Translations under genes and position numbers: made by a program
The notes under the pieces: generated by a model
Database searches by the model: none
Seen by the model: the letters and a program-made list of their open reading frames with translations, nothing else
What the model was told of the DNA's origin: nothing
Shown: positions 1-64,000 of the stretch, one piece after another
Numbering within the stretch: position 1 is the stretch's first letter
How the letters are laid out: every line of letters begins with the position of its first letter
NCBI GenBank assembly: GCA_964434865.1
Contig: CAYSWV010000011.1
Coordinates: 14,611 to 78,610 of the forward strand
Direction of reading: 5' to 3'
DNA length: 64,000 nucleotides
From: an uncultured bacterium
GTDB taxonomy: Bacteria; Cyanobacteriota; Cyanobacteriia; Thermostichales; Thermostichaceae

Positions 1-743
1 TCTGTTTCTGGCACTGACTGACTTGTGATCAAAAGATGGCGAGCAGTACCAATCTTGTACTCTACACAGGTGATATTAGGCATGTAAAAGTTGTCAGCAT
101 GCTCAATCTCAGTTCCAGTTGGGTTGAGAAATCGGTGATACCACCCTAAGTTGTCAGTTTCTTGATGGTATTCCACTCGCACAGATCCATTTTGCCGTCT
201 AATGTGCATGGTTAAGGCTTGCTGTCGCTGGGTTCTGAAGACACCGGGATGCACCGATACAGTATGGGGAATGTCAATAAAGTTTTCAGCACAGTTGGTC
301 ACCGAATTATGAAAACGGTTGATCACGCGAATGGTTTGCCAGCCTGGATGACGGTAATAGGGCATCGCAAAGGGAACGATCTCATCTTCTGGGTCTCGGC
401 AGAGTCGGACATACACATACCCATCTTGCTCACATGTGGGGTACGGCTGTATCTTGCGGTTAGGATCAGCTTTAAACGTTGCACCTTCAGCAGGTACGGA
501 TATAACCTCACCCCGAGCATCATAAACCCACCCATGATAGGGACAGTGGAGACAACCTTGTTGGAGTGATCCCTCCGATAAGCGACTGTTGCGATGCAGG
601 CATCGATCTTGTAAAGCTACAGGCTGTCCATCGGCTCCCCGAAAGATCACTAGCCACTCATTTAAGACTTGACGGGCCACTACCGTTTTAGGTTTGAGTT
701 GTTCGCTTAAAGCCACGACATACCAAAAATCCTCAAATTTCAT
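1..743 (-). CDS. Rieske [2Fe-2S] non-haem iron oxygenase, partial (C-terminus lies beyond the left edge)
   Basis: Minus-strand ORF with ATG at 741-743 that runs off the window, so it is absent from the ORF track. My translation begins MKFEDFWYVVALSEQLKPK. Rieske motif CLHRNSRL...CPYHGW. Mononuclear-iron motif ENFIDIPHTVSVH (D-x2-H-x4-H). It starts 8 nt after the ferredoxin gene stop. Confidence 0.8.
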   Translation of the reverse strand, partial: MKFEDFWYVVALSEQLKPKTVVARQVLNEWLVIFRGADGQPVALQDRCLHRNSRLSEGSLQQGCLHCPYHGWVYDARGEVISVPAEGATFKADPNRKIQPYPTCEQDGYVYVRLCRDPEDEIVPFAMPYYRHPGWQTIRVINRFHNSVTNCAENFIDIPHTVSVHPGVFRTQRQQALTMHIRRQNGSVRVEYHQETDNLGWYHRFLNPTGTEIEHADNFYMPNITCVEYKIGTARHLLITSQSVPET

Positions 744-751
744 ACCTGACC

Positions 752-1039
752 TCACACATCAAGGACTTCAATTTGTAAAGGTCCCTTGGGTTTTAACTGA
801 CAGGCCAATCGGGCTTCAGGTTGATGGGGTGCCAAGACATCAAGGACTTCTTGTTCTAGCGTAGAAGCCGGAGCTGCTTTACCCACCACTCGCACTAGAC
901 AAGTGCCACAGATCCCAGTCCGACACCCAAACAACACAGGAGAATTCTCAGCCGTTAGATAATCAGCAAGGGGATGACCGGGGTGCAGTTGAATTGCAGC
1001 AAACGAGGTATTAGGAAACTGGATCTCAACGCCATTCAC
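752..1039 (-). CDS. 2Fe-2S ferredoxin (plant/adrenodoxin-like cysteine pattern)
   Basis: 95 aa. GCRTGICGTCLV gives C-x4-C-x2-C, with a distal Cys in RLACQL. It is embedded between oxygenase genes and overlaps the upstream gene. Confidence 0.75.
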   Translation of the reverse strand: MNGVEIQFPNTSFAAIQLHPGHPLADYLTAENSPVLFGCRTGICGTCLVRVVGKAAPASTLEQEVLDVLAPHQPEARLACQLKPKGPLQIEVLDV

Positions 1040-2192
1040 GAGCTAAGGCCCTCCGGTGCCGCTTTAGAGTAATCTCAATCGAATTACTAGCCATAATGGC
1101 TATGTCTCGATTGCTAGGCCAAAGATAACCGATCTGATCTAGATACGCTTGGTAAGACGCAACAGCCTCTCGATGTGTGGCAAAACTTAGATGTAAGCCT
1201 TCAGTTTCTTCAGCAAAGCAGGCCCAGATCAGTTGCTTCGCTTCACGGTCATCCAGATTGAAAACAGGTGATCGTAAGACTTTAAAAATAGCAGGAACTA
1301 GAGCTGGATCAAACCAAAAAATACCATTGATGGCAGCAGAAAAATAGTAGTGATCCAACTGGCAGCCTCGGATCCCCAAGTTGGCTATCCAAGTTTCCCA
1401 AGCCGTTGGGGGTTTCAAACACCGTACCACCTCTTGGCCAATCAGCGTTGAACTGGTGAAGTGAAAGCTTTCATCTAAGTAATGGTAGTGTGAAATTTGG
1501 CTGGGAATGGGAGCCTGATCAGATGGACAGTAGCGGCTGAGTTTGTACTGGATCAGTTTGCCATTCAGAGTGCGGAGACCTCGGACCGTGAAGTACTGGC
1601 AAGCTAAATAGGGGTTGTCAGCTGAGATGAGGCCAAAGGCGTGCAGTTGCAACTTTTTCCAGAAGGTTTTCAACTGATTTGTATCAGCAAAGATCATGGT
1701 TTCAGTAAACGGACCTCGCATCGCATACGTGAAGATCCGCTCGCCAAATAAAGCTTGTTCAACTGCTGTAGTGATGGTCTTAAATGCATAGATATGAGAG
1801 CGCTCCTGAGTTGACTCTAGATCTAGCATGTCACAAATCAAACGAAAGTCCTCTAGCGCAAATAAGCCAGCGGCGCTGGTTTGATTAAACAGAATCGTGG
1901 CAATCTCAGCTGAAATAATTTGAGTGTAGTAGGCCACCCAATAAAGCTGATTTAAAATCACCCGTTGATGGACACTGGCCTGATCCCACAGAGGGGTCCC
2001 GTAGAGCAATGAAAACTCCTCAGGGTTCCAGTAGTCATGTTGGCAGTCTTGATAGTTAAACTGAGCCACTAACTGATCTAAGTGATCAGACTGATCTTGC
2101 TGCTGATTGCGAGTGTAGTTAAGTTGCAAGCGACGCAGGAGTTTTTGATCGTCTGCCAGTGGAGATTGAAGTGAAGGTGAAGGTGTCAACAT
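1026..2192 (-). CDS. Diiron-carboxylate oxygenase, AurF/CmlI-like family (tentative)
   Basis: Two ExxH motifs (STQERSH, LDESFHF) plus additional Glu-containing helices. ATG at 2192 (MLTPSPS) is preferred over the track's GTG at 2213 because it sits 2 nt after the upstream stop. Confidence 0.5.
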   Translation of the reverse strand: MLTPSPSLQSPLADDQKLLRRLQLNYTRNQQQDQSDHLDQLVAQFNYQDCQHDYWNPEEFSLLYGTPLWDQASVHQRVILNQLYWVAYYTQIISAEIATILFNQTSAAGLFALEDFRLICDMLDLESTQERSHIYAFKTITTAVEQALFGERIFTYAMRGPFTETMIFADTNQLKTFWKKLQLHAFGLISADNPYLACQYFTVRGLRTLNGKLIQYKLSRYCPSDQAPIPSQISHYHYLDESFHFTSSTLIGQEVVRCLKPPTAWETWIANLGIRGCQLDHYYFSAAINGIFWFDPALVPAIFKVLRSPVFNLDDREAKQLIWACFAEETEGLHLSFATHREAVASYQAYLDQIGYLWPSNRDIAIMASNSIEITLKRHRRALAREWR

Positions 2193-2194
2193 AG

Positions 2195-3127
2195 TTAAGC
2201 GCACATAGCACACTGTTCAGGTGTATAAGGTTGAAAATAGCCTTTAGCTTCAAGGGTTTCCAGGATAGTAGTTGATGGAGTTGCCGCTTTTAAGGCTCGG
2301 GCCAGCAGTCCTCGGAGCATTGCCAATCGAGAACCACTGTGGGCTTCAGTATTCAATTCGGTGAAGATAGTGATCTTATCGGTGGCAGAAAGGTAGCCTT
2401 TAACCTGTTCGAGGGCTGAGACCACTTGTTGAGGACCCACTTGAATCATCCCTAAAAAGCGAGTCAGAACCGCCAACAGTACTGGAGTAGACGCCTCCAA
2501 GTTAGGAAGTGCCTGAAATGAGACTATCCCGGTAGCATGATGTTGAGCTTCGTCAGCTAAAAAGCCTTGATAAATAGCTGCCACATGGGGATCCTGGCAC
2601 GCTTGGGCCAAGCTACGATAGTGACTTAAACCCCACCCTTCCAGCACCACCTGGACTAGCAACAGCAGCACAGCTTTATCATTACAGTCAGCCAGATTAG
2701 CCAAAAATTGCAAAAAAGGAAGCCCAGCCAAGTCAGATTCAGGGGCCTCAACTAAACTCGATATCTGAGCTAAGTGAGTCGCCTCCTGAGCTGAAAACAA
2801 CGCATACAACATCCGCTCTTCAATAGAATGAGCTAACAAGATCATCTTGGCTGTATAGCCGACACCAATTTTCTCAACCCCATACGTCTCAAGCAATAAA
2901 TGATGATTGAGGTGTTGTAAAACAAACTGTTGCTCTGCAGGACTAGCCCTGCGAAAAATCTCGACTTGATCTAAACCATAGAAGTCAGGCTGCCACAAGG
3001 TAGCGAGGGTCTCATGGGGTAAAGGAGCAGGTAAAGACTGAGGTAGAGTCGCGTTTAAAATACGATAGCGTCGATCAGAAGATGGCAGGTGAGGTAGAGC
3101 TAAGCCAGCAATTGTAGATTTAGCCAT
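2195..3127 (-). CDS. Ferritin-like diiron-carboxylate protein (unknown oxygenase/hydroxylase)
   Basis: E...ExxH occurs twice: LLETYGVEK...SAQEATH and VLEGWG...LADEAQHH. Start chosen at MAKSTIAG (ATG 3125-3127), which overlaps the upstream Rieske gene stop by 8 nt. The longer track ORF to 3286 would overlap by 167 nt. Confidence 0.5.
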   Translation of the reverse strand: MAKSTIAGLALPHLPSSDRRYRILNATLPQSLPAPLPHETLATLWQPDFYGLDQVEIFRRASPAEQQFVLQHLNHHLLLETYGVEKIGVGYTAKMILLAHSIEERMLYALFSAQEATHLAQISSLVEAPESDLAGLPFLQFLANLADCNDKAVLLLLVQVVLEGWGLSHYRSLAQACQDPHVAAIYQGFLADEAQHHATGIVSFQALPNLEASTPVLLAVLTRFLGMIQVGPQQVVSALEQVKGYLSATDKITIFTELNTEAHSGSRLAMLRGLLARALKAATPSTTILETLEAKGYFQPYTPEQCAMCA

Positions 3128-4157
3128 GATCAGATGCTCCTGTTTGAATCGGTTGCCATGATCCCCACTCCAGAGCTTGTTGGCGTTCCACATGCTGAAT
3201 AAACTGCAGAATTGACCGGTCAGCCTGAATGGGCGTTTGAAGTGTAAATCGAATGGTTTGAAAAACCTGGGTATCGCCTTTGGCAAAGTACTGCCCCACT
3301 TGTTGAGTCAGACCTAAGATCAAGCGGTTCAAGATCCAGCCTAAAGGACCGGGTCGGCGAGGGGTCAGGGCTAAAGTTTGGCCTTCAGTGCCTCCGTTTT
3401 CAAGCATTTTAAGCGCAAACACTAGATAGAAATGCAAGCGATCGGGGCCTAAGGTCACAGTACCCGTTGTGCCAAAGGAGTAGCTCAGATTGTAAGTAAT
3501 GACATCCTGATATAAAGGCCGCAGCAGCTTCACCAACCAAAACTCATCATCACCGCGAGTGGTGTTATGAAATTGGATAGTGTGTTGATTGATCTCTTGC
3601 TTCTGAAAGCTGATTTGAACCGGCAAATTATGAACAGTATTAAAATGTTGCTCATCAATGGCATTGATCATTAGCACATTAGGATGACATTTTTTCACAA
3701 ACCGGGGGCCTAAGACCACATCAACTTCAACACCCGCTAGTTCAGGTACCACCGGCAGATCAGCAGAGGGATCAGATCCTGTCCAAACCCAGATCAGACC
3801 ATAGTGCTCAACCGTTGGCCAGGTTGCAATCGAAACAGGTAGGGGATCACTTAGGCAAGGAATAGTTTGACAACGACCCGATCGATCAAATTGCCAACCA
3901 TGAAAGAAACACTCGACGCTATCCCCTTTGACTTTACCCTCAGCTAAATGAGCACCCATATGGGGACAATAGGCATCTAGAGTCCCCACTTGTCCAGCTT
4001 GAGTCCGGTAGGTGACTAGCTCTCGCCCCAATAAAGAAACAGCCTTGATCTGACCTGGCCGTAACTCCCGAGCCGGCATGATCCAATACCAGCCCTGGGT
4101 AAAATGTTCAGCTCGATTAAAGAGTAGGGGTTGGTGGCTTGAACCAACGACTTGCAT
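3120..4157 (-). CDS. Rieske [2Fe-2S] non-haem iron oxygenase
   Basis: 345 aa. Rieske motif CPHMGAHL...CFFHGW. Catalytic iron motif NAIDEQHFNTVH (D-x2-H-x4-H). Confidence 0.8.
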   Translation of the reverse strand: MQVVGSSHQPLLFNRAEHFTQGWYWIMPARELRPGQIKAVSLLGRELVTYRTQAGQVGTLDAYCPHMGAHLAEGKVKGDSVECFFHGWQFDRSGRCQTIPCLSDPLPVSIATWPTVEHYGLIWVWTGSDPSADLPVVPELAGVEVDVVLGPRFVKKCHPNVLMINAIDEQHFNTVHNLPVQISFQKQEINQHTIQFHNTTRGDDEFWLVKLLRPLYQDVITYNLSYSFGTTGTVTLGPDRLHFYLVFALKMLENGGTEGQTLALTPRRPGPLGWILNRLILGLTQQVGQYFAKGDTQVFQTIRFTLQTPIQADRSILQFIQHVERQQALEWGSWQPIQTGASDHG

Positions 4158-4174
4158 GGATACGATACCTCTTG

Positions 4175-4924
4175 CTAACTCACCAAACTCAGATTTGATT
4201 CGATAGTAACTTCAAAATGAGGAGCTGTTGACCAGATGCGCTGGCCCGCTCGAGTCAAATTGGCTTCCGAAAATTCAGCTAGACAAACCAATTCATCACC
4301 TTGAGCATGGCTAGGGTTGATCTGCTCGAAAAAGTGAATGTGGGGATCGTGCTGTCGAGTCTCAGGTACACCGGCTAGATGTTCCCGTAAAGCGTGGGGT
4401 TGAGCTAGCCGCACTACGCCATGTTCAGGATCATATAGGGGGCCAAAGCGTTCAATCGCTAGGTGATCCATCAGGGCTTGCATAAAGGGTGGCGTGGGTT
4501 GGTCAAAGCAAGGATAAAAGTGTCGACTAAAGGTTGATAGAAACCGATAGGTGCGAAACCCAGATGAGATTAGAAACCAATAGACTTTTTGTTGGCTAGA
4601 CTGGCGGTGTAGCGAGCGAATGGCTCCAATCCAAGCTTTAGCTAGAATAGGACTTGACCAGGCACTGGGATCTACAATCGTATCCCCTGAAAAGATAATA
4701 TGTAAGGTCTCACCCTGAAATATTGTTGGATAAGATACTAATGTCGAAAATCCTTTTAAGTTTTGTGAAGCTGGATCTCTGAGAATCAATGCATGGCTTT
4801 TTTCAGCTAGATCTCGAGCAAACACAAAGGGATCCACCCCATAAAAATGACGATCAAGTAAATTAAACATCTCTACTCGATCAGACCGAGTCAGTTGGTG
4901 AGTTGAAATACAGTCAACTAGCAT
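4175..4924 (-). CDS. Conserved hypothetical protein, first gene of the oxygenase operon (possibly an acyltransferase-like fold; unverified)
   Basis: 249-aa ORF with no TM segments, sitting 18 nt upstream of the Rieske gene. I could not identify any diagnostic motif. Confidence 0.4.
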   Translation of the reverse strand: MLVDCISTHQLTRSDRVEMFNLLDRHFYGVDPFVFARDLAEKSHALILRDPASQNLKGFSTLVSYPTIFQGETLHIIFSGDTIVDPSAWSSPILAKAWIGAIRSLHRQSSQQKVYWFLISSGFRTYRFLSTFSRHFYPCFDQPTPPFMQALMDHLAIERFGPLYDPEHGVVRLAQPHALREHLAGVPETRQHDPHIHFFEQINPSHAQGDELVCLAEFSEANLTRAGQRIWSTAPHFEVTIESNLSLVS

Positions 4925-5393
4925 GACAAGTTATGTCCCTAACGATACAGGCACGGTTGAGCTTAGATCTGGTAGCGGGAAAACTCAGCTATGAGATCTG
5001 TCTATAGCCACCCAGTTTGCCAGTAGGACTGATGGGATAACAAGGAGAGCCAGTGAGGTCAGCGTAAGATGGAGAAGGAACCTGAAGTAGGGTGAAGCAA
5101 ACGTAGCTAGTGAGATCATCCTCCAACCTGGAGTGGTTAGTCAGTCAGGCGTTGACTTTGAGTTGACTTTGAAATCAAATCTCATGTTCAAGCTAAGCTA
5201 GGTGGGTCCATCCACGCTTAAGAATCTACGCTTAAGAATAGACTACAGGCAGACCCGCTACAGGACATGAGCTTGAGATTTCAACGGTATTAACCGATCT
5301 TAGGTTGCAGAATCAAGGGTTGTTGCTATCTTGATAAGGGTCTAATGACTATGAGTATGGTCTTATGATACTAGGTGCAACCTGGAGTGAGAC

Positions 5394-6398
5394 ATGTTGA
5401 CCTATCGTGACGAGATCCAAGTTTCGATTGTTTTACCGTGTTACAACGAAGCTGATAATCTTGACTACCTGTTTGAACGGCTAAGTCGGGTGTTGGATAG
5501 CTTGCAGTTGAAATATGAAATCGTCTGTGTCAATGATGGCAGTCGGGATGCAACCCTTCCTCGCTTGATCAGTTATCATCATCAAAATCCTGCGATTAAA
5601 GTTGTCAATCTGGCCCGCAATTTTGGCAAAGAGATCGCCCTGACTGCTGGGATCGATTTTTCGCAAGGGGCGGCTGTGATTCCGATTGATGCTGACCTGC
5701 AAGATCCACCTGAGTTAATTCCTGAGATGTTGGCTAAATGGCATGATGGGTATGATGTGGTTTATGCGGTGCGCCGAAGTCGACAGGGAGAAGGATGGAT
5801 TAAGAAGACCACAGCCCTTTTGTTTTATCGTTTAATCTCTCGCTTAAGCCAGGTCCCCATACCGCAAAATACTGGAGATTTTCGGTTAATGGATCGGCAA
5901 GTGGTCAATGCCATTCGCCAAATGCGAGAGCGAACCCGATTTATGAAAGGAATCTTTGCTTGGGTCGGCTATAACCAAACAGCTATTTACTATGATCGGT
6001 CCCCTCGTTATCAGGGCCAGACCAAATGGAACTACTGGAAGCTTTGGAACTTGGCGGTTGAGGGCATCACCTCCTTTAGCTCTTTGCCCCTCCGGATCTG
6101 GAGTTATGTGGGCTTAAGCCTATCAGGATTAGCTTTTTTGTATGGGTGTTTCCTGATTGCTCGTACCCTGATTTATGGCGTCGATGTTCCGGGCTATGCT
6201 TCAGCATTGGTAATTGCCCTGTTTATGGGGGGGATTCAACTCATGAGTCTGGGCATTATTGGCGAGTATATTGGCCGCATTTTTGAAGAAGTGAAAGAAC
6301 GTCCTTTATATTTAGTACGAGATTGCTACGGGTTTGATGATCCGGTCGGTCAAAAACGCTTAGAAGCAGGCCAATGGTATGGCAGGCCTTTGATCTAG
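5394..6398 (+). CDS. GT2 polyprenyl-phosphate glycosyltransferase (GtrB/ArnC/DPM1-like)
   Basis: VSIVLPCYNEADNL, IPIDADLQDPPE, and two C-terminal TM helices. This is the typical architecture. Confidence 0.85.
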   Translation: MLTYRDEIQVSIVLPCYNEADNLDYLFERLSRVLDSLQLKYEIVCVNDGSRDATLPRLISYHHQNPAIKVVNLARNFGKEIALTAGIDFSQGAAVIPIDADLQDPPELIPEMLAKWHDGYDVVYAVRRSRQGEGWIKKTTALLFYRLISRLSQVPIPQNTGDFRLMDRQVVNAIRQMRERTRFMKGIFAWVGYNQTAIYYDRSPRYQGQTKWNYWKLWNLAVEGITSFSSLPLRIWSYVGLSLSGLAFLYGCFLIARTLIYGVDVPGYASALVIALFMGGIQLMSLGIIGEYIGRIFEEVKERPLYLVRDCYGFDDPVGQKRLEAGQWYGRPLI

Positions 6399-6425
6399 CA
6401 ATAACCATCTCTGTCTATTTCAATC

Positions 6426-8324
6426 GTGAGTCCTTGGGGTTATGCACACGTGAGTCAACCACAGAAGCTTTCATTACCTGTTAACTGGCTGATCAGATTG
6501 AGCTTGCTCTTGCTAGGCCTGGCCGTGATCGGTTGGGTCCTTAAACCTATGCTCGAAATCAGCTACCCCATGACCCACTCCACCCAGTTCAATTTAAGCT
6601 GGGGATTTCAGTATCAACGCCAATTTTTCCAAGGCCAGTTTTACCCCAGATGGCTGGAATTTTCAAATTTTGGGTTTGGGAATGCTACTTTTGCTTTTTA
6701 CCCGCCACTATGTATGGTGGCCACACTACCCTTTAAGGCTCTGGGCTTGGGATTGAATGATTCGCTTGTTGCCAGTATGGGTTTAGCCGTGGGATGTTTA
6801 GGTTTGGGCATCTGGCTCTATGCTCGCTGCTTTTTTCCGATAGGGATCGCCGCAGGGGTCGCCGGGCTGGGCATGGTTGGGCCTTATTTTTTGGTGGATG
6901 TCTATCAACGAGGTGCCATAGGTGAAGCTTGGGCTATTGCAGTAGTCCCGTGGATTTGGTGGGGCTCTCAGCTGGTGGTGATCTATCAGCAACGAGTTTG
7001 GCCCATCATGGTTTTAGCCCTTGCCTACGGCCTGTTGGTTCTGTCTCACTTACCTACCCTACTGTTATTTACGTTAGCCTGGATACCCTTTCCCTGGATC
7101 ATGGCTCCATCAGGCTCACGATGGAGTACGGTCCGACGTTGCTATACCGGGGCCGCTTTGGCCTTTGGCTGGACCGCTTTTTTTCTGTGGCCCGCTACCG
7201 TTGATCAAATCTTTGTCCAAATTGGATCGGTTAATGCCCTAACAGAGTATGTTCCTCAAAATCGACTGATGATTCAAGGGCTATTACAACTACAACCCGA
7301 AATCACAACACACTGGTTTGAAACCGATCTAATTGGGCCCTGGTGGGTGATGGTGGGGATCATTGGTATAGGCGGTTTGGTTGTGAGTAGTGTATGGCTC
7401 AAATCCCACTTTTCAAAGATAGCCTTAGATCAAACTCATTATTCACAAGTGCTTCATCAAGCGGCTTTCTACTGGTGTATCACTGGCTTGATCACATTGT
7501 TGATGATGACTGATATTTTAAGCTGGATCTATGCGTTATCGACTACATTGAGGCGGATTCAGTTTTCTTGGCGCTGGATGGGAATCACAACTCTGCTGGT
7601 CCCTCTAATCTGGGGCTATCTCCTCTACATGGCCAGGTTAATGATACCTAAAGGCAACCGTTGGCTCCCTATCAGTATCAGCCTTGTGAGTTTAACGATT
7701 CTCAGTCTGGGGATCACAGGATGGCACGCCACTCAGGTTTTAGATCGAGCCACCTTTAATATTAGAGATATTCAACTATTTGAAGCTCTAGCGGATCAAA
7801 AGCAGTTTCCTTATGAACCCGAACAACGCCCGGGGCGCAGCTTTATTCACTGGCACTGGATCTTTCCTGATGGGCTAGCCTTGGTGGATGTGCCTGAGTA
7901 TCGTGCTGATGGGGTAACCAAGCCAATGCCGCCGCCAACCGTAACGCCTCTGCTGCAGTGGCAGCCTGATTCTGAGTTTCCCCTGGAGATCCTGGCCTGG
8001 GATTTTGGGCGCCGGCGATTTGTGGCAACTAATCCCTCAGACTCTGATCAAAGAGTGGTACTTAGAACCTTTTATTATCCAGCCTGGCGCACCCAACTTG
8101 ATCGGCACTTTCAACCCACAGAAAAGACAGCAGACGGTCAATTAGCCGTAACCATTCCCCCAGGAAAACACGATGTAACCGTAACCTACCTAGGTACACC
8201 CATGGATTGGCTAGGTCGAGTGGGAACAGGGGGAACTCTATTAGGTAGCCTGATTTGGTTACTTGTGACCCAGAAATCATTAGCTAAAAGCACAGTTCAG
8301 ACTAGTGATTCGGGATCCTCATAG
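6426..8324 (+). CDS. Large polytopic membrane protein, GT-C/ArnT-like glycosyltransferase candidate
   Basis: 632 aa with a GTG start. More than 10 hydrophobic segments in the first ~430 aa, followed by a soluble C-terminal domain. YPRW...FAFYPPL motif near the N-terminus. It directly follows the polyprenyl-P sugar synthase gene. Confidence 0.5.
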   Translation: MSPWGYAHVSQPQKLSLPVNWLIRLSLLLLGLAVIGWVLKPMLEISYPMTHSTQFNLSWGFQYQRQFFQGQFYPRWLEFSNFGFGNATFAFYPPLCMVATLPFKALGLGLNDSLVASMGLAVGCLGLGIWLYARCFFPIGIAAGVAGLGMVGPYFLVDVYQRGAIGEAWAIAVVPWIWWGSQLVVIYQQRVWPIMVLALAYGLLVLSHLPTLLLFTLAWIPFPWIMAPSGSRWSTVRRCYTGAALAFGWTAFFLWPATVDQIFVQIGSVNALTEYVPQNRLMIQGLLQLQPEITTHWFETDLIGPWWVMVGIIGIGGLVVSSVWLKSHFSKIALDQTHYSQVLHQAAFYWCITGLITLLMMTDILSWIYALSTTLRRIQFSWRWMGITTLLVPLIWGYLLYMARLMIPKGNRWLPISISLVSLTILSLGITGWHATQVLDRATFNIRDIQLFEALADQKQFPYEPEQRPGRSFIHWHWIFPDGLALVDVPEYRADGVTKPMPPPTVTPLLQWQPDSEFPLEILAWDFGRRRFVATNPSDSDQRVVLRTFYYPAWRTQLDRHFQPTEKTADGQLAVTIPPGKHDVTVTYLGTPMDWLGRVGTGGTLLGSLIWLLVTQKSLAKSTVQTSDSGSS

Positions 8325-8503
8325 CTGTATAATTAAATACAAGTCTTGCGGAAACCTTACTAGATCAGCCCTAGTCTTAGGACAAACGATGCACTATGTC
8401 TTATAGAATAAGGCTTCTAAGTCTAGTCAAGAGTCCGAGGCGTTTAAAGTCTTTAACTGAGCTAGTAGTTTCTAATTCGTTCTGTTTTCCTAGGAGTATC
8501 AAC

Positions 8504-9547
8504 ATGAGTATGACCCGTCGCCAGATAATAATCGCTACCTTATCTTCAATTCTACTCGGCTTGGGTGGAATCTGGGCTGGACACAAGCTACTCTCTAAAC
8601 ACCAGGTAGTGGCCCAAGCTCAAGAGCCTTTATCTGGAACGATGACACTTTATACCTCTGATCCAGATAGTATTATTAACCAAGTAATCAATGATTTTAA
8701 TGAAGTCCATCCTGAAATCAAGGTTAATATTTTTCGTTCAGGTGGAACTGAAGTCGTTTCAAAACTCCAGGCTGAAGCCCAGGCGGGTCAAATTCAAGCT
8801 GATGCCATCATGGTGGCGGATGGGGCTTACATTCAAGAAATGATCGAGAACGATGCGTTGCTGTCTTATCGACCCGAAAACGCAGATAAGGTGCCCGATA
8901 TTTACCACTACGGCGATGATCAGGCTCATGAGGTCCGTCTAACGTTTGTGGTGATTGCTTACAACACGTTACAAGTCCAAACGCCACCTCAAGGATATGC
9001 TAATTTGCTGGATCCCCAGTACCGGGGCCGAATTGCTTCGACTAATCCTTTATTTAACGGTACTGCCTTTTCGCAAATGGGAACTTTTGTTAGTAAGGAT
9101 GAGTTTGGGTGGGATTTCTTTGAGAACCTAGAAGCTAATGATGTGAAATTTGAGCAAGGTAACACCGGCTTAGCGGCTAAGGTTGCTAATGGGGATTATG
9201 CACTAGCTAGTACGGTTGATATTGTTGTTCGATCACTGATCCGGGAAGGATCACCGATTCGGTATGTGTGGCCCCAAGAAGGAACACTGCAGATTCAAAC
9301 GCCTTTTGCCATTTTGAAGGATAGTCCGAATGTAGAGCTTGCTAAAACCTTATTGGATTATCTGTATTCTGATCGAGCTCAGAATCTCTACCTAGATTTG
9401 GGATTTGTATCGCCCCGTGAGGATCTGCCAAAGCCTGATGATGAGGCCTTGGGTGAGATCAATGTCATTCAGGTTGACAATGACTATATTAAATTGAATC
9501 GAGAAGCCTTACGAGAGGGGTTTACACAACGCTTTGGTGGGGCTTAA
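8504..9547 (+). CDS. ABC importer substrate-binding protein (Fe3+/family-1 type)
   Basis: Start chosen at MSMTRRQIIIATL (twin-arginine-like signal). It is the first gene of an SBP-permease-ATPase operon. Confidence 0.7.
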   Translation: MSMTRRQIIIATLSSILLGLGGIWAGHKLLSKHQVVAQAQEPLSGTMTLYTSDPDSIINQVINDFNEVHPEIKVNIFRSGGTEVVSKLQAEAQAGQIQADAIMVADGAYIQEMIENDALLSYRPENADKVPDIYHYGDDQAHEVRLTFVVIAYNTLQVQTPPQGYANLLDPQYRGRIASTNPLFNGTAFSQMGTFVSKDEFGWDFFENLEANDVKFEQGNTGLAAKVANGDYALASTVDIVVRSLIREGSPIRYVWPQEGTLQIQTPFAILKDSPNVELAKTLLDYLYSDRAQNLYLDLGFVSPREDLPKPDDEALGEINVIQVDNDYIKLNREALREGFTQRFGGA

Positions 9548-9604
9548 TCTGAGCACCATCTCCTGAAATTGATCTTAATCTCTTAAAAAGAACAAGGATT
9601 TGTA

Positions 9605-11329
9605 GTGTCAAATGTAACTCGACCCCCAGCTGCGATGAAACTATCCACTGGAGTGCTCTACAGCGGAGTTGGCCTGACTGTTGTTCTGGTTTTAGGATTG
9701 ATTATCTATCCGTCCTTACTTCTGGTAGGGCAAAGTTTTTGGGCAGATCAGATCACGTTAGCCAATTATCAAGAGATCTTGAGTCAAACTCAAACTTATC
9801 AAGTGCTGGGAAATAGTCTAGTGGTGTCTGGTACTTCGACAGTGATAGCGACCTTTTTAGGCACTTTATTAGCTTGGTTAGTGGCTCGGACCGATCTGCC
9901 TTGGCAACGGTTTTGGCGGGCAGCCTTGCTAGTACCTTATATGATCCCACCTTTTATTGGGGCGATTGCATGGACCTATTTACTGGGTCGGGCTGGCTAC
10001 TTAAATAAAATTTGGATGGCCGTGACACAATCGTCTGATCCATTGGTGATTTTGTCTGGCCCCATTGGGATTATCTTTGTCATGACCTTGTTTAGCTTCC
10101 CTATCGCCTATCTGGTCACCCTAGGTCCTTTAGAACAAATGGATCCGGTATTAGAAGAAGCAGCACGAATGTCTGGTGCGAATCCGTTACAAACGCTGAA
10201 AGATATTGTAGCCCCTTTAATCTTGCCGAGTATGGGGTCGGCAGCGCTGTTAATCTTCTTACTTCTGATGGCCAATTTTGGGATCCCTTCAGTGATTGGG
10301 CTACCCGATCGATACTACGTGATGACAACCCAGATCTATTCCTTAATTTTAAATTATTCAAAAGCTTACAACCTGCAACTTGCAGCGGCTTTAGCAATGG
10401 TGCTGGTTCTGATTGCAATCTTAGGATTACAGACCCAACACTGGATTTTAAGATCAGATCGATACCAAATTGTCACCGGGCGTAGTACCCAATCCCAGCC
10501 ATTGGCCCTAAAAGGTTGGAAACCTGTGGTGCTAGTGGGGCTAGGAGTGCTACTAGGATTCACCGTAATAGCCCCCTTGATCGCGATCTTATTGAATTCG
10601 TTGTTACGGGCCTTAGGCTTACCGCTAGCTTGGGAGAATTTAACGTTGAAGCACTACCATGCTGTGCTGTGGGGTGTCCCTAAAGTGCGCCGTGCAATCA
10701 TAAACAGTCTCCTTCTAGCCACAGGCTCAGCTAGCGGAATCGCTGCTCTATCTATGTTGATCAGTTATCTAGTAGTACGTCTCAAGATCAGAGGTAGCCG
10801 CTGGTTAGAGGCTATGGTCACCATTCCCTATGCCATTCCGGGTACTGTGGTGGCCCTAGCTTTGATCCTGGCCTTTCTCAACCCAATTCCAGGACTTAGG
10901 ATCACCCTGTACAACACCATTTGGATCTTATTCATTGCTTATCTAGGCCGATTTTTGACCTTTGGTCTGCGGTCTATCAGTGCTGGGCTAGCTCAAATCG
11001 ATCCTGAACTTGAACAGGCGGCTCGGGTTTGTGGAGCGGCGCCAACTCGCGTGATTTGGGATGTCACACTGCCTCTGATCCGAAGTAGTGCCTTTGCAGG
11101 TTGGTTTTTAGCTTTTGTACCTTGCTTGGCAGAGCTAACGGTCTCTATCCTGCTAGCTTCAGTAGGGACTGAAACCCTAGGCACAACGGTCTTTGGTTTA
11201 TATGAAGAAGGGAAAGTTGGTATGACAGCGGCCCTGTCGTTACTGGTAACAGGTTTAATCTTCGGGATCTATGGCTTGGCACGTTGGGCCACTCGAGGGC
11301 AAGCGAGTGTCTGGAGTGGGGGGGGCTAA
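9605..11329 (+). CDS. ABC importer permease, fused two-domain (FbpB/ThiP-like)
   Basis: 574 aa with about 12 TM segments arranged as two tandem MalFG-type halves. GTG start; an alternative ATG lies at 9635. Confidence 0.8.
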   Translation: MSNVTRPPAAMKLSTGVLYSGVGLTVVLVLGLIIYPSLLLVGQSFWADQITLANYQEILSQTQTYQVLGNSLVVSGTSTVIATFLGTLLAWLVARTDLPWQRFWRAALLVPYMIPPFIGAIAWTYLLGRAGYLNKIWMAVTQSSDPLVILSGPIGIIFVMTLFSFPIAYLVTLGPLEQMDPVLEEAARMSGANPLQTLKDIVAPLILPSMGSAALLIFLLLMANFGIPSVIGLPDRYYVMTTQIYSLILNYSKAYNLQLAAALAMVLVLIAILGLQTQHWILRSDRYQIVTGRSTQSQPLALKGWKPVVLVGLGVLLGFTVIAPLIAILLNSLLRALGLPLAWENLTLKHYHAVLWGVPKVRRAIINSLLLATGSASGIAALSMLISYLVVRLKIRGSRWLEAMVTIPYAIPGTVVALALILAFLNPIPGLRITLYNTIWILFIAYLGRFLTFGLRSISAGLAQIDPELEQAARVCGAAPTRVIWDVTLPLIRSSAFAGWFLAFVPCLAELTVSILLASVGTETLGTTVFGLYEEGKVGMTAALSLLVTGLIFGIYGLARWATRGQASVWSGGG

Positions 11330-11331
11330 TT

Positions 11332-12411
11332 ATGGGACAACTGGAGCTCGCCCACCTCCAAAAACGGTATGGATCAACCTTGGCGGTGGCGGATGTCAGC
11401 TTGACGATTGCCCCTGGAGAGTGGGTCACCTTTTTAGGGCCTTCAGGGAGTGGTAAAACGACAACCCTCCGGATGATTGCTGGGTTTATTCAGCCGACAG
11501 TGGGTTCGATTCAATTAGATGGTGAGATTTTGACCTCAGTAGCTGATCGCATCTTTATTCCTCCAGAGCGGCGGCACATGGGTATGGTTTTTCAATCCTA
11601 TGCTGTCTGGCCCCACATGACTATCTTTAAAAATGTGGCTTACCCCTTGAAGTTCACGGGGCTGGATCCAGCAGAACAGCAAACACGAGTAGGTAAAATT
11701 TTAGACTTGGTACAACTATCCCATCTATCAAATCGCTTTCCAGCCCAACTATCCGGAGGCCAGCAGCAACGGGTTGCTTTAGCTCGATCTCTGGTAATGG
11801 AACCTAAATTGTTACTCTTGGACGAACCCTTAAGTAATTTAGATGCCAAATTACGGGACGAATTACGTGCTGAAATTGTTGATCTAACCCGCTGTTTAGG
11901 CGCCACAGTCATATATGTTACCCATGATCAAACCGAGGCCCTAGCAATGTCAGATCGAGTGGTCGTCATGCATCACGGACAGATTCAGCAAGTAGACACG
12001 CCTCAAGTTATTTATCAGACGCCTGTGAATTCCTTTGTTGCTACCTTTGTTGGATCAGCTAATCTACTACCTGGTCGAGTCCTCGATTTTCGAGGGGAGT
12101 GGATGGTGGTCGAAATAGTTCTCAACTCTCCTGTAGTCCTGAAAGTGCTGAATTTACAGGGGGCCCACCTAGCGATTGATCAACAAGTTACTGTGATGAT
12201 CCGACCTGAGAACATCCAGCTCAAACGGCGAGGAGACTCTGAGATCACAGCTACTATTTTGCAACGATCCTATCTGGGGCATCGAGTAATTTATCAAGCC
12301 CAAGTGGGATCTGAGAAGCTACAAGTGAGTACATCAGTCAATCAGTTTCAAGTGGGAGACTCTGTTAGCCTAGGGGTTCAAGATCCAGTGATAGTGCCTG
12401 ATGCATCTTAG
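11332..12411 (+). CDS. ABC importer ATP-binding protein (FbpC/PotA-like with C-terminal TOBE-like domain)
   Basis: Walker A GPSGSGKTT, signature LSGGQQQRVALAR, Walker B LLLLDEPLS, H-loop VTHDQ. ATG at 11332 sits 2 nt after the permease stop. Confidence 0.9.
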   Translation: MGQLELAHLQKRYGSTLAVADVSLTIAPGEWVTFLGPSGSGKTTTLRMIAGFIQPTVGSIQLDGEILTSVADRIFIPPERRHMGMVFQSYAVWPHMTIFKNVAYPLKFTGLDPAEQQTRVGKILDLVQLSHLSNRFPAQLSGGQQQRVALARSLVMEPKLLLLDEPLSNLDAKLRDELRAEIVDLTRCLGATVIYVTHDQTEALAMSDRVVVMHHGQIQQVDTPQVIYQTPVNSFVATFVGSANLLPGRVLDFRGEWMVVEIVLNSPVVLKVLNLQGAHLAIDQQVTVMIRPENIQLKRRGDSEITATILQRSYLGHRVIYQAQVGSEKLQVSTSVNQFQVGDSVSLGVQDPVIVPDAS

Positions 12412-12463
12412 TCAATTCCGATCCGTGGGGATTCTGCGAATGGGAAGGTTAGGATTAAATTAC

Positions 12464-12497
12464 CTCAGATCAAGCCTATCGTCAGGCCAGATCTGAG
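12464..12497. terminator. Inverted repeat between convergent genes (possible bidirectional terminator)
   Basis: CTCAGATCAAGCCT-atcgtc-AGGCCAGATCTGAG forms 8 bp plus 4 bp stems with an internal mismatch. There is no clear U-tract. Confidence 0.25.
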
Positions 12498-12517
12498 TCA
12501 CTACTGAGAGCCTGAGC

Positions 12518-12973
12518 TTACTCACCCCAATCTGCAGGGGCTAAATTCTCACTGTAGGCGATCCCATAGAAATTGCCGCTTTGGCCATAGATAGACCAGT
12601 CTGCGGCTTGATCACCTTGGCTGTATCGAGTGAATTTGGCTCGAAGGGGAATGATGCGTGTCACTTCAGCTGTCATTGAGCCATAGTCACCCAAAAATTC
12701 CTGAGGATCGGGTACAGATTGTTCACGGCTTTGAATCTCAATCTGAAAGACTTGATTTTGGTCATTGGCAATCGCACGCACGAGGCGTGATCCCTGATCC
12801 TCATCCATAGCGCTGTGACCTTTGACCTGTCTTAGACTAACGCCAGATACGTTGTTGGGTAAGGGATCTCCCAAAGCAATAGCATAGGCCGATCCAGCGC
12901 TTACCAACAGTAAAACAGTGACAACTAAGCCAACGACAACATAGCGGCTATAGGTCAAAATGCGTTGCATCAT
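12518..12973 (-). CDS. Secreted hypothetical protein
   Basis: 151 aa. N-terminal signal-like segment VVVGLVVTVLLLVSAGSAYA. Confidence 0.5.
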   Translation of the reverse strand: MMQRILTYSRYVVVGLVVTVLLLVSAGSAYAIALGDPLPNNVSGVSLRQVKGHSAMDEDQGSRLVRAIANDQNQVFQIEIQSREQSVPDPQEFLGDYGSMTAEVTRIIPLRAKFTRYSQGDQAADWSIYGQSGNFYGIAYSENLAPADWGE

Positions 12974-13038
12974 TGAATCTCCGTGATCTCCTACAAAGTG
13001 AATGAAAAACTGCGAAAGCCTAAGGTCAACCCAGGCTC

Positions 13039-14157
13039 TTAAGTCGCGGGTCTAAACCCAACCTGACCTTGGTTGATATCAAATAGAGTATCGGCCCGGA
13101 AAAAGAAGGGCATACCGATAAGCTGCACTCCAAACTGAGAATTGACAAAGATCCGATCTAACCCCGGAGTGGGGGGGGTTTGCACATTGATGGTGAAGTT
13201 AAAAATCCCAGGTACCGTGGCAATAAACTGAGATCCGCCAGGCAAGATAGATCCAAACTGGAGGAAGGGCGCCCCCAGGGCTGAGGTATTGATTGAAATA
13301 TCTGAGGACCCTGTATCGTAGGCAGCCAAGTCAGGCACATTTTGAATAGTAGTATTTGAAATCGTGAAATTGGTTAGGATCTCATCGTCCCAGATCGGTA
13401 CTCCATTGGCAAACGTGGGCAGAGAAGGGGGTTGACCAAGTTGTCGGATTGCAAATCCAGCCCGGTTATTAGAGGTTAGGCCAGCCGTAAATACACCTTG
13501 TGTTGAGTTAAACCCACCTGTTTGAATAATGTAGCCACTGCTAAAATTGCCAGCCAGCTGAGCGATGGGGCTGAAGATCAGCGGTTCTGAGGTGCGATTG
13601 GCCAAAGAGACCCCCACAATTCCAGAAAAGAAGCCCGTCCCATCAAATAATTCATCAGGACAGTTGCCGTCATTACAGCGAACCTGGTCAATGATTTGAA
13701 TATTGATCGCACCACTGCTAGAGGCTGCTCCAATCGAGACTGGGGCTTGACCAATTACTCCGTCAAAGGTGGTGCCATCAGCAAAGGACACAGTAGAGGG
13801 AATATCCGTTCTGATCAATCCAGCTGACCCAATCGCAGAGGCTAACACTCGAATTCCAGCTGATCCGGTATCCAGCAACAACTCGGTGGTTTGCCCCGCG
13901 ACATTAATCGGTAGACCCAGTAGTTTTAAATTAGTACTGCCCAGAAGTACCGTCCGCACAGGCATCCCTACAGCGGTAACACCAGGTTCAAGGGTAGGAA
14001 TCGGAATCGGAGGTAGGGGCGTTGTGACGCTGTTCGATCCACCCCCACAGGCTGTAATTCCCAAGCAATAGACAATCATTAGGATCCAGCTGATCCGCCG
14101 TAAGGATTGCCAAATCGTCTGGACAGATTGCATAACCGATGTCTCCTTGATAGTCAT
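13039..14157 (-). CDS. Pepsin-like (A1-type, two-DTG) aspartic protease homologue, predicted lipoprotein
   Basis: Lipobox GITAC. LLLDTGSAG and YDTGSSD lie ~185 aa apart, matching pepsin D32/D215 spacing. C-terminal FFFRADTLFDINQGQVGF resembles the A1 C-terminal motif (..vFD..nn.vGFA). Confidence 0.6.
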   Translation of the reverse strand: MTIKETSVMQSVQTIWQSLRRISWILMIVYCLGITACGGGSNSVTTPLPPIPIPTLEPGVTAVGMPVRTVLLGSTNLKLLGLPINVAGQTTELLLDTGSAGIRVLASAIGSAGLIRTDIPSTVSFADGTTFDGVIGQAPVSIGAASSSGAINIQIIDQVRCNDGNCPDELFDGTGFFSGIVGVSLANRTSEPLIFSPIAQLAGNFSSGYIIQTGGFNSTQGVFTAGLTSNNRAGFAIRQLGQPPSLPTFANGVPIWDDEILTNFTISNTTIQNVPDLAAYDTGSSDISINTSALGAPFLQFGSILPGGSQFIATVPGIFNFTINVQTPPTPGLDRIFVNSQFGVQLIGMPFFFRADTLFDINQGQVGFRPAT

Positions 14158-14259
14158 GAATAAAGCGTACGAACCTAGTGAGTTGAGGTCAATTGACTAA
14201 AGCCATTAACCCAGTTGCGGCCAAGATCGGCCTGAGATGGGGCTTAAAAACAGGCTAGA

Positions 14260-15345
14260 TTAGCTCGTTCGGCCCCGAAATCCAATTTGTCCCTGATTGA
14301 TGTCAAACAAGGTGTCGGCCTCAAAGAAAAAGGGCATACCGATGAGTTGAAAATCTAAGCTTGAATTGACAAATATCCGATCCTGGCCTGGAGTAGGCTG
14401 AGGGGATCCCACCACAATACGGTAATCAAACCCGCCAGGTAAAAAGGCCCTGAACTCGGAGCCAGAAGGTAATTGAGACACTGTGAGCGGGGTGCTACCC
14501 AAACGAGTTACATTCAAAGCAATATCTGAGGATCCAGTATCAAAAGCAGTGAAATCAGGGGCATTCTGGATAGGCGTGTTTTCGATGGTGTAGTTAATCA
14601 CAGGTGAATCATCATCCCAGATGGGCTTCCCATTGGTAAAAGTAGCTGGGATCCGCTCCAACTGGAGGGTAGCAAAAGTAGATCGATTTTGTGGAGTTAG
14701 ACCTACTGTAAACAAGCCTTGAGCCGAGGAAAACCCCCCTGTTTGAATGATATAGCCACTGCTGAAATTACCCATTAGCTGAGCGACCGGACTAAAAATC
14801 ACTGGCTCTCCGCTCCGATCAGCTAGTGAGGTGCCGATGATACCAGAAAAGACTCCTGATCCATCAAAGATAGCCTCAGAACAGGTCCGACCGGGTCGAC
14901 ATCCTACCCGTTCAATGACCTGAATATTAATCGCACCCGCACTGGTTGCTAGTCCTAACGAAACCGGGGCTTGACCAATTACACCTTCAAAAACGGTATC
15001 ATCGGCAAACTCGACCCTAGAGGGTTGTTGAGTTTTGACTAGACCCACTGTTCCTGCAGCTGATTCCAGAATGCGCACCCCAGCTGATCCAGTATCCAAT
15101 AATAGTTCAGCGGTTTGGCCTGCTACCGTTGTAGGCAAGCTGAGTAATTTAAAGCTATTGATTTGACGCACGGGCATGGGAATGGTGAGGCTCCCAGCTT
15201 CAAGGGGCGGTGGGGTTAAGGCTGTAGGCGCACTTTCAGAATTACTTAAGCCACAAGCTATCAGGCCCACACAGCTGATCACCATCAGAAGCCAACGCCA
15301 ATATCGATGCCTTACACCTAACCTACTACTCATAGTTCTCCCCAC
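14260..15345 (-). CDS. Pepsin-like aspartic protease homologue, predicted lipoprotein (paralogue of 13039..14157)
   Basis: Lipobox GLIAC. LLLDTGSAG, FDTGSSD and FFFEADTLFDINQGQIGF. It is collinear with its neighbour over the whole length. Confidence 0.6.
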   Translation of the reverse strand: MGRTMSSRLGVRHRYWRWLLMVISCVGLIACGLSNSESAPTALTPPPLEAGSLTIPMPVRQINSFKLLSLPTTVAGQTAELLLDTGSAGVRILESAAGTVGLVKTQQPSRVEFADDTVFEGVIGQAPVSLGLATSAGAINIQVIERVGCRPGRTCSEAIFDGSGVFSGIIGTSLADRSGEPVIFSPVAQLMGNFSSGYIIQTGGFSSAQGLFTVGLTPQNRSTFATLQLERIPATFTNGKPIWDDDSPVINYTIENTPIQNAPDFTAFDTGSSDIALNVTRLGSTPLTVSQLPSGSEFRAFLPGGFDYRIVVGSPQPTPGQDRIFVNSSLDFQLIGMPFFFEADTLFDINQGQIGFRGRTS

Positions 15346-15446
15346 CCGATCCCTCGTCAGTGTATTACGGCAGGTGATGTTTGAGTTAGCTAACTTCCGC
15401 AGTTTGGATCAGGTTTATGCCACCAAGCACTGCGGTTAAGGTCGGG

Positions 15447-16433
15447 TTACCGACTCGTTTTTTTTCGGATGGGTTTGATCCAACCTTGATCATTAGAGTG
15501 CTCTTTGATAGGAGCAGCAGGCTTGGTAGTCGAATCTCGCGAGACTAGCTGGGGTCGTTCTGTTGTACCAGGTTTAGTCGGACGTGTGGGTTTCTTACGG
15601 CGCTGAGGTTTTTGAACATTGGCAATAGCAGTAGCTGCTTCAATGGTGAGATCAGCCCCTTTACGTTGAACATCCATTTCCCAAAAATAGCCAACTCCTT
15701 TACTAGGCAGCGTTCCTGTTAATCGCAATTTAAAGGATTGTTCTTTGCCTCTAGCATTTTTCTTAGTGGTCTGACGGATTTTGACAATGATGACATTCTT
15801 ATCCTGTGATTGAAAAATAACTTCACCTCGGATTGAAAAATAATCCGGTATAAGGGGATCGGCTGTTTCAGGCAAGGGAGGTTTTCCCATTTCTTCAGGA
15901 GCCCATACTCCCATAATCTGGACGTGCAATGTTTTACTACCTTGACGAGTCCGAGGGTAAACCACCCACAGATAGGATTGCTCAGTATTCAAGTACTTCC
16001 GTACCAGGTTCATGACTCGGCCTAGAAGGACAGCATCCAGCTCTGTGCCATCCTCTGTTTTTAGAATGCCACGCGTAAACTGCTCATCTGAAGGCTGGTA
16101 TTGACCTCGAACTAGACCAATAGCTCGATACTGAAGCTGCTCACTAGGTGGTGGAATGGGATGGTTAAACGTGCTGTCTGTGTCCTCAGCAGGAGGGTCG
16201 TTAGGTTTGGGATCACTCAGTTTCGGTTTGATCGGGGGAGGTGAAAGACGGGTTGGTGGACGTAAAACAGGTGATGACTCTTGAGTTTCTTCAAGGTTTG
16301 GCCTGGGAGCAGGCTTGGGGGGCAGTCCTTTTTTACCAGCCTCTCGATCTTGACTAGCATCTCGATCAGCCCGTCCTGATGAGGGAGGGGTAGGTGGCGT
16401 GGGACGAATAGGGCGCTTCGGCTCAAGTGGCAT
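15447..16433 (-). CDS. Hypothetical protein with a proline-rich N-terminal third
   Basis: 328-aa ORF. The N-terminal ~100 aa are P/K/S-rich and the remainder looks globular. No motif recognised. Confidence 0.45.
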   Translation of the reverse strand: MPLEPKRPIRPTPPTPPSSGRADRDASQDREAGKKGLPPKPAPRPNLEETQESSPVLRPPTRLSPPPIKPKLSDPKPNDPPAEDTDSTFNHPIPPPSEQLQYRAIGLVRGQYQPSDEQFTRGILKTEDGTELDAVLLGRVMNLVRKYLNTEQSYLWVVYPRTRQGSKTLHVQIMGVWAPEEMGKPPLPETADPLIPDYFSIRGEVIFQSQDKNVIIVKIRQTTKKNARGKEQSFKLRLTGTLPSKGVGYFWEMDVQRKGADLTIEAATAIANVQKPQRRKKPTRPTKPGTTERPQLVSRDSTTKPAAPIKEHSNDQGWIKPIRKKTSR

Positions 16434-16576
16434 TACAGTGATTCCGTTCGTTTACTGCTATAGGACTTAAGCGGTAATCATCTAACCGTGTTCAGTGACC
16501 ACCTTAACTTAAAGTCTCTCTAGGTGCTGACTATTGGTGTGATCGTAACAAGAGCACCCTGCAACAGGAGTGTGCC

Positions 16577-17821
16577 TTATTGAGGGCCTGTAACTAACTC
16601 TGGATGGGCTTCTAGATAAGTTAAAATCGTGGCCAGATCTTTATCACCACGACCCGAACAGTTAATCACCACGTTTTGATCAGGGGTGAGTTGAGGGATC
16701 AGATAATCCAAATAGGCAAAGGCATGTGCTGTTTCCAGAGCCGGTATAATACCTTCTAATTGAGATAATCGCAAGAGAGCTGTAACCGCCTCACGATCAG
16801 TAATACTGTAGTACTCACCTCGGCCACTATCTTTCAGATAACTATGTTCAGGACCCACACCAGGATAATCAAGGCCAGCACTGATCGAATGAGCCTCCTG
16901 AACTTGACCCTCCTCATCTTGAAGTAAGTAGCTCATGGCCCCATGTAAAACCCCAATTTGCCCCTGAGTTAAGGTCGCAGCATGTCGAGATGTATCGATA
17001 CCTTCTCCGGCAGCTTCAATACCAATCAAACGCACAGAGGGTTCTTCAATAAAGTCGTTGAATAGGCCTAAAGCATTGGATCCACCACCAACACAAGCAA
17101 CTAGCACATCTGGTAATCCGCCCCAGGCCTGTAGAGCTTGTTGCCGAGTTTCCTGGCCAATCACGTCGTGGAAAGCTCGCACCATCATGGGGTAGGGGTG
17201 AGGTCCGGCAACCGTACCAATCACGTAGTGAGTCGTTTCTACATGGGTAACCCAATCCCGGATCGCTTCAGATAGAGCGTCTTTGAGAGTTTTAGTACCT
17301 GAGTCTACTGCTCTGACATCAGCTCCTAACAGTTGCATGCGTTTAACATTGGGGGCCTGGCGTTCAATATCGAGGGCACCCATATAAATGATACAATCGA
17401 GGCCAAATCGGGCACAAACAGTAGCTGTTGCAACACCATGCTGCCCCGCACCAGTTTCAGCAATGATCCGTTGTTTACCCATGCGGCGAGCTAAGAGAGC
17501 TTGACCTAAGGCATTATTAATTTTGTGAGCACCAGTATGATTAAGATCTTCACGTTTGAGATACAGTTGAGGCCCGTTATAGTAAGCGGTTAGCCGTTCA
17601 GCAAAGTAAAGGGGACTGGGCCGACCTACATAATCTCGTAACAGATGTTCAAACTCAGTTCTAAAGGAGAGATCTTGCCAGTGGTGCTTAAAAGCCTCTT
17701 CGAGTTCAGTCAGCGCCCCCATCAGTGTTTCTGGAACATATTTACCCCCAAATACACCGAATCGCCCTTGAGCATCGGGACGGGCAGAGCTAATTGAGGA
17801 AGCTATCTGTTGTTGTGCCAT
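16577..17821 (-). CDS. trpB: Tryptophan synthase beta chain
   Basis: HTGAHKINN (PLP-binding Lys) and GGGSNA, with full-length TrpB-like sequence. ATG at 17821 (MAQQQIAS) is preferred over the upstream TTG. Confidence 0.95.
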
Positions 17822-18402
17822 GGTAGAACGGAAATCAGAGGACAAATAAGAGCAGTAATGAGAACAGTGAGCACTAAGGCATCACAAGTAGAGTTCTAAC
17901 TTATCACACTCCCCGAGCTTTCCCTGATCTATCGTTACATCTCATCTACTGATCTCTAACTGGATGATCTTTTGGCCTGAACACAGGTTGAAATGAATAC
18001 TAAACATTAGTTAGCACTTCACCTTTTTCTCAACGTTGTACACCTGACCCCGAGGCTTCCCGATATACCTTGATAGGTCATTTGCACTGGTGATCCTAGT
18101 TGCCACCTTTGCCCGCCTTTTGCCGCCTTCAGTCCGCCTCAGTCCACCCATGATCCAGCTGAACCCTCCCAGCTCTATCCCAGATCCGCGAGGCAAAGTT
18201 AAGCGGTGATCCATCAAAACTTCACAAAGTCCCTAAATTCAAGAAGTTGATCTGGGTTTTTGACTGCAGGATCATGAAAACTGAATCTTTCGATCAGAAC
18301 TTCGATTAAGAGCAATGCTGACGATATTTGATCGATACTTTCACAGGTTATTCATATCCCATTGATACTGTCTTTTCCAAGTAGAAAAATTGAGGTCATT
18401 AG

Positions 18403-18600
18403 ATGACGTATAGACTTGCTGATGCCATAGCTGAGAGTACAGTTGGATCACCCCACTTTCCTATCGCAGCCACGGTAGTGTTAATTGTTGGATTTATTGC
18501 TGCTACTTTGCTTGGATCAATTGCCTGGTTCAACTCTAAGCAGCCTGTGGGCTGGAAGGAAAACGCTGAGCGGCCTGACTTTATTCCAGATCTCAAATAG
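18403..18600 (+). CDS. Small single-TM protein (hypothetical)
   Basis: 65 aa with one hydrophobic helix, FPIAATVVLIVGFIAATLLGSIAW. Confidence 0.4.
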   Translation: MTYRLADAIAESTVGSPHFPIAATVVLIVGFIAATLLGSIAWFNSKQPVGWKENAERPDFIPDLK

Positions 18601-18657
18601 TAACCACTCATGTCTCAGCTTGAGTTGGAGTGAACTGAACTGCCCAAGGAGGTAATA

Positions 18658-18999
18658 ATGACAAATCAGAGTGAAACTTTAAGCAACAGCTATGACCGAG
18701 GTATTGTGCCAGCTGAAGTGCTATCCCGCATAGAGCGTGAGCAAGATAGCTACAAACAGCTTCCAGTTCGAGAAGGTGCTATCGATACCACAAGAGGCTA
18801 CACTGTGGATCAAGAAGGTTTGATCAACAACTACGCCATTGAACCAGAAATGTACATCAATGAGCCTGGTGATCTCCGAGAGCAAGCTGTGGAGCAGGCC
18901 GAAAAGCGGATCAGAGAGTTGAAAGAAATCCGTCGTGACAACGGGGATGGCCCAACTGAAGAGCGAGATCCTCAGCAGAAAGGACCAGGGCTAATCTAA
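18658..18999 (+). CDS. Small acidic hypothetical protein
   Basis: 113 aa. AGGAGG-like SD (aaggaggtaata) upstream of the ATG. No function can be assigned from the sequence. Confidence 0.45.
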   Translation: MTNQSETLSNSYDRGIVPAEVLSRIEREQDSYKQLPVREGAIDTTRGYTVDQEGLINNYAIEPEMYINEPGDLREQAVEQAEKRIRELKEIRRDNGDGPTEERDPQQKGPGLI

Positions 19000-19205
19000 C
19001 CTCGACTCTAATCAGACGATCTTACTCCAATCAGTCTTTGTGGCTGACTAGTGTAATAGATTACCTGGCGGGTCGATTAGCCACTGAACGACCTAGCAAA
19101 CAATTTAGACAGGAGGAGCCCTATGTTCTTCCTGTTATTGTCATTCTCTAGGCTAATGAATTTCTGAGCCTATCCATTGCTGATTATTGTTATTGAAACA
19201 GTGTT

Positions 19206-20201
19206 ATGAGTGATACCTATTCAGAGTCTGAAGCTAAAGTTTGGTCGATGAAATCAATGTTGCCTTTGCCGTTACAAGGCTCAGAGCCGATGGAAGTTCT
19301 TATTGGAATTTATCTCTATGATTTTTTTAAAGTAGATGATAGTCAGCAAACATTTGAGGCTGATTTTTACCTTTCATTCCGGTGGGTGGATCCAAACCTG
19401 GCACAAGTTACTGAGAATACTGATGATCTCATCAAGCTGCAGTCGCGTAAGGTCAATCTAGATGAGATCTGGCACCCAATGATATTTATTTTGAACCGAC
19501 GACAGAACTTAATTCAAACATTTGAATCAGTCGTTGTAGCAACTGACGGTACCGTTGTTGTAGGTAAACGATTTCAAGGATCGTTATCTTCAGTAATGGA
19601 CTTAAAAAGATTTCCGTTCGATCAACAGGTTTTCCCCATTCAGGTTTCATCTTACGTTTATGGACCTGATGAGATTTCATTAGTTGTCGATGAGCAAGTA
19701 ACAGGTAGAACAGAAAGTCTATCAATCCCCAACCAAAAAATTGAGTCGTTCTCGTCTGTTATTAGCTCTCGTCGAACATCTCACCCCTGGAAAAATTATG
19801 TGAACTTCACCTACCAGATTCCAGCAAAACGCCATCCAACCTATTATTTAGGGAAAGTTATTTTGCCGCTAATGCTGATTAATTTGATGGCCTACTTGGT
19901 TTACTGGTTAAACGTTGAACAAACGATGCCTCAGGTGGCTATTTCAGTTGCAACAGTGCTCAGCTTGATCACGTATTGGTTCACGCTACAACAAGAGTTA
20001 CCACGTATCCCCTATCTAACGGCTCTAGATACCTTCATGATTGGATCAATGCTACTTGTATTTGCAGCTCCAATTGAAACCGTCATAACTGTTAATTTTG
20101 CTGAAGTCAAGTTGAATCTCCTTGCTTTTGAACTTGATCAATGGATGAGGTGGTTAATGCCAATGTTATATCTGGGACTGACTATCGTCGCTTTTTGTTA
20201 G
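19206..20201 (+). CDS. Prokaryotic pentameric ligand-gated ion channel (GLIC/ELIC-like, Cys-loop superfamily)
   Basis: ECD motifs FEADFYLSFRWVDPNL and IWHPMIFILN. Cys-less 'Cys-loop' LKRFPFDQQVFPIQVSSY. Four TM helices follow (M1 YYLGKVILPLMLINLMAYLVYWL, M2, M3, short M3-M4 loop, M4). Confidence 0.75.
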   Translation: MSDTYSESEAKVWSMKSMLPLPLQGSEPMEVLIGIYLYDFFKVDDSQQTFEADFYLSFRWVDPNLAQVTENTDDLIKLQSRKVNLDEIWHPMIFILNRRQNLIQTFESVVVATDGTVVVGKRFQGSLSSVMDLKRFPFDQQVFPIQVSSYVYGPDEISLVVDEQVTGRTESLSIPNQKIESFSSVISSRRTSHPWKNYVNFTYQIPAKRHPTYYLGKVILPLMLINLMAYLVYWLNVEQTMPQVAISVATVLSLITYWFTLQQELPRIPYLTALDTFMIGSMLLVFAAPIETVITVNFAEVKLNLLAFELDQWMRWLMPMLYLGLTIVAFC

Positions 20202-22912
20202 TCAGACTTTGAAACCTTATCTTTAGGAAACCTTATCTTTAGGAAACCTTTATCTCTGGGAAATTGTAAGCGTTCCCGTCCACCTAACCCCAATAGCCAA
20301 GCCACTACTACTCCCCAATGCAAACTTGCCACGGTCCACACCGATCCCGTTAGCAGATACACTCCAGTACAAACGGTCCCCAATCCCATCGCCAATCCTA
20401 AAAACCAAGGGTTAACAAACGTTGGCTTGCCTCGAGGATAAACGGTATAGGCCAGTAGCGGATGATAGATCCCAAACAAGACCAAACTAAATCCAACCCA
20501 AAGCAAACGCACATCCGACGAGATCCATTCGCTAGGATGAGGAACCAAGAGCACCCGAAAGCCTATCTCTTCTAACCAGGCAGGTGCCAGTGCTGTTGTT
20601 CCCAAAACCCGTAATATCCCTATGCTGCCTAACTGAGACCTCAAGGCCTGAAATTTTAACGGATCCCAATTTAAAAATCCAGCCTTTAAGCCGATCCCCA
20701 GCGCGATCCCCCCGTAAATTCCGAATCCTGCCAAAGTGATCAGCCAATCAGCCCCAGACGGGATCCGAAGTCCTCCAGCAGCGAGTCGTGCCAATAACCG
20801 AGATCCTAGTGGCCACCCTCCCAATAACCCTGTCGGTGCTAGCGGCAAAATCTGGTCATTTTCTCCCCCTACCTGGAATGTTTGCAGCACCCACAGCGAT
20901 GCTCCATGACTCAAAAACAAACTGGCCAACCGACTCTGAGCAGGTTGTGGTAACAGCGTACGCCAACTTAACAAGGCTGTCGATAATCGCGAATCTCGTT
21001 GAAACAGAGGCACAGACCAGAACCCCAAACTGGTAGTCCCATCAAACTGGATCCCAGCCAATTGTCCCAATACCTCTGCATTTTGAGCCCAATCAGACCG
21101 CACCATCCCTGTTGGCACCAACTCCTGAGAGAGCGCTTGCACAAACTCAACCAACTGTTCAAATCGCTGAGTTTGCGGATGATCTGGGTGTTGCTGAAGC
21201 CATATTTGAAGTTTAGGAGATCTTTGGACCCGCTGCGTCACCTGCTGAATCGCAATATAGAGGGCCTGATTGGAATCTTGAACACAAGATAGTGCTGGTG
21301 TCACCAACGCGGCGCCAGATCCATCTCCCACCCGATAGCGTGCCATCATGATCCGTAGCTGGTGTTGCAGGGCCCTCATCGGTGAAATCACTTCTCCACC
21401 AAAGTCATAATCTTGGGTTACCGGATCCCACTTGATCACCACATCCATCACTGGCCGAGTCCCTAACCACCCCTTCTGTAAATTGCCCATATAACTCGAC
21501 CAATCCTGGGATCCGGCAATAATTCCATTGGTATTATGAGCGTAGACCTGTTGATAAACAGTATCAAACCTTAACTCTTGCGTTAGCGGATCCCGTACCA
21601 CTGTTGCCCGACCATAGGAAAAATGCCCAGTTACTGTAGCTGGCAACGATTGTGGCTCAGCCTTCTCTCCGCCAATACCCCCAAACAGATGAATCACCAA
21701 CGCTTGATCCCCTTCCTGCCATCGCTGTAGCGCCTCTAGCCTAGTTGTTGCCTCCGGGTCTAGAAGTACTGTACGAATGGATCCCTGACGTTTGGGGGTA
21801 TCCTGCCAACTTTCCTGATGAATCCAGCGCAACCCTGTTGTCGGATCCAAAATGACTTCATCTGGATGCAACTCTATCAAACGACGAGGTTGAAGCGCCT
21901 GAACAGTGAAGGTACCCTCTGCGTTCGGCGAGCCGTAGATCATCCAGCCTTGATCTCCAGCTGGAGATAAGTTCAATTGTTGCACAGAAGACGGTGTGAT
22001 CCCTGCTCGATCCGGTGGTTGAATGGGAATGTGGATCTGTTCTGTGCGTCCAGTAAATGCTCCAGACTGAATTTCAAAATGCTGTACTTGAAAGGGTTGC
22101 AGTTGATCATTTGATGCACCTGATCCACCCGATTTAGTACGATCAACCGTATTCCCGACTTCAACTAATTTAGCGACAGGATCCAGGTGACTAACCACCC
22201 CTACATATCGACCACTGACCAGTACTGGATCCTGGCGAATAACCAATATCGGCTCTGATTCCCTCTCCAGAGTGTCACTAAATTGAGTACGAGGATCTGT
22301 TAACGCTACCATGACTCCATCAACTGGCCAGGCACCTGCCAGCGACTGTAATGGACCTACCTGAGGATAACGTTGCAAACGTTCGGGATGAATAATACCT
22401 TGACGTTGGCTCTGACGAGTTTCAGCTGTGAACCTGACAGGCTGCGTCACGGTCTGGACATAAGCTTGGACCTCCGGATCCTGGCTCCAGGTCAACCGTA
22501 ATCGGGATCCGATCCAAGGGGCAAATGGTAACGGAGCATGCTGAACCTCAAACCAGACCCAATCCACAAAATCTGCTGCATCTTTAGGTTTAGTTGTATT
22601 TATAGAATCTGTAGAATCTGCACTGGTAGTATCTGTGATGGATCCCCCAGACTCCGGCAACAGTAACCGTCCCACCCACTCCGCCACTGGACGATATAGA
22701 ACTGGATCAACAGACGCTGCTAGCGGATAATACTCAAATTGATTGAAGGGCGCTTGGGTGATCAGCTCGTAACTGGAACGGCTACTGGATCCTGGTAGCT
22801 CTCCTGGCCTAGCCTGAGCGAATCCCCTGGAGCTGCCATACCCGCAAACTATCAACAGACTGAGGAGACCAATCCATAACCAGAGGTGAAGATGTCGCAT
22901 TTGCCTGCCCAT
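20198..22912 (-). CDS. Large membrane protein with C-terminal CPBP (CAAX/Abi) intramembrane protease domain
   Basis: C-terminal multi-TM region with EEIGFR (EExxxR) and FGIYH motifs, preceded by a ~650-aa soluble domain after a signal-anchor. Start at MGRQMRHLHLWLW is preferred over the track start at 22999. Confidence 0.65.
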   Translation of the reverse strand: MGRQMRHLHLWLWIGLLSLLIVCGYGSSRGFAQARPGELPGSSSRSSYELITQAPFNQFEYYPLAASVDPVLYRPVAEWVGRLLLPESGGSITDTTSADSTDSINTTKPKDAADFVDWVWFEVQHAPLPFAPWIGSRLRLTWSQDPEVQAYVQTVTQPVRFTAETRQSQRQGIIHPERLQRYPQVGPLQSLAGAWPVDGVMVALTDPRTQFSDTLERESEPILVIRQDPVLVSGRYVGVVSHLDPVAKLVEVGNTVDRTKSGGSGASNDQLQPFQVQHFEIQSGAFTGRTEQIHIPIQPPDRAGITPSSVQQLNLSPAGDQGWMIYGSPNAEGTFTVQALQPRRLIELHPDEVILDPTTGLRWIHQESWQDTPKRQGSIRTVLLDPEATTRLEALQRWQEGDQALVIHLFGGIGGEKAEPQSLPATVTGHFSYGRATVVRDPLTQELRFDTVYQQVYAHNTNGIIAGSQDWSSYMGNLQKGWLGTRPVMDVVIKWDPVTQDYDFGGEVISPMRALQHQLRIMMARYRVGDGSGAALVTPALSCVQDSNQALYIAIQQVTQRVQRSPKLQIWLQQHPDHPQTQRFEQLVEFVQALSQELVPTGMVRSDWAQNAEVLGQLAGIQFDGTTSLGFWSVPLFQRDSRLSTALLSWRTLLPQPAQSRLASLFLSHGASLWVLQTFQVGGENDQILPLAPTGLLGGWPLGSRLLARLAAGGLRIPSGADWLITLAGFGIYGGIALGIGLKAGFLNWDPLKFQALRSQLGSIGILRVLGTTALAPAWLEEIGFRVLLVPHPSEWISSDVRLLWVGFSLVLFGIYHPLLAYTVYPRGKPTFVNPWFLGLAMGLGTVCTGVYLLTGSVWTVASLHWGVVVAWLLGLGGRERLQFPRDKGFLKIRFPKDKVSKSD
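20211..20259. repeat. 16-bp tandem direct repeat (2 perfect copies plus 1 imperfect)
   Basis: gaaaccttatctttag x2, then gaaacctttatctctgg. It lies in the last ~20 codons of the CPBP gene, just past the convergent pLGIC stop. Confidence 0.85.
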
Positions 22913-23459
22913 GAACGATAAGCTCAAAGTAGTGGGCCTTGCGGTACGAAGGAGCACCCAATAGTAACACAATATGATCAGCTTGCTGTCCCGACACAAT
23001 CAGTGTTAGAGACCCAAGATGGTTGGAACTTGGCTGAGATTGTCACTGGTTAGGCACTTAATCCTCTCATTAGTTCATACCTCTACTAGGGATGTGAGAT
23101 AAGTAGGTGAGATGCATCATTGACCAAGTTCTGAGCGGGATCTTTTGACGCCGCATTCTAGTTCAACTTAAAGTCTGTAGCCCATAGTATAGTTGCACTG
23201 TACCAGTATAGGAAGTGCTGTAGCAGCATCAAGTCTACATTAAGAGTGGTCAACAAGCATTGCACTAGGCATCATTCACATTTTTTTCACTTCTCCTCAG
23301 TAAATTCAGTACACGTTGGAATAACTCCAGTGCAGCTTGGTTATGTAATTTGGTTATCAGTAATGTTGATCCTATGAAAAGTCTGTCAAGTCATTTGTAA
23401 TACTGCACTCTTTGTTTATCTAGCTAATTTGACTAACTTCTGACTACTGGAGCAAAATT

Positions 23460-24623
23460 ATGGCTCGGATCTTGGTTTTATATGCTTCGCTCGGCTCAGG
23501 GCACATAAGTGCTGCCAATGCATTAGCTGAAGCCTTCAATCACTGTTCTGACATTGAAGTTCAGGTTGAAGATGCTCTAGCCCACGCTAGCCCCATGTTG
23601 CGAGAGACATTAACAAGACTCTACAAGCAACTTAGTGAACGAGCTCCATACTTATATCGAATGCTTTATGAAAGCATGGATACCGAAAATCTAGAGGATT
23701 CATTTGACGAAAACTTGCGATTGGCACGCCTGGAACGTCCTTTCTTTCAAAACCTGGAGCACTTAGTTCTTCGAAATTCGTTTGATGCTATTGTCTGTGT
23801 TCAACAAATCCCCAGTCGAATTTTGCAGTTGTTAGAACAAGAGGGTCACTTGACCCAACCTCACTATGTTGTGGTTACAGATGTGATTGCTCACAGTACT
23901 TGGATCAATCATGGCGTCAGGCGTTATTTCATTCCCAGTGATCTAACAGCAGATGTACTGATACAGCGAGGCGTTGATCCTTCATTGCTGAGTGTCACTG
24001 GAATTCCTATCTCCTTAGAAATTATTGAGCACAAGTCTAAAGATGCTGTTAGAAGTAGGCACAACTTACCCCAAGACAAGCCAGTTGTGACCTTGTTTGG
24101 GGGTGGCTTACACCCAGAGCGTGCTGCTTCAATTGTCAATAAGTTATTGGAAAACTTCGAAGGTTTACTAGTAGTGGCAGCGGGACGCAACGAGAGGCTT
24201 CTAGAGGTTTTACCTGATGATCCCAATATGCTGCAACTGGGTATGATTGACTACGTCGATGACCTAGTAGCTGCTAGTGATTTGGTGATTACTAAAGCTG
24301 GTGGCCTGATTATCAGTGAGGTAACCGCACGAGGAACTCCTATGATTATCATAGATCCATTTCCAGGACAGGAAGAATGGAATGCCGATGCTGTGGCAGC
24401 AGCTGGAGCCGGGATTCAGTTGAGGTTAGCAGAAATGGTAGCACCAACTGTCAAGTCTTTACTGACAAACCCACGGCAACTAGTATTCATGCAGCAGCAA
24501 GCAACCAGCTTTGGTCAACCTGAGGCTGCACTCACTATAGCTGAGAGGATCATCCATGACATGACTAGCTCTTCAGCTCCCGTCCTCACTGCCAGTGTGG
24601 CACCTCAAGGCTACACAAACTAG
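23460..24623 (+). CDS. GT28 diacylglycerol glycosyltransferase (UgtP / MGDG-synthase-like)
   Basis: From memory, it is collinear with B. subtilis UgtP: ILVLYASLGSGHISAANAL, VVTDVIAHSTWINHGV, SVTGIPI, ITKAGGLIISEVTARGTPMIIIDPFPGQEEWNA. Confidence 0.75.
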   Translation: MARILVLYASLGSGHISAANALAEAFNHCSDIEVQVEDALAHASPMLRETLTRLYKQLSERAPYLYRMLYESMDTENLEDSFDENLRLARLERPFFQNLEHLVLRNSFDAIVCVQQIPSRILQLLEQEGHLTQPHYVVVTDVIAHSTWINHGVRRYFIPSDLTADVLIQRGVDPSLLSVTGIPISLEIIEHKSKDAVRSRHNLPQDKPVVTLFGGGLHPERAASIVNKLLENFEGLLVVAAGRNERLLEVLPDDPNMLQLGMIDYVDDLVAASDLVITKAGGLIISEVTARGTPMIIIDPFPGQEEWNADAVAAAGAGIQLRLAEMVAPTVKSLLTNPRQLVFMQQQATSFGQPEAALTIAERIIHDMTSSSAPVLTASVAPQGYTN

Positions 24624-24649
24624 CTCAAATAGACGAAGTGGAATTCCAT

Positions 24650-26218
24650 ATGTCAGCTGTTTCAAAACTATTCAACCGTACATCACAGTCATCAATCCTA
24701 TGGGGAGTAGCAACATCAGGTTACCAAAGTGAAGGTGGTTATAATGGGGCTGGACAGCCTCAAAACAACTGGTCGCAAGCAGAAGATGATGGTAGTGTAA
24801 TGACCACTCGTCAGGCGGCTGACTTTTGGAGTCGCTATGATGACGACTTTGAAACCTGCCAACAACTAGGCTTGACGGCTTTCCGTCTGGGGTTAGAGTG
24901 GGCGCGGATCCAGCCTACCACTGTCAATCAAGCATCTAGTCCTCCAATGTTTGACACAATAGCTTTAGATGCTTACGCAGACCGCTTAGCAAGCTGCATA
25001 TCACATGGACTAGATCCCATTGTAACTCTGCATCACTTTACTCACCCTGCTTGGTTGGGCGTGGATGCCTGGCTTTCTGAAGACACCTTGGATCTTTTCA
25101 TCAACTACGTTCGTGTCACTTTAACTCATATCAATCTAAGACTCACAGAGCACTATTCTCTACAGCCGCTTCAGTGGTTAATTACTATCAATGAGCCTAA
25201 CATATTAGTCCTGAATACCTACTTTAACCAACAGTTTCCAAGTGCAGTAATGCCTGGAGCTAGCCCCATGATGCGGGCTTATGATCTATTGCTGGCAGCT
25301 CATGTCCGCGCTTACAGTTGTATCCGGCACTTGTATGATCAACAAGGATGGCCAACTCCTCAGATTTCATTAAACACTTACTGTAGCGATTTATACTGGT
25401 CTGACAAGATTATTTGGGATTTATTGTTCTCACGCAAACACGAGATTAAAGCCTCAGATTGGCAAAATTATAGTTTTGAACGAGCAAAAGCTCTAGACTT
25501 GGCCTTAGTCGAAGCTCAACTTCCTCTCAGGAAAACCTTATCTTATCAAGTCGGTCGCTTAGCACGTTGGTGCGTCAACCAGTTTAGTCGTCAGCTTGTT
25601 GATTCAGGATCGTTGAGTACCTTTTTTAAAGAGATCGCTGCATCAGACTACAGCATTGTTACTGATTTTATCGGTCTCGACTACTATGATCCCTTCTTTG
25701 CTCACACTATCCGTATTCCTACTTTTTCGGATTTTGAATTCCAAACCCAAGGGTTACGAGCCTGGCTGATGAGTGGTATCACAAGTAAGTGGTGGGATTG
25801 GCGAAGTCTGCCAGAAGGATTGCACTTTTTCTGCAAATATTATTCTAGCGAATTCGGTCAATGTCCTATTTTGATTGCCGAAAATGGTATGGCGTTACGA
25901 CGGAAGCCTGACAATAGTATTGCCTCCCAACGATCAGATCAACTTCTCCGCAGTCAATTTCTTAAAGCTCACGTTGGTCAAGTTATCCAATTAGTTCAGG
26001 AGGGCATTCCCTTAATCGGGTACATGCATTGGTCTTTAACCGATAACTATGAGTGGGGATCATTTACCCCTCGCTTTGGTCTCTTTTCCATTGACTATCA
26101 GTCAGGACTGGATCGTTTACATAGAGATCATTTGGGAGACAATCCTTCAGAAACTTATGCTCAATTAGTCAGAGAAGCTGAACAGGTCATCCCCGCTGAG
26201 TCCAGAACCATCATTTGA
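24650..26218 (+). CDS. Glycoside hydrolase family 1 (beta-glucosidase-like)
   Basis: WGVATSGYQSEGG, ITINEPN (acid/base Glu) and LIAENGM (nucleophile Glu). ATG at 24650 is preferred over GTG at 24638. Confidence 0.85.
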   Translation: MSAVSKLFNRTSQSSILWGVATSGYQSEGGYNGAGQPQNNWSQAEDDGSVMTTRQAADFWSRYDDDFETCQQLGLTAFRLGLEWARIQPTTVNQASSPPMFDTIALDAYADRLASCISHGLDPIVTLHHFTHPAWLGVDAWLSEDTLDLFINYVRVTLTHINLRLTEHYSLQPLQWLITINEPNILVLNTYFNQQFPSAVMPGASPMMRAYDLLLAAHVRAYSCIRHLYDQQGWPTPQISLNTYCSDLYWSDKIIWDLLFSRKHEIKASDWQNYSFERAKALDLALVEAQLPLRKTLSYQVGRLARWCVNQFSRQLVDSGSLSTFFKEIAASDYSIVTDFIGLDYYDPFFAHTIRIPTFSDFEFQTQGLRAWLMSGITSKWWDWRSLPEGLHFFCKYYSSEFGQCPILIAENGMALRRKPDNSIASQRSDQLLRSQFLKAHVGQVIQLVQEGIPLIGYMHWSLTDNYEWGSFTPRFGLFSIDYQSGLDRLHRDHLGDNPSETYAQLVREAEQVIPAESRTII

Positions 26219-26471
26219 TTTGATCTCTTGATTTAGACTACAACTTGGGAATTGGAGATGCTAATAGAAAATGGGTTTCCCTAAGTCTTTGAGTTCTTAA
26301 ATTGACAAGGCTGGTTCACGAAGATTAATTACTCAACTGCACATAATAATGTTGTTGAAGTAACTCCAGCAGCAACCGTTCATTCACGCCACGTTCACAC
26401 AAACTGTCTAAGCTTAATGTACTTGGGAAAAGCGATGTCTAAGCTTTGAAACTTTACCACTTGAGGATTTT

Positions 26472-26999
26472 ATGACTACCAACTATTTAGTTGCTGTCCT
26501 TTCAAACGAACAACGAGCCCAACGGGCCTACCTTGCTCTTGAGGAAGAAAATGTACCCATGAGCAATGTTTCGCTTCTCGGTGACGGGTACATGAGTGCC
26601 GATGACTTTGGTTTGATCAACCCTGATACTGAAGCTGATAAGCAGTCTAGCATGCTCTCAACATGGGTAATCCCATTTGGTTTTGGAGCCGGAGTCGCCT
26701 TTAGCATCTTGGCTGATTTACATACCTTCTCCTGGGCTGGAGTCTGGGGCAATCATTTAATTGGGGGCTTACTTGGAGCCGCATCTGGGGGACTGGGTTC
26801 ATTTGTGGTGGGTCGGATTTCAGGTTGGACAGTAGGTAGTGGTGACGCTATCGCTTACCGGAATCGACTTAATGCTGGCAAGTACCTGATCATTGCTCAA
26901 GGCAACAGAGAGTTAGTTTACAGGGCAACCCGGATTCTTCGCCAGTTTGAGCCAGAAAACATCCAGGGCTATGTTGATCCTGATCCAAGTGCAGCTTGA
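26472..26999 (+). CDS. Hypothetical membrane protein (YflT/general-stress-like N-terminal domain plus Gly-rich TM segments; tentative)
   Basis: 175 aa. Gly-zipper-like hydrophobic stretches GFGAGVAF and GGLLGAASGGLGSFVVG. Confidence 0.4.
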   Translation: MTTNYLVAVLSNEQRAQRAYLALEEENVPMSNVSLLGDGYMSADDFGLINPDTEADKQSSMLSTWVIPFGFGAGVAFSILADLHTFSWAGVWGNHLIGGLLGAASGGLGSFVVGRISGWTVGSGDAIAYRNRLNAGKYLIIAQGNRELVYRATRILRQFEPENIQGYVDPDPSAA

Positions 27000-27129
27000 T
27001 CCCGATTCACGACAACTCCACACATTTTTAATAGTTTAGCTTTGCAACCCTGTTAGTCAGGGATTGTGTTCAACTACTCTCCAGCACTGACATCAACAGT
27101 CACAGTAATTAAAGGAAAAGAGGTTTCCT

Positions 27130-27912
27130 ATGCCAATCACGATCCAAGCCAATTTTGTCTACACTCTGCTCAAGATCATCAAAGATCAATCGCTCGAAAA
27201 ATTAACTGAGGCTCACCTCAATCAACCAACCAACATGTTACTGGGGCACTTAGACTACCTAAACCAGGAAGGATACATTCAAGCTCAGTTTTCAGGCGAT
27301 GCATACGCTGACAAAGGGCCTAATCCACTACCCTCCACAGTTGCCTTGCAGCAGGCTCAGCTCACAGAAAAAGGCCATACACTTCTAACGGAGATGGAGG
27401 CTAATCCCCCTCAGCTATCAAACGCTGATGCTTCTCCCCCCGTACGAGAGCAGGACCTACCCTTTCTGATCAAGGTCAAGGAGCAAGCTGGGTTACCTGA
27501 TCTCTATGATGCTCGGGACCTTACCGTTGTTGTATATCGCAGCATGCGAGATCTCTTACCTACCTACGCTATTGATCAGATAGCAACCGATCTCGGGGAC
27601 AAAGAAGCTATGCAGGCGGATGAACCTGCCTTACAACAAGAGATTGCTACGCTCTGGCAGGATACTAATCCTCTAGTGGCATGGCTAAGTCGACTGCGGC
27701 CCTCTTTCAACAATTCAGGCCCTCTAGGCGTTACAGATGAACTCTTCTTTCGTCGAATTGCACAAGAGGGTGGCTTACCAGCAGGCGTCACGGCAGAAGC
27801 TGTGATTGAAGCAGTGTTCTCAGCTACAAAGCAAGAGTTACCCGATGATTCTAGTCAGCTCATTGCTGCAATCCTACCTGGTAAAGTCCTGCAGTTATGG
27901 AAACAGGCTTGA
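27130..27912 (+). CDS. Hypothetical protein, C-terminal half DUF2267-like (tentative)
   Basis: 260 aa. ARDLTVVVYRSMRDLLP and the terminal LPGKVLQLWKQA resemble the DUF2267 pattern as I remember it. Confidence 0.35.
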   Translation: MPITIQANFVYTLLKIIKDQSLEKLTEAHLNQPTNMLLGHLDYLNQEGYIQAQFSGDAYADKGPNPLPSTVALQQAQLTEKGHTLLTEMEANPPQLSNADASPPVREQDLPFLIKVKEQAGLPDLYDARDLTVVVYRSMRDLLPTYAIDQIATDLGDKEAMQADEPALQQEIATLWQDTNPLVAWLSRLRPSFNNSGPLGVTDELFFRRIAQEGGLPAGVTAEAVIEAVFSATKQELPDDSSQLIAAILPGKVLQLWKQA

Positions 27913-28270
27913 TCTAAACTGCAAATCGGGATTGAATTGAACTGATCGGAACTTGAATATCCATTGGTTCTTGCTCACTCTATAATTTGTGGTGCTGAGG
28001 GGTGCTGAGGACAAAATGGTGTGAGGACAGAAATTAATGCCTTCAAGTTCCCTAGAGTTCTGAATTATCCTACTCAAAACAAGTTCCAAAAATCTGTTTT
28101 TGATCGTCTTTTGATCGTCGGTGTGAGATCTGCTTAGGCCTAATGTAAGGCGTTAAAGACAAGTGTCTAAAAGAATGAGTCTCATTTGGGCTTCCGTGAT
28201 TCATTTCTGCATCAAAGATAGATCTAGATCCTCTTGAATTTTCACTGAATTGACTTTAGCAAACAATACT

Positions 28271-29425
28271 ATGCAATTATCTCTGGTTGAATTTAAACAG
28301 CTGATTGAATCTGTAGGTGATCAACATATCACGATCTATTTACCCACTCACACTGCCGGCCCAGATATCCAACAAGATCCTATTCGACTGAAAAACCTGT
28401 TAGGACAAGCTGAAACTGAGCTACTTGATGCTGGCATTTCGTCACAAGAAGTGAAAAAGATGTTGAAGACAGCTAGCTCACTGCTGGACGACCACCCATT
28501 CTGGCGCTATCAAAGCCAAGGTTTAGCCCTGTTTATAACCTCTCAAGCTACTCGCATCTATCGGCTGCCTCTAGAGTTTGAGCCTTTGGTTACCATCACT
28601 GATCGGTTTCATCTCAAGCCACTGTTGCCTTTATTTTTTAATAACCGATACTATTACATTTTGGCATTGAGTCAGAACCTGGTGCGCCTTTTTCAGGCAA
28701 CACGGCATCAAGTTGTTGAGATACAGCTGCAAAACGTGCCCATTAGTTTGGCTGAAGCCTTAAAGTATGACGACCCAGAGAAGCAGCTGCAATACCACAG
28801 TGGTAGTAGTAACAGTCAACCCATTTATCATGGCCAGGCTACAAGCACAGATGACAGCAAATTAGCTATCAAGCGTTTCTTCACTGAAGTAGAATCGGGT
28901 CTACAGGCTTACCTCAAAAATGAAGATGCTCCCCTAGTGGTTGCTGCAGTGGATTATCTACAACCCATCTATCAGGCAGTGAATACTTATCCACATCTCC
29001 TAGATCAAGGTATTCCTGGTAACCCTGATGTAGCTAAGCCTGATGATCTCCGTGAGGCGGCTTGGTCAAAAGTTGCTGCTCTAATTGAGCGCTCTCATCT
29101 AGAGGCATTGAATCAATATCGGGCCATGCAGGGAACAGGTAAAACGACTAATCAGCTCCCACAACTTCTGCTAGCTGCCTACCGAGGACAAGTTGAAACC
29201 TTGTTTATCCCTGAAAATGCCCATGTTTGGGGACTATTTGATCCAGATTCTGGACAGCTCACAGAACAGGACGGACCTCAACTCGGTAACTATGACTTGC
29301 TAGATCTGGCTGCCATGCAAACCTTCTCACAGGGAGGCATTGTGTATACTTTGGATCCTGATCTAATGCCAGATAGAGTGTCTACTGCCGCAGTTTATCG
29401 CTACAGTAATCCCATAAAGGTCTGA
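28271..29425 (+). CDS. Conserved hypothetical protein (possibly release-factor-fold 'baeRF'-like; unverified)
   Basis: ORF with ATG at 28271 (the track starts at TTG 28250). The N-terminal ITIYLPTHTAGPDIQQDPIRLKNLL pattern is recalled from uncharacterised bacterial families. Confidence 0.35.
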   Translation: MQLSLVEFKQLIESVGDQHITIYLPTHTAGPDIQQDPIRLKNLLGQAETELLDAGISSQEVKKMLKTASSLLDDHPFWRYQSQGLALFITSQATRIYRLPLEFEPLVTITDRFHLKPLLPLFFNNRYYYILALSQNLVRLFQATRHQVVEIQLQNVPISLAEALKYDDPEKQLQYHSGSSNSQPIYHGQATSTDDSKLAIKRFFTEVESGLQAYLKNEDAPLVVAAVDYLQPIYQAVNTYPHLLDQGIPGNPDVAKPDDLREAAWSKVAALIERSHLEALNQYRAMQGTGKTTNQLPQLLLAAYRGQVETLFIPENAHVWGLFDPDSGQLTEQDGPQLGNYDLLDLAAMQTFSQGGIVYTLDPDLMPDRVSTAAVYRYSNPIKV

Positions 29426-29618
29426 CTTCAAGAACTTGAGTAGGAGGATATCAGTCGGCTCCATCTGGCTACCGAAAAAACCTGTTCACAATCAACCTAA
29501 AGAGCACCTGCCAAGATCTCAGGAGTTATTGCTCTTTAATAACTCTAGGACAGGTATAGTTGGTCAACATACCACTCACCTAGCATCTATTGGATGAGAA
29601 GGTATTGATTAAGACTCT

Positions 29619-30092
29619 TTAGCTAGATAAATTAGCTCTGATCTCACTCTCTTGCTCGTGGTAGATTTCCTTCTCGCGGTTGATGAAAATATCTGCCAAG
29701 CTATTGTAAGCTTCCGTCCAGGCTTCCATCACAGATGGAGTGGCAGCATCTCCCAAAACATCTTTCATTGCGGCCAACAAGCATTCCCCAATAACAGGGT
29801 ATTGTTCGGCAATTACACGAGTCTTGACATGAGCTTTGGCAATGTGTTCTACTGCATCGCCTAATTTATCTAGCTCATCAATGTGGTTGGCATAGGCATA
29901 GACAGATGCTGCTAACTTTGCAGCTTGTTTGCGACCTTCTGTTTCACTCTTCATGTGAGTGTTCTCGAAGAACCTTCTATATTCAGGACGCTCATTGAAG
30001 GCAATTTCATACATTCTTTCTGTGATTGCATGGCCATGTTCTTTCACTACAGGAGCAGTTGCTTTAACGATCTCGATGGTTTCTGGTTTCAT
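29619..30092 (-). CDS. Single-domain globin (flavohaemoglobin/Vitreoscilla-type globin domain only)
   Basis: MKPETIEIVKATAPVVKEHG, proximal-His region IAKAHV, QYPVIGECLLAAMKDVLGDAAT, and FINREKEIY (compare Hmp FINREAEIY). There is no FAD/NAD reductase module. Confidence 0.8.
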   Translation of the reverse strand: MKPETIEIVKATAPVVKEHGHAITERMYEIAFNERPEYRRFFENTHMKSETEGRKQAAKLAASVYAYANHIDELDKLGDAVEHIAKAHVKTRVIAEQYPVIGECLLAAMKDVLGDAATPSVMEAWTEAYNSLADIFINREKEIYHEQESEIRANLSS

Positions 30093-30660
30093 GTGAAGTA
30101 GAAGATAAGGATCAATTGATTGGTACCTAACGGCCTCACAATTAGCTTCATCGTTGACCAAGCTGAGAGGCGTGTGGACACCTCAAAACTCTACCCCAGA
30201 AGCTGACTTTGGTCCAACTAAGTAGATCGGGGTAAATAAATTGCACTAAAAATGGCTGAAACCCTTGCTTTACCGTCATCCAACGCAGGATCATAACCTT
30301 GACCTACTTACCTCACAGAAATAGCAATTCTCACCTTGACCATGATGGCCCACTGCAGCATGGGAATGCGGATCCGTTCAGTAGTTGAGTTCTTGAGTTA
30401 CTAGCACTCACTTGCCAAATCTGGTCGACATAGTCATCTGGGTGTGTGTCTCATGCTAGATCGTAGTAACCTGCCACGTGGACACATCTACCCACCCAAT
30501 CTCTTGCTGCCGTTGCTTCATGATGGGGGAAACTCACTGGTTGACAAGGAACCTTGATAGCTTCACAGTCGATCTGGTGCAGCATTGAGTTAGGCCTCGA
30601 AGTGAGATTTATTAGCCTTAAGAAAAATGTTGGTTGTAGTGAAGGATCAGTCTTTCAGAA

Positions 30661-30960
30661 CTATGAATGAGTTACACAAGTCATAGTACCGATAAAACTA
30701 CCTCCTTTGCTTATCCCTATCATTAATCTTGGAAAAACACAGCCTGTTCCACCATTATCATCTCGTATTGCCTCTTGACCAATTGAGATAAACACTGGGG
30801 TTCGCAACTCAGGTTGATTATGAAACCAATCTATCATCGATTGCCAACATGATAGGTATTCTCTACATTCGTCTGCTTCTTTATCTTCTTCAGCAACATC
30901 TTCAACGGATAAGCACTCTTCGATAACATTCCACCATGGAGCGAAAACTTCATCAAACAT
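30661..30960 (-). CDS. Small acidic hypothetical protein in an AT-richer spacer
   Basis: 99-aa ORF with no motifs. The local composition is visibly more AT-rich than the flanks. Confidence 0.3.
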   Translation of the reverse strand: MFDEVFAPWWNVIEECLSVEDVAEEDKEADECREYLSCWQSMIDWFHNQPELRTPVFISIGQEAIRDDNGGTGCVFPRLMIGISKGGSFIGTMTCVTHS

Positions 30961-31236
30961 TTCCTCTGGGTGGGTTGGCTTTAGAAAGACTGAATCATAA
31001 CAAAAAGCTTGAATAAAGGTTGTGATGTGATTGCAGTCACGGTCTAAATTGGCTTAAGCCTTGATTATGAAGTTAGGGATGTACTTGAAGGTTAGAAAGT
31101 CTGCTGACTTGAGTGAGGCTTTAAGTTGATTCTAAATCTAAAGCACTGATATTAAATACTATAAACTTTCAGTACTTTCATCCCAGAGGTAGCTGAAAAT
31201 AAAAGAGATCGCACTAAACCGATCAAGGACCAGTAC

Positions 31237-31920
31237 ATGATCGACCAGGTTGACCACCAGCTGCGAGCGTGGGTGTTAACAGTCTTGGGTCCCGCTATGC
31301 CAGTCTCGCTAGCAGCACCTTCTGATTCAAGAGAGGGGCATGGAGTGAGTCTGTACCTTTTAGATGTCAAGCATCAGCCTCGGAGAACTGATAACCAGCA
31401 GATCGTGCTGCATTTGTCTCTCCTGTATCTAGTTACGACCTGGGCTGAAGAACCAGAGGAATCTCACCGACTCCTAGGTTTACTAATTCTGGCTGCATTG
31501 GAAACAGCTGACTTTGAGGTTCAACTTGATCCGATCCCAATTTCAAGCTGGGCTGCTCTTAAAGTCATACCTCAACCAGCTTTTTTAATGCGGTTGCCTT
31601 TGACCTATCGACAGCCTATGGGCAAAGTTCCGCGTGTGAAAACAATGCGACTACAATCCTCAATCCTGACTCAGTGGTACGGTCAAGTCTTAGACCCAAG
31701 TGATCAGCCCATTTCCCAAGCCAAGGTGGAAGTCCCCTCTCTACACTTAGAAACCTACACCAACATTGATGGCAATTTTCAGCTTGTGGCTGTGCCGCAG
31801 GGGGCTCTCATTCAAACCTTGAAAGTCCAGGTTTACGATCAGGACTTCTCAATTACGTTACCTGAACCTGCTACCCCTCATCACCCGATCATTGTTCGCT
31901 TAGAAGCGATGGAGGTCTAA
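31237..31920 (+). CDS. CIS cap/terminator-like protein (DUF4255 / Pvc16-Afp16 N-terminal domain) with C-terminal CarboxypepD_reg-like beta domain
   Basis: N-terminus MIDQVDHQLRAWVLTVLG...VSLAAP...GVSLYLLDV...LSLLYLVTTW fits the DUF4255 pattern. The C-terminus GQVLDPSDQPISQAKVEV...TNIDGNFQLVAVPQG looks like a carboxypeptidase-regulatory fold. Confidence 0.7.
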   Translation: MIDQVDHQLRAWVLTVLGPAMPVSLAAPSDSREGHGVSLYLLDVKHQPRRTDNQQIVLHLSLLYLVTTWAEEPEESHRLLGLLILAALETADFEVQLDPIPISSWAALKVIPQPAFLMRLPLTYRQPMGKVPRVKTMRLQSSILTQWYGQVLDPSDQPISQAKVEVPSLHLETYTNIDGNFQLVAVPQGALIQTLKVQVYDQDFSITLPEPATPHHPIIVRLEAMEV

Positions 31921-33147
31921 ATGCCAACTTATTTGACCCCTGGTGTATATATTGAAGAAGTCTCCTCTGGAACCCGACCTATAGAAGCCGTTGGAACCAG
32001 TACAGCTGGATTTGTAGGTGTAGCACCCAATCCGTCAGCTCATCACCATCAAGTCATTGCCATCAATAACTGGAGTCACTTTCTCCGAGAGTTCGTGTCG
32101 CCAGGATCTGAAAGTACATTCCTGTCATTAGCTGTCTTTGGCTTTTTTACAAATGGTGGCAGCCGTTGTTATGTCGTTAACTTAGGTCAAGATGGAGCTA
32201 TGACAGGGGATAGTCGGGGTCGCAAAGGACTAGACTTACTGGAAGCTATTGAAGACATTGCCATTGTGGCCGCTCCAGGTCTGTCAGATGCAGCGACCTA
32301 TGAAGCATTATTATCCCATTGTGAAAACCTCCACGATCGTGTTGCTATCCTAGATCCCCCTCCCCAGCTACAATCTATTGATCAACTTAAGCAAGTAGCG
32401 ATAGCTGGAGATTCGGCAGGTTCTGAAGGTTTAGCCACAACAGCAGTTACCCCAGGATTACGACCTCGACAGACTGATGGAGGGTATGGGGCGTTTTACT
32501 TTCCCTGGATCACGATTCGAGATCCATTGGCTACGCAGACAATGATTAATGCCCCTCCATCAGGCCATATAGCAGGTATTTACGCTCGCACCGATGCAAC
32601 TCGAGGTGTGCAGAAGGCACCTGCTAATGAGATCATTCGAGGGGTTCTAGATGTCACCTACCCAGTCACCCATGCCGAACAAGGGGAACTCAATCGTAGT
32701 GGTGTCAACTGTATTCGATTATTTGCAGGAGAAGGGATCCGAGTGTGGGGAGCTAGAACCCTAGCAGCAAGCAGTAGTGAATGGCGGTATCTGAACGTAC
32801 GACGCTTATTCAATATGATTGAAGCATCCATTATTAGAAGTACACGGTGGGTTGTCTTTGAACCTAATGCAGCTCCCCTCTGGAAGGCTATTCGCCGGGA
32901 TGTGAGTGCCTTTTTGACATTGTTATGGCGGCAAGGATCTCTAATGGGAGCTAGTCCGGAAGCCGCCTTTTTTGTGCAATGTGATGCCGAAACTAATCCA
33001 CCTGAGGTGATTGATGCTGGCATGGTCATTACTGTGATTGGCATTGCACCGATCAAACCAGCTGAATTTGTCATTTTCAAGATTAGTCAATCAGCCTCAG
33101 CAGCAGAATCTGAAACACCAGGTATGGAGGTAGCTAGCAATGTCTAA
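31921..33147 (+). CDS. Contractile tail sheath protein (Afp2-4/Cis2-like)
   Basis: Canonical N-terminus MPTYLTPGVYIEEV...GTSTAGFVGVAP. C-terminal IRVWGARTL...WRYLNVRRL...VFEPN...KPAEFVIF. Confidence 0.9.
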   Translation: MPTYLTPGVYIEEVSSGTRPIEAVGTSTAGFVGVAPNPSAHHHQVIAINNWSHFLREFVSPGSESTFLSLAVFGFFTNGGSRCYVVNLGQDGAMTGDSRGRKGLDLLEAIEDIAIVAAPGLSDAATYEALLSHCENLHDRVAILDPPPQLQSIDQLKQVAIAGDSAGSEGLATTAVTPGLRPRQTDGGYGAFYFPWITIRDPLATQTMINAPPSGHIAGIYARTDATRGVQKAPANEIIRGVLDVTYPVTHAEQGELNRSGVNCIRLFAGEGIRVWGARTLAASSSEWRYLNVRRLFNMIEASIIRSTRWVVFEPNAAPLWKAIRRDVSAFLTLLWRQGSLMGASPEAAFFVQCDAETNPPEVIDAGMVITVIGIAPIKPAEFVIFKISQSASAAESETPGMEVASNV

Positions 33148-33589
33148 TGGATTACGTACCGGTCATCGAACGGATCCTTACCGAGCTTATAATTTCAAAT
33201 TAGACATTTTAGGTGTCACGGAGGGACATTTTACAGCGTGTAGTGGGCTGGGTATCAAAGTTCATGCTATCCCTTACCGAGAAGGAGGTACCCGTGGTGT
33301 AATTCATCAGCTACCAGGTCGGGTTGCGTATGGGGATGTGACACTCCGATATGGCCTGACTGACTCTCGGTCGCTATGGGACTGGCTGATGAGTGCAGTT
33401 AGTGGCAAGGTGGTCCGGAAAAATGCTTCTGTGCTCTTGATGGCTAATGATGGTGTGACTGAAGTGATGCGGTGGGAGTTAATTGATGCCTGGCCGTCAG
33501 AATGGCGAGGGGCCCCGCTAGATACGTTAGCTCAAGAAGTTGCCATTGAATCTCTGACACTGGTCTTTGAAGAGTTGAAGCGAGCATAA
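33140..33589 (+). CDS. Tail tube protein (Afp1/5, T4 gp19-like)
   Basis: DPYRAYNFKLDILGV..GHFTACSGLG...YREGG. The start overlaps the sheath stop by 8 nt. Confidence 0.9.
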   Translation: MSNGLRTGHRTDPYRAYNFKLDILGVTEGHFTACSGLGIKVHAIPYREGGTRGVIHQLPGRVAYGDVTLRYGLTDSRSLWDWLMSAVSGKVVRKNASVLLMANDGVTEVMRWELIDAWPSEWRGAPLDTLAQEVAIESLTLVFEELKRA

Positions 33590-33594
33590 GTCTC

Positions 33595-34812
33595 ATGAAT
33601 ACCTTTAAGCGACAATTATTACTAGCTATTGCTCACACCTTACAACAATGGGCAAACGCACTCTTGAGCCTGACTGAAGCCTCTAAGTCCAACTGCAATT
33701 TAGAAGTTGGCTCAGTTGGTGGGCCACCTGCTCATTGGGTAGCACGGGTGCAATCGGCAGCCCCCCACCTCTTAGACCCAGACTTGCTTAACTTTACAGT
33801 AAAAGGCCCTCAATCAATCAATAGAGTAGATTTAATTTCAGAGACTGACCCTAACTCACCCATCCTGAAAACATCTATTGATCAACCTCTTAACCTAGCC
33901 CCAGATCAAAGAAGCCACTCACGCTACAGCCATAATCACGATCAGTTTAGTTACTCACTCCTTCAAAAGAGACGACCTCCCCTTCATGATTCTGTACCTC
34001 CACCTGTGACAACAACCCAGTGGGAACCAAGCGAGTACTCCGAGCCTAATGGTCAGGATGATCTTACTCAGCAGACTCATTCTTATAGGCCACCTCCTCC
34101 AATCTTTCAATCACCAGCCTACTCCCATGAATACAACCAGATTCTGGCAGCCGCGGTTCCTACTGTGTCGCCTCAGACCCAATTTCAACAACAGGAGCAG
34201 CAGTCTCTAATACAACAAGAGTCAAACTTAGACCGAACATCCTCTGAAAACTTACCACTCATTACACAGCTAGATCACTCAACGCCTCCTATTGCCATCA
34301 AACTGATCCCTCCTCCGGTAGGTTCAAACAGATCTCATCAAGTCCGATCTAGTCAGTCCTACTCTGAGGTTATCCCCCATGCAAAAGATACACAGATGCC
34401 TCAAAGGGATCGGCCTATCTTACCTGACTCGCTTCCCAAGCAAGTGGCTATCCAGGATAGTTACAATCAGCAAACAATGCCATATCCTGTGCATCAGGTA
34501 CAAGCCATTCGATCGACTGCAGTAAAAACAACCTTGAGGTCTCAACAATCCGGATTAAGCGTTAGCCGCCAATCGCTAGAGCCTGAGCTTTCCACTCACG
34601 ACCCAAAAACTGAACAGCCTGATCTGAATGAGGTATGCCTAGTCAACTATCACCCGTTTGTTACACCTGAGGTGTCACTTGAATCTATGTGGCCTTCACT
34701 GCCAGTAACCACTGATTCTGATCCTGCTACTTTCTGGCCAACCTTTTGGCACGCTCAGGACCATCAACAGATCTTAGACCAAGAACAAAGAGGTCAGCGA
34801 TGGAACGAGTAG
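33595..34812 (+). CDS. Q/P/S-rich low-complexity protein in the tape-measure/assembly position
   Basis: 405 aa. The N-terminal ~30 aa look helical, followed by >300 aa rich in Q, P and S. The C-terminus is aromatic (FWPTFWHAQDHQQ). It sits between the tube and Afp7-like genes, where P2/pyocin tails place the tape measure. Confidence 0.45.
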   Translation: MNTFKRQLLLAIAHTLQQWANALLSLTEASKSNCNLEVGSVGGPPAHWVARVQSAAPHLLDPDLLNFTVKGPQSINRVDLISETDPNSPILKTSIDQPLNLAPDQRSHSRYSHNHDQFSYSLLQKRRPPLHDSVPPPVTTTQWEPSEYSEPNGQDDLTQQTHSYRPPPPIFQSPAYSHEYNQILAAAVPTVSPQTQFQQQEQQSLIQQESNLDRTSSENLPLITQLDHSTPPIAIKLIPPPVGSNRSHQVRSSQSYSEVIPHAKDTQMPQRDRPILPDSLPKQVAIQDSYNQQTMPYPVHQVQAIRSTAVKTTLRSQQSGLSVSRQSLEPELSTHDPKTEQPDLNEVCLVNYHPFVTPEVSLESMWPSLPVTTDSDPATFWPTFWHAQDHQQILDQEQRGQRWNE

Positions 34813-35555
34813 CTTTTTTACTGGAACCTCTGGGACATCGTATTCCCTGTCTACTCAACCCTGAGAGTCTAGAAATTCGACGGTTAGCTGGACTACAGCC
34901 GTGCCGATCTATAACAGGTGAGATTAAAGGCATTGCTGACGATACGCTATTGTACACAGGTGGAGGCCAGACTGAACTTGATCTCAAATTGTTGTTTGAT
35001 ACTTCAGTTGCAGGAGCCTCAGTAGTTACAGAAGATGTGCGTGACCTCACTGGGCCGCTGTGGCAACTAGCAGAAAACCTAGTGAAGCCTGATCAGTCGC
35101 TGCAACCTCCAATTGTCCGGTTTATTTGGGGAAAGAGTTGGAATATTCCGGGTGTAGTAGCTGCTGTCGCTGAACGCTTGGAGGACTTTACCCGTACCGG
35201 TATTCCCCGGAGATCATGGATGCGAATGCGTTTTCTCCGAGTGCTGCCTTCCAAAGCTGAACGACAACCAGTTTCTTCAGTTGATCAAGTACAAGCTATT
35301 CTAGCGATTGAGTCACCAGGTAGTCTCAAACTAGATGTGCCAGATGAGCAAATTCAGCAGTATGAAGTTACTTACAACAGTAGACCTGACACCATCACTT
35401 CTGATCTAGGCTTGCCCCCCTGGTTATGGAAAGCCCTGATGATTTTCAATCACGTTGAGGATCCTTTACACTTGCCCCCTGGACAAATACTGCGAGTTCC
35501 TCCCCTTCCCTATCTATTGCAAATTCATGCCCGATCCTTGGGGGCCATGTCATGA
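34800..35555 (+). CDS. Afp7/Pvc7-like tube-initiator protein with degenerate C-terminal LysM
   Basis: Start at MERVAFLLEPLGHRIPCLLNPESLEIRR. GGGQTELDLKLLFD and PPIVRFIWGKSWNIPGVV...F fit the CIS tube-N / LysM protein pattern. The C-terminal ...PLHLPPGQILRVPP is LysM-like. Confidence 0.7.
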   Translation: MERVAFLLEPLGHRIPCLLNPESLEIRRLAGLQPCRSITGEIKGIADDTLLYTGGGQTELDLKLLFDTSVAGASVVTEDVRDLTGPLWQLAENLVKPDQSLQPPIVRFIWGKSWNIPGVVAAVAERLEDFTRTGIPRRSWMRMRFLRVLPSKAERQPVSSVDQVQAILAIESPGSLKLDVPDEQIQQYEVTYNSRPDTITSDLGLPPWLWKALMIFNHVEDPLHLPPGQILRVPPLPYLLQIHARSLGAMS

Positions 35556-37036
35556 AATCTATCGTAACCCTACCTCCACTTCAGGTTCAGGTTGCTGGAC
35601 ATTCATTGTTGCTAAGTGATCAGTGTCAACTCTTGGAAACTCGGATTCAACAGCGACTCTCCTTACCAACCCTTTGCGAAGTCAGGTTGTTAGTCACTGG
35701 GGATCATCAACCTAACTTAAGCTTGGGATCGGCATTAAATCTATCTCTACCTACACACCCAGCACCATTATTTATAGGACAGATCACAGCTGTTGAACAG
35801 ATTTACACTACCCAATATCAACGAGAGATCCGGATCCGGGGGTATGATCAGCTCTATCAACTGCGGCAAACGTCTACAACTGGTACGTATATCCAAGTGA
35901 CTGTTGCTGAACTGGCACAGGAGATGGTTACCAAGTTAGCCCTGGTGGTAGCTGCAACAGAATCAGGACCCTTGTGGGAACAAATCATTCAAGCTGGCCA
36001 GTCTGATGCTGAGTTACTGAGAACTATAACTGATCGATGTGGTCTTTATTTTACCCTTCGTCAACATGTGCTGCATCTATTCTCACTCAAAGGATTTGGC
36101 CCAGCCCAGCCCCTTCAGTTGGGAGATACCTTGGTTGAAGCTCGGATTGAATCCAACAGCGATCCAGTAACTACAGCGGTTTCGCTATTGGGTTGGAATC
36201 CTCAAAGTGTAGAGACTTACACCAGTCAAGCAGAACAGCTCGTACAACATTATCAGAAAAGCCATTACCAGCAACGCTCGCTGATTAATATGACAGTACA
36301 AGATCAAGGGCAAGCCGATGTATTTGCTCAACGTGAGTTGTCCTTACGTTCAGCTCAAGCGGTAACTTTGTGGGGAGTAGCCGTGGGTCAACCCGCCCTC
36401 CAGCCAGGGACACCTGTTGATATTGATGGAATGCCTGGATCCCCTTGTAGTCGCTTTGTTCTAACGTCGGTTAATCATCTAATCAATCCCCATCAAGGCT
36501 ATATTTCTGAGATTTCTTCAGTTCCTCCTCGATCCCATGATCGTTCTGAAGTGCCGACTCTAGCACCAGGAGTTGTCAGTGATGTTGATGATCCAGAGCA
36601 AGAGGGGCGTGTGAAAGTAACTCTGCCAACACTGCAGGATGTCGAATCTAGCTGGATGAAGGTCCTGTCTCCCTTAGCAGGGATGCAAAAGGGCTGGGTG
36701 GCTTTGCCAAATGTGGAAGATACTGTGTTGGTGATCTTTCCACAGGGTCTTTATACTCAGGGTATTATCCTTGGTTGTTTATATGGACCTGCAACTCAGC
36801 CAGATTGGGGCTTAGATCAGGGGCGGGTATGCCGCTACACTTTTGTAAGTCCAGGTCAACAACAAATACAGATTGATGATACCCAAGGTAAAGTGCGCCT
36901 AGAGAATGTCACGGGCAGTTATGTTGAGTTAAGACCGGAATGCTCAGTTGTTCATGCACAAGGAGATCTACAGTTAGAAGCTCCTAATCATACCGTCTGG
37001 ATTCGTGGACAATCGATTGAGTTCGAGAGAGCCTAA
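35552..37036 (+). CDS. Baseplate hub/spike (phage late control gpD + VgrG/gp5 OB-fold, Afp8-like)
   Basis: 494 aa. gpD-like N-terminal two thirds. C-terminal DDPEQEGRVKVTLP...SWMKVLSPLAG...WVALPNVEDTVLVIF matches the VgrG/gp5 OB-fold pattern. ATGA overlap with the upstream gene. Confidence 0.8.
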   Translation: MKSIVTLPPLQVQVAGHSLLLSDQCQLLETRIQQRLSLPTLCEVRLLVTGDHQPNLSLGSALNLSLPTHPAPLFIGQITAVEQIYTTQYQREIRIRGYDQLYQLRQTSTTGTYIQVTVAELAQEMVTKLALVVAATESGPLWEQIIQAGQSDAELLRTITDRCGLYFTLRQHVLHLFSLKGFGPAQPLQLGDTLVEARIESNSDPVTTAVSLLGWNPQSVETYTSQAEQLVQHYQKSHYQQRSLINMTVQDQGQADVFAQRELSLRSAQAVTLWGVAVGQPALQPGTPVDIDGMPGSPCSRFVLTSVNHLINPHQGYISEISSVPPRSHDRSEVPTLAPGVVSDVDDPEQEGRVKVTLPTLQDVESSWMKVLSPLAGMQKGWVALPNVEDTVLVIFPQGLYTQGIILGCLYGPATQPDWGLDQGRVCRYTFVSPGQQQIQIDDTQGKVRLENVTGSYVELRPECSVVHAQGDLQLEAPNHTVWIRGQSIEFERA

Positions 37037-37038
37037 CT

Positions 37039-37386
37039 ATGTACATCTTGACTGAAAATGCTGTGATGGTCTGTCAACATCGCCTCGGGTATGTGAATCT
37101 AGTTGCATCTCAGAACTGGGTCAAAATGGCAGGACAGAAGGTGTTAGTTGAACGAGATCCTGAGGGTAGACCTATAGGGGGCTGCCCCAACTATGGAGCT
37201 ACTATCAAGCCCTGTACATCAACACTAGCTGTGCACGTTGGCTACTCCAGCTTGATCAAAATTGCAGGTAGACGTGTCTGTTTGGATACAGTAAGAGGCC
37301 TTACAGACGGCACACCTCCTGGGACCGTGGAGTACGAAGTGAGTCAAGCTGGACAGTCTTTAGTTATAGAACGAGGACCATCATGA
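37039..37386 (+). CDS. PAAR-like / DUF4280-like spike tip protein (Afp10 position)
   Basis: 115 aa and Cys-containing (VCQH, GGCPN, KPCTS, RVCLD). It lies directly after the spike gene. Confidence 0.55.
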   Translation: MYILTENAVMVCQHRLGYVNLVASQNWVKMAGQKVLVERDPEGRPIGGCPNYGATIKPCTSTLAVHVGYSSLIKIAGRRVCLDTVRGLTDGTPPGTVEYEVSQAGQSLVIERGPS

Positions 37387-37790
37387 GTCGCTTTAATGCC
37401 TGGCAATTGGTGCCTCGTGACGGGTCATTGGCTGGATTCAGTCTTTCAGCTACAGGAGGGATGGCTACAGTTTCAGATCAGGCTTCTGTAAGGCAAGCCA
37501 TTCTACTCTTACTAGCCACTCGACGAGGGGAGCGGGTCATGCATCCTGAGTATGGCTGTGATCTTCATGATCTAGTGTTTGCACCTAATGATGATACAAC
37601 AGCAGGACTGGCCATTTACTACGTCCGGCAAGCTTTAGAACGTTGGGAACCCCGAGTTACTATTCTGCAACTAGATGCCAGACAAGATCCAGAACAACCA
37701 ACTCAGCTCCAGATTATCCTTGACTATCAATTACGTACCCCGAGTTCGCCGGAACGACTAGTCTTTACCCTGGATCTCACAGGAGGCTAA
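37383..37790 (+). CDS. Baseplate wedge protein gp25/GPW (Afp9-like)
   Basis: SVRQAILLLLATRRGERVMHPEYGCDLHDLVFAPN is the canonical GPW/gp25 motif. Confidence 0.9.
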   Translation: MSRFNAWQLVPRDGSLAGFSLSATGGMATVSDQASVRQAILLLLATRRGERVMHPEYGCDLHDLVFAPNDDTTAGLAIYYVRQALERWEPRVTILQLDARQDPEQPTQLQIILDYQLRTPSSPERLVFTLDLTGG

Positions 37791-37794
37791 CAGC

Positions 37795-40317
37795 ATGTCA
37801 CTCCCCTCGCCTAATTTAGATGATCGGACCTTTGATCAATTGGTGGCAGAGGCCAAACGACGTGTTAGGCAAACCTGTCCCCAGTGGAGTGACTTATCAC
37901 CCAGCGATCCAGGATGGGCTTTGTTAGAGTTATTTGCCTACTTAACCGAGATCATGCTGTATCGGCTTAATCAAGTACCGACTAAAGCTTACATTGAATT
38001 TTTAAAACTGATCGGGGTAACATTACATCCACCTAGTGCGGCCAGTGTAGAGCTTAAGTTTTATTTAACCCAGCCCCGAGAGCATCCGGTCATGATCGAA
38101 AGAGGGACACGAGTGACTGTGGCTCGTGCGAGGGCAGCAGCTAATGCTCCAGTCTTTATCACTGACCATAGCGTAACTATTCCTGCTGGACAAACAGATG
38201 CTAGAGTAACCGCTCATCACTGCGAGCAGATTGAAGCTGAGTTAGTGGGGTATGGGACAGGTCAACCAGGTTTATCCTTACAGGCTCAACAGCCACCTTT
38301 GATAGCACCTACAGGTGATCCACTGGATTTATTAGTTGGGATCGAAACCGACCCAGACGAACTGGATACTCACTACCGCTCAGTGACCCATCAGGGTAGA
38401 TGCTTTCAGATCTGGCAGGAAGTTGAAACCTTTGCCAATCAAGCCCCAACCACATGTATTTACACAGTTGATCGCTATAACGGGCGGATCACGTTTGCCC
38501 CTTGTGTGCCCTCCTCTGCTGACAAGGATCCCTTTTCACCTAAGGTACCGTTAGAAAACCGTGAGGTCCGCTTGTGGTATCGCTGTGGGGGAGGTCCTGC
38601 AGGGAATGTTGCAGCTGATACTTTGACAGTTTTGAAAGATTCACTACCTGGTGTTCATGTGACCAACCCAGAGGCTGCTACTGGGGGCCGAGTGGCTGAA
38701 ACGTTAGATCAAGCGCTGATTCGAGGGCCACTGGAGTTTCGATCACTAGAGAGAGCTGTCACCGCCAGCGATTATGAATTATTGGCACTCAAGAGCTCTG
38801 GAGCAGTCAGCCGGGCCAGAGCCTTCACCCAAAAGCAGTATTGGACTTATGCTCAGCCTGGCACTGTGGAAGTTTTATTAATTCCAACACTACCTGATAA
38901 TTTAACAGCGGCGGTTCAAACCAGTGCAGAACAGTATCAAGCCGCGGCCACCGAAGAGAGTCGGAATCAAGTGCAGCAAGCGTTACACCTGCGTCGTCCA
39001 TTGGGAACAACCTGTTTGGTCCATTGGGCCCGCTTAAAAACAGTAACGGTCAAAGCCCTGATTGTTGTGCATCGAGGTGAAGATCGACAAGCTGTTCAAT
39101 CGAGAGTATTACATCGTTTGTATCAAGCCATTAACCCAACCGTGTGGGAATTTGGACAACCCTTACGCGAAGATCGAATTTATAACATCATTGGTCAAGA
39201 ACCTGGTGTGCGTTACACCGAACAAGTCCGGTTTAGAGTCAATGAAGCGCCTGATCAACACGTCAAACTCCTAACAATGGATCCTAATCAGCCACGGACA
39301 TGCTACGCAGCATCTGGGCACACCCTATTTCGATCTATGAATAACGGAGACAGTTGGGAGTTAGTGAAGCGGTTTCCGGAACAGGTAATCAAAGTCATTG
39401 AAGCTCATCCAGCCATTCCAGGTCTAGTGGCTATAGCCACCTGTCAACCACAAACTTCTCAGCTGCATTTTTCGCAAGACTGTGGTGAAACTTGGGTGGC
39501 TGGCCCTCAAATGGCTTTTCAAGTTGAAGATCTAGCTTGGGTCTTACACTCAGATCGGCGGCCCATTTTACTCTTAGCGACTACAGTAGGGCTTTATGCA
39601 TTGCCAACTTTAGCTGGTGCTGATTTAGTCCAAGTCTTAGTAGATCCGACAGACCAGGATCGGGGGTTTTATGCTGTGGTCACGTCGGAAGATGCTCGTG
39701 GTTTGATCAATGTCGCTGTTGCCGCTCAGGGAATGGGTGGTGTGTATCTCTCTAGTGAAGCAGGGTACTCAGGTACTTTCAGCCCGATTGGGTTGCTAGG
39801 AGAAGATATCCGTGTCTTGGAGATTCAGAAACAGGGTCCACGACAATTTTTATGGGCGGGCAGCTATGTTGCCGGTAATGAAATGGGGCGGGGCTGTTTT
39901 CGGTGGGAATTACCTCACTCAGTAGAAGGGTGGCAGTCGTTTCAGTCAGGCTGGTCGGGTGGTAGTTGTCGGTCGCTGACATTCCGTGAATCCAACGTGA
40001 TCGCTGGTACCTATTTTTCGGGGATTCTCACCCTAGATTCCAGTAGAAGTGAGGCTAACTGGCAGACCTCAACCATGCGATGTGGCTTACCTATTCGGGA
40101 TCAAGAACATAATTTCTATCCGATTGAGGCTGTAGGGTACACGGCTAGTCCTGAGAGTGTCGGGTTGGTTGCTGGTCCTGAAGGGATCTATCGCAGCTTG
40201 GATGAAGGTAGTAGCTACCACTATTGTTCTGGACAAGAGTTCAATGACAAAGTGATGTTGCCAGAGTCTTGGTTGTTTTGTTCTGGACAGCATGAAATTG
40301 AGGTTAAGAGCGAATGA
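37795..40317 (+). CDS. Baseplate J-like protein (Afp11/gp6-like) with ~340-aa C-terminal Asp-box (BNR) propeller-like extension
   Basis: N-terminus LDDRTFDQLVAEAKRR...WSDLSPSDPGWALLELFAY is typical of eCIS gpJ. The C-terminal region contains SMNNGDSW, SQDCGETW and SLDEGSSY (S-x-D-x-G-x-T/S-W/Y). Confidence 0.8.
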   Translation: MSLPSPNLDDRTFDQLVAEAKRRVRQTCPQWSDLSPSDPGWALLELFAYLTEIMLYRLNQVPTKAYIEFLKLIGVTLHPPSAASVELKFYLTQPREHPVMIERGTRVTVARARAAANAPVFITDHSVTIPAGQTDARVTAHHCEQIEAELVGYGTGQPGLSLQAQQPPLIAPTGDPLDLLVGIETDPDELDTHYRSVTHQGRCFQIWQEVETFANQAPTTCIYTVDRYNGRITFAPCVPSSADKDPFSPKVPLENREVRLWYRCGGGPAGNVAADTLTVLKDSLPGVHVTNPEAATGGRVAETLDQALIRGPLEFRSLERAVTASDYELLALKSSGAVSRARAFTQKQYWTYAQPGTVEVLLIPTLPDNLTAAVQTSAEQYQAAATEESRNQVQQALHLRRPLGTTCLVHWARLKTVTVKALIVVHRGEDRQAVQSRVLHRLYQAINPTVWEFGQPLREDRIYNIIGQEPGVRYTEQVRFRVNEAPDQHVKLLTMDPNQPRTCYAASGHTLFRSMNNGDSWELVKRFPEQVIKVIEAHPAIPGLVAIATCQPQTSQLHFSQDCGETWVAGPQMAFQVEDLAWVLHSDRRPILLLATTVGLYALPTLAGADLVQVLVDPTDQDRGFYAVVTSEDARGLINVAVAAQGMGGVYLSSEAGYSGTFSPIGLLGEDIRVLEIQKQGPRQFLWAGSYVAGNEMGRGCFRWELPHSVEGWQSFQSGWSGGSCRSLTFRESNVIAGTYFSGILTLDSSRSEANWQTSTMRCGLPIRDQEHNFYPIEAVGYTASPESVGLVAGPEGIYRSLDEGSSYHYCSGQEFNDKVMLPESWLFCSGQHEIEVKSE

Positions 40318-40853
40318 GACGTACTGAGATTGCGCAGTTACTCCCTACAATCTTTCAACAAACGTTACAAGATGGATCGATTCTCTGGGTTATTCTAGAG
40401 GTGATGGAAGCTATGCACGCTCCTTCTGAAGCCGCCTTAACCCAACTTGACGCTTTTTTTGATCCACGTCGAACACCGGCTACCTGGTTACCCTACCTAG
40501 CCTATTGGCTCAATCTGGATCGACTGTTTAATCCCTCAGCTACATCTGGAGACTCAGCTCCACTACTTTCAACTGGCACAGGACCTCTGCGGGAATTGAT
40601 GGCTCAGGCTGCTTATCTGTCAAATTGGCGGGGCACAGCCCAGGGATTAATTGTATTTTTAGAAACAGCTACCAATACTAAGGGGTTTGGTGTTGAGGAA
40701 CTAGTCTTCAACCCTGAGCATAATCAACTGTGTCCCTTTCACATTAAGGTTGTGGCCCCCTCTTCTACACAAGCTCACCAGGTTTTAATTGAACGGATTA
40801 TTAACTCTGAAAAACCTGCTCATGTGACCTACGAATTAGTATTTGATTCATAA
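40314..40853 (+). CDS. Phage tail protein I-like baseplate protein (P2 gpI / Afp12-like)
   Basis: LLPTIFQ...LLDAFFDPRRTPATWLPYLAYWL...WRGTAQGL fits the TIGR02242-type tail protein pattern. ATGA overlap with gpJ. Confidence 0.7.
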   Translation: MRRTEIAQLLPTIFQQTLQDGSILWVILEVMEAMHAPSEAALTQLDAFFDPRRTPATWLPYLAYWLNLDRLFNPSATSGDSAPLLSTGTGPLRELMAQAAYLSNWRGTAQGLIVFLETATNTKGFGVEELVFNPEHNQLCPFHIKVVAPSSTQAHQVLIERIINSEKPAHVTYELVFDS

Positions 40854-40868
40854 ATAGAGGTTCAAGTA

Positions 40869-42419
40869 ATGGCTCACCTTTTTTCGATATCGACCACTCA
40901 ACCCCAAGCTTATTTGGATGGCCAGGGTCAAGGAGAAGTCTCCTTTGTAGTAACCAATACTACGGCTTATCCAATTAAAGGCCGTCTTGCAATTAAACCC
41001 CTAGGCTCAACTGATCCCAGCTGGCTACGGCTAATTGGAGATACAGAACGAAACTTTGCTAGTAACACAGCAGAACAAATCACTGTAACAATAAACCTGC
41101 CGGCAGACACTCCACTGGGCACTTATAGCTTTCGCTTAGATGTCATCTCTGTTTTGAATCCTGATGAAGACTATACGGAAGGTCCAGCGGTAGCGATGGA
41201 AGTGCAGTCCAGTCCAGTTGAGCAGTCAGCTTTCCCCTGGTGGATTCTGGTGGTTGTGGGTGTTCTAATAACAGTAGGAGGTGTTTTAGCTTATGTCTTT
41301 TGGCCTCGTTCCACCTTTGAGCCTGAAGATTTAGTGGGTCTATCTATTGCTCAGGCTGAGAACATTTTAGAGCAAGAAAGATTAGAGGCTGTGATCAGCA
41401 ATGAATTGATCAGGGTTTGTGATCCAGACTCAGCAACACCTCATCAGGTAGTCTCAGCTAATTACATCAATGACAGTCAAGTTGAAGTTGTTGTGGCCAG
41501 CTGGGATCCACAAGAGTTAGTGGGTTTAACTCAAGATGAAGCTACCCAATGCCTAGATCCACATCAATGGACATTAGCTGTCCAAGATCAGCCGATCATC
41601 CTCTGTGACTCGCTTGAATCTCTGCCTAATCAGATTCTTGAAGTGGGTGACATTGATCAGACACAGGTGGATGTTGTTGTTGCAAGCTGGAATCCTGAAG
41701 AGTTACTAGGAATGCACAAAGATGAGGCCCAAGCCTGCCTAGCAGCTCATGATTTAACATTGACAGCCGCAGAGAAACCCATCACCCTTTGTACTAACGG
41801 CACTCACACTCCTGATCACATTGTTCAGATCCAAGACTCGTCCTCAACTACAGTGAATGTTGTAGTTGAAGCTACCACATCTGTTCAGGTGCCTAGAGTT
41901 AAGGATTTGCCTTATCAGCAAGCTCAGAGACAACTGGAAGAGTGCTCACTGCAATGGTCGATTAACGAAGTCTATCCGTCATTCAGTGCCAGTGATATTG
42001 CTATTGATCCTGGGACCGTAGTTAAACAAACTCACCTGGGACAGACTGTGAACCCTAATCAAGTGATCACTTTAGATGTAGTTGCCAGCAAAACTTTTCA
42101 TAATCCCAGACGCAATAACCAGTTCAATACCTCACTGGGCATATGGCTATCTAACACCAATGGCAATCAGTATTGTAAAGAGCATGGAGGATCCAAGATG
42201 ATTAGCCATACAGTCGGCTGCGGTGAAGACGAAAGCTCCTATGTTGAATTTAAAAATGGTAAGTGGCTTTCTAAAAGTAGTGGGAGTACTAACCAGTGTT
42301 ACGATATCTTCAAATCTATCACTTGTGATGTTGGCATCGATCCGTCTAGATTCCAGCCTGGCGATATTGAACACATAAAGTTGGAAAACTCGCTATTGAA
42401 TAGAATTATTTCTGAATGA
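40869..42419 (+). CDS. Single-pass membrane protein: N-terminal Ig-like domain, TM helix, 4 PASTA-like repeats, Cys-containing C-terminal domain (in the tail-fibre slot)
   Basis: No signal peptide. TM at aa 122-146 (FPWWILVVVGVLITVGGVLAYVFWP). Three 62-aa repeats at aa 151-212, 213-274 and 275-336 (P-E/Q-E-L-V-G-L..DEA..CL....TL......I.LC....P..I......V.VVVASW), plus a fourth PASTA-like unit at aa 340-407. The C-terminal ~110 aa contain four Cys. Confidence 0.6.
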   Translation: MAHLFSISTTQPQAYLDGQGQGEVSFVVTNTTAYPIKGRLAIKPLGSTDPSWLRLIGDTERNFASNTAEQITVTINLPADTPLGTYSFRLDVISVLNPDEDYTEGPAVAMEVQSSPVEQSAFPWWILVVVGVLITVGGVLAYVFWPRSTFEPEDLVGLSIAQAENILEQERLEAVISNELIRVCDPDSATPHQVVSANYINDSQVEVVVASWDPQELVGLTQDEATQCLDPHQWTLAVQDQPIILCDSLESLPNQILEVGDIDQTQVDVVVASWNPEELLGMHKDEAQACLAAHDLTLTAAEKPITLCTNGTHTPDHIVQIQDSSSTTVNVVVEATTSVQVPRVKDLPYQQAQRQLEECSLQWSINEVYPSFSASDIAIDPGTVVKQTHLGQTVNPNQVITLDVVASKTFHNPRRNNQFNTSLGIWLSNTNGNQYCKEHGGSKMISHTVGCGEDESSYVEFKNGKWLSKSSGSTNQCYDIFKSITCDVGIDPSRFQPGDIEHIKLENSLLNRIISE

Positions 42420-42913
42420 ATCGATCTAAGATTGTGATTATAAGTTTAACGGTTTTGGCTCTGGCCTTTGGTTTGAGCATTGGCCTCAGTGGCCTTAACC
42501 TGCATCGCAATGATGAGATTACAGCAGACGATTATGCTCAACGAGGTCAGTTTCCAGAGTGGATCAGCACTATTGGGGATCTAGTCGTCCCTTTCGGTCC
42601 GAGAGTGAAGCAGCTCCCACCGCTTATTGAGATCGACCCACTCTCCCAATCTAACAAACGCATATTGATCAAACCGGCAACAGCTTCTTTTCGAGTAGCT
42701 AGTTTCAAATTAGTCTCAGGCCAAAGGATTAAAATCGATTACCAAGATCAGTCGACCAACGCTGAAACTTATGAGTTAGAAGCACAGAGTTTTTCGTTAC
42801 CCAAGGAGCAGGGGCGAAATCGCCAGTCTGGATCCATCGTAATCCTCTCAGAGGGGGGACAGCTAACCTTAACTTGTTATGGTCACCAGGTTTGTCAGGT
42901 GCAGTTAAATTAA
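42416..42913 (+). CDS. Small membrane-anchored/secreted hypothetical protein, translationally coupled to the PASTA protein
   Basis: 165 aa. N-terminal hydrophobic anchor IVIISLTVLALAFGLSIGL. ATGA overlap with the upstream gene. Confidence 0.45.
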   Translation: MNRSKIVIISLTVLALAFGLSIGLSGLNLHRNDEITADDYAQRGQFPEWISTIGDLVVPFGPRVKQLPPLIEIDPLSQSNKRILIKPATASFRVASFKLVSGQRIKIDYQDQSTNAETYELEAQSFSLPKEQGRNRQSGSIVILSEGGQLTLTCYGHQVCQVQLN

Positions 42914-42940
42914 AGTGTTTTAATCTAAGGCATTGTAATC

Positions 42941-43630
42941 TCAAGCAACAGCACGAACCATAGAGATCAAGGAGCCAATCAGTAGAAACAAGGACCAAAT
43001 TACAGCAAAAATCGCTACTACAATGCCAGCAATAGCATCAGTAATACTAACTAAAAACTCTGGAACAAAGCCATGAAGGATACTAACCACCAAAGTCCCA
43101 ATTAAAGATGTCAAAAGGATGAGAACCAGCCCATTATTTTGAATAAATCGTTGTTGAGCACCTAATAAACAAGCAGCAGCTCCTAACTTTAACATCATAA
43201 TTAAGCTAAGGATAACTTTAGCACCTACAGTATCAAAAGACCCATAAATAGCGAAATAAGCTAGAGTGCCAAAGATCGGTGAAATGAGTAAGGTTACCAT
43301 TAATACTAACAAACCTAACGTGACCAGAATAGTTCTAATGCCAACTATCCCAATCACTAAAGCTGCTATAAAAGTAAGTAAGCCTTGGATTCGACCTTGA
43401 AATCGATGTGAAATCAGAAAGGGTAATCCCATTAGTAATCCAGTAAATAACACTAGACTATCCATTAAAGCCAATGAAGATATTCCATAACCAGAAACCG
43501 GTGCAGCCAGTTCTGCCATAGTTGTTGGAGAGTATTGAGTCAGTAGTAGAGCTGAGATCAATTCCATCAAGACAACAATCATCAATAAGGCAATAGCTAA
43601 AAAGAAAAAAGGCTTGCGGAGGCTTTCCAT
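42941..43630 (-). CDS. Polytopic membrane protein (hypothetical)
   Basis: 229 aa with ~6 hydrophobic helices. It is convergent with the CIS operon. Confidence 0.5.
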   Translation of the reverse strand: MESLRKPFFFLAIALLMIVVLMELISALLLTQYSPTTMAELAAPVSGYGISSLALMDSLVLFTGLLMGLPFLISHRFQGRIQGLLTFIAALVIGIVGIRTILVTLGLLVLMVTLLISPIFGTLAYFAIYGSFDTVGAKVILSLIMMLKLGAAACLLGAQQRFIQNNGLVLILLTSLIGTLVVSILHGFVPEFLVSITDAIAGIVVAIFAVIWSLFLLIGSLISMVRAVA

Positions 43631-43952
43631 ACCTTTAAGGTTTATCTGTAAGACTTATTAATAGTGTCGCAAAAACAGAGTCAAAATTCCAACAAAGTGA
43701 TGGACTAAGAAACTATTTTTATTGATTTCTGCTTTGCTTGTGCCCTCTACCTCTCCGTTTAAATACTGTCATCTTAAACTGAATTCAGACTAACCTGAAC
43801 CCATACGACTTACTCTCAGGATGGCATCTCCGTTATGCCCTTAGCTACTGGGATTGGATGTACCCGTTTTCTTCCCGTTTTTGATCCTCTTTCTCTTACT
43901 TTAGATCCTTACAGTTCAAGCTTGGAAATATCGTTCAGCATAGGTCAAAAGG

Positions 43953-45308
43953 ATGATAGAGACACGGCCTATTCCTAACTCTCAACAGCCAATCCATTGG
44001 CTACAGATTAAACCCACCACTCTGATCACAGCTTTAACTAGCCTAGGGGTTTCAGTACTAGCCTTGATGACTGTGGGCTCATTGGGGCAGCGGTTGCATC
44101 AACTGCAAATTGAAACTGCGTTCGTTGTGCAACCGATGGAGCCAATTATTGCTACAGACTGGGGTACTCTACACCACATTTATGTTCAGGAAGGTGAAAT
44201 TGTACAGGTAGGCCATCCACTAGTCCGAGTCGATCGGGATCTAGCCATCGAAGATGAGATTGCCCGTTTGGAGGGTTGGATTTTAGCTCAAAGAAGAGAA
44301 CGGTTCCGACTTCAAGAGCAACTGCTCACACTTGAACGACAACAGCAGCAGGCCCACCTCAATTTAGAAGCTGCCACCAGTGCCATTGCTCTGGAGCAAC
44401 AACAAATCCCGGCTCGCAGTGCGATTGCTCAATCTCAAGTTGATGCTGCCCGCCAAGAGGTAGATGCCCTAGCTCAGCAACTGAATGTAGCCGAAGCTCA
44501 ACATGATCGACTCAAGGCCCTTTTGGATCAAGGGGCTATTCCTCAAATGGCTTTTGACGAAACGGTTGCTGAGCTTGCCCATTTACAAGGAGCATGGCAT
44601 AAAGCTCAGGAGACACTCACCATTGCTCAAGCTGTTTTGATCGGCACGATACGAGGAGATTTTGTGGAGCAAGATCAGTTACAGGGACAACTCCCCACCC
44701 TCGCGTTACAACGAGATATGGCAGAAAAACGTCTCAAGACTCTCACTGATCAGAGACAAGGTTTAACAGTTCTAATTGAGGACCTCGATCAAGAGATAAC
44801 GACTCTTCAAACCAGGCAAGATCAGCTGTTAGCTCGCCGTGATTTGGGTTCTGAGCTAGCCAAAATCTATGCAGCTCCAGTCACAGGAGTTGTGGCTAAG
44901 ATCTTGCGCTCACCAGGTAACTCCGTCAGTCGTGGAGCCACTCTAGTAGTTGTGCAGCATCAGAAAGATCAGCCTCAAATCACAGCCTACCTAACTCATG
45001 ATCAAGCTCAACAATTGGCCCTAGAGCAACCTGCCTCAATTTATATCCCTACAACTGGACAAACGTATCCCGCCCATATATCAAAGATTGATTGGACTGG
45101 TGGTCGAGTAGCTGATGCTCTTGATCCACTAGCACCTACTTGGAGCATTGATCCGTTGGTTCCCCCATTGCCTGTACAGGTTCATCTCACTATTCAACAT
45201 AATAATCTTGACATACCCAACGGATCTCCAGTTGTTGCCACTTTAGAGAAGCGTCAGAGTGTAGTACAACGACTTCAGCAGGGCTTTCAACTCAGCCGCC
45301 GTTACTAG
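43953..45308 (+). CDS. HlyD-family membrane-fusion (periplasmic adaptor) protein
   Basis: N-terminal TM. Lipoyl-like VQEGEIVQVGHPLVRVD. A long Q/L/A-rich coiled coil. C-terminal AAPVTGVVAKILRSPGNSVSRGATLVVV. Confidence 0.65.
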   Translation: MIETRPIPNSQQPIHWLQIKPTTLITALTSLGVSVLALMTVGSLGQRLHQLQIETAFVVQPMEPIIATDWGTLHHIYVQEGEIVQVGHPLVRVDRDLAIEDEIARLEGWILAQRRERFRLQEQLLTLERQQQQAHLNLEAATSAIALEQQQIPARSAIAQSQVDAARQEVDALAQQLNVAEAQHDRLKALLDQGAIPQMAFDETVAELAHLQGAWHKAQETLTIAQAVLIGTIRGDFVEQDQLQGQLPTLALQRDMAEKRLKTLTDQRQGLTVLIEDLDQEITTLQTRQDQLLARRDLGSELAKIYAAPVTGVVAKILRSPGNSVSRGATLVVVQHQKDQPQITAYLTHDQAQQLALEQPASIYIPTTGQTYPAHISKIDWTGGRVADALDPLAPTWSIDPLVPPLPVQVHLTIQHNNLDIPNGSPVVATLEKRQSVVQRLQQGFQLSRRY

Positions 45309-45378
45309 CATAAGCTGATTGATCTACCACTCAATCATAAATCAACTAGGGACAGAGCTTGCAGTGAGGAACGACCTG

Positions 45379-46638
45379 ATGGTTTTATTTCTGATGTCCT
45401 TGACAGGTGTGCTTCTGGTAGCAACCATCGCCTCTCAATTTTCCGATCGATTTGCTCAACGTCGTCAACATATTCAGTGGCGGGTACATGTCAATGGCAT
45501 TCGCGGCAAGTCAACTGTCACTCGCTATGTCAGCGCCATATTTCGAGTAGCTGGCTATCATACTTTTGGCAAAACAACGGGAACAGCAGCCCGTATCCTA
45601 CTACCCAATGGTATGGATTTTGACTTTGGTCGCAAGGGGGAAGCAGACATTAATGAGCAGGTCACCATCCTAAACCAATTTATGCAACAAGGAGCTGAAG
45701 CTGTAGTCATGGAATGCATGGCTGTTAACCCAGCTTATGCTGAATGGCTAGAGCGGAAAGTGATGCAAGCCCACATCGGCATTATTACTAACGTTCGTCT
45801 GGATCACACTGACTACATGGGTGAAACACTACCTGAAATTGCTCAATCACTCGCAGTGACAATACCCACCAGGGGGCTTTTCATTACCTCAGAAACCAAC
45901 CCGGAACTCCTACAAATTTTAGCTGAACAGGCCACTGCAAGAGGATCTCAACTGTTAACGGCTCATGCTAATTTGATCACTCCAGAGGATATGCAGGGAT
46001 TTGACCACTTTGCTATTGAGGAAAATGTAGCTATAGGTTTGAGAGTGGCTCAGTTTTTGAAAGTTCCTCGAAACTTGGCCCTGCAAGCTATGCAAACAGC
46101 GGTTCCTGATCCAGGCGCATTTACAGTCCAGCATCTTGAATTCCAAGGATATTCAATAGCTTGGGCTAATCTCTTTGCTGTCAATGATCGCGAAAGCTTT
46201 ATCTTCATTTGCAATCGTTTATTTCAGCAATACCCTCATCATCATAGGGTTATCATTCTCAACAATCGTCATGATCGACCGACTCGAGTTGAGTTGTTCG
46301 CTCGCATAGCTCAGGATCTCAAGTTTGAGCGAGTAATTACTTTTGGAGACTATGAGGCAGGTGTCAATGCTATGTTTCCGGCTGACCCCAATTGTGTCAT
46401 CAACCTGGGTAACTCTACCCCCTACAAGTATGCACAAGGTGAGGATCTACTCAGCCGTATGATTGCAGATTTAAAGGCACAGCCCATTTTGTTGATGGGT
46501 ACTGTCAATATCCACACACACCAGGCTGAGACCCTGCTGCACTTTTTAGCTGATGTTCCCGACTCAAAGGTTCAACAAACCTTAGAACCTGTTAGCTGCC
46601 TTACGGCCCCTCCCGGGTTATATAGAGATCTTGGTTAA
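45379..46638 (+). CDS. pgsB: Poly-gamma-glutamate synthase PgsB/CapB (Mur-ligase-like amide ligase)
   Basis: VHVNGIRGKSTVTRY, GKTTGTAAR, ECMAVNPAY and PDPGAF are all collinear with B. subtilis PgsB as I remember it. The N-terminal TM is as in PgsB. ATG at 45379 is preferred over TTG at 45319. Confidence 0.85.
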   Translation: MVLFLMSLTGVLLVATIASQFSDRFAQRRQHIQWRVHVNGIRGKSTVTRYVSAIFRVAGYHTFGKTTGTAARILLPNGMDFDFGRKGEADINEQVTILNQFMQQGAEAVVMECMAVNPAYAEWLERKVMQAHIGIITNVRLDHTDYMGETLPEIAQSLAVTIPTRGLFITSETNPELLQILAEQATARGSQLLTAHANLITPEDMQGFDHFAIEENVAIGLRVAQFLKVPRNLALQAMQTAVPDPGAFTVQHLEFQGYSIAWANLFAVNDRESFIFICNRLFQQYPHHHRVIILNNRHDRPTRVELFARIAQDLKFERVITFGDYEAGVNAMFPADPNCVINLGNSTPYKYAQGEDLLSRMIADLKAQPILLMGTVNIHTHQAETLLHFLADVPDSKVQQTLEPVSCLTAPPGLYRDLG

Positions 46639-46645
46639 TGTCACC

Positions 46646-47647
46646 ATGCTCAATATTCTCAGCACTCTTCATACAGCAGATAGCTACCGACTGACTTTAC
46701 TACTAGGGGTCTTTATCACGATTACCTATCGCAACATGTACGGCATTATTCCAGGCGGTTTGATTGTGCCAGGGAGCTTAGTTGTCCTACTTATCTTGTC
46801 TCCGGTCTGGTTTGTGACAGTGTTAGGACTATCCTTTATAGTTTATGGGATCTATCAGTATGGGTTCCGCAGCACTGACTATAAGCGTCGAACTCCTATG
46901 TATATTCTGGCTTGCCTCTCGCTAAGCCTTTCTAGTATTGTTGCCTTCTACTACAGCCGGTGGGGCTTGATGCCCTTTTCACTAGATAGCCAGGTAGGCA
47001 GTATTTTACCTGGGGTGATTGCTTTTAACCTGAGCAAGCAGAAAGTAGGCCGGAGCACCTACGCACTTGTAGTTTGTACAGGTCTTACCTTTATTTGTGT
47101 TCTGGGAATAGTAGGTTTTCTACATTACCTTGGGATCCAACAACCATTTGCTGCAGCAACCTCACCCCAGATCGTTTTACAGCTGAACTATCCCCTGATT
47201 CATTTTTTCTTAGCATTAGGTGTGGGCTATTTAATTTATCGACAACAGGATATACGTTCAGGCGGGTATATGGTAGCACCAGTTGTAGCCCTGGCCTTGC
47301 TGAACCCATTCACGGCACTTTACTTCTTATTAGGCTGTGGAATGGTTTATACTTTGGCGCAGCTCTATTGTGAATGGACACTCACTGTAGGGTTACGCCG
47401 TTATGTTGTTGTCCTCAGTTTAAGTACCCTTTACCTGTGGGGGACTGATCTAGCGCTACAATCTATTGATCCAACCCTGCCCGTACTGCAAGGGGGATCC
47501 TATATATTGAATATTGCCATGCTTTCCTATGTAAATGATGCTATCGTGTATCGCGATCGGCCTGTTTTGAAATATATGATACTTCTGACTGGAATTTCAA
47601 TGGTCGGCATTGTGGTTGTAGATATAGTCAGCTACTTACTGGTTTAA
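46646..47647 (+). CDS. PgsC/CapC-like membrane protein, about twice normal length (internal duplication or fusion)
   Basis: First half: YGIIPGGLIVPGSL, YKRR and ILPGVIAFNLSKQK, matching CapC GIVPAGLVVPGYL / YGRR / IVPGLIANTIQKQ. The second half carries a weaker echo (GGYMVAPVVALALL). Confidence 0.65.
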   Translation: MLNILSTLHTADSYRLTLLLGVFITITYRNMYGIIPGGLIVPGSLVVLLILSPVWFVTVLGLSFIVYGIYQYGFRSTDYKRRTPMYILACLSLSLSSIVAFYYSRWGLMPFSLDSQVGSILPGVIAFNLSKQKVGRSTYALVVCTGLTFICVLGIVGFLHYLGIQQPFAAATSPQIVLQLNYPLIHFFLALGVGYLIYRQQDIRSGGYMVAPVVALALLNPFTALYFLLGCGMVYTLAQLYCEWTLTVGLRRYVVVLSLSTLYLWGTDLALQSIDPTLPVLQGGSYILNIAMLSYVNDAIVYRDRPVLKYMILLTGISMVGIVVVDIVSYLLV

Positions 47648-47834
47648 CCTCTAAATCCGTAGCATGAAGTGCTGGGTTAGTTAATACTAGTATCCCGACG
47701 AAACGTTGATCCCCTAGATACCAAAGTCAATCTCAAATCTCCATCTTAAACGCAACCCCTGATCATCCAAACCTTCGATGGTGACCTTACCCTTCTGACC
47801 GCGAGATCCTCTCTGTGACTACTTTCTACAGGAA

Positions 47835-47907
47835 TGGAGCTTAGCGGATTCGAACCGCTGACCCCTTCAATGCCATTGAAGTGCTCTACCAACTGAGCTA
47901 AAACCCC
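47835..47907 (-). tRNA. tRNA-Ala (anticodon GGC)
   Basis: The reverse complement GGGGTTTTAGCTCAGTTGGTAGAGCACTTCAATGGCATTGAAGGGGTCAGCGGTTCGAATCCGCTAAGCTCCA folds as a cloverleaf. Anticodon loop is AT-GGC-AT. The G3:U70 alanine identity pair, the GTTCGAATC T-loop and discriminator A are all present. CCA is not encoded. Confidence 0.9.
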
Positions 47908-47943
47908 TCGACCTTTTAGTTTAGAAGCTAACAGTAATGAGTG

Positions 47944-48540
47944 TCAAGCCTTAGACCAGGCAACATAAGGTAATCGATCTGCAGTTTGGTGAATTTGATC
48001 CCTACTGGCTAGCAATTGACCACAAGCATCCCAAGTTCCAGATAGAAACATTTGCTGGGGCCCTGAAATCATCTGAACTTGAGAAATCGAACTTCCCCAT
48101 TGCAATGATAGGGTCGACAGATCTAGAGTTATAGACATTAGTGGATCAATCGTGATGGCCTCTTGAAGTTGATGAACTAGTTCAGGAGTAGCTGTGACAC
48201 AAGGGATCCCTAGAGCAACGCAATTCCCAAAAAAGATCTCCGCAAAACTTTCACCGACCATGGCCTGGATACCCCAGCGACTGAGGGCTTGTGGTGCATG
48301 TTCTCGACTGGATCCACACCCAAAGTTAGCGTTGACAACCAAGATAGATGCATCTTGAAATTGAGGCTGATCGAACGAATGACAGCCTTGGGATTGTTTA
48401 CGATCATCTAAAAAAACTTGCTCTCCCAAGCCATCAAATGTGACACATCGCAAAAAACGAGCTGGAATGATCCGATCGGTATCAATGTCATTTCCTTTTA
48501 AAGGGATACCTTGGCCATGAATCTTAACTATCTTACTCAT
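47944..48540 (-). CDS. leuD: 3-isopropylmalate dehydratase small subunit
   Basis: MSKIVKIHGQGIPLKGNDIDTDRIIPARFL and GCGSSREHAPQAL. Start trimmed to MSKIV. Confidence 0.9.
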   Translation of the reverse strand: MSKIVKIHGQGIPLKGNDIDTDRIIPARFLRCVTFDGLGEQVFLDDRKQSQGCHSFDQPQFQDASILVVNANFGCGSSREHAPQALSRWGIQAMVGESFAEIFFGNCVALGIPCVTATPELVHQLQEAITIDPLMSITLDLSTLSLQWGSSISQVQMISGPQQMFLSGTWDACGQLLASRDQIHQTADRLPYVAWSKA

Positions 48541-48663
48541 TGACTCCAATACCCCTGTTAGAGAAGGTCCATCGCACAGTATAGAATAACTCACCGAGCT
48601 AAGATCAAGCAATTGGCGTGAGTTGAGACTTCTCTAGGCTGTTACCCGATGAAGTAGTTATTT

Positions 48664-50583
48664 TCAAACTAGGATCTCTCCACTTTCTTGTAGAGCATGC
48701 AGACGACTATATAAACCTGGTTGTTGCAATAGATCAGTGTGGCTACCCATTTCTGCAATGCGACCTTGATCTAGCACCACAATTAGATCAGCATCTCGAA
48801 TGGTACTGAGGCGGTGAGCAATAATAATCGTTGTCCGTGTACCCAAGATGCCCTGCATGGCTTGTTGAATAGCTCGCTCAGATTCATAATCGAGGCTAGA
48901 GGTAGCTTCATCAAAAATCAGAATTTCAGGATCTTTGATCAAGGCTCTGGCAATGCCTAGACGTTGCTTTTGCCCACCAGACAGTCGGATCCCTCGTTCA
49001 CCTACCATCGTGGTGTAACCCTGCGGGAGATCCCGAACAAACTGATCAACCTGAGCGATTCGACAGGCAGCCTGCACTTGTTCAAAACTAGCCGCTGGGT
49101 CCCCATACACTAAATTTTCCAAGATCGTGCCATTAAACAGATCAACATCTTGATGCACAATAGCCAGGCGTTGTCGAAACTCGGCGACATCAAGGGTCTG
49201 GATATTTTGGCCATTTAATAAAATTTGGCCTGCTTGGGGTTCAAAATAGCGAAACAAGAGCTTCACTAACGTTGACTTTCCTGATCCTGACCGCCCCACT
49301 AAAGCAACGGTTTGCCGGGGTTTGATCATGAGATTGAACTCTTGTAAAACAGGCCGGTTGGTATGATAGCCAAAGGTAACCCAACGAAATTCAAGTTGGC
49401 TAGCAATGGTAGGTTGCTGAACGGTTGTTTGTGCACCTCTCCAGGCGTTCTCTCCCAACGAGACAGCATCGGCGCCAGCTGGCAATTTCAAAAACTCGTC
49501 TAGTCGGGCCATTGCTGCATATCGCCGGGCAAAGTACTCCGCAAACGTGCCAATGGGGATCACCTCTGTAAAGGCCATACCCGAAACCGTTAAAACCATC
49601 ACAAAGTGCCCTAGGGAGATCACCCCTCTTAAGGTGGCCACTAGAGCAAACAGTAAGATCAAAAAGGTACAACCTTGAACTACAGTAGTTCGCAGCACAT
49701 TCAGTTTCACATAGCCATGATGGATACGATAGTTCAAAATCTTAAATTCTCGATTCAATCGCTCCTGCTGCCGTTTTAACTCGCGGGATTCGGTGGCAAA
49801 GGCTTTGATGGTTTTAATGTTAGTAATGATTTCAGAGGTTCGGCTGCTAGTTTCCTCGCCGTAGTCTTCTAACTGTTTTTCCCATCGGCTCAGCTTGCGC
49901 AACTGTTGTAAGCTCAACCCCAAAATCATGGTGAAGGAAATCAAAAAGACAATGCCAATCCGCCATTCAGTCACCAGGATCATGCTAAAGATCGCCATTA
50001 CTCGCACTAGCTTCGGGATCATCTGCCCTACAATTTGGGGAAAAGTCCACGTATGGTTGGAAATACCTCGTGCGACTAAAGCAGCGATGCGGCCTGAATT
50101 ATTTTCATCAAAGTAATCGAGAGGCAAGGTCAAGAGCTTCATATGAGCTTCAGTATAATGATCTCGCTTAGCTCGATGTGAAATATCCCAGTGCATCCAG
50201 TGAGTTAACCACGGTTGAATTGGAGCTTTGAGCACAGTCACGATAAAAACCGTTCCCATTAAGACTGCTAGCGTTAAAGCCGATCCTTGTGGCCACTCTA
50301 CCCTGGCTGCTAGGGGCGTCACGATAGATTGAACTAAGGGATCAGGGGGATGTTGGGAGAGCACATTGAGAATTTGACCAATAGCATAGGGAACCACAAG
50401 ATCAATAATTTCAAACAGGCTGCTAGCTACTAGCGTAAACAGCGAAGGGGTCCAATAGCGACGATAGTAAGCCAGAATATCTTGTAAAGTAGCCATAATG
50501 GGATCGAGTGATGCAAAGCGCCACGGTTTTAACATATCCGTGATGTCAGCGACATCAGGTGTTTTAGATTGGGTTGAATCCAA
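48664..50583 (-). CDS. ABCB-type exporter (fused 6-TM permease plus ATPase, MsbA-like)
   Basis: GRSGSGKST, LSGGQKQRLGIARAL and ILIFDEATSSLD, with an N-terminal TMD. TTG start; an alternative ATG lies at 50535. Confidence 0.85.
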   Translation of the reverse strand: MDSTQSKTPDVADITDMLKPWRFASLDPIMATLQDILAYYRRYWTPSLFTLVASSLFEIIDLVVPYAIGQILNVLSQHPPDPLVQSIVTPLAARVEWPQGSALTLAVLMGTVFIVTVLKAPIQPWLTHWMHWDISHRAKRDHYTEAHMKLLTLPLDYFDENNSGRIAALVARGISNHTWTFPQIVGQMIPKLVRVMAIFSMILVTEWRIGIVFLISFTMILGLSLQQLRKLSRWEKQLEDYGEETSSRTSEIITNIKTIKAFATESRELKRQQERLNREFKILNYRIHHGYVKLNVLRTTVVQGCTFLILLFALVATLRGVISLGHFVMVLTVSGMAFTEVIPIGTFAEYFARRYAAMARLDEFLKLPAGADAVSLGENAWRGAQTTVQQPTIASQLEFRWVTFGYHTNRPVLQEFNLMIKPRQTVALVGRSGSGKSTLVKLLFRYFEPQAGQILLNGQNIQTLDVAEFRQRLAIVHQDVDLFNGTILENLVYGDPAASFEQVQAACRIAQVDQFVRDLPQGYTTMVGERGIRLSGGQKQRLGIARALIKDPEILIFDEATSSLDYESERAIQQAMQGILGTRTTIIIAHRLSTIRDADLIVVLDQGRIAEMGSHTDLLQQPGLYSRLHALQESGEILV

Positions 50584-50638
50584 TGGGCTACCATTAAATC
50601 AATAGCAGCCTTTAGCCTTCAACCTTGAATTGAGCGAT

Positions 50639-51853
50639 TTAGTCTAAGATCCGAGCATCTTGACTGACCTGAAACTCTCGATCTCGCCACTGGATCGTAT
50701 TGTTGCTGTAGGCTCCTATGATTGCCGACAGTTGTTGGAGATCCAGCTGGAATAGCCACACGAGATCACGAATCGGGCCTCCCCGTTGCCAATAAGCCAA
50801 CCCATTTAAACCCCAGCCCAGAACCCCAGTACTTAGGAGAGCTAGCCCCCCTAAAGGGAATCCTAGGCTCCACCAGACGCCCCCCATCAAGCACCAAAAT
50901 GTACCATTCCAGATCAACAAATTGAGCGGCCCCAAAGGATGGAGAAATCGGATGAGTCGGGCCCACCGCAACAACTGACTCCAAGCCTCTGCTACAGTCC
51001 AGGTGCCTAAGGAAATCTCAATTAGATCAGGAATAATAGCCCCCTGCCAGCCAAAAGGACTGAGTAGTTTACCCGTCAAGCCATCGGCAGCTAGATACTG
51101 ACTAAGTTCAGCAAACCCACCCATATCGCGCAAGGCTTGGCGCCGAAACACCATCCACTTCCCCATAATAGGAGCTACGCCGACTAGCTGGTATATCCCA
51201 CAGATCCATGACACCAGTTGAATCCCGATATGGAGTGATCTCAGCTTGGCACCTACCGTCTGGGAGCCTCTAACGACAAAGGGAGCACACCCATAACCCA
51301 CGCTAGGTTGTTTAAAGGCTTGGACTAATCGGCACAAACTATCCGGATGAGGTCGGGTATTGGCATCACTGATCAGCACTAACTCACCCCGAATTCGAGG
51401 TTCAAGGCCCATCAGATTGATCATTTTTGGATTGCGACCTGGGATGGCCTCAGTGAAAAATAGGGAAAAGGGAGCTTGGGGATGATCAGCTATTAATTGT
51501 TCCACCACTGCAACGGCAGGATCAGTGGGATCGGCAATACCAAACAGCACTTCATAGCTAGGCCCCTGCAAATCAACAAAAGCTCGTAAGTTACGATCTA
51601 GCTCGTGCTCCAGGCCTTTGAGTGGCTTTAAAATAGTGACCCTAGGCTTTTGCTCAAGATGATGATCAGAACTTTCATAGACCCGCTGAGGTGATCTTAA
51701 AAACTGCCAGGTGACGGCAATCAGAGTGATTAAAGTAAGACTGACAAGGCCAGCTAGAATCATCCCGATCCAATCGCCTAGGGTGATCTCTGTAGCTGAT
51801 CTCGATGTGACTTCAAGACTGTTGATGATCATATTGAAGACCTGCCTGACCAT
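50639..51853 (-). CDS. GT21/GT2 glycosyltransferase, ceramide-glucosyltransferase/HpnI-like
   Basis: VTILKPLKGLEHELDRNL, ISDAN and QLLRWAR (Q/RxxRW), plus an N-terminal TM and C-terminal TM helices. Confidence 0.65.
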   Translation of the reverse strand: MVRQVFNMIINSLEVTSRSATEITLGDWIGMILAGLVSLTLITLIAVTWQFLRSPQRVYESSDHHLEQKPRVTILKPLKGLEHELDRNLRAFVDLQGPSYEVLFGIADPTDPAVAVVEQLIADHPQAPFSLFFTEAIPGRNPKMINLMGLEPRIRGELVLISDANTRPHPDSLCRLVQAFKQPSVGYGCAPFVVRGSQTVGAKLRSLHIGIQLVSWICGIYQLVGVAPIMGKWMVFRRQALRDMGGFAELSQYLAADGLTGKLLSPFGWQGAIIPDLIEISLGTWTVAEAWSQLLRWARLIRFLHPLGPLNLLIWNGTFWCLMGGVWWSLGFPLGGLALLSTGVLGWGLNGLAYWQRGGPIRDLVWLFQLDLQQLSAIIGAYSNNTIQWRDREFQVSQDARILD

Positions 51854-51868
51854 GCTAGATTGATGAGC

Positions 51869-51925
51869 AAATTATTGACCAATTATTGAGTGACCAATTA
51901 TTGAGTGACTAATTATTGAGTGACA
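51869..51925. repeat. 15-bp tandem direct repeat (3 full copies plus a partial) in a divergent promoter region
   Basis: aaattattgacc / aattattgagtgacc / aattattgagtgact / aattattgagtgaca, between the starts at 51853 (-) and 51973 (+). Confidence 0.85.
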
Positions 51926-51972
51926 ATGGGGTAAGTAACTATAGATGCAATAAACACTAAATCCCCAGTGCT

Positions 51973-52917
51973 ATGTCTTTGATCCAGCCTACTCCTGTTG
52001 AGTCTAAGATTCTGTTGAGAGCCTTATTGACTGTGGTTCAAAGCAGAACAGCTCTCTCATTAATTCAAGCAGCACAACGGCTCTGGCTAAACACGGATTA
52101 TAACCTTGAGACTCTGGATCCGATTTCTCCAGCTACATTGGCGGCCCGGCTGACTCATTCAGAACTGCGGGTGTATTTGATCCAAGCGATGGTGGTGCTG
52201 GTTATTCTCGATGATCAACCCGACTGGCAGATCTACAAACAGGTTCAACATTATTGTCAAGCCTTGCAGATCTCAGAGAGCTACTTGCGTCCGCTTTGGT
52301 TATGGTGTGCTCAGCTTCATAGCCTCCTAGCCTTAGAGGTATATAGCCGTTGCTTTGTGATTGAAAAATATGGGTATGAATGGCAACAACGGGGCTGGGG
52401 GTGGCTATTGCAGGGTGCCCTACAGTATTTAGGTCTTTGGCCCGATCCCGAGCTGGCCCGTCGCTATCATCAACTTCAATATCTACCTCAGACGACTCTA
52501 GGATACTGTTACTGGGCCTTTTGTACTCAACGTCATTATGCGTTTCCAGGAGAGCCAGGTGGCTTACATGAGGGCTTATCGTTTCATGACATGACTCATG
52601 TCCTCGCCCACTATGACACCAGTGCACTGGGAGAGTTACAAGCTTTTGCCCTCACGGCAGGTTACAAACAATCGGGTGATCCCGTGGCGTCTCTGTTGTT
52701 TATTCTGCTGCAACAACACTTAGGTATTCAGGTAGGGTTTCTCTCCCAGGCTCAGCGGGGTGCCCTCAATCAACCTCAAGCTCCAGAGTTATTGATTCAG
52801 GCTTTACTGATGGGCGCTACCATGACTGTCGATCTCTCAGAAAACTGGGATCCATGGCCCGTGATGGATCAATCTATTGAAGCTTTGCGTTCTACCTACA
52901 ACCTTAAATTGAATTGA
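51973..52917 (+). CDS. Hypothetical protein
   Basis: 314-aa ORF with a His-rich patch HEGLSFHDMTHVLAHYD. No family recognised. Confidence 0.4.
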   Translation: MSLIQPTPVESKILLRALLTVVQSRTALSLIQAAQRLWLNTDYNLETLDPISPATLAARLTHSELRVYLIQAMVVLVILDDQPDWQIYKQVQHYCQALQISESYLRPLWLWCAQLHSLLALEVYSRCFVIEKYGYEWQQRGWGWLLQGALQYLGLWPDPELARRYHQLQYLPQTTLGYCYWAFCTQRHYAFPGEPGGLHEGLSFHDMTHVLAHYDTSALGELQAFALTAGYKQSGDPVASLLFILLQQHLGIQVGFLSQAQRGALNQPQAPELLIQALLMGATMTVDLSENWDPWPVMDQSIEALRSTYNLKLN

Positions 52918-52954
52918 AATATCCTGTGAACTCACGGACATAGGTCTGGGTGAA

Positions 52955-54430
52955 TTAGGGATCCCAATAAGTTTTGATCAGTGGCTGAGGTACACCGCGA
53001 CCCTCTCCAGCTTGCCCTTCCTCTAGATAGGCAGCATCCTGATTCACTTGCCACAGATCATACTTATACTCGCCAGCTAATAGATTACGAGCTGCCAGCA
53101 ATCCTGTCATCATGGCATGATCTTGGTTATTGTAGCGATGCATGCCATTACGACCTATCAATTGTAAATTTGGAATATGCTCTGCCAGATACGTTCGGAC
53201 ACGGTTGACATGCTGCTGATACTGGTGATCATACACAGGATAAGCCTTGGGCACGCGGACGACCGTTCCATCAATGACCCGAGCCGTACCTGCTAATCCC
53301 AAGAGGCCTAATTCATGAGTTGCTAACTCAATTAAGTCTGCATCGGGGCAATTCCACAGCTGATTGGAGGTGAAACAGAAGTACTCCAGGCCTAAACATG
53401 TTGTTTCAGGAATCGGGACTAGATCAAGACTCCAGTTCTTGAAATTTTGAATGCGGCCAACTTGTACAGAAGCATCATGAATATAAATCCAATTATCAGG
53501 AAATAAATGAGGTTGATCTAAAATAAGAGCGACAGTCAAAAAATCTCGATAGGTTAACCGGTTGGCAGCCTCGATCACAAAATCAGGAGGAGCTGGCTGT
53601 AAACCTGAAACCAGGGCTTGAATGGGCATTGAGGAAATCACCTGATCGGTCCCATAGACCTGCTCTTGGCCTTGGCTTGATCGAGTTTGGATGGCAAAGA
53701 TCCCCGTTGAGTTCCAACGTAGACTCACCGCTTTATGATCCATTAGGACTGAACTTTTGGCTGCTTCAATAGAGTCTCGCACGTGTTCCCACATCTGCCC
53801 TGGACCGAGGCGAGGATAGCGAAATTGGTCAATTAAGGTTTTGATAACTTGATCACCCCGCCGTTTTTGGGGCAGTAAAGTTTGGCGAATCAGCGACACC
53901 ATGGATAAGCCTTTAATCCGTTGGGCGGCCCAATCAGCACTGATTTGATCACATGGGATACCCCACACTTTTTCAGTATAGGTTTTAAAAAAAGTTTGAA
54001 ACAACCGTTCACCAAATTGATTGATCACCCAGTCTTCAAAGGAAACCACAGGCCGCCGCGGCATTAATCGAGCTTGCAAGTAGCTTAAAACACAAAGGCT
54101 AGTGTAAGGTAGCCCCAGTTTGGCAAACACATCAAGCGGTCGGATGGGATAATCAAAAAAGGTGTGACGGTAGTAAATTCTAGATAGACGTTGACAAGTC
54201 AGCATTTCAGCACCCAGCCAATCAGTCCACAATTGCTCAATTTCAGCTGACTTTGAAAAGAACCGATGGCCCCCAATATCAAAGCGATAGCCCTTGTAGG
54301 TCACCGTCCGAGAAATGCCCCCCACCCAGATTGGATCTTGCTCTAATACCATGACAGGCCAGCCGTGTTGGGTCAGTTCGTAAGCCGCTGTCAGTCCGGC
54401 AGGTCCAGCTCCGATAATTAAAGTTGACAT
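52955..54430 (-). CDS. FAD/NAD(P)-dependent oxidoreductase (amine-oxidase / UDP-galactopyranose-mutase-like fold)
   Basis: N-terminal MSTLIIGAGPAGLTAAYEL...VLE dinucleotide-binding motif; 491 aa. Confidence 0.7.
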   Translation of the reverse strand: MSTLIIGAGPAGLTAAYELTQHGWPVMVLEQDPIWVGGISRTVTYKGYRFDIGGHRFFSKSAEIEQLWTDWLGAEMLTCQRLSRIYYRHTFFDYPIRPLDVFAKLGLPYTSLCVLSYLQARLMPRRPVVSFEDWVINQFGERLFQTFFKTYTEKVWGIPCDQISADWAAQRIKGLSMVSLIRQTLLPQKRRGDQVIKTLIDQFRYPRLGPGQMWEHVRDSIEAAKSSVLMDHKAVSLRWNSTGIFAIQTRSSQGQEQVYGTDQVISSMPIQALVSGLQPAPPDFVIEAANRLTYRDFLTVALILDQPHLFPDNWIYIHDASVQVGRIQNFKNWSLDLVPIPETTCLGLEYFCFTSNQLWNCPDADLIELATHELGLLGLAGTARVIDGTVVRVPKAYPVYDHQYQQHVNRVRTYLAEHIPNLQLIGRNGMHRYNNQDHAMMTGLLAARNLLAGEYKYDLWQVNQDAAYLEEGQAGEGRGVPQPLIKTYWDP

Positions 54431-54485
54431 TTCATCTCAAGTGACGGTCGCTTACAAATTTTAGCGGAAAGCTGTCATTTTAAGG

Positions 54486-55007
54486 CTAGCCACCCCAACT
54501 GCGATGGATTAATCTCATGGCTGTGCTGATCACAAGTAGTGTTAAAGCTATTGCACTCAGTAAGATCAAGAGTAAGCCACCCAAAAGGATCATGATAAAA
54601 GCCAAGTCAGCTTTGTGAGCAGCTTCAGGGGAGTCTAGCAATTGTCGTTCTAGCAAGGCTAGATTTTTGAGATTAGCTTTCCAGGCCACATCAAAGAGAT
54701 CACCTAAAACAGGCACAACACCAACCAGAGTCTCAATAATAACGTTAAGTCCCATTCTTAAAAGAGACGCTTTAGAAGCTCCCAAGAGGGCTGCTTGCCA
54801 GATCAAATATAAAGAGAGTATCCCTCCCAAGATATCTCCTCCACCTGGAACTAATCCCAAAAGTGGATCTAAGCCCAACCGATAATTCGTGCCTGGGATG
54901 GGAATAGCATTATCGAGAAGCTGACTAAGCCAACGGAGTCGAGCCAACAGCTGAGTATTGGCTGCAGACGATAGGGTGGCAGATTGAGCGTGGGGTGGAT
55001 CTGTCAT
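54486..55007 (-). CDS. DUF4112-like small membrane protein
   Basis: GLDPLLGLVPGGGDILG motif plus TM helices. Confidence 0.55.
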   Translation of the reverse strand: MTDPPHAQSATLSSAANTQLLARLRWLSQLLDNAIPIPGTNYRLGLDPLLGLVPGGGDILGGILSLYLIWQAALLGASKASLLRMGLNVIIETLVGVVPVLGDLFDVAWKANLKNLALLERQLLDSPEAAHKADLAFIMILLGGLLLILLSAIALTLLVISTAMRLIHRSWGG

Positions 55008-55084
55008 GGTGATGAGGCGGTTTAGGTCTCTGACTTTTTAGATGACTTTTTAGATCTCTGGCTGTAGCTTGAATCTCACTTCAC

Positions 55085-56158
55085 CTAGGCTGGTACTTTA
55101 AAAAATTGATAAAGCTGATCAGGGGCTAATCGAACCTTACTGCCCACAGGTAGCTTGACTGGACTCCGCGCATGCAACTCACGTCCCGAGGCGGCTATCA
55201 AACAGTAGCGGTACTCACGCCCCAGAAATTGGCATTGCCGAACCATAACGGGACCATCAGGATCAGGTTGAATCACTAGATCTTCTTGGCGAATCATAAG
55301 CTCTCCTCGATCACTATTCCCATGATCACCAGCTTCACTATCGCCTAATAGAGTAAAGGATCCAACCTCAGTTTGCCAGTGCAGCCCCTGGCGTTGGGCG
55401 GGCACAAAGTTTGCCTGAGTCACAAATTCAGCCACAAACCGAGACCGGGGATGATAGTAAATCTCCTCAGGTGGACCGAATTGCTCGATCTGCCCCTGAT
55501 GCATCACAGCAACCCAATCTGAAATCGCTAAGGCTTCTTGCTGATCATGGGTTACAAAAATAGCCGTTGTTTGAGTTTCTTTTAAAATGCTACGAATTTC
55601 ATCTCGTAAATAATGTCGGACTTGGACATCTAAGTTGCTCAAAGGTTCATCCAACAGAATCAGTGAAGGCTGGGGTGCCAGGGCTCTGGCCAAGGCTACA
55701 CGTTGCTGTTGCCCACCCGATAGCTCATGGGGGTACCGATCCTGCAGTCCCTGTAAATCAACTAAGGCAAGGACAGCCAGGGCCCGCTGGTAGCATTCAT
55801 CTTGATGATGTTTTGTTTTTTTTCTACCTTGCTTCAACCCAAACAAGATGTTGTCAAGAACACTTAAATGGGGAAATAATGCATAATCTTGAAAGACGAG
55901 ACCAATCCCCCGCTGCTCAGGTGGCACCCAAACCCCTGGACCACTCACGCGTTGCCCCTGCAGCACAATAGTGCCCGTCTTAGGTGTTTCAAAGCCAGCG
56001 ATCACTCGAAGTAAGGTTGTCTTACCGCAACCAGATGGACCTAAGATGCCTAGTAGATCTCCTTTATTGAGATCCAACGTCACATGAGCTAAAGCCGGGA
56101 CCTGAGAGCGGGGAAATTGTTTCCCAATCTGGTGGAGTGAGAGCACAGGTTGCTGCAT
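55085..56158 (-). CDS. Orphan ABC importer-type ATP-binding protein (FbpC/CysA-like)
   Basis: GPSGCGKTT, LSGGQQQRVALARAL, LILLDEPLS and VTHDQ. There is no adjacent permease or SBP. Confidence 0.85.
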   Translation of the reverse strand: MQQPVLSLHQIGKQFPRSQVPALAHVTLDLNKGDLLGILGPSGCGKTTLLRVIAGFETPKTGTIVLQGQRVSGPGVWVPPEQRGIGLVFQDYALFPHLSVLDNILFGLKQGRKKTKHHQDECYQRALAVLALVDLQGLQDRYPHELSGGQQQRVALARALAPQPSLILLDEPLSNLDVQVRHYLRDEIRSILKETQTTAIFVTHDQQEALAISDWVAVMHQGQIEQFGPPEEIYYHPRSRFVAEFVTQANFVPAQRQGLHWQTEVGSFTLLGDSEAGDHGNSDRGELMIRQEDLVIQPDPDGPVMVRQCQFLGREYRYCLIAASGRELHARSPVKLPVGSKVRLAPDQLYQFFKVPA

Positions 56159-56297
56159 GAACAAAACTATCCCACTTAACTAAAAATGAGTGTCATCTAG
56201 GTAGTCTTGATCATAGTCTAAAAGTCAGATACTCCTGTAGCCTTTCTCACAAGCAATTTAGATCGCTCATTTGGCACAGTAGTGCTGTTATCTTGGG

Positions 56298-57053
56298 TTA
56301 GTTTAATTGCCGAGTAACAATCCGCTCCACTAAGTCTTTACAGGCTTCTGGGGTTAGTTGATCAGGATGTTTGACTTGGTAATCACGCAACAAAACGTCA
56401 CGGATAAGGGTTTGTTCTACACCTACTGATTCTCGAGCTAGCCGCACTCGTTCTGCATTACTTAGATCTTCAGGAGGTAATGGCGGGGTGCTGATCAGAG
56501 TCTCATCTCCCTGGTTAACTAATTGAAGAGCCGTCTGAATAATCGGTTCAAAATCAGTTTCACTGTTCCATTGAGAAGATTCCACCATAACTCCGTGAAG
56601 CCAGACCTGGCAAAACAGTACTTTCTCATCTTCACCAGGCAGAGGTACGATCTGAATAGGACTTTGAAGTTGCTCGGGCATGAGCATGACAAGAGCTGAG
56701 AGGAAGCTTTTCGCAAATACTGACGTTTCAGAGCATTCTAAAATCCAATGTTGATCAGCTTCAACTGTAATATGTAATTTGTTGGTTTCTTTACCACGAC
56801 GCTCAGTGGTGACTACCGCTAAACGACGGAGATAACCTGTCAGCGATCCGTATTCAAGACCCTGATTTTCACCATTAATCCGACGATACCAGAGATAAGG
56901 AGGACATTGTGTTCGGTTGCAATAGATGACAGGAGCCCCCGGTGGTGGACCCAATCCTAAGGGCTGGCGTTGAGTTTGCAATTCAATTAACTGTTGTAGA
57001 AGCTGATTCTGTTGACGCAATAGGGGAATGATCTCTCCAGATAGCTGATCCAT
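56298..57053 (-). CDS. Hypothetical protein
   Basis: 251-aa ORF with no motif recognised. Confidence 0.4.
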   Translation of the reverse strand: MDQLSGEIIPLLRQQNQLLQQLIELQTQRQPLGLGPPPGAPVIYCNRTQCPPYLWYRRINGENQGLEYGSLTGYLRRLAVVTTERRGKETNKLHITVEADQHWILECSETSVFAKSFLSALVMLMPEQLQSPIQIVPLPGEDEKVLFCQVWLHGVMVESSQWNSETDFEPIIQTALQLVNQGDETLISTPPLPPEDLSNAERVRLARESVGVEQTLIRDVLLRDYQVKHPDQLTPEACKDLVERIVTRQLN

Positions 57054-57312
57054 AATTAGGCCTCCCCGAGCTGTGACTTATTGAAGTTGAGAATGGTGAA
57101 CTTAATAAAAATTTGAAGGCAAAGATGTTGATATTTCAACTCCACAAGATTAACAAGATCATGAACATCTTGTCAAGCAAACTTGTCAAGCAAAAGGGAT
57201 CATCAAGCTAGCGTTACAGTTAAAAGTGTTGACTTTGATTCATGTTTTTACGAATGACTTCAGGCTTGCGTTCAATTTCAGCTATGCTATATGCTCAATT
57301 TTGTCTGTAGAC

Positions 57313-57714
57313 TTACTGCTTAGGTTCAGCTATTTCTTCAAGGCCCAGAGAGTCAATATCAAGAGCAGCAGATCCACCTCTGACCAAGAGTTCTAGCAGT
57401 GATCCTAGCTGCCACCAGACTAATCCTGCCGTACTGAGCACCATGATCAGAGCAGTGACCAGAGCAACTGGGGTAGTGAAGCCGATAACTTCCAAACAGC
57501 TCGCTAGAAAGGCCATTGTAAATACACAGGTCAACAGATAGGTCAATATAATCAGAGGCTTTTGGTAATAAATCTGAGGCTGAGACTCACGGTACTGCTG
57601 CCACTCTCCAACTTGATACTCCAACATATCCTTGAAAATAATGCCAAAGATAATTGCTAAAAAGTTGGTGATAGCAATAACGGAGGTCAGGGGTAGGTGG
57701 AAGAAGGTGTCCAT
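57313..57714 (-). CDS. Small membrane protein (hypothetical)
   Basis: 133 aa with 3-4 hydrophobic helices. Confidence 0.45.
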   Translation of the reverse strand: MDTFFHLPLTSVIAITNFLAIIFGIIFKDMLEYQVGEWQQYRESQPQIYYQKPLIILTYLLTCVFTMAFLASCLEVIGFTTPVALVTALIMVLSTAGLVWWQLGSLLELLVRGGSAALDIDSLGLEEIAEPKQ

Positions 57715-57928
57715 ACAGTCTCCAGGATGATGATAATGGTGCTAATTCTTTAGATCACTGATGTAAGCTTAGCAGTTCTTCGCATTTCTTAAAATTGGTA
57801 ACGGCTCAAGCTAAAGCCAGATGAGATTGCCAAATGAGGCATAGGGCTGCTTTTTTCCTGTGGTAGCAAGCCTGTACCTAATTCTAGGCTCTGGTCTCGC
57901 CAGTTTGGTCAGATTTCGATCAAAAGGA

Positions 57929-57957
57929 TTGACAAGGATCCGGATTATGTGTATACC
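57929..57957 (+). promoter_or_regulatory. Sigma70-type promoter candidate for the tandem sRNA units
   Basis: TTGACA (57929-57934), a 17-nt spacer, then TATACC (57952-57957). This puts the predicted start ~7 nt downstream, right at GGTGAGGAGTG. Confidence 0.4.
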
Positions 57958-57964
57958 TATTACT

Positions 57965-58030
57965 GGTGAGGAGTGAAGAGAAAAAGCTCTGGAGTCGAAA
58001 CACGGCAAGACGCCTGGGGCTTTTTCTTTC
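57965..58030 (+). ncRNA. Yfr2-family-like sRNA candidate, copy 1
   Basis: 5' GGUGAGGAGUGAA, then a bulged hairpin GCUCUGGAGUC-GAAACACGGCAA-GACGCCUGGGGC, followed by UUUUUCUUUC. Confidence 0.45.
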
Positions 58031-58038
58031 TTAAGAGT

Positions 58039-58116
58039 GGTGTGAGGAGTGAATACAATAAGGTAGGGTCCTGGAGTCGAAACATGGCAAGACGCCCAGG
58101 ACTTTACTTTATGTTT
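58039..58116 (+). ncRNA. Yfr2-family-like sRNA candidate, copy 2
   Basis: 5' GGUGUGAGGAGUGAA, in which GUGUGAGGAGU is the exact complement of the Yfr1 core ACUCCUCACAC. The hairpin GUCCUGGAGUC-GAAACAUGGCAA-GACGCCCAGGAC has compensatory changes relative to copy 1, and is followed by a U-rich tail. Confidence 0.45.
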
Positions 58117-58372
58117 AAGTTTATTTGATAGCTTGCTGTTGGATTATGAAACGATCTGAAGATGGTCGATTTCTGCCTGAGGGGCCTCTTGAGAAGACTA
58201 TTGACCTAAGAAGATTTCGAGACCTAGCTAAGAACCAAAATTTATCATCGATTGAATTGAGTAGTAAAGCCTATACGAACCGATTAACCCCAAGAGCCTC
58301 CCTCTTACCGTTCGATGGATTGGCCCGGATCTTCACCTCGAATAATCGGGTCTGGCTCATTCAAGGTTGCCT

Positions 58373-59146
58373 ATGCACTCTATCTTAATGGGATTTGCAG
58401 CTAGCTTACTGGCTGGCTTAGCCACTCCTGTAGGCGCCTTGCCGATTTTGCTAACTCCCCAAATAGATGAACGGCTTCAAGGTATCTTTTTAGGCTTTGG
58501 GGGAGGGGTAATGCTAGCGGCAACATCCTTTTCTCTGATTGTGCCAGGCACCGAAATTGCAATTGAACAAGGCTCTCCGCGATGGGAGGCTGCTTTGATT
58601 CTGCTAGCTGGCATAGTGATCGGGGCTTTGTTTTTAGAGTTTGCACATCGCTGGTTTCCGCATGAGCACTTTTTCAAAGGCAACGAAGGCCGAACACCCG
58701 CTCAATTAACTCGGATCTGGTTATTCGTCACTGCCATAACCATTCATAACTTTCCAGAAGGCCTCGCAGTAGGTGTTGGGGTCGGCTCGCAACCTATTCA
58801 TGAAGGGTTGGTATTAGCCACTGGGATCGGGTTGCAAAATATGCCAGAAGGGTTGGTCGTGGCTGTATCTTTACTGAGTCAGGGGTACTCTGTAATCTAT
58901 GCTCTGGGGATCTCATTGTTAACAGGGCTGGTCGAACCTATTGGCGGCTTGATTGGAGCTAGTGTGGTGAGTTTAGCTCAAGATATTTTACCGTGGGGGA
59001 TGGGGTTTGCCGCAGGAGCCATGCTTTTTGTGATCAGTGATGAAATTATCCCTGAAAGCCATCGGCAAGGCTTTGAACGAGAAGGCACCTTTGGGATTAT
59101 TGTTGGGTTTGTGGTCATGATGGTGCTGGATATTTCCTTCGGTTGA
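58373..59146 (+). CDS. ZIP-family divalent metal transporter (ZupT/GufA-like)
   Basis: HNFPEGLAVG and NMPEGL motifs with ~8 TM helices. ATG at 58373 is preferred over TTG at 58367. Confidence 0.85.
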   Translation: MHSILMGFAASLLAGLATPVGALPILLTPQIDERLQGIFLGFGGGVMLAATSFSLIVPGTEIAIEQGSPRWEAALILLAGIVIGALFLEFAHRWFPHEHFFKGNEGRTPAQLTRIWLFVTAITIHNFPEGLAVGVGVGSQPIHEGLVLATGIGLQNMPEGLVVAVSLLSQGYSVIYALGISLLTGLVEPIGGLIGASVVSLAQDILPWGMGFAAGAMLFVISDEIIPESHRQGFEREGTFGIIVGFVVMMVLDISFG

Positions 59147-59147
59147 A

Positions 59148-60401
59148 ATGGATCTAAAGGTATTCAACCCAATGAAAGTAGTTGTCATTGGCGGCGGGGC
59201 AGCCGGGTTTTTTGGAGCTATTACCTGTGCAGAAACCTATCCTGATGCTCAAGTTACCCTCTTAGAAGCGGGCCGTGAGGTTTTGACTAAAGTTCGAATC
59301 TCAGGTGGGGGTCGGTGTAATGTTACGCATGCTTGCTTTGATCCGGCCTTACTCATTCACCAGTATCCTAGAGGAGGCAAAGCCTTACGGGGAGCGTTTA
59401 CTCGATTTCAACCTCGGGATACCATTCAATGGTTTGAGCAACGGGGGGTTTCTTTAAAGACCGAATCAGATGGTCGTCTATTTCCAACTACCGATCAATC
59501 AGCCACCATTATCCAAGCCCTAACTCAGGCTGCTAAGCAAGCAGGGGTCAATATTTGGACGGACTCTACTGTCGAGAATCTGCAGGTCAACCCTAATCAG
59601 ATACCAGCTTTCCAGATTCAATTAAAACGAGGATCCTGGCTTCAGGCTCACCGAGTTCTGTTAGCAACAGGTAGTCATCGACAGGGCTATCGTCTGGCTC
59701 AAGCACTAGGACATCAGATTGAATCACCGGTTCCCTCTTTATTCACCTTCAATATTTCTGACCCCAACCTGACTGAGTTGGCCGGAATTTCTGTCAATGC
59801 CGTTCAGCTCAAGCTTAAGGTCAAGGATTGGAAATTAGACCAAAGCGGATCGCTCCTAATTACCCATTGGGGCTTGAGTGGTCCGGCTGTTTTGAGGTTA
59901 TCCGCTTGGGGAGCTAGACCCTTACATAAAGCTCAGTATCAAGCTCAATTGGATGTGAATTGGGTTCCCCAGTCTTCTCAAGCAGCTTTACGGGATTGCT
60001 TAAATCACCAACGCACGCAAGCAGCCCGGCGCCACCTCGGATCTCAGAACCCTTTAGCTCTACCTCAACGATTATGGCGGTACTTGATCAGCTGCTCAGA
60101 TCTTGATCCTGAGACTCGTTGGTCAGACCTTTCAAAGTCAGCGGTGAGCATCCTGATCAAAACCTTAACCCAGTCCGAGTTTGAGATATCTGGTAAAGGC
60201 ATTTTCAAAGATGAATTTGTTACCTGTGGTGGAGTGAACCTGAAGGATGTTAACTTTAAGTCTATGGAGAGTCGACAATGTCCTGGTTTATTTTTTGCTG
60301 GAGAGATTCTCGATATAGATGGCATTACCGGGGGATTCAACTTTCAAAATGCCTGGACAACAGCCTGGATCGCGGGTCAAGCCATGGGAGTATCAAGTTG
60401 A
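59148..60401 (+). CDS. HI0933/YhiN (BaiN-like) family flavoprotein
   Basis: VVVIGGGAAGFFGAI and ISGGGRCNVTH motifs, with a C-terminal GLFFAGEILDIDGITGGFNFQ. Confidence 0.85.
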   Translation: MDLKVFNPMKVVVIGGGAAGFFGAITCAETYPDAQVTLLEAGREVLTKVRISGGGRCNVTHACFDPALLIHQYPRGGKALRGAFTRFQPRDTIQWFEQRGVSLKTESDGRLFPTTDQSATIIQALTQAAKQAGVNIWTDSTVENLQVNPNQIPAFQIQLKRGSWLQAHRVLLATGSHRQGYRLAQALGHQIESPVPSLFTFNISDPNLTELAGISVNAVQLKLKVKDWKLDQSGSLLITHWGLSGPAVLRLSAWGARPLHKAQYQAQLDVNWVPQSSQAALRDCLNHQRTQAARRHLGSQNPLALPQRLWRYLISCSDLDPETRWSDLSKSAVSILIKTLTQSEFEISGKGIFKDEFVTCGGVNLKDVNFKSMESRQCPGLFFAGEILDIDGITGGFNFQNAWTTAWIAGQAMGVSS

Positions 60402-60488
60402 TATCTACGACAGGTTAGAGGTAAAATTATAACTCCTTGATCTGACTATGGTTGAGAAAAAGCTTAATTATTTGATACAGGTACAGCT

Positions 60489-63400
60489 ATGGTGAGTTCG
60501 ATTAGGCAGTTTGCTGGGTATCAGCTAATTGAGATTCTAGATCAGATCTCATCTTGGACACTCTACCGAGGACAACGGGCTACAGACACCCAAACAATAC
60601 TGATAAAAGTACTTAATGATACCTATCCTGCCCTGACAGATTTATTACAGCTTTATCATGCTCACTCTATGACCAACAGCCAGACTGCCTTTTTAGCCTT
60701 GGGTGTTTTAAGGTCTATTGAGATTAGAAGTGAAAGTAATTATTTTGGTCTCTTAATCGAAGATGCCGGAGGTATCTTACTACACCACTTTTTAGAACAG
60801 CATTCAAAGCTGGATATTCAGCGCTTTCTCAAGATCGCTATTCAACTAGCTGCGATCATTGAAGGGATTCATCTACAGCAGATCATCCATAAAAATATTA
60901 GACCTCAAACTATTATGATCCAGCCAGAGACTCTGCAAGTCTGGTTGACAGGATTTGAACTAGCCTCCCAAAAAATTCAAAGTGAACGTCTTGTTAATCC
61001 TTTAGTAGAAACGCTCTGTTATGTATCACCTGAGCAAACAGGTCGAATGAACCGTGGAGTTGACTACAGAACTGACTTCTATTCTCTAGGGGCTACCTTC
61101 TATGAACTGTTGACAGCCCACCCCCTCTGCACGAGCCAAGATCCTATGGAGTTGATCTATTACCATCTAACCCAAGTTCCAGCTCCTCCTAAAAAACTGA
61201 ATGCTCAGATTCCACAGGTACTAAGTGATATTATTTTGAAGTTAATCGCTAAAGCGCCTGAAGATCGATATCAGAGTGCTTTGGGTCTGCGTACAGACTT
61301 AGAACAATGTTTACACTACTGGACTCAATCCCAAACTATTCCAGCTTTTCCCTTACAACAACTGGATAGATCCGATCAATTTATCATTCCAGAAATTGTA
61401 GTTGGGCGGGGAGCTGAAATTGAACTATTGTTGTCGTCGTTTGAGCATGCTAGTCAGGGAAGTTGCACACTGATGTTGATCACTGGTTATGCTGGCATTG
61501 GAAAATCAGCATTGGTTCAAGAAATACACCGCCCTGTTGTACGACAGCAAGGTTATTTTATTTCAGGTAAATTTGATCAGTTTAAACGCGACATTCCCTT
61601 TTTTGCCTTCAAACAAGCCTTTCATCAATTAATCCGACAACTTCAGACCCATAGTCAAGCTGATTTGAGTCACTGGAAAGCTCAGATCCTCAGCTGCATT
61701 GCAGGACATGGACAAGTGCTACTAGATTTAATTCCAGACTTGGAGATGATCATTGGACCTCAACCTGAACTAAGCCCTGTTGATCCAGCTTCAGCTGAGC
61801 AGCGCTTTCATCAAGTGCTATCTGAGTTCATCACCGTTTTTGCAACAGCCTCCCATCCCTTAGTCCTATTTTTGGATGATTTACAATGGGCTGATCCTGG
61901 CTCGTTGCGACTTTTGAAATCATTGCTGGGCACAACTCAGTATCTGCTTATTATAGGAGCTTATCGGGATCATGAAATTGAAACCAGTCATCCCTTACGT
62001 GTAGCTTTGAGTGAGATCAAACAACAGACTGATGCTAATGTGATCGAACTAGAGTTAGGTCCCCTCGATCGTTTAGCTTTAAATCAATTAATTGCTACCA
62101 GTTTAAGCTGTCCAGAACCGATTGCCTTACCTTTAACTGACTTGATCTTTAATAAAACTCAAGGCAATCCCTTTTTCAGCACCCAGCTACTCTCAACTTT
62201 CTTCAAGCAGAATCTACTCTTTTTTAACCAGGAACAGGGGTACTGGGAATGTGATATTGCTAAAGCGAAGACACTAGACCTCAGTGATGATATTGTGGAA
62301 TTTATGGTCTTTCGGTTACAACAATTATCGACTGAGACCCAATCGATTTTGAAGCTAGCCGCTTGTATTGGCAATTGTTTTAACCTGAGTCTACTTGCTC
62401 TAGTAAGCCGTCATGATCCATTCGAAGTTGGTAGGTTGCTAGAGCCGGCTTTAAAGCAAGGATTGATATTACCCTCAAATGAGATTTATAAGTTTTTTCA
62501 AGATGTATCCCTACCATCTATGACAGAATCTTACCAGGATTTAGCTGCTGAGGTTGAATTCAGATTTCTGCATGATCGGGTTCAACAAGCTGCTTACAGC
62601 CTGATACCAACTAAGGATCAGCCGGCTATGCATTTAGCAATTGGTCGACTATTTCTGCAAGCCACTTCAACTCCTGATCGAATAGATTCTTTGTTTGAGG
62701 TGGTTAATCAGTTAAATAAAGGCATCCCTTTGATTCAAGATCAACACGAAAAAGATCAGTTAATTCAATTAAACTTGACAGCAGGCTTAAAAGCAAAAGC
62801 AGCGACTGCCTATGCTGCTTCTAGCCACTATCTTTTCACAGCGATTACATTACTACCTGAAACCTGCTGGGAGCGATCCTACAATCTAACTCTTCAGTTG
62901 TATCAGGCTGCAGCTGAATCTCACTACCTCAATGCTCAATTTGAGATGTCTGATCAATTAATTCATGTGGCCTTGGCGCAAGTCACATCTGTATTGGATC
63001 AGGCTAAACTCTATAACTTGCTTGTCGTTCAATGGAGCAATTTATCAGACTATGAACGAGCTGTACATATAGGTCTTCAAGCTCTTCGATTACTAGGTAT
63101 TGAAGTTGAGGTAGATACGATCGCAACTGAGCTACAGACTTGTGTTAGCAATATTGAACACTTCCTTAGAACCCATCCTCCTGAAAGTCTAATTCAGGCT
63201 GCGGAAATGCAAGATCCAGTTCAAATTTGTTTACTGCAGCTCTTGATGAACATGGCCGCCTCAGCCTATTTTGTCAATTTAGATCTGTATTGTTTTCTCA
63301 ATGCTCGAGGTGTGCTAAACGCGATCCATCATGGGGTATCTTCACTGGCTGCCAAGGTTATATCCAGCTATGGCGTCATCTTCGGTGATCGATTTAGAGA

Positions 63401-64000
63401 TTATGAGATGGGCTATCGATTGGGTCAAGTGGCGATGCGATTGTGTGAGCGGTTTCAGGACTTAGCCCAAACGTGTAGAGTTTACCAAACCATGAATCGA
63501 ATTATTCCTTGGGTTCGGCCAATTCGTGAGACTGAGGCTATTATTCGAGAAGGCTATCGAGCTGGTTTAGAATCTGGTGAGCTCTTATACGTAGGGCATA
63601 CTCTGATGTACAAATTCCTACATCCTCTAATTCAGGGTGATCCTTTGAGGGCTATCTTAGAGGAAACAGATGATTACTTGCAGTTTTCCCAAAAAATTCA
63701 AAACTACTCAGCCATCGATACCATTTTGGGACATCGGTTAATTTTGCACTATCTATTAGGTGACACCTCTGATGCTGTAACGTTTGCAGATCCGATCCTA
63801 AACTTAACTGAAGCTGAGTATGTGGCCGGCTGCCAATCTCGTAAAACAACGGGATCGTTATGTCTTTATTGGATCCTACGGTCTCAAGCTTTATTCATGA
63901 TGCAGCACTATGAGCTAGCTTATGAATCTATTCAGGCAGCGGCTGATCTGCTGGATTCCATTTCTGGCTTTATTGCAGTTGCTCTCTTCAATGTGATGCA
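60489..64000 (+). CDS. Multidomain sensor protein: degenerate Ser/Thr-kinase-like domain, AAA_16 (STAND-like) ATPase and helical repeats; partial (runs off the right edge)
   Basis: ATG at 60489 with an open frame to the window end, so it is not in the track. Kinase-like YQLIEIL...ILIKVL...HKNIRPQTI...TGFELAS...YVSPEQ. P-loop ITGYAGIGKSAL and LFLDDLQWAD. Confidence 0.8.
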   Translation, partial: MVSSIRQFAGYQLIEILDQISSWTLYRGQRATDTQTILIKVLNDTYPALTDLLQLYHAHSMTNSQTAFLALGVLRSIEIRSESNYFGLLIEDAGGILLHHFLEQHSKLDIQRFLKIAIQLAAIIEGIHLQQIIHKNIRPQTIMIQPETLQVWLTGFELASQKIQSERLVNPLVETLCYVSPEQTGRMNRGVDYRTDFYSLGATFYELLTAHPLCTSQDPMELIYYHLTQVPAPPKKLNAQIPQVLSDIILKLIAKAPEDRYQSALGLRTDLEQCLHYWTQSQTIPAFPLQQLDRSDQFIIPEIVVGRGAEIELLLSSFEHASQGSCTLMLITGYAGIGKSALVQEIHRPVVRQQGYFISGKFDQFKRDIPFFAFKQAFHQLIRQLQTHSQADLSHWKAQILSCIAGHGQVLLDLIPDLEMIIGPQPELSPVDPASAEQRFHQVLSEFITVFATASHPLVLFLDDLQWADPGSLRLLKSLLGTTQYLLIIGAYRDHEIETSHPLRVALSEIKQQTDANVIELELGPLDRLALNQLIATSLSCPEPIALPLTDLIFNKTQGNPFFSTQLLSTFFKQNLLFFNQEQGYWECDIAKAKTLDLSDDIVEFMVFRLQQLSTETQSILKLAACIGNCFNLSLLALVSRHDPFEVGRLLEPALKQGLILPSNEIYKFFQDVSLPSMTESYQDLAAEVEFRFLHDRVQQAAYSLIPTKDQPAMHLAIGRLFLQATSTPDRIDSLFEVVNQLNKGIPLIQDQHEKDQLIQLNLTAGLKAKAATAYAASSHYLFTAITLLPETCWERSYNLTLQLYQAAAESHYLNAQFEMSDQLIHVALAQVTSVLDQAKLYNLLVVQWSNLSDYERAVHIGLQALRLLGIEVEVDTIATELQTCVSNIEHFLRTHPPESLIQAAEMQDPVQICLLQLLMNMAASAYFVNLDLYCFLNARGVLNAIHHGVSSLAAKVISSYGVIFGDRFRDYEMGYRLGQVAMRLCERFQDLAQTCRVYQTMNRIIPWVRPIRETEAIIREGYRAGLESGELLYVGHTLMYKFLHPLIQGDPLRAILEETDDYLQFSQKIQNYSAIDTILGHRLILHYLLGDTSDAVTFADPILNLTEAEYVAGCQSRKTTGSLCLYWILRSQALFMMQHYELAYESIQAAADLLDSISGFIAVALFNVM

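Follow-up and report, generated by a model that had tools for sequence, protein, structure and literature searches.

An operon of eight genes that crosses the left edge of the window (the whole 64,000-nt stretch of DNA that was analysed) belongs to an already catalogued orphan class of gene clusters, the Rieske-containing CylC-homologue clusters, and its product is most likely a membrane lipid that is built and heavily oxidised, perhaps also chlorinated. In the reading that we prefer, with a probability of roughly 0.6, a GH3 ligase and acyltransferases build a fatty-acyl amide, which is then oxidised by ferredoxin-fed iron enzymes. The genes present and their order, their folds and metal motifs, their conservation and the clade placement are observed; the substrate, the sequence of steps and each reaction are inferred.

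In the proposed pathway, GH3 would adenylate a carboxylic acid, for which a fatty acid is the likeliest candidate, before coupling it to an amine, and the GNAT-fold and hexapeptide acyltransferases would attach more acyl groups. Up to seven O2-activating iron enzymes, among them the three Rieske oxygenases, the two soluble diiron proteins and the membrane diiron enzyme, would modify this membrane-associated amide lipid at several C-H positions through hydroxylation, desaturation and possibly chlorination by a CylC-like protein. The operon's ferredoxin would donate the electrons, receiving them in turn from photosystem I or from a reductase that the host encodes at another place. The first-pass annotation had called the substrate aromatic, lipid or pigment-like; we favour a lipid because the context comprises two membrane enzymes, three acyl-transfer or ligase enzymes and no PaO/CAO/Tic55-type domain.

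Operon layout and a known cluster class

The features are listed below in window coordinates unless a contig is named (C11 is the window's own contig).

4175-4924, minus strand: GNAT-fold protein, putative N-acyltransferase, first gene of the operon (249-aa ORF)
3120-4157, minus strand: Rieske oxygenase A (345-aa ORF; Pfam Rieske)
2195-3127, minus strand: ferritin-like diiron protein (310 aa if counted from the ATG of called protein P0241)
1026-2192, minus strand: CylC-like diiron protein P0001 (388 aa; PF28091)
752-1039, minus strand: plant-type [2Fe-2S] ferredoxin (95 aa; Pfam Fer2)
1-755, minus strand (ORF 3-755, off the left edge): Rieske oxygenase B, N-terminal 251 residues in the window
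C11:14331-15365: full Rieske B gene (344 aa)
C11:13596-14327, left of the window: membrane FA_hydroxylase (Pfam FA_hydroxylase, PF04116, 5e-22)
C11:12900-13577, left of the window: membrane hexapeptide acyltransferase (Pfam Hexapep 1.4e-6)
C11:6478-7977, 4.9 kb further left than the operon: GH3 amide ligase (Pfam GH3 4.8e-29)
C25:54521-55636, separate contig: third Rieske oxygenase
4925-5393, no strand: divergent intergenic region of 469 bp, expected site of the operon promoter

Six minus-strand genes with gaps or overlaps of at most 18 nt had been claimed at first pass, and the ORF list bears this out: leftwards from 4924, the junctions are a 17-nt gap, an 8-nt overlap, a 2-nt gap, a 14-nt overlap and a 4-nt overlap. 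The cluster also continues past the left edge, as had been expected, with the FA_hydroxylase and hexapeptide acyltransferase genes following at 3- and 18-nt gaps; six of the eight operon genes lie at window positions 1-4924 and two outside the window. What separates GH3 from the operon here is an inserted Rsr/Ro60 gene together with a gene for an EAD4-NACHT-HEAT protein. Within 4925-5393, scans for consensus promoters and terminators returned fewer sites than in shuffled sequence, and the GT2 and membrane-protein genes across this region are not conserved neighbours in the related loci compared.

The 'Rieske-containing' class of CylC-homologue clusters was catalogued among cyanobacteria in 2021 (Eusebio et al., BMC Genomics 22:633; PMC8406957). 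Such clusters encode one CylC homologue together with two to four Rieske proteins and a member of the sterol-desaturase family, they lack a carrier protein, and they have no known product (PMC8406957). As here, members of the class, including the 'PriA-containing' clusters of Synechocystis, also encode a ferritin-like protein and acyltransferases (PMC8406957). The gene order agrees with that of the class loci in Rivularia PCC 7116, Leptolyngbya, Adonisia and Synechocystis, and in our tree the CylC homologue groups with the Rieske/PriA clade and stands outside the FAAL-ACP-PKS clade. Two Rieske proteins lie in the operon and a third on C25, and an FA_hydroxylase/sterol-desaturase protein is present with no carrier protein or FAAL adjacent. 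The novelty of the cluster is reduced because its type has already been published as an orphan (PMC8406957). The main text of that paper places no substrate-activating enzyme near the CylC homologue in Rieske-containing clusters (PMC8406957), whereas we find an adenylating GH3 ligase to be a near-universal member. This genome also differs from the class in having GH3 detached and the third Rieske gene on another contig.

The operon makes up most of a conserved set of nine to ten genes, which has GH3 and, as an optional member, the third Rieske gene in addition to the eight operon genes. This set recurs in about 30 loci, mostly in the same order, and its carriers are photosynthetic cyanobacteria, members of other Cyanobacteriota classes, Bdellovibrio and one myxobacterium. 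When all ORFs of 32 loci were clustered without bias, with the three Rieske types merging into one family, precisely the cluster families recurred widely and no others did; carrier proteins, reductases and transporters showed no recurrence in these loci. GH3 is found in 22 of the 22 genomes with a CylC-like orthologue, usually <10 kb from the CylC-like gene, and a GNAT-like gene in 21 of the 22.

Ligase, acyltransferases and membrane hydroxylase

Five of the window's six operon genes had been named at first pass; the sixth encodes the 249-aa GNAT-fold protein. It has no match in Pfam or NCBIfam, and its 1261 homologues are almost all unnamed. Its AF2 model (pLDDT 88.8) has a GNAT fold, with AAC(2')-Ia, Eis, NatD and N-myristoyltransferase as the best Foldseek matches (E down to 4e-6). 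From this model, it is a putative N-acyltransferase of a family without a Pfam model, and its gene is present in 29 of the 32 related loci.

The GH3 protein has all three domains of its family, N-terminal (PF03321, 4.8e-29), middle (PF23571, 4.4e-15) and C-terminal (PF23572, 3.6e-7), and is 46% identical to the GH3 within the Rivularia PCC 7116 cluster. In an alignment with JAR1, its segments TSGSQGPAKWIPYT and GLYRYRMGD have counterparts that we take to be nucleotide-binding (adenylation) motifs. There is precedent for such an enzyme in lipid synthesis: OlsH, a GH3 enzyme of bacteria, converts fatty acids into N-acyl-ornithine (PMC12493201). As in the OlsH/OlsI pathway of Singulisphaera acidiphila (PMC12493201), a bacterial GH3-family ligase here accompanies acyltransferase and lipid-hydroxylase-type genes. 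The relation is remote, however. Our GH3 is no OlsH orthologue, scoring 31.7 against the equivalog cut-off of 620 bits (NF052613), and the cluster has neither an OlsI-type alpha/beta-hydrolase nor OlsG, with seven oxygenases instead.

In an Opitutaceae locus, the GNAT-like and GH3 genes overlap by 4 nt and adjoin FA_desaturase, PAP2 and radical-SAM genes. Because the two are coupled there in a genome without a CylC-like gene, we suggest that this pair builds the scaffold. Of the two membrane enzymes, the FA_hydroxylase combines predicted membrane-spanning segments with three His boxes (HRLLH, HQVHH and HACHH), and its top NCBIfam match, far under cut-off, is the ornithine-lipid hydroxylase OlsE (2e-9); the hexapeptide acyltransferase has a hydrophobic N-terminus of 52 residues.

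Rieske oxygenases and their ferredoxin

Pfam Rieske matches Rieske A (E 1e-23), the window part of Rieske B (1.6e-24) and full-length Rieske B (2.8e-24), which also has a VanA_C domain (1e-8). Regular-expression searches confirmed that both proteins have the full CxH...CxxH and DxxHx4H motifs, as first reported: C64-P-H...C-F-F-H and D168-EQ-H-FNTV-H in Rieske A, C52-L-H...C-P-Y-H and D161-IP-H-TVSV-H in Rieske B. Rieske A matches KshA_C below the cut-off (16.6 vs 23.3 bits), and its phmmer match to KshA spans residues 18-201 (2.6e-27). By their Rieske and mononuclear-iron motifs and their C-terminal domains, A and B are assigned to the homotrimer-type non-haem iron oxygenases without a beta subunit. 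The third Rieske protein shares 62% identity with the third Rieske encoded inside the Rivularia cluster.

The ferredoxin was likewise identified correctly, with a Fer2 match (E 2.4e-10) and four Cys residues in the pattern Cys39-x4-Cys44-x2-Cys47...Cys80, and the position of its gene between those of the CylC-like protein and Rieske B is kept in related loci. The operon resembles the homotrimer-type three-component systems KshAB, DdmABC, NdmA-D and SxtT/GxtA with VanB-type reductases: its oxygenases carry Rieske [2Fe-2S] and mononuclear iron motifs and lack a beta subunit, and it encodes a [2Fe-2S] ferredoxin of its own. Unlike these systems, one ferredoxin here would have to serve up to three Rieske and two soluble diiron proteins, and neither the related loci nor their surroundings encode a cognate reductase. 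The first-pass annotation had seen no reductase either, and none recurs in the roughly 30 related loci.

The nearest solved relatives are KshA and SxtDIOX/SxtT for Rieske A, and NdmA, DdmC, SxtDIOX and CntA for Rieske B. Their substrates are steroids, saxitoxin, methylxanthines and aromatic acids, not fatty acids, which counts against our lipid reading. The oxygenases might instead tailor a polycyclic isoprenoid, such as a hopanoid, sterol-like or carotenoid lipid. KshA is a 3-ketosteroid 9-alpha-hydroxylase, the best NCBIfam match of both Rieske proteins is SdmA, a 4-beta-methylsterol monooxygenase (E ~1e-20 to 1e-22), and FA_hydroxylase is the 'sterol desaturase' family, which takes in carotenoid hydroxylases too. 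We nevertheless consider isoprenoid tailoring unlikely: the SdmA matches reach just 72-80 bits where the cut-off is 600, the 32 loci show no recurrent cyclase, prenyltransferase or carotenoid gene, and the GH3 ligase (22/22 genomes) and two acyltransferases would be left unexplained.

The VanA_C domain of Rieske B, and the presence of NdmA, DdmC and CntA among its closest structures, could also point to catabolism or detoxification, with Rieske enzymes of the demethylase type, akin to VanA, DdmC and NdmA, degrading an aromatic or quaternary-amine compound and GH3 conjugating it, much as plant GH3 enzymes conjugate aromatic acids. However, no transporter, regulator, ring-cleavage enzyme or dehydrogenase recurs in the 32 loci, and the set keeps its order in photosynthetic cyanobacteria as well as in predatory bacteria, for which an endogenous product is a better fit than a nutrient, making this role improbable.

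The diiron proteins and the question of chlorination

The 310-aa ferritin-like diiron protein belongs to an uncharacterised family. It passes the Pfam Ferritin_2 cut-off narrowly (25.7 vs 24.7 bits; E 1.4e-5), and E85, E115, H118, E163, E193 and H196 are invariant across its family. Its AF2 model is all-helical (pLDDT 90.1), with generic Foldseek matches only (aldehyde-deformylating oxygenase, RNR R2, PaaA, acyl-ACP desaturase and AurF; E 5e-3 or weaker). For the 388-aa protein, the precomputed Pfam assignment is PF28091, CylC-like, and its motifs ESTQERSH and HYLDESFH (ExxQExxH and HxxDExxH) are present in 120/120 orthologues. The earlier call of two diiron proteins thus holds on both counts.

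That annotation had also described the 388-aa protein as AurF/CmlI-like with relatives among the cyanobacterial dimetal halogenases, and of this the halogenase link stands while the AurF/CmlI membership does not. Pfam AurF (PF11583) scores 19.1 bits against a cut-off of 29.6 and aligns with residues 60-152 only, the position of the seventh AurF ligand and that of the AurF second-sphere Asp are both occupied by Gln, and no PDB chain, AurF included, is matched in sequence. Judged by these comparisons, the protein is a member of the CylC-like family, not of AurF/CmlI. It is 51-71% identical to cluster orthologues, compared with 26-33% to CylC-type proteins in FAAL-ACP-PKS contexts. In our tree it groups with 28 cluster orthologues in a long-branched clade, set apart at 100/100 support from four CylC-type proteins that are longer or lie in PKS contexts. 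Two other loci (L041 and L042) carry, in contrast to this one, a FAAL-ACP-CylC-PKS arrangement.

Whether such a protein could chlorinate can be judged against CylC, BrtJ and NocO (PMC12101540), with which it shares the Pfam family, both motifs, a first-helix Glu and the ferritin-like diiron fold. Characterised CylC-type enzymes work on fatty-acyl chains, which favours the lipid reading, and in NocO the Glu at E252 is essential for chlorination, with Gln present in a small subset (PMC12101540). Our protein, unlike these enzymes, lacks an insert of ~60 residues and has Gln in place of the essential Glu. This Gln, at the position of AurF E196, is found in 120/120 orthologues, whereas four CylC-type sequences have Glu there, at the same 30-residue spacing from the HxxDExxH Asp as in NocO. 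Also unlike CylC and NocO, it has no adjacent FAAL and ACP that would supply an ACP-tethered acyl substrate; Pfam finds no PP-binding or AMP-binding family in this locus, and none recurs in the 32 loci. The Gln and the missing carrier-protein partner count against our preferred reading, in which chlorination is a possible step.

A bolder form of the fatty-acyl amide reading can be put forward only tentatively. The gene set may make an undescribed bacterial membrane or signal lipid, a multiply acylated and poly-oxidised fatty-acyl amide assembled without carrier proteins by GH3 and the GNAT-fold and hexapeptide acyltransferases, which the Gln-variant CylC-like enzyme chlorinates as a free lipid. 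If so, a free, non-ACP-bound lipid would be a substrate type not yet shown for the CylC halogenase family, and photosynthetic cyanobacteria, other Cyanobacteriota classes, Bdellovibrio and myxobacteria would have an undescribed lipid in common.

N-oxygenation, in which AurF-like and PrnD-like Rieske enzymes would take an amine to a hydroxylamine or nitro group and the GNAT protein would acylate it to give a hydroxamate-type or nitro molecule, seems no more probable to us than catabolism. The CylC-like protein does resemble Pfam AurF weakly (E 7.9e-4), siderophore pathways include the acylation of N-hydroxy amines by GNAT enzymes, and, provided that its locus tag was mapped correctly, Synechocystis sll0266 responds to iron, dropping ~8-fold soon after iron starvation sets in. 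That AurF score is under the gathering cut-off, however, and the Gln residues in ExxQExxH, where AurF has Asp, and at the seventh AurF ligand, E196, argue against such chemistry. Down-regulation upon iron loss is the opposite of siderophore behaviour, and the two membrane enzymes indicate a lipophilic substrate.

Finally, the tight spacing of the six genes agrees with the self-contained redox operon that was first described, but two further operon genes, GH3 and a third Rieske gene as detached conserved members and the lack of a reductase contradict it, and we give it very little credence. At the periphery of the cluster, and in favour of the lipid or amide reading, an amidohydrolase gene adjoins it in four loci, in one of which (L032) the amidohydrolase is fused to an Mpo1-like domain.

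An eight-gene operon in a rearranged setting

The redox operon recognized in the first-pass annotation at window positions 1-4924 was confirmed. Extending the window (C11:14611-78610) leftwards showed that the cluster continues past the edge, as had been predicted, with two more genes. Together with the six in the window these make an operon of eight genes, which ends convergently with an Rsr/Ro60 gene, so the description "self-contained" was wrong.

Operon genes, in order of transcription (ORF starts in the window from the gene calls underlying the ferritin-like protein P0241 and the CylC-like protein P0001)
4175-4924, minus strand: GNAT-fold protein, 249 aa (ORF scan)
3120-4157, minus strand: Rieske oxygenase A, 345 aa (Pfam Rieske)
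2195-3127, minus strand: ferritin-like diiron protein, 310 aa (Pfam Ferritin_2)
1026-2192, minus strand: CylC-like protein, 388 aa (PF28091)
752-1039, minus strand: [2Fe-2S] ferredoxin, 95 aa (Pfam Fer2)
3-755, minus strand: Rieske oxygenase B, cut by the left window edge (Pfam Rieske); complete at C11:14331-15365, minus strand, 344 aa (Rieske + VanA_C)
3-nt gap past Rieske B: FA_hydroxylase-family membrane protein, 243 aa (His boxes HRLLH, HQVHH, HACHH)
18-nt gap past FA_hydroxylase: hexapeptide acyltransferase, 225 aa (hexapeptide-repeat, left-handed beta-helix domain)

The junctions between the six window genes (+17, -8, +2, -14 and -4 nt) bear out the tight spacing of 18 nt or less originally reported, and every metal motif listed at that time is found in the sequences. 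Pfam places both oxygenases in the Rieske family (E 1e-23 and 1.6e-24), the 95-aa protein in Fer2 (E 2.4e-10) and the 310-aa protein in Ferritin_2, at 25.7 bits against a cut-off of 24.7. For this last protein, sequence and profile searches of the PDB gave only marginal matches, to MiaE and designed-diiron proteins, and Foldseek returned generic ferritin-like oxygenase folds from which we draw no specific function. The 249-aa protein has no match in family-profile searches. Its AlphaFold2 model (pLDDT 88.8) combines a GNAT acyltransferase core and an extension at the C-terminus, and Foldseek ranks AAC(2')-Ia, Eis, NatD and N-myristoyltransferase as its closest matches. The N-terminus of the hexapeptide acyltransferase carries 52 hydrophobic residues.

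Two genes commonly associated with this operon elsewhere lie apart from it here.

Detached and intervening genes
C11:6478-7977: GH3 gene, 4.9 kb past the operon end
C11:7974-12903: Rsr/Ro60 (TROVE + vWA), plus strand, and EAD4-NACHT-HEAT, 941 aa, minus strand
Contig C25 (locus L038, C25:47000-63000), positions 5271-9301: Rieske C, beside TetR, 286-aa FA_desaturase and SnoaL-like genes

Unlike in most related loci, where the hexapeptide acyltransferase and GH3 genes are adjacent, here the Rsr/Ro60 and EAD4-NACHT-HEAT genes separate the GH3 gene (46% identity to its counterpart within the Rivularia PCC 7116 cluster) from the operon end. Its start is overlapped by the NACHT stop codon (ATGATGA, with AAGGAG just before), suggesting that GH3 may now be co-expressed with a defence-type NTPase gene. 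Rieske C, 62% identical to the third Rieske protein of Rivularia, has its 5′ end broken by a 100-N scaffold gap. In an Opitutaceae locus (L021), GNAT-like and GH3 genes are likewise accompanied by Rieske, SnoaL and FA_desaturase genes.

On the other side, a GT2 glycosyltransferase gene and one for a 632-aa multi-pass membrane protein (window 5394-8324, plus strand) diverge from the operon. We rejected both as cluster members, as none of 36 related loci contains an equivalent of either; the membrane protein has no Pfam match and has two paralogues in the same genome (contigs C100 and C20). Promoter and terminator scans of C11:6000-19999 returned fewer sites than shuffled sequence. In the divergent intergenic region, TCAAAGTCAAC occurs twice in tandem (5151-5172, minus-strand reading) and ATTCTTAAGCGT(A/G)GA twice (about 5211-5239), and a hydrophobic ORF of 44 codons (5119-4985) is immediately preceded by GGAGG. 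Judged from sequence, these repeats and the small ORF (4985-5239) could be regulatory sites or chance occurrences.

A recurring gene set without a named product

The gene set matches the Rieske-containing CylC-homologue class of Eusebio et al. 2021, which accounted for 36 of the 95 clusters catalogued there and whose members combine one CylC homologue with two to four Rieske proteins and a sterol-desaturase-family protein but encode no carrier protein (PMC8406957). That class was "not associated with any known" natural product (PMC8406957), and the literature found up to late 2026, including that after the 2021 paper, names none. The locus adds one more example, in rearranged form, to an orphan cluster type already catalogued, and its interest lies in the unsolved pathway, not in discovery.

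We compared about 36 related loci by tblastn and clustered every ORF in 32 of them without prior assumptions. The widely recurring families are limited to Rieske types A, B and often C, the CylC-like and GNAT-fold proteins (29 of 32 loci each), the ferritin-like protein (27), GH3 (24), FA_hydroxylase (23), the hexapeptide acyltransferase (22) and the ferredoxin (19). They are usually arranged as GNAT-like, Rieske A, ferritin-like, CylC-like, (Rieske C), ferredoxin, Rieske B, FA_hydroxylase, hexapeptide acyltransferase, GH3. At most loci the genes for the ferritin-like and CylC-like proteins lie next to or overlap one another. Reductases, carrier proteins, FAAL-type adenylate-forming ligases, transporters and regulators do not recur among the clustered loci. 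In a whole-genome search, 22 of 151 sampled Cyanobacteriota genomes carried a CylC-like orthologue; a GH3 gene is present in all 22 and a GNAT-like gene in 21, in most cases no more than about 10 kb away. This near-universal GH3 ligase qualifies the 2021 statement that no substrate-activating enzyme lies nearby (PMC8406957).

Eight of these carriers belong to the window's own class and 14 to other classes of the phylum. Of 121 Bdellovibrionota genomes, 6 carry further orthologues, as do one Kofleriaceae genome and one other bacterium. Few CylC-homologue contexts are distributed as widely as this cluster. Two Bdellovibrio ORFs, of 261 and 528 aa, considered as GNAT-like and GH3 equivalents, were discarded, and the true counterparts sit elsewhere in the same locus; our 33-row alignment (A1) includes the 261-aa sequence as its one unrelated row. 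The Kofleriaceae CylC-like gene (L016, G152:C17:19352-20495) is broken into two frames near residue 260, either as a frameshifted pseudogene or through sequencing error.

A family search and tblastn found no psbA or psbD homologue in the source assembly (5.14 Mb, 169 contigs). PsaA and PsaB are present, on which ground we rejected a non-photosynthetic host, and the assembly contains many 100-N scaffold gaps. The absence of psbA and psbD is probably an assembly gap, with multi-copy genes lost in assembly, and not biology. A missing reaction-centre match is therefore weak evidence by itself, and this applies to the six other-class carriers tested, none of which gave a photosystem II reaction-centre match.

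A distinct clade of CylC-like proteins

The first-pass annotation had likened one diiron protein to AurF/CmlI. The AurF profile is sub-threshold (19.1 bits against a cut-off of 29.6), and the precomputed Pfam family is instead PF28091, "CylC-like", both for the 388-aa protein and for every one of its relatives; searches against PDB sequences gave no match even at E 10. In a maximum-likelihood tree, cluster-type proteins group into a single clade. A very long branch with 100/100 support divides it from CylC-type comparison proteins, two of which we checked directly and found in FAAL-ACP-PKS contexts. Within the clade, photosynthetic cyanobacteria stand apart from other classes and Bdellovibrio with moderate support.

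Proven dimetal halogenases share ExxQExxH, HxxDExxH and two further Glu, and all nine of these residues are essential in NocO (PMC12101540). Of these, ESTQERSH, HYLDESFH and the Glu of the first helix are present in the window protein. NocO E252 is no metal ligand, yet it is required for chlorination, and Gln was noted at this position in "a small subset" by the Balskus group (PMC12101540). Using the 30-residue spacing to the HxxDExxH Asp to locate the position, we found Gln in the window protein and all 120 of its closest orthologues. Gln thus occurs in all cluster-type proteins compared and in 0 of 4 comparison proteins, since Glu is present both in the two from FAAL-ACP-PKS contexts and in the other two, which are paralogues. 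Such a replacement could keep the hydrogen bond while losing the charge. Sequence therefore does not tell chlorination, hydroxylation and desaturation apart.

Synechocystis-like genomes encode another CylC-like paralogue of smaller size (about 400-430 aa, 33-34% identity; L025, G113:C1:2830500-2833500, and G146:C75). It carries Glu at position E252, and the insert of roughly 60 residues seen in PKS-context CylC proteins is missing from it.

A proposed acyl-amide pathway

By family and fold assignment, the set holds the GH3, GNAT-fold and hexapeptide proteins as its three acyl-transfer or ligase enzymes, along with up to seven predicted O2-activating iron enzymes, one plant-type ferredoxin and two membrane-embedded members. 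Cyanobacterial aldehyde-deformylating oxygenase and acyl-lipid and acyl-ACP desaturases are fed by reduced ferredoxin. We propose that GH3 would adenylate a carboxylic acid and convert it into an amide, a step suggested by the precedents of plant GH3 enzymes and of bacterial OlsH, which produces N-acyl-ornithine (PMC12493201). The acyltransferases would attach further acyl groups, and the oxygenases would modify the chain or head group. Ferredoxin, reduced by a host reductase or photosystem I, would supply the Rieske centres and also the diiron enzymes.

Three hints support this pathway. Translational coupling links GNAT-like and GH3 genes at the lipid-type locus of an Opitutaceae genome that has no CylC-like gene; the best named match of the FA_hydroxylase is OlsE, although far below its cut-off; and an amidohydrolase gene adjoins the cluster at four loci.

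Amidohydro_3-family genes adjoining the cluster
L027, 6391-8589
L029, 16845-18551
L031, 17186-18892
L032, 6418-8613

The L032 protein also carries a fused Mpo1-like (2-hydroxy-fatty-acid dioxygenase-like) domain, as probably does the equally long L027 protein. This amidohydrolase may serve to deacylate the cluster product.

Tailoring of an isoprenoid is suggested by the resemblance of the Rieske proteins to KshA and SdmA. We consider it unlikely, as we do an N-oxygenation pathway and a catabolic system: each fails to account for the conserved ligase and acyltransferase genes or for the two membrane enzymes. The earlier interpretation holds for the gene families, which were correctly assigned, and not for the operon's self-containment or the AurF/CmlI likeness.

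Identifying the product of the proposed pathway would give functions to three families without a characterised member (the 249-aa GNAT-fold, 310-aa ferritin-like and Gln-variant CylC-like groups) and reveal whether dimetal halogenases act on free substrates, which is relevant to biocatalysis. The window itself contributes one more instance with a rearranged layout. The question is directly testable because cluster genes are present in the model strain Synechocystis, where only four remain together as the "PriA-containing" variant (PMC8406957), an arrangement we confirmed on the locus. A literature search for the tags sll0263-sll0266 gave a single expression-table entry. If sll0266 is the CylC-like gene of Synechocystis 6803, expression of that gene falls about 8-fold at an early stage of iron starvation.

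Follow-up and report, generated by a model that had tools for sequence, protein, structure and literature searches.

Two-lobed, pepsin-type aspartic proteases have long been considered essentially eukaryotic. To our knowledge, experimental work has covered only two groups from bacteria: the shewasins, which are cytoplasmic, and mycobacterial PecA. Shewasins A and D (PF00026) are two-lobed bacterial proteins that lack a pro-segment, carry the DTG/psi-loop signature and have demonstrated pepstatin-sensitive activity. The substrate of shewasin A is encoded in the same gene cluster as the enzyme, which cleaves this neighbouring borosin precursor (bioRxiv 10.1101/2024.01.09.574750). The second group is defined by the PE_PGRS C-terminal domain (PF20729), found in the M. 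tuberculosis proteins PE_PGRS16 (Rv0977; structure 4EHC) and PecA (PE_PGRS35). This domain lies at the cell surface, outside the cytoplasm, and its single chain of two lobes carries DTG and D(T/S)G motifs. For PecA, protease activity on dedicated substrates has been demonstrated, and the enzyme cleaves PE_PGRS proteins; no proteolysis by PE_PGRS16 was detected (PMC6819658). Together, shewasin A and PecA set a precedent for dedicated, genetically linked substrates. A further bacterial family of the aspartic-peptidase clan, DUF3443 (PF11925), is uncharacterised and offers no function to transfer.

Here we analyse two adjacent genes, ORF A and ORF B, in a 64,000-nucleotide stretch of cyanobacterial DNA (the window). 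Their products fall into a third bacterial group, far larger (~1,640 clusters) and uncharacterised, with many lipoproteins among its members. In the cyanobacterial clade the locus forms a compact system of a protease and one co-inherited secreted partner, a candidate substrate or regulator. Knowing whether the proteases are active, whether they reside in the periplasm or in the acidic thylakoid lumen, and what the partner does would fill a gap in cyanobacterial envelope and lumen proteolysis, and would inform the evolution of the pepsin fold before eukaryotes.

The window proteins share with the PE_PGRS domain its bacterial origin, its single two-lobed chain, its paired motifs and a predicted location outside the cytoplasm. 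They differ from the PE_PGRS proteins in lacking PE and PGRS regions as well as a type VII secretion context, and they carry a Sec/lipoprotein signal, a family-specific cysteine pair and DTGS in both lobes, in a cyanobacterial rather than a mycobacterial host. With the shewasins they have in common the two lobes, the missing pro-segment and the DTG/psi-loop signature. However, shewasins match PF00026, have no signal peptides and are cytoplasmic, whereas the window proteins fail PF00026 and are predicted exported lipoproteins. The second shewasin motif has Ala at position 218, where the window proteins have Ser, and, unlike shewasin A, the window proteins lie outside any RiPP cluster.

Tandem paralogues with a predicted pepsin-like fold

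ORF A and ORF B are tandem paralogues with 59% identity across 356 aa (E = 1e-138). The probable true start of ORF A is the ATG at 14136 (M8), which is preceded by AAGGAG and agrees with the 364-aa database gene call P0001; ORF B probably starts at the ATG at 15333. Among 80 loci, the tandem protease duplication is found in this genome only; the earlier note had called a duplicated, lipid-anchored pair unusual. A terminator-like hairpin between ORF A and the downstream gene and the spacer between ORF B and ORF A fold no better than shuffled sequences (z = -0.65 and -0.72, respectively), and both were rejected as RNA elements. An upstream 328-aa Pro-rich ORF, for which PHROGs gave nothing useful, is kept upstream in only 2 loci and is therefore placed outside the module.

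Table 1 Features of the protease–partner locus, in window coordinates.
Feature	Position	Strand	Basis or remark
Partner, 151-aa secreted orphan protein	12518..12973	-	Conserved adjacency downstream of the protease
Partner signal peptide, residues 1-31, cleavage AYA|IALGD	12881..12973	-	Sequence
ORF A, pepsin-like lipoprotein paralogue	13039..14157	-	372 aa
ORF A C-lobe psi-loop L-I-G348 and C-terminal strand motif MPFFFRADTLFDINQGQVGF	13054..13122	-	Homology alignments
ORF A C-lobe catalytic motif D281-T-G-S284, pepsin Asp215 equivalent	13306..13317	-	Alignments, invariance
ORF A N-lobe psi-loop I-V-G182 (hydrophobic-hydrophobic-Gly)	13612..13620	-	Aligns with candidapepsin GILG; G182 invariant in 113
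ORF A family-specific Cys161…Cys166 pair	13660..13677	-	Invariant in 29 homologues
ORF A predicted flap beta-hairpin, residues 115-138	13744..13815	-	AF2 strands E115-124, E129-138
ORF A N-lobe catalytic motif D96-T-G-S99, pepsin Asp32 equivalent	13861..13872	-	Alignments, invariance
ORF A signal peptide and lipobox (…IVYCLGITA-C37)	14047..14136	-	Core pattern; family-invariant Cys
ORF B, pepsin-like lipoprotein paralogue	14260..15345	-	361 aa counted from GTG
ORF B C-lobe catalytic motif D269-T-G-S	14530..14541	-	Invariant column
ORF B N-lobe catalytic motif D84-T-G-S	15085..15096	-	Invariant column
ORF B signal peptide and lipobox (…MVISCVGLIA-C31)	15253..15333	-	PS51257-style rule; family-invariant Cys

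The AF2 model of ORF A (pLDDT 86.7, pTM 0.81) is mostly beta. A Foldseek search of this model against the PDB returned 564 matches at E<=1e-3, and the top matches are all A1 pepsins, aligned over ~355 columns with TM 0.58-0.68. The single polypeptide is predicted to have two homologous beta-rich lobes, as A1 proteases do. The best E-value belongs to the A1 pepsin 3app (5.7e-16, full-length), and among solved structures the nearest is 4EHC, the C-terminal domain of mycobacterial PE_PGRS16, which gives both the best target-normalised structural match (TMt 0.73) and the best match to the family sequence profile (E = 1.9e-18). The TM-scores are moderate throughout (0.58-0.73, rmsd 4.6-6 Å). The two lobes have similar profiles only around the DTG motif (E = 1.6e-4), a restricted likeness also reported for the lobes of pepsin (PMC2761423).

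Searches at the sequence level point the same way once family profiles are used. The family profile aligns full-length with candidapepsin-3 (E = 6.2e-9), with both DTG motifs, the GILG psi-loop glycine and the C-terminal strand in register, and a narrower profile finds penicillopepsin (E = 2.5e-4). A single-protein search of PDB sequences gave no match at E<=10; only the family profiles reached them. Compared with the eukaryotic pepsins (penicillopepsin, candidapepsins, plasmepsins, renin), the window proteins share the predicted fold, catalytic motifs, psi-loop glycines, flap hairpin and C-terminal strand at a sequence identity of 13-18%. Unlike them, they have no pro-peptide, a Phe rather than a Tyr at the flap tip, a different disulfide pattern and a predicted lipid anchor, and only 29 residues separate the Asp from the flap, against 43 in the eukaryotic enzymes. 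The earlier note had held that the lack of a bilobal aspartic-protease fold would count against it, and the AF2 model and Foldseek matches bear that fold out. We regard the two paralogous ORFs and their lipobox and DTGS motifs as confirmed; the pepsin-like interpretation is supported.

Catalytic motifs, psi-loops and flap

Each lobe carries the expected motif. The N-lobe sequences, L-L-D96-T-G-S in ORF A and L-L-D84-T-G-S in ORF B, align with pepsin DTGS, and the C-lobe sequences, Y-D281-T-G-S and F-D269-T-G-S, align with candidapepsin DSGT. The spacing of about 185 residues given by the earlier note is exactly 185 in both proteins. Both proteins have a hydrophobic-hydrophobic-Gly psi-loop motif in each lobe (I-V-G182 and L-I-G348 in ORF A; candidapepsin counterparts GILG and ILG). 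The pepsin-like C-terminal motifs that the earlier note pointed out, MPFFFRADTLFDINQGQVGF and MPFFFEADTLFDINQGQIGF, are also present, and the C-terminal strand region of ORF A aligns with the C-termini of candidapepsin, penicillopepsin and plasmepsin V.

The flap departs from the eukaryotic pattern. The ORF A segment 'vsFadGt' aligns with penicillopepsin 'ISYGDGS' and places Phe125 at the position of pepsin Tyr75, which in ORF B is the Phe of 'VEFADD'. Tyr is the consensus of the wider family at this position, and Phe also occurs there in Marinomonas and Sinorhizobium A1 homologues. Neither window protease has a pro-segment.

Conservation picks out the same residues. C37, D96, G98, S99, D281 and G283 are invariant in 29 homologues, and across 113 representatives, the most divergent of them at ~20% identity, invariance is limited to D96, G98, G182, D281 and G283; T97, S99 and G348 are conserved in at least 90%. 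At least two D[TS]G motifs are kept in 137 of 147 representatives, typically 180-195 residues apart. With conservation of this kind, the motifs are no chance matches. The invariance of the two aspartates and three glycines argues for a conserved catalytic function, and on this family-wide pattern the proteins are predicted to be active. The full-length, in-register alignments with pepsins suggest that D96 and D281 lie at the base of the cleft.

Relation to described families

Neither ORF A nor ORF B matches PF00026, TAXi_N or TAXi_C at E<=10. At E<=0.01, PF00026 is matched by only 6 of the 113 family members, compared with 99 for PE-PGRS_C and 89 for DUF3443. DUF3443 is the only Pfam model passed by either window protein, marginally (27.0 bits for ORF A and 28.2 for ORF B against a cut-off of 25), and PF11925 is also the precomputed annotation of the database entries P0001 and P0002. 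The match covers only positions 34-148 of the 367 in the profile (protein residues ~71-186, in the N-lobe), which makes the window clade a divergent DUF3443 subfamily at most. Scores for PE-PGRS_C (PF20729) were 22.4 and 17.2 bits against a cut-off of 33; no PE domain or PGRS linker was matched, the N-terminus being a Sec-type signal peptide with a lipobox.

Retropepsin-like single-lobe proteases have one lobe of ~100-120 aa and must dimerise for activity. NCBIfam gave only sub-threshold matches, to TIGR02281, and this class (Asp_protease_2, PF13650; TIGR02281) was rejected: its matches are sub-threshold and confined to the N-lobe, and the chain has two lobes with a DTG each. The earlier note had proposed a full A1 signature and a check against Pfam profiles. 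Both DTGS motifs, the psi-loops and the C-terminal strand are indeed there; the flap Tyr (replaced by Phe) and the PF00026 profile match are not, and of the models suggested, DUF3443 alone was matched, over the N-lobe. By these profiles, the window proteins do not appear to be strict A1 members.

The family comprises 1,644 clusters at 50% identity, and back-translation of a tighter family alignment against species-representative genomes located 163 loci. It spans several cyanobacterial orders, with many cyanobacteria, and one deltaproteobacterial MAG. For this superfamily, the view that two-lobed pepsin homologues are rare in bacteria was therefore overstated. Nearly all members are publicly named 'hypothetical protein', and a literature search on DUF3443, PF11925, PF20729, IPR021847 and cyanobacterial pepsin-like lipoproteins found nothing relevant. 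Some other family members occur as passengers of autotransporters or are fused to a GHL10 glycosidase-like domain, architectures that fit an envelope or surface role.

Export and lipidation signals

Both proteins have a positively charged n-region, a hydrophobic h-region and a lipobox of the form [LVI][ASTVI][GAS]C, reading G-I-T-A-C37 in ORF A and G-L-I-A-C31 in ORF B; the lipobox cysteine noted earlier in each (ITAC, LIAC) holds up as invariant in 29 of 29 homologues. ORF B satisfies the PROSITE PS51257-style rule in full; ORF A satisfies its core pattern and fails the position/charge sub-rule. Of the 18 close loci, 16 have the lipobox core. The AF2 model of ORF A shows a helix at residues 6-32, followed by a disordered linker (35-47). 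From these signals, both proteins would be lipidated at the lipobox cysteine. The Cys161…Cys166 pair is a probable disulfide, which fits an oxidising extracytoplasmic location.

A conserved downstream partner gene

The gene that follows ORF A encodes a signal peptide and a beta-rich domain of ~120 aa with a conserved mature N-terminus, I/V-x-L-G-D-P-L-P. Among the 18 closest loci it lies directly downstream of the protease in 15, always on the same strand, at a median gap of 68 nt (range 13-193 nt), and is the only neighbour conserved across them, the other flanking genes being different. It is missing from the remaining three (L004, L016, L017), from the Nostocales clade, where the protease has no conserved neighbour, and from distant members; no partner-like genes were found beside the distant homologues. 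The partner family consists of 22 clusters in close relatives only, and searches of Pfam gave no match and of PHROGs nothing useful.

The partner is co-duplicated with the protease. Two MAGs carry two dispersed copies of the protease, each with a partner beside it; L014 and L015, the second-copy modules, are each other's nearest neighbours for the protease and for the partner; and the distance matrices of the two proteins correlate (r = 0.93). The window itself holds two proteases and one partner. Most likely the partner is a substrate dedicated to the protease, or else a cognate protein that regulates or inhibits it.

Proposed function and alternatives

ORF A and ORF B probably encode aspartic endopeptidases that are lipoproteins, act outside the cytoplasm and have a dedicated substrate or regulator; within this model, we infer the catalytic activity, the compartment and the role of the partner. 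Each would be a single-chain, two-lobed, pepsin-like enzyme of clan AA. A Sec-type signal peptide would export it, the lipobox cysteine would then be lipidated, and a flexible linker of ~20 residues would tether the protease to the outer face of the membrane, on the periplasmic side of the plasma membrane or in the thylakoid lumen. By analogy with pepsin, one psi-loop-held Asp per lobe (D96 and D281 in ORF A) would activate a water molecule to attack the substrate peptide bond in a cleft beneath the beta-hairpin flap, the tip of which is Phe rather than Tyr. Because a pro-segment is absent, control of the protease probably comes from elsewhere. The secreted, beta-rich downstream product, inherited and duplicated with the protease, may serve as its substrate or as its regulator or inhibitor.

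The pepsin fold could instead have been kept without an enzyme, in lipid-anchored binding or inhibitor-like proteins akin to plant TAXI-type xylanase inhibitors or perhaps PE_PGRS16. The lack of demonstrated activity in PE_PGRS16, the nearest solved structure, the Phe in place of the flap Tyr and the missing pro-segment, a risk for an unregulated protease, are all consistent with such a role. However, it is difficult to see why both catalytic aspartates, both glycines and the psi-loop glycine would be invariant in 113 sequences if there were no catalysis. PecA, a member of the same PE-PGRS_C group, is proteolytically active and needs its DTG aspartate, and flap Phe is known in other bacterial pepsin homologues; we consider a non-enzymatic role distinctly unlikely. 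Another alternative would make the proteins true family A1 (PF00026) pepsins, transferred horizontally from a eukaryote to a cyanobacterium. Horizontal transfer has been proposed for some bacterial A1 homologues, the A1 catalytic signature is full, and fungal and protozoan pepsins score best in the structural comparison. Yet PF00026 misses both proteins and all but a few of their relatives, the family is broad in bacteria, the GC content of the region (0.48) equals that of its surroundings and the N-terminus is a bacterial lipoprotein signal, and a eukaryotic origin is highly improbable.

Whether the 151-aa gene belongs with the proteases is a separate matter. Its adjacency might be mere synteny inherited in one cyanobacterial lineage, with no functional relation to the proteases; the restriction of the partner to 22 clusters of close relatives, its absence from three of the 18 close loci, all Nostocales and the distant homologues, and the single partner for two proteases in the window would all follow. 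Against this stand its status as the sole conserved neighbour amid varying flanking genes, its fixed strand and short distance downstream, and the dispersed copies that each retain their own partner and whose second-copy modules cluster for both genes. On balance, an unrelated gene seems rather unlikely. The preferred model of a protease with a dedicated substrate or regulator includes a narrower version, in which the partner is specifically a cognate protein regulator, either an inhibitor or a pro-segment acting in trans with its mature N-terminus in the cleft. We advance this version only tentatively, as a rather unlikely possibility. If true, the locus would be a switchable, possibly pH-gated proteolytic module of the cyanobacterial periplasm or thylakoid lumen and the partner would be, as far as we know, the first protein inhibitor or partner described from bacteria for a two-lobed aspartic protease.

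Predicted structure of the partner

The AF2 model of the partner has a pLDDT of 86.8. Its fold search against the PDB gave no significant match (best E 0.015, TM <=0.33). The weak matches are scattered over PsbP, LpqN, DcrB, Tsi3, BLIP-like proteins and lipocalins, and are left uninterpreted.

A pair of pepsin-like proteins with a predicted lipid anchor

ORF A and ORF B are tandem paralogues sharing 59% identity over 356 compared residues (E=1e-138), in a region whose GC content (0.48) is the same as that of its flanks. The most likely start of ORF A is its second ATG (14136), since this codon is preceded by AAGGAG and agrees with the 364-aa database gene call P0001; for ORF B, the ATG at 15333 is the likeliest start. 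At both N termini, a charged n-region leads into a hydrophobic segment and then a lipobox (GITA-C37 in ORF A and GLIA-C31 in ORF B). All of a PROSITE PS51257-style rule is matched by ORF B, and only its core pattern by ORF A. Each protein contains two DTGS motifs spaced by exactly 185 residues (D96/D281 in ORF A and D84/D269 in ORF B) and ends in MPFFF(R/E)ADTLFDINQGQ(V/I)GF. The two ORFs, on the minus strand, lie exactly where an earlier note on this DNA had placed them, and the lipobox Cys, paired DTGS motifs, and shared C terminus that it described are confirmed.

Coordinates of features in the window
Feature	Position	Strand	Details
Three-gene ABC transporter	8396..12411	plus	resembles putative 2-aminoethylphosphonate system
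Partner ORF	12518..12973	minus	151 aa, 65 nt past ORF A
Terminator-like hairpin	13015..13039	minus	10-bp hairpin, then T-rich tract
ORF A	13039..14157	minus	372 aa
ORF B	14260..15345	minus	361 aa
ORF directly upstream of ORF B	15447..16433	minus	328 aa; Pro-rich N-terminal half
Ligand-gated ion channel family ORF	19206..20201	plus	331 aa; TIGR00860 E=2.6e-47; NF033918 E=1e-34
tRNA gene	47835..47907	minus	
Cyano-1 RNA motif (RF01701)	57967..58029	plus	45.1 bits vs gathering score 41

An AlphaFold2 model of ORF A, built from a 29-sequence alignment, is confident and mostly beta (pLDDT 86.7, pTM 0.81), with an N-terminal signal helix followed by a disordered linker (residues 35–47). Foldseek returned 564 PDB matches at E≤1e-3. 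Every top match is a protease of family A1 (penicillopepsin, E=5.7e-16; endothiapepsin; plasmepsins; renin), and these alignments span ~355 columns with TM 0.58–0.68. When normalised to the target, the TM-score is highest (0.73) for 4EHC, the PE_PGRS16 C-terminal domain from M. tuberculosis. A sequence search of the PDB with the single protein gave no matches; a 113-sequence profile recovered 4EHC across both lobes (E=1.9e-18) and candidapepsin-3 at full length (E=6.2e-9), with DTGS/DTGS, GilGvG/GILGIG, DTGa/DSGT, and the C-terminal strand in register. A narrower profile aligned the N-lobe and flap with penicillopepsin (E=2.5e-4), placing Phe125 opposite flap Tyr75, a position at which some bacterial A1 homologues are known to have Phe. 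Profiles of the two lobes resemble each other only around the DTG motifs (E=1.6e-4), the pattern described for pepsin. From homology, we infer that D96 and D281 are juxtaposed in ORF A. The proposed reading of a two-lobed, pepsin-like, lipid-anchored tandem pair is supported.

Placement and conservation of the family

In Pfam, PF00026 and TAXi_N/C gave no match for either protein; DUF3443 (PF11925) was the only family to exceed its curated threshold of 25 bits (27.0 and 28.2 bits), over the N-lobe only. PE-PGRS_C (PF20729) and single-lobe aspartyl-protease models were sub-threshold for both, and NCBIfam gave no useful match. At E≤0.01, PE-PGRS_C matches 99 of 113 relatives, DUF3443 89, and PF00026 only 6. 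Based on these Pfam outcomes and counts, ORF A and ORF B are remote A1 homologues within the aspartic-peptidase clan, nearest the bacterial DUF3443/PE-PGRS_C groups, and are not demonstrable A1 members. This corrects any reading of the full pepsin (A1) signature as strict A1 membership. Rarity in bacteria applies to strict A1 homologues, found in 7 of ~960 genomes (2009), but not to the wider superfamily: when 1.84 billion cluster representatives were searched exhaustively with a profile, 1,644 clusters reached E≤1e-3 and 260 reached E≤1e-30. Of the 147 listed representatives, 137 carry two or more D[TS]G motifs, usually 180–195 residues apart, and a lipobox-like motif lies near the N terminus in one-quarter to one-half.

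In the 29-homologue alignment, the lipobox Cys, D96, G98, S99, C161, C166, D281, and G283 (ORF A numbering) are invariant, and all family-invariant residues are kept in both ORFs. Across 113 sequences (down to ~20% identity), the sole invariant columns are D96, G98, G182, D281, and G283, with T97, S99, and G348 kept in at least 90%. These columns correspond to both catalytic Asp-x-Gly motifs and both psi-loop glycines, the features that define pepsin-type enzymes (PMC2761423; PMC4814920).

Species-representative genomes were scanned, giving 163 encoding loci; 80 of these were retained. Members of a close clade (40–55% identity) occur in cyanobacterial MAGs, including Thermostichus and thermophilic "Synechococcus". 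Outside the cyanobacteria, the nearest relative found, in a deltaproteobacterial MAG (L019:6001-6921), is 34% identical to ORF A and has a good lipobox (LALAA-C). A large Nostocales clade (~30% identity; L020-L080, e.g. L020:6001-6939; protein P0078) consists of ~740–790-aa proteins that join an N-terminal GHL10 glycosyl-hydrolase-like domain (PF02638, E=2.8e-100) to a C-terminal pepsin-like domain, with no lipobox detected and no consistently conserved neighbour gene. In P0157 (1015 aa) and P0166 (978 aa), an N-terminal pepsin-like domain precedes an autotransporter beta-domain (PF03797); this architecture would make them passengers of type V secretion that have the two-lobed fold of aspartic proteases. 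P0100 (814 aa) has two pepsin-like units per chain (D[TS]G at 216, 394, 542, and 718), in effect a tandem duplication joined within one polypeptide. Nearly all homologues are publicly named "hypothetical protein" (one is an "aspartyl protease family protein"), and we found nothing relevant in the literature on DUF3443, its Pfam/InterPro accessions, or pepsin-like lipoproteins of cyanobacteria.

In the 80 related loci, no further copy lies within 6 kb, and a neighbour-joining tree places ORF A and ORF B as sisters (nearest outgroup, P0003), so the tandem duplication is lineage-specific; with 61% identity between the copies, it is not recent.

A conserved partner gene

The partner, which follows ORF A only and not ORF B, is the sole neighbour conserved across the closest loci; in 15 of 18 it is the next gene downstream, in the same orientation (gaps 13–193 nt, median 68). 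Protease and partner have consecutive locus tags in Thermostichus sp. MS-CIW-23. The partner is missing from L004, L016, L017, L019, the Nostocales clade, and distant members. In its sequence, a signal peptide (A-x-A site) is followed by a conserved mature N terminus (I/V-x-L-G-D…) and a ~120-aa domain, confidently modelled as eight strands and one helix (pLDDT 86.8). It has no Pfam or PHROG family, its fold has no significant structural match (best E=0.015), and its 22 database clusters all come from the same lineage. The terminator-like hairpin just upstream of the partner overlaps the ORF A stop and is no more stable than shuffled sequence (z=-0.65).

Two MAGs each carry two dispersed protease copies, every copy with its own partner. 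The second-copy modules (L014 and L015) are mutual nearest neighbours for both proteins, and the distance matrices of the protease and its partner are correlated (r=0.93). The two-gene module is therefore duplicated and inherited as a unit, which disfavours coincidental synteny.

On the best-supported reading, ORF A and ORF B would be exported aspartic endopeptidases, anchored by lipid on the lipobox Cys with the flexible linker as a tether, and acting as monomers in which each lobe gives one Asp. The invariance pattern disfavours a pepsin fold without catalysis, and the Pfam results and breadth of the family in bacteria disfavour a true A1 pepsin gained horizontally. For exported endopeptidases, an envelope or surface location fits the invariant Cys161/Cys166 pair, the absence of a pro-segment, and the autotransporter and GHL10-fusion relatives. 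Both characterised bacterial pepsin-like enzymes use dedicated, genetically linked substrates: shewasin A acts on a neighbouring borosin precursor (bioRxiv 10.1101/2024.01.09.574750) and PecA on PE_PGRS proteins (PMC6819658). By analogy, it is a reasonable guess that the partner is a dedicated substrate; equally reasonably, given proteases without a pro-segment, it may be a cognate inhibitor or regulator. The pair represents a known type of enzyme in an uncharacterised form, to which the conserved protease–partner module is a testable addition.

Other features of the window

No Pfam, NCBIfam, or PHROG family matches the 328-aa ORF, whose C-terminal half is 58–66% identical to ORFs in the same upstream position at L005 and L013 only. 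Given its TIGR00860 and NF033918 matches, the 331-aa ORF is a prokaryotic pentameric ligand-gated channel homologue. The Cyano-1 RNA motif supports a cyanobacterial origin of the window. Convergent with the partner gene, the ABC transporter genes are PhnS2/PhnU2/PhnT2-like, all under equivalog cut-offs; as listed, the permease ORF shares 46 nt with the ATPase ORF, so the ATPase TTG start is probably placed too far upstream.

What the first reader, a model, noticed from the sequence alone, without database searches (positions are those of the whole stretch)
31237..42913. Complete contractile-injection-system operon with no ATPase, fibre or toxin genes in the window
Twelve co-directional genes are joined by ATGA or 8-13 nt overlaps (33140/33147, 34800/34812, 35552, 37383, 40314, 42416). 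They encode a DUF4255 cap, sheath, tube, a Q/P-rich protein, an Afp7-like LysM protein, a gpD/VgrG spike, a PAAR-like tip, gp25, gpJ and gpI, which together make a full tail plus baseplate. I see no capsid, portal, terminase or integrase genes, so this is not a prophage. I see no TssJLM, TssK or ClpV genes, so it is not a T6SS. Within at least 10 kb on either side there is no Afp15/Cis15-type AAA+ ATPase, no classical tail fibre and no recognisable toxin or effector. The distal genes instead encode membrane-anchored proteins. CIS loci are known in cyanobacteria, including a thylakoid-anchored form reported in Anabaena. Any novelty would therefore lie in the accessory and anchoring module and in the minimal gene set.
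Basis: partly seen in the sequence, partly recalled or inferred. Interest (0 to 1): 0.85.

Follow-up and report, generated by a model that had tools for sequence, protein, structure and literature searches.

The report
Minimal ATPase-less contractile injection system
This cyanobacterial locus encodes a complete phage-tail-like injection machine. It belongs to a widespread, apparently unstudied branch related to the Streptomyces "suicide" systems, and it lacks the usual ATPase but carries its own set of three membrane proteins.

Summary
Twelve co-directional, translationally coupled genes at 31237-42913 encode a cap, sheath, tube, a Q/P/S-rich protein, a Cis7-like protein, a VgrG spike, a 115-aa tip candidate, gp25, gpJ/Cis11, a short gpI/Cis12 and two membrane-anchored proteins. 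The 64-kb window holds no Cis15-type AAA+ ATPase and no phage head, integrase or T6SS genes.

The unit is really 13 genes. The convergent six-helix membrane protein at 42941-43630 belongs to it.

The cassette is not unique to this window. At least 549 species representatives from more than ten phyla carry the same Cis11, and the 80 fetched loci are syntenic and also lack the ATPase.

Its nearest characterised relative is the Streptomyces cytoplasmic CIS (type IId), not the Anabaena thylakoid-anchored CIS.

The "PASTA" protein has an N-terminal beta-sandwich, one transmembrane helix and a variable glycan-binding C-terminus. It is a remote homologue of the Streptomyces Sco4256-4258 CIS "effectors" (hhalign E 4e-6). 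"No effector" is therefore only partly right.

Most likely it is an intracellular CIS coupled to the cytoplasmic membrane that acts on the producer's own envelope. That mechanism is inferred, not shown.

Verdict: new variant of a known kind, moderately high interest.

The parts
31237..31920 (+). Cap / tail terminator (Cis16-like), 227 aa: a Pvc16_N (DUF4255) domain followed by a C-terminal carboxypeptidase-regulatory-like beta-sandwich.
   Evidence: Pfam Pvc16_N 1.6e-6 (28.4 bits, cutoff 27); CarbopepD_reg_2 2.3e-7 (31.2 bits, below its 32.2 cutoff). Present in 61 of 65 related loci with enough upstream flank.
31921..33147 (+). Contractile sheath (Cis2), 408 aa. A minimal sheath that lacks the ~140-aa insertion domain of the Streptomyces sheath.
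   Evidence: Pfam Phage_sheath_1 and 1C. Best PDB match is the CIS-Sc sheath 8bky/9gtp, 9.6e-108. PVC, Afp and Anabaena sheaths reach only about 1e-55.
33140..33589 (+). Inner tube protein (Cis1/Cis5-like), 149 aa. It is the only gp19-family tube gene in the locus.
   Evidence: Pfam Phage_T4_gp19 2.3e-34; NCBIfam TIGR02241 8e-36; CIS5_fam 8e-32, below its cutoff.
33595..34812 (+). Q/P/S-rich 405-aa protein in the tape-measure position. Its termini are conserved and its low-complexity middle varies. Candidate length-determining or lumen protein.
   Evidence: No Pfam, NCBIfam or PHROG match. Composition 11% each of Q, P and S. Only residues ~36-62 and ~360-404 are conserved by phmmer. An iterated HMM finds the family at the same position in 58 of 65 loci, lengths about 320-550 aa. 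The tape-measure role is inferred.
34800..35555 (+). Cis7-like tube initiator / baseplate hub protein, 251 aa from the ATG at 34800. A TTG at 34746 is an alternative start.
   Evidence: Pfam CIS_tube 5e-11. The LysM match is only E 0.1 and not significant. Homologues of 247-268 aa favour the 34800 start.
35552..37036 (+). VgrG/gpD-gpV spike (Cis8), 494 aa, with no C-terminal effector extension.
   Evidence: Pfam Phage_base_V 1e-20 and Phage_GPD 9e-10; NCBIfam VgrG_rel 1e-39.
37039..37386 (+). 115-aa protein in the Cis10 (spike-tip) position. It is lineage-specific and has a conserved Cys/His set.
   Evidence: Present in 65 of 65 loci. C12, H14, C49 and C59 are invariant and C81 nearly so. No PAAR or DUF4280 match in Pfam, NCBIfam, PHROGs or the PDB, even with a profile. 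No counterpart in the two Streptomyces IId loci. The tip role is inferred.
37383..37790 (+). gp25-like baseplate wedge / sheath initiator (Cis9), 135 aa.
   Evidence: Pfam GPW_gp25 4e-25.
37795..40317 (+). Cis11 (gpJ/gp6-like baseplate wedge), 840 aa: a CIS-Sc-type core (about residues 1-490) fused to a C-terminal beta-propeller (about 490-840).
   Evidence: Pfam Baseplate_J; TIGR02243 1e-79. The profile scores 2.2e-90 against the CIS-Sc Cis11 chain of 9gtp. In the AF2 model the C-terminal part has pLDDT around 90. Foldseek finds the 9gtp Cis11 chain at 5.5e-22 and GH74/BNR propellers at about 1e-10. More than 1391 full-length homologues at about 50% identity.
40314..40853 (+). Short Cis12 (gpI-like baseplate wedge), 179 aa.
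   Evidence: Pfam Tail_P2_I 1e-5; TIGR02242 5e-13. Best PDB hit is the 190-aa CIS-Sc baseplate chain 9gtp_E, E 7.6e-4, so the short form is shared with Streptomyces.
40869..42419 (+). Bitopic membrane protein, 516 aa. It has a conserved N-terminal beta-sandwich (1-~118), an FPWW motif plus TM helix (~123-144), three ~62-aa PASTA-like repeats, one canonical PASTA domain (339-404) and a 4-Cys C-terminal domain. Sco4256-like CIS partner, either an 'inside-out fibre' or an effector.
   Evidence: PASTA 5.7e-12. The N-domain plus TM is conserved in 49 of 52 loci, while C-termini vary: PASTA in 39 of 85 members, also Kelch, PD40, F5/8-C and DUF346. Loci carry 1-4 tandem copies. hhalign of the N-domain profile against the Sco4256-family profile gives 86.9% probability, E 4.2e-6, 97 columns. 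Repeats are shown.
42416..42913 (+). 165-aa protein with an N-terminal signal-anchor helix and a ~135-aa predicted extracytoplasmic domain. Conserved accessory component.
   Evidence: No database family. An iterated HMM finds the family in 46 of 52 loci with downstream flank, almost always next to the adaptor genes.
42941..43630 (-). 229-aa six-helix integral membrane protein, convergent with the operon.
   Evidence: E 1e-33 to 1e-70 in 47 of 52 loci with flank, usually immediately downstream and convergent. Only 529 clusters at 50% identity among 1.84 billion representatives; the 150 listed are 175-334 aa. No Pfam or PHROG family. AF2 pLDDT 88.9. No PDB fold match better than E 0.076. Invariant polar residues include Q82, K148, N165, H186, S195/T197/D198 and W212. 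Absent from Streptomyces IId loci.

Best explanation
The locus is a functional-looking, chromosomally resident member of a widespread 13-gene contractile injection system cassette. This cassette is a distinct, ATPase-less sister of the Streptomyces-type (IId) cytoplasmic CIS.

Ten genes build a minimal particle: cap, short sheath, one tube protein, a Q/P/S-rich lumen or tape-measure-like protein, a Cis7 hub, a VgrG spike with a small Cys/His tip protein, and a gp25 / Cis11 / short-Cis12 wedge.

Three genes build a dedicated membrane module:
- a bitopic Sco4256-like protein, with a cytoplasmic beta-sandwich that I infer docks on the baseplate (perhaps on the Cis11 propeller) and PASTA repeats on the periplasmic side;
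- a small signal-anchored protein;
- a novel six-helix membrane protein.

The inferred mechanism is as follows. The particle assembles in the cytoplasm without a Cis15 ATPase. It is coupled to the inner face of the cytoplasmic membrane through the bitopic protein, which acts as an 'inside-out tail fibre'. It then fires once through the producer's own envelope. By analogy with CIS-Sc, this would cause regulated cell death or lysis, possibly in response to the cell-wall state read by the PASTA ectodomain.

Shown: gene content, synteny, conservation, the closest relatives, and the domain architectures.
Inferred: topology, docking, the trigger and the biological outcome.
For: The nearest solved relatives are Streptomyces CIS-Sc proteins: sheath 9.6e-108, Cis11 profile 2.2e-90, Cis12 7.6e-4. 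PVC, Afp, AlgoCIS and Anabaena score far lower.

At least 549 GTDB species representatives encode this Cis11. The 80 fetched loci come from Cyanobacteria, Chloroflexota, Acidobacteriota, Myxococcota, Verrucomicrobiota, Gemmatimonadota, Proteobacteria, Planctomycetota and Actinomycetota, and they are syntenic. Of 49 loci with both flanks, 38 have all 13 genes, and each gene is present in at least 88% of loci with the relevant flank.

No classical AAA ATPase was found in the window or in 84 loci of up to ±10 kb, four of which duplicate others. The positive control on a real Cis15 scored 2.8e-15. Pfam annotation of four loci also shows none.

The adaptor family has a conserved N-domain plus TM and a variable glycan-binding C-terminus, with 1-4 paralogues per locus. 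It is a remote homologue of the Sco4256 family. Sco4256 is found in purified particles. Sco4256-4258 are needed for filled tubes and for CIS-mediated cell death in Streptomyces (PMC10020575; PMC10066040).

CIS-Sc firing needs a membrane protein, CisA, which is encoded at the same post-Cis12 position (PMC12237407).

The six-helix protein family is small (529 clusters), shows no fusion among the 150 listed members, and sat beside the cassette in 47 of 52 loci with enough downstream flank.

The GC content of the cassette (0.445-0.496) matches that of its flanks. Together with the Cyano-1 RNA, this fits a resident cyanobacterial locus.
Against: - There are no expression, imaging or genetic data for any member of this lineage.
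- The rest of the genome could not be searched, so a distant Cis15 cannot be excluded.
- The positive-inside bias around the TM helix is weak (mean K+R 1.95 on the N side, 1.52 on the C side). The N-in/C-out topology rests mainly on the lack of a signal peptide and on PASTA domains being extracytoplasmic elsewhere.
- Homology to Sco4256 holds at the domain-superfamily level. The same domain also occurs as a repeat in giant Deinococcus kinases, so a shared function is not proven.
- The Sco4256 proteins are interpreted in the literature as cargo, not as anchors.
- The GH74/BNR-like propeller on Cis11 could instead be a glycan receptor-binding domain of a released particle.
- No CisA homologue was detected.
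Confidence: 0.5

Rival explanations
1. Sco4256-like cargo model. The 516-aa protein (and its paralogues elsewhere) is not an anchor. It is the payload: a membrane-inserting toxin loaded into or onto the particle through its N-terminal beta-sandwich. On firing it is delivered into the producer's own membrane or a neighbour's, where the TM helix and glycan-binding domain cause damage. The six-helix protein and the 165-aa protein would then act as immunity factors or chaperones.
For: - Remote homology and identical layout to Sco4256-4258.
- Those proteins are toxic in E. coli, their deletion leaves tubes empty, and the deletion phenocopies CIS mutants (PMC10066040).
- Sco4256 is detected in purified particles (PMC10020575).
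- Variable C-termini and tandem paralogues are typical of effector diversification.
- A tightly linked small membrane protein family fits an immunity role.
Against: - Kelch and PD40 propeller C-termini are too large to sit folded in a tube lumen of about 4 nm. That lumen size is my own knowledge of CIS tubes.
- PASTA domains and the 4-Cys C-terminal domain point to export by the cell's own Sec/YidC route, not to cytoplasmic storage.
- No Cis15 ATPase is present. Cis15 is the factor linked to cargo loading in PVC (cited in PMC12210884).
- The N-domain is conserved like a fibre's baseplate-attachment domain, and the gene sits in the fibre position.
Confidence: 0.25
2. Released, fibre-less tailocin/eCIS. 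Particles are set free by lysis and bind target cells directly through the six or more copies of the Cis11 GH74/BNR-like propeller, which replace the tail fibres. The three membrane proteins are a lysis or release module, not part of the firing mechanism. Killing is by puncture alone, as for R-type pyocins, which also need no ATPase and carry no toxin.
For: - The Cis11 C-terminus is a confident beta-propeller resembling carbohydrate-active GH74/BNR enzymes and lectins.
- There is no ATPase and no toxin domain, as in R-type bacteriocins (PMC12210884).
- The cassette moves between phyla and sits on plasmids, as competition weapons often do.
Against: - The Pvc16_N cap, the CIS_tube hub and the closest relatives are all of the eCIS/cytoplasmic-CIS type, not the pyocin type. 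The pyocin sheath scores only 1e-15.
- No endolysin, holin or spanin family is detected.
- The adaptor N-domain is conserved and co-inherited with the baseplate genes across phyla, which is unexpected for a lysis module.
- Its nearest characterised relatives stay inside the cell.
Confidence: 0.15
3. T6SS-like contact-dependent weapon. The particle is held at the cytoplasmic membrane by the membrane module. It fires outward across the envelope into a neighbouring cell and delivers the spike, the tip protein and the Q/P/S-rich protein. It is single-use because no ClpV-like recycling ATPase is present.
For: - Three dedicated membrane proteins are conserved with the cassette.
- The PASTA ectodomain could fix the complex to peptidoglycan.
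- Vladimirov et al. argue that a membrane-bound Streptomyces particle is long enough to reach a neighbouring cell (PMC10020575).
Against: - There is no TssJLM/K-like trans-envelope complex and no outer-membrane component.
- There is no effector domain on VgrG or on the tip protein.
- The cassette occurs unchanged in monoderm-like Chloroflexota and Actinomycetota and in diderms. That is hard to reconcile with one trans-envelope architecture.
Confidence: 0.1

Closest known systems
Streptomyces coelicolor cytoplasmic CIS (CIS-Sc, eCIS subtype IId; PDB 8bky, 9gtp; PMC10066040, PMC10020575, PMC12237407)
   Same: - Best-matching sheath (9.6e-108, about 60% identity in the C-terminal core by eye from the printed alignment), Cis11 core (2.2e-90) and short ~180-190-aa Cis12.
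- Same gene order from sheath to Cis12.
- No conventional fibre and no typical Afp14.
- A single-pass membrane protein is encoded directly after Cis12.
- A linked family of beta-sandwich / TM / lectin proteins (Sco4256-4258) is remotely homologous to the window's 516-aa protein.
   Different: - The window locus and its relatives have no Cis15 ATPase. Streptomyces needs Cis15 for function.
- One tube gene instead of two.
- The sheath lacks the ~140-aa insertion.
- Cis11 carries an extra ~350-aa beta-propeller.
- No CisA homologue.
- The Sco4256-like N-region has one beta-sandwich, not two.
- The six-helix protein, the 165-aa protein, the 115-aa tip candidate and the Q/P/S-rich protein have no counterpart in two Streptomyces IId loci.
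Roseiflexus / Deinococcota cytoplasmic CIS clade within IId (PMC12998442)
   Same: Related IId-type systems in Chloroflexota and Deinococcota. They are free in the cytoplasm, contract only in lysed cells, and have no close CisA homologue. Roseiflexus carries several Sco4256 homologues.
   Different: The Roseiflexus cluster includes an ATPase gene. I made no direct sequence comparison with it.
Anabaena thylakoid-anchored CIS (tCIS, all3313-all3327; PDB 7b5h; PMC8894136)
   Same: It is a cyanobacterial CIS. It is anchored to a membrane from inside the cell by a protein with a transmembrane helix encoded after the baseplate genes, and it is linked to stress-induced ghost-cell formation.
   Different: - It belongs to a different lineage: sheath 3.4e-55 and Cis11 2.4e-4.
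- tCIS has 15 genes, including the Cis13 fibre trimer, the Cis19 crown, an extended Cis12, Cis16A/B, Cis6 and DUF4157 effectors. None of these is present here.
- The PASTA ectodomain here points to the periplasm rather than the thylakoid lumen. That is an inference.
Afp / PVC-type extracellular CIS
   Same: Pvc16_N cap, CIS_tube hub, VgrG, gp25, gpJ and gpI modules, and the overall eCIS-superfamily gene set.
   Different: No Afp15/Pvc15 ATPase, no Afp13 fibre, no recognisable Afp14, no Afp6, only one sheath gene, and no toxin genes with known domains. Sheath similarity is only about 1e-55.
R-type pyocins / tailocins
   Same: No AAA+ ATPase, no toxin payload and a minimal sheath of about 400 aa.
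   Different: The cap is of the Pvc16_N type and the hub of the CIS_tube type. There are no fibres and no lysis cassette. The pyocin sheath scores only 1e-15.

Membership tests
eCIS/CIS superfamily (Afp/PVC/PLTS-like) | Contractile sheath plus gp19-type tube | tested here: met
   Pfam Phage_sheath_1/1C and Phage_T4_gp19.
eCIS/CIS superfamily (Afp/PVC/PLTS-like) | Pvc16_N (DUF4255) tail terminator | tested here: met
   PF14065, 28.4 bits against a cutoff of 27. PMC10020575 names it as a hallmark.
eCIS/CIS superfamily (Afp/PVC/PLTS-like) | VgrG, gp25, gpJ and gpI baseplate plus a CIS_tube hub | tested here: met
eCIS/CIS superfamily (Afp/PVC/PLTS-like) | AAA+ ATPase (Afp15/Cis15), said to be 'invariably' encoded in eCIS regions | tested here: not met
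   No PF00004-type protein in 64 kb. None in 84 related loci of up to ±10 kb, with a positive control at 2.8e-15. The rest of the genome was not searchable.
eCIS/CIS superfamily (Afp/PVC/PLTS-like) | Tail fibre (Afp13) and tape measure (Afp14) | tested here: inconclusive
   No fibre family was detected. The 405-aa Q/P/S-rich protein sits in the tape-measure position and has conserved termini, but matches no family.
Streptomyces-type cytoplasmic CIS (subtype IId) | Sheath and Cis11 cluster with CIS-Sc | tested here: met
   By score only: 364 and 307 bits against at most 194 and 38 bits for other solved CIS. No tree was built.
Streptomyces-type cytoplasmic CIS (subtype IId) | Sco4256-family protein (beta-sandwich, TM helix, optional lectin or toxin domain) | tested here: met
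   hhalign of profile A5 against A6: 86.9% probability, E 4.2e-6, 97 columns. tblastn alone found nothing. This is remote homology.
Streptomyces-type cytoplasmic CIS (subtype IId) | CisA (Sco4242) membrane adaptor | tested here: not met
   No similarity between the adaptor profile and the S. clavuligerus post-Cis12 protein. No Cys-rich or zinc-ribbon protein is present in the locus.
Streptomyces-type cytoplasmic CIS (subtype IId) | Cis15 ATPase required for function; two tube paralogues | tested here: not met
   The window has one gp19-type gene only.
Streptomyces-type cytoplasmic CIS (subtype IId) | Cytoplasmic location and stress-induced cell death | not testable with these tools
   Needs cryo-ET and genetics.
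Anabaena thylakoid-anchored CIS (tCIS) | Cis13 TM fibre, Cis19 crown, extended Cis12, bipartite cap (Cis16A/B), DUF4157 effectors | tested here: not met
   There are only 13 genes. Cis12 is 179 aa, there is a single cap gene, and Pfam finds no DUF4157. All3325 scores 3.4e-55 and All3317 2.4e-4. Direct homology to Cis13 or Cis19 was not tested.
Type VI secretion system (T6SS i-iii) | TssJLM membrane complex, TssK, TssA, ClpV | tested here: not met
   None was found in the Pfam scans of the window. gp25 hits the TssE model below its cutoff.
Prophage / prophage remnant | Capsid, portal, terminase, integrase next to the tail genes | tested here: not met
   None in 64 kb, and the flanks are housekeeping genes. 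No related locus shows conserved phage genes.

The most novel reading that the evidence does not exclude
This 13-gene cassette could define a separate mode-of-action class of CIS. It would be a minimal, ATPase-independent particle wired to the cytoplasmic membrane by 'inside-out tail fibres'. These are bitopic proteins whose conserved cytoplasmic beta-sandwich sits on the baseplate and whose exchangeable periplasmic domain (PASTA, Kelch, PD40, discoidin) reads the state of the cell wall or envelope. A dedicated six-helix membrane protein of a new fold family would act as gate, receptor or safety catch. It would work as an envelope-damage- or infection-triggered self-puncturing device across more than ten phyla. 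These include Gram-negative bacteria and cultivable multicellular or social bacteria such as the myxobacteria.
Probability: 0.25. Interest if true: 0.8.

Novelty: new variant of a known kind. Interest (0 to 1): 0.62.

Why it matters
- Current catalogues and reviews treat the AAA+ ATPase as an invariable hallmark of eCIS-type loci (PMC10020575).
- One metagenome screen uses Cis15 to sort CIS from phage tails and pyocins (PMC12210884). Another screen requires at least ten recognisable core genes (PMC8213781). A third sets fibre-less loci aside (PMC12923769).
- A cassette with only eight or nine recognisable core genes, no ATPase and no fibre is therefore likely to be under-counted.
- Here it turns up in at least 549 species representatives, conserved at about 50% identity across phyla, with three dedicated membrane proteins. 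One of those belongs to a family with no known relatives or fold match.
- It offers a natural minimal system for two open questions from the Streptomyces work: how an intracellular CIS finds and fires at a membrane, and whether Sco4256-type proteins are cargo or anchors.
- Several carriers are cultivable: Archangium, Myxococcus, Corallococcus, Ktedonobacter, Dictyobacter, Leptolyngbya and Marinobacterium.
- A 13-gene, ATPase-free particle would also be a compact chassis for engineering.

Tried and rejected
- A single-protein scan of genome contigs with Cis11 found nothing. The alignment-based scan worked.
- An exact look-up of the window's Cis11 found no contig, and cluster members carried no names. 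The host was therefore inferred only from the Cyano-1 RNA and from the nearest homologues being cyanobacterial.
- A word-indexed protein search with the adaptor N-domain returned only two hits. This left no deep alignment of the adaptor for structure prediction.
- PAAR test: phmmer and a 28-sequence profile against the PDB, plus Pfam at E 10, NCBIfam and PHROGs, all came back negative. I therefore do not call the protein PAAR.
- LysM on Cis7 is not significant.
- Foldseek of the six-helix protein gave only generic helix-bundle matches to the membrane domains of CDF zinc transporters (E 0.076, TM about 0.5-0.58). I rejected this as evidence of function.
- The promoter and terminator scan found fewer promoter-like sites than shuffles and nothing convincing.
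- All-against-all clustering of flank ORFs found no further gene conserved beyond the 13. Several clusters were antisense artefacts of high-GC genomes.
- A single-sequence hhalign against the S. clavuligerus Sco4256 homologue was not significant (E 0.1). Only the profile-profile comparison was.
- tblastn of the N-domain against plasmids hit no Streptomyces record.
- Literature searches combining 'contractile injection system' with 'PASTA domain', or 'contractile injection' and 'Cis11' with 'propeller', returned nothing.
- The 223-aa 'AAA family ATPase' next to the cassette on the Deinococcus plasmid is ParA/MinD-like, not Cis15.
- The kinase with an AAA_16 domain at the end of the window is a STAND-type protein, not Cis15.

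Full report

Yes.

The junctions, read from the sequence, are:
- the cap stop codon abuts the sheath ATG at 31921;
- an 8-nt overlap at 33140/33147;
- a 13-nt overlap at 34800/34812 (ATGGAACGAGTAG);
- ATGA overlaps at 35552, 37383, 40314 and 42416;
- the remaining gaps are 2-15 nt.

Profile searches identify:
- a Pvc16_N/DUF4255 cap with a carboxypeptidase-regulatory-like C-terminal domain;
- a 408-aa sheath;
- a gp19-type tube protein;
- a CIS_tube (Cis7-like) protein;
- a GPD plus base_V spike;
- gp25;
- an 840-aa Baseplate_J protein (TIGR02243, 1e-79);
- a 179-aa Tail_P2_I protein;
- a 516-aa protein with a PASTA domain.

The 405-aa protein is 11% each of Q, P and S.

LysM on the Cis7-like protein scores E 0.1. 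The 'PAAR-like' 115-aa protein has no match in Pfam, NCBIfam, PHROGs or the PDB, even with a 28-sequence profile. That protein does carry invariant C12, H14, C49 and C59, which would fit a metal-stabilised spike tip. This is inference only.

**2. What is absent?**

I Pfam-scanned almost all ORFs of at least 100 aa in the 64 kb, including the ORF that runs off the 3' end.
- There is no PF00004-type AAA+ ATPase, capsid, portal, terminase, integrase, TssJLM/K or ClpV.
- The only P-loop proteins are ABC transporter subunits and a Ser/Thr kinase with an AAA_16 (STAND-type) domain at 60468 to beyond 63998.
- A classical AAA-domain query found nothing in the window. The same query detects the Cis15 of a Streptomyces clavuligerus CIS locus at 2.8e-15, so the negative result is meaningful.
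- The flanks are ordinary chromosomal genes: a pentameric ligand-gated channel, glycosyltransferases, a GH1 enzyme, a baeRF protein, a globin, an HlyD-like protein, CapB/CapC-like genes, ABC transporters and a tRNA-Ala.
- A Cyano-1 RNA at 57967-58029 passes the Rfam gathering threshold. This supports a cyanobacterial host.
- The GC content of the cassette matches its surroundings.

**3. The locus is one copy of a widespread, conserved cassette.**

- The Cis11 protein has more than 1391 full-length homologues at about 50% identity.
- The 80 best loci come from Cyanobacteria (Xenococcaceae, Elainellales, Leptolyngbya sp. AN02str), Chloroflexota (Ktedonobacter, Dictyobacter, Chloroploca), Acidobacteriota, Myxococcota (Myxococcus, Archangium, Corallococcus, Hyalangium, Vitiosangium), Verrucomicrobiota, Gemmatimonadota, Gamma- and Betaproteobacteria, Desulfobacterota, Planctomycetota and Actinomycetota.
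- The cassette also sits on plasmids of Deinococcus sp. AJ005 and Paracoccus. Rhodovulum plasmids have matches to the sheath and to the adaptor.
- Gene order is the same in nearly all loci.
- Among loci with enough flank, each gene is present in at least 88%. Of 49 loci with both flanks, 38 have all thirteen genes.
- All-against-all clustering of flank ORFs found no other conserved neighbour.
- The AAA query found no Cis15 within up to ±10 kb in any of 84 loci, four of which duplicate others.

**4. The unit has thirteen genes and a three-protein membrane module.**

(a) *The post-Cis12 adaptor protein.*
- It has a conserved N-terminal region of about 115 aa, an FPWW motif and a strongly hydrophobic helix. 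These are shared across phyla at E 1e-20 to 1e-56.
- The C-terminus varies. Pfam finds PASTA in 39 of 85 members, and Kelch, PD40, F5/8-type-C or DUF346 in others.
- Sixteen of 61 loci carry two to four tandem paralogues.
- In the window the C-terminus holds three ~62-aa PASTA-like repeats, one canonical PASTA domain and a 4-Cys domain.

(b) *The 165-aa signal-anchored protein.* An iterated HMM shows it to be a conserved family, present in 46 of 52 loci.

- It is as conserved as the structural genes (E 1e-33 to 1e-70) and is present in 47 of 52 loci. It lies mostly immediately downstream and convergent, and sometimes upstream.
- The family has only 529 clusters at 50% identity among 1.84 billion representatives. 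The 150 best listed are 175-334 aa long and none shows a fused domain.
- It has no Pfam or PHROG family, and sources call it 'hypothetical'.
- AlphaFold gives a confident six-helix bundle (pLDDT 88.9) with no convincing PDB neighbour. The best match is E 0.076 to the membrane domains of CDF zinc transporters.
- It has invariant polar residues inside its predicted helices.

The Q/P/S-rich protein keeps only its termini (residues ~36-62 and ~360-404). Its length ranges from about 320 to 550 aa across loci. This fits a tape-measure or lumen protein, but that role is inferred.

**5. Closest known system.**

- By sequence against all solved structures, the sheath matches Streptomyces CIS-Sc best: 8bky/9gtp at 9.6e-108 and 8bl4 at 5.8e-105. 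PVC, Afp and Anabaena All3325 follow at about 1e-55, and the pyocin sheath at 1e-15.
- The alignment shows that the window's sheath lacks the ~140-aa insertion of the Streptomyces protein.
- The Cis11 profile scores 2.2e-90 against CIS-Sc Cis11. It scores 3.8e-9 against AlgoCIS and 2.4e-4 against Anabaena All3317.
- Foldseek on the AF2 model agrees. It also shows that residues ~490-840 form a beta-propeller like those of GH74/BNR enzymes.
- The short Cis12 is shared with CIS-Sc (190-aa chain 9gtp_E).
- The right comparator is therefore the cytoplasmic CIS of Streptomyces (subtype IId) and its Chloroflexota/Deinococcota relatives (PMC10066040, PMC10020575, PMC12237407, PMC12998442). It is not the 15-gene Anabaena tCIS with its Cis13 fibre, Cis19 crown and DUF4157 effectors (PMC8894136).

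**6. The 'missing effector'.**

- Casu et al. describe Sco4256-4258 as proteins with a highly similar N-terminus, one transmembrane domain and a C-terminal domain. In Sco4257 and Sco4258 that domain is a carbohydrate-binding ricin-type fold. The proteins are toxic in E. coli, are needed for filled tubes, and their deletion phenocopies CIS mutants.
- Vladimirov et al. find Sco4256 in purified particles. They describe its first domain as PapD/transglutaminase-like and report homologues in IId loci of filamentous Cyanobacteria and Chloroflexi.
- This is the same architecture as the window's 516-aa protein family.
- I fetched a S. clavuligerus IId locus and eight further Sco4256-family N-regions from plasmids.
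- tblastn and profile-versus-single-sequence comparisons were negative.
- The profile-profile comparison gave 86.9% probability and E 4.2e-6 over 97 columns. It aligns the shared N-x-(T/S), W, P-x-G-x-Y and (N/E)-P-(D/E) positions.
- I conclude remote homology at the domain level. This domain is also a repeat in giant Deinococcus kinases.
- 'No recognisable effector' is literally true for toxin-domain searches. However, the locus does encode the counterpart of the proteins that the Streptomyces literature calls effectors.
- No similarity to the CisA-like protein was found.
- The six-helix protein, the 165-aa protein, the 115-aa protein and the Q/P/S-rich protein have no counterpart in two Streptomyces IId loci.

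**7. How it most likely works.**

*Shown:* a complete, intact, translationally coupled tail-plus-baseplate gene set; three co-inherited membrane proteins; no linked ATPase in the window or in any of the 84 fetched loci.

*Inferred:*
- The particle assembles without Cis15. In Streptomyces and Photorhabdus, particles of normal appearance form without the ATPase (PMC10020575), so ATPase-free assembly is plausible.
- The adaptor has no signal peptide, and its C-terminal domains are extracytoplasmic types. It should therefore sit N-in/C-out. The positive-inside signal is only weak.
- Its conserved N-domain and exchangeable C-domain mirror the logic of tail fibres, and the gene sits in the fibre position.
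- I therefore favour an 'inside-out fibre' that couples the baseplate to the inner face of the cytoplasmic membrane, possibly through the lineage-specific Cis11 propeller. By analogy with CIS-Sc and CisA, firing would then pass through the producer's own envelope and cause regulated death or lysis.
- The PASTA repeats suggest that the state of the peptidoglycan could be the cue.

*Confidence:* about 0.9 that this is a CIS of the lineage described, and about 0.5 for the membrane-coupled, self-directed mechanism.

*Rivals:*
- The adaptor is cargo, as proposed for Sco4256 (0.25).
- A released, fibre-less tailocin that binds targets through the Cis11 propeller (0.15).
- A single-shot, T6SS-like weapon against neighbours (0.1).

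**8. Novelty and score.**

- The kind of system (CIS, nearest to IId) is known. The Sco4256-type partner has been noted in a few cyanobacterial and Chloroflexi IId loci.
- I could not find the following described anywhere in the searched literature: a conserved 13-gene cassette without the 'invariable' ATPase, with a propeller-bearing Cis11, a single tube gene, a lineage-specific tip protein and a dedicated six-helix membrane protein, spread over at least 549 species.
- Catalogue pipelines require at least ten recognisable core genes, use Cis15 as a discriminator, or set fibre-less loci aside. Under-reporting is therefore plausible.
- Some members may nevertheless sit unremarked in dbeCIS or eCIStem under IId. 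I could not check this.
- I rate it a new variant of a known kind, with interest 0.62. It is not a new principle. It is a large, tractable and apparently unstudied branch that bears directly on how intracellular CIS engage membranes.

Noticed in passing
window 42941-43630 (-): A 229-aa six-helix membrane protein belongs to a compact orphan family: 529 clusters at 50% identity among 1.84 billion representatives, no Pfam family and no PDB fold neighbour. It appears to exist only next to this CIS cassette. It has invariant polar residues within its predicted helices (Q82, K148, N165, H186, S195/T197/D198).
   Followed up: yes
window 57967-58029 (+): A Cyano-1 RNA motif scores above the Rfam gathering score (45.1 bits against 41). 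It supports a cyanobacterial origin for the window.
   Followed up: partly
window 19206-20201 (+): A prokaryotic pentameric ligand-gated ion channel (GLIC/ELIC-like): Neur_chan_LBD 1.7e-24 plus Neur_chan_memb 7e-14.
   Followed up: no
window 27130-29425 (+): A DUF2267 protein is followed by a bacterial archaeo-eukaryotic release-factor-like protein (baeRF family 7/3, 3e-47). This pairing is often discussed in conflict or ribosome-rescue contexts. It lies about 2 kb upstream of the CIS cap gene but is not conserved with the cassette elsewhere.
   Followed up: no
window 60468 to beyond 63998 (+): A large ORF (more than 1177 aa, running off the window) encodes a Ser/Thr protein kinase fused to an AAA_16 (STAND-type) NTPase domain. 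It is the only 'AAA'-labelled protein in the window other than ABC transporter subunits, and it is not Cis15-like.
   Followed up: partly
window 43953-47647 (+): An HlyD-like protein is followed by a Mur-ligase/CapB-like protein and a CapC-like protein. This looks like a poly-gamma-glutamate-type capsule synthesis set, directly downstream of the CIS module. It is not conserved with the cassette in other loci.
   Followed up: no
window 13039-15345 (-): Two adjacent paralogous genes (372 and 361 aa) carry DUF3443 / aspartyl-protease-like domains.
   Followed up: no
window 20198-22999 (-): A 933-aa protein has only a C-terminal CAAX/Rce1-like intramembrane protease domain. The large N-terminal part matches no family.
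   Followed up: no
L002/L014 1-2320 (-) and 17258-20399: In a Chloroflexia MAG, a second and different sheath / tube / T4_baseplate cluster lies divergently just upstream of the cassette. TIR and SLATT/DUF4231 defence-type genes lie just downstream.
   Followed up: no
L087 (Deinococcus sp. AJ005 plasmid p96k) 13287-25982: The complete cassette, including a PASTA adaptor, the small anchored protein and the six-helix protein, is carried on a 96-kb plasmid. Neighbouring genes include a ParA-like ATPase, toxin-antitoxin genes and an integrase. Paracoccus and Rhodovulum plasmids also carry sheath and adaptor matches. These plasmids are likely vehicles for the cross-phylum spread.
   Followed up: partly
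L094, L095, L097 (Deinococcus plasmids): The Sco4256-type N-terminal beta-sandwich domain also occurs as an internal repeat in giant proteins of about 1600 aa, one of which (L097) is annotated as a protein kinase. The domain is therefore not exclusive to CIS partners.
   Followed up: no
L088 (Streptomyces cadmiisoli plasmid) 14499-30032: In this IId-like Streptomyces cluster no ATPase gene is listed between the cap and the sheath. The PLSDB gene table is incomplete, so this is unverified. A Sco4256 homologue lies about 13 kb beyond the end of the fetched region (L096).
   Followed up: no
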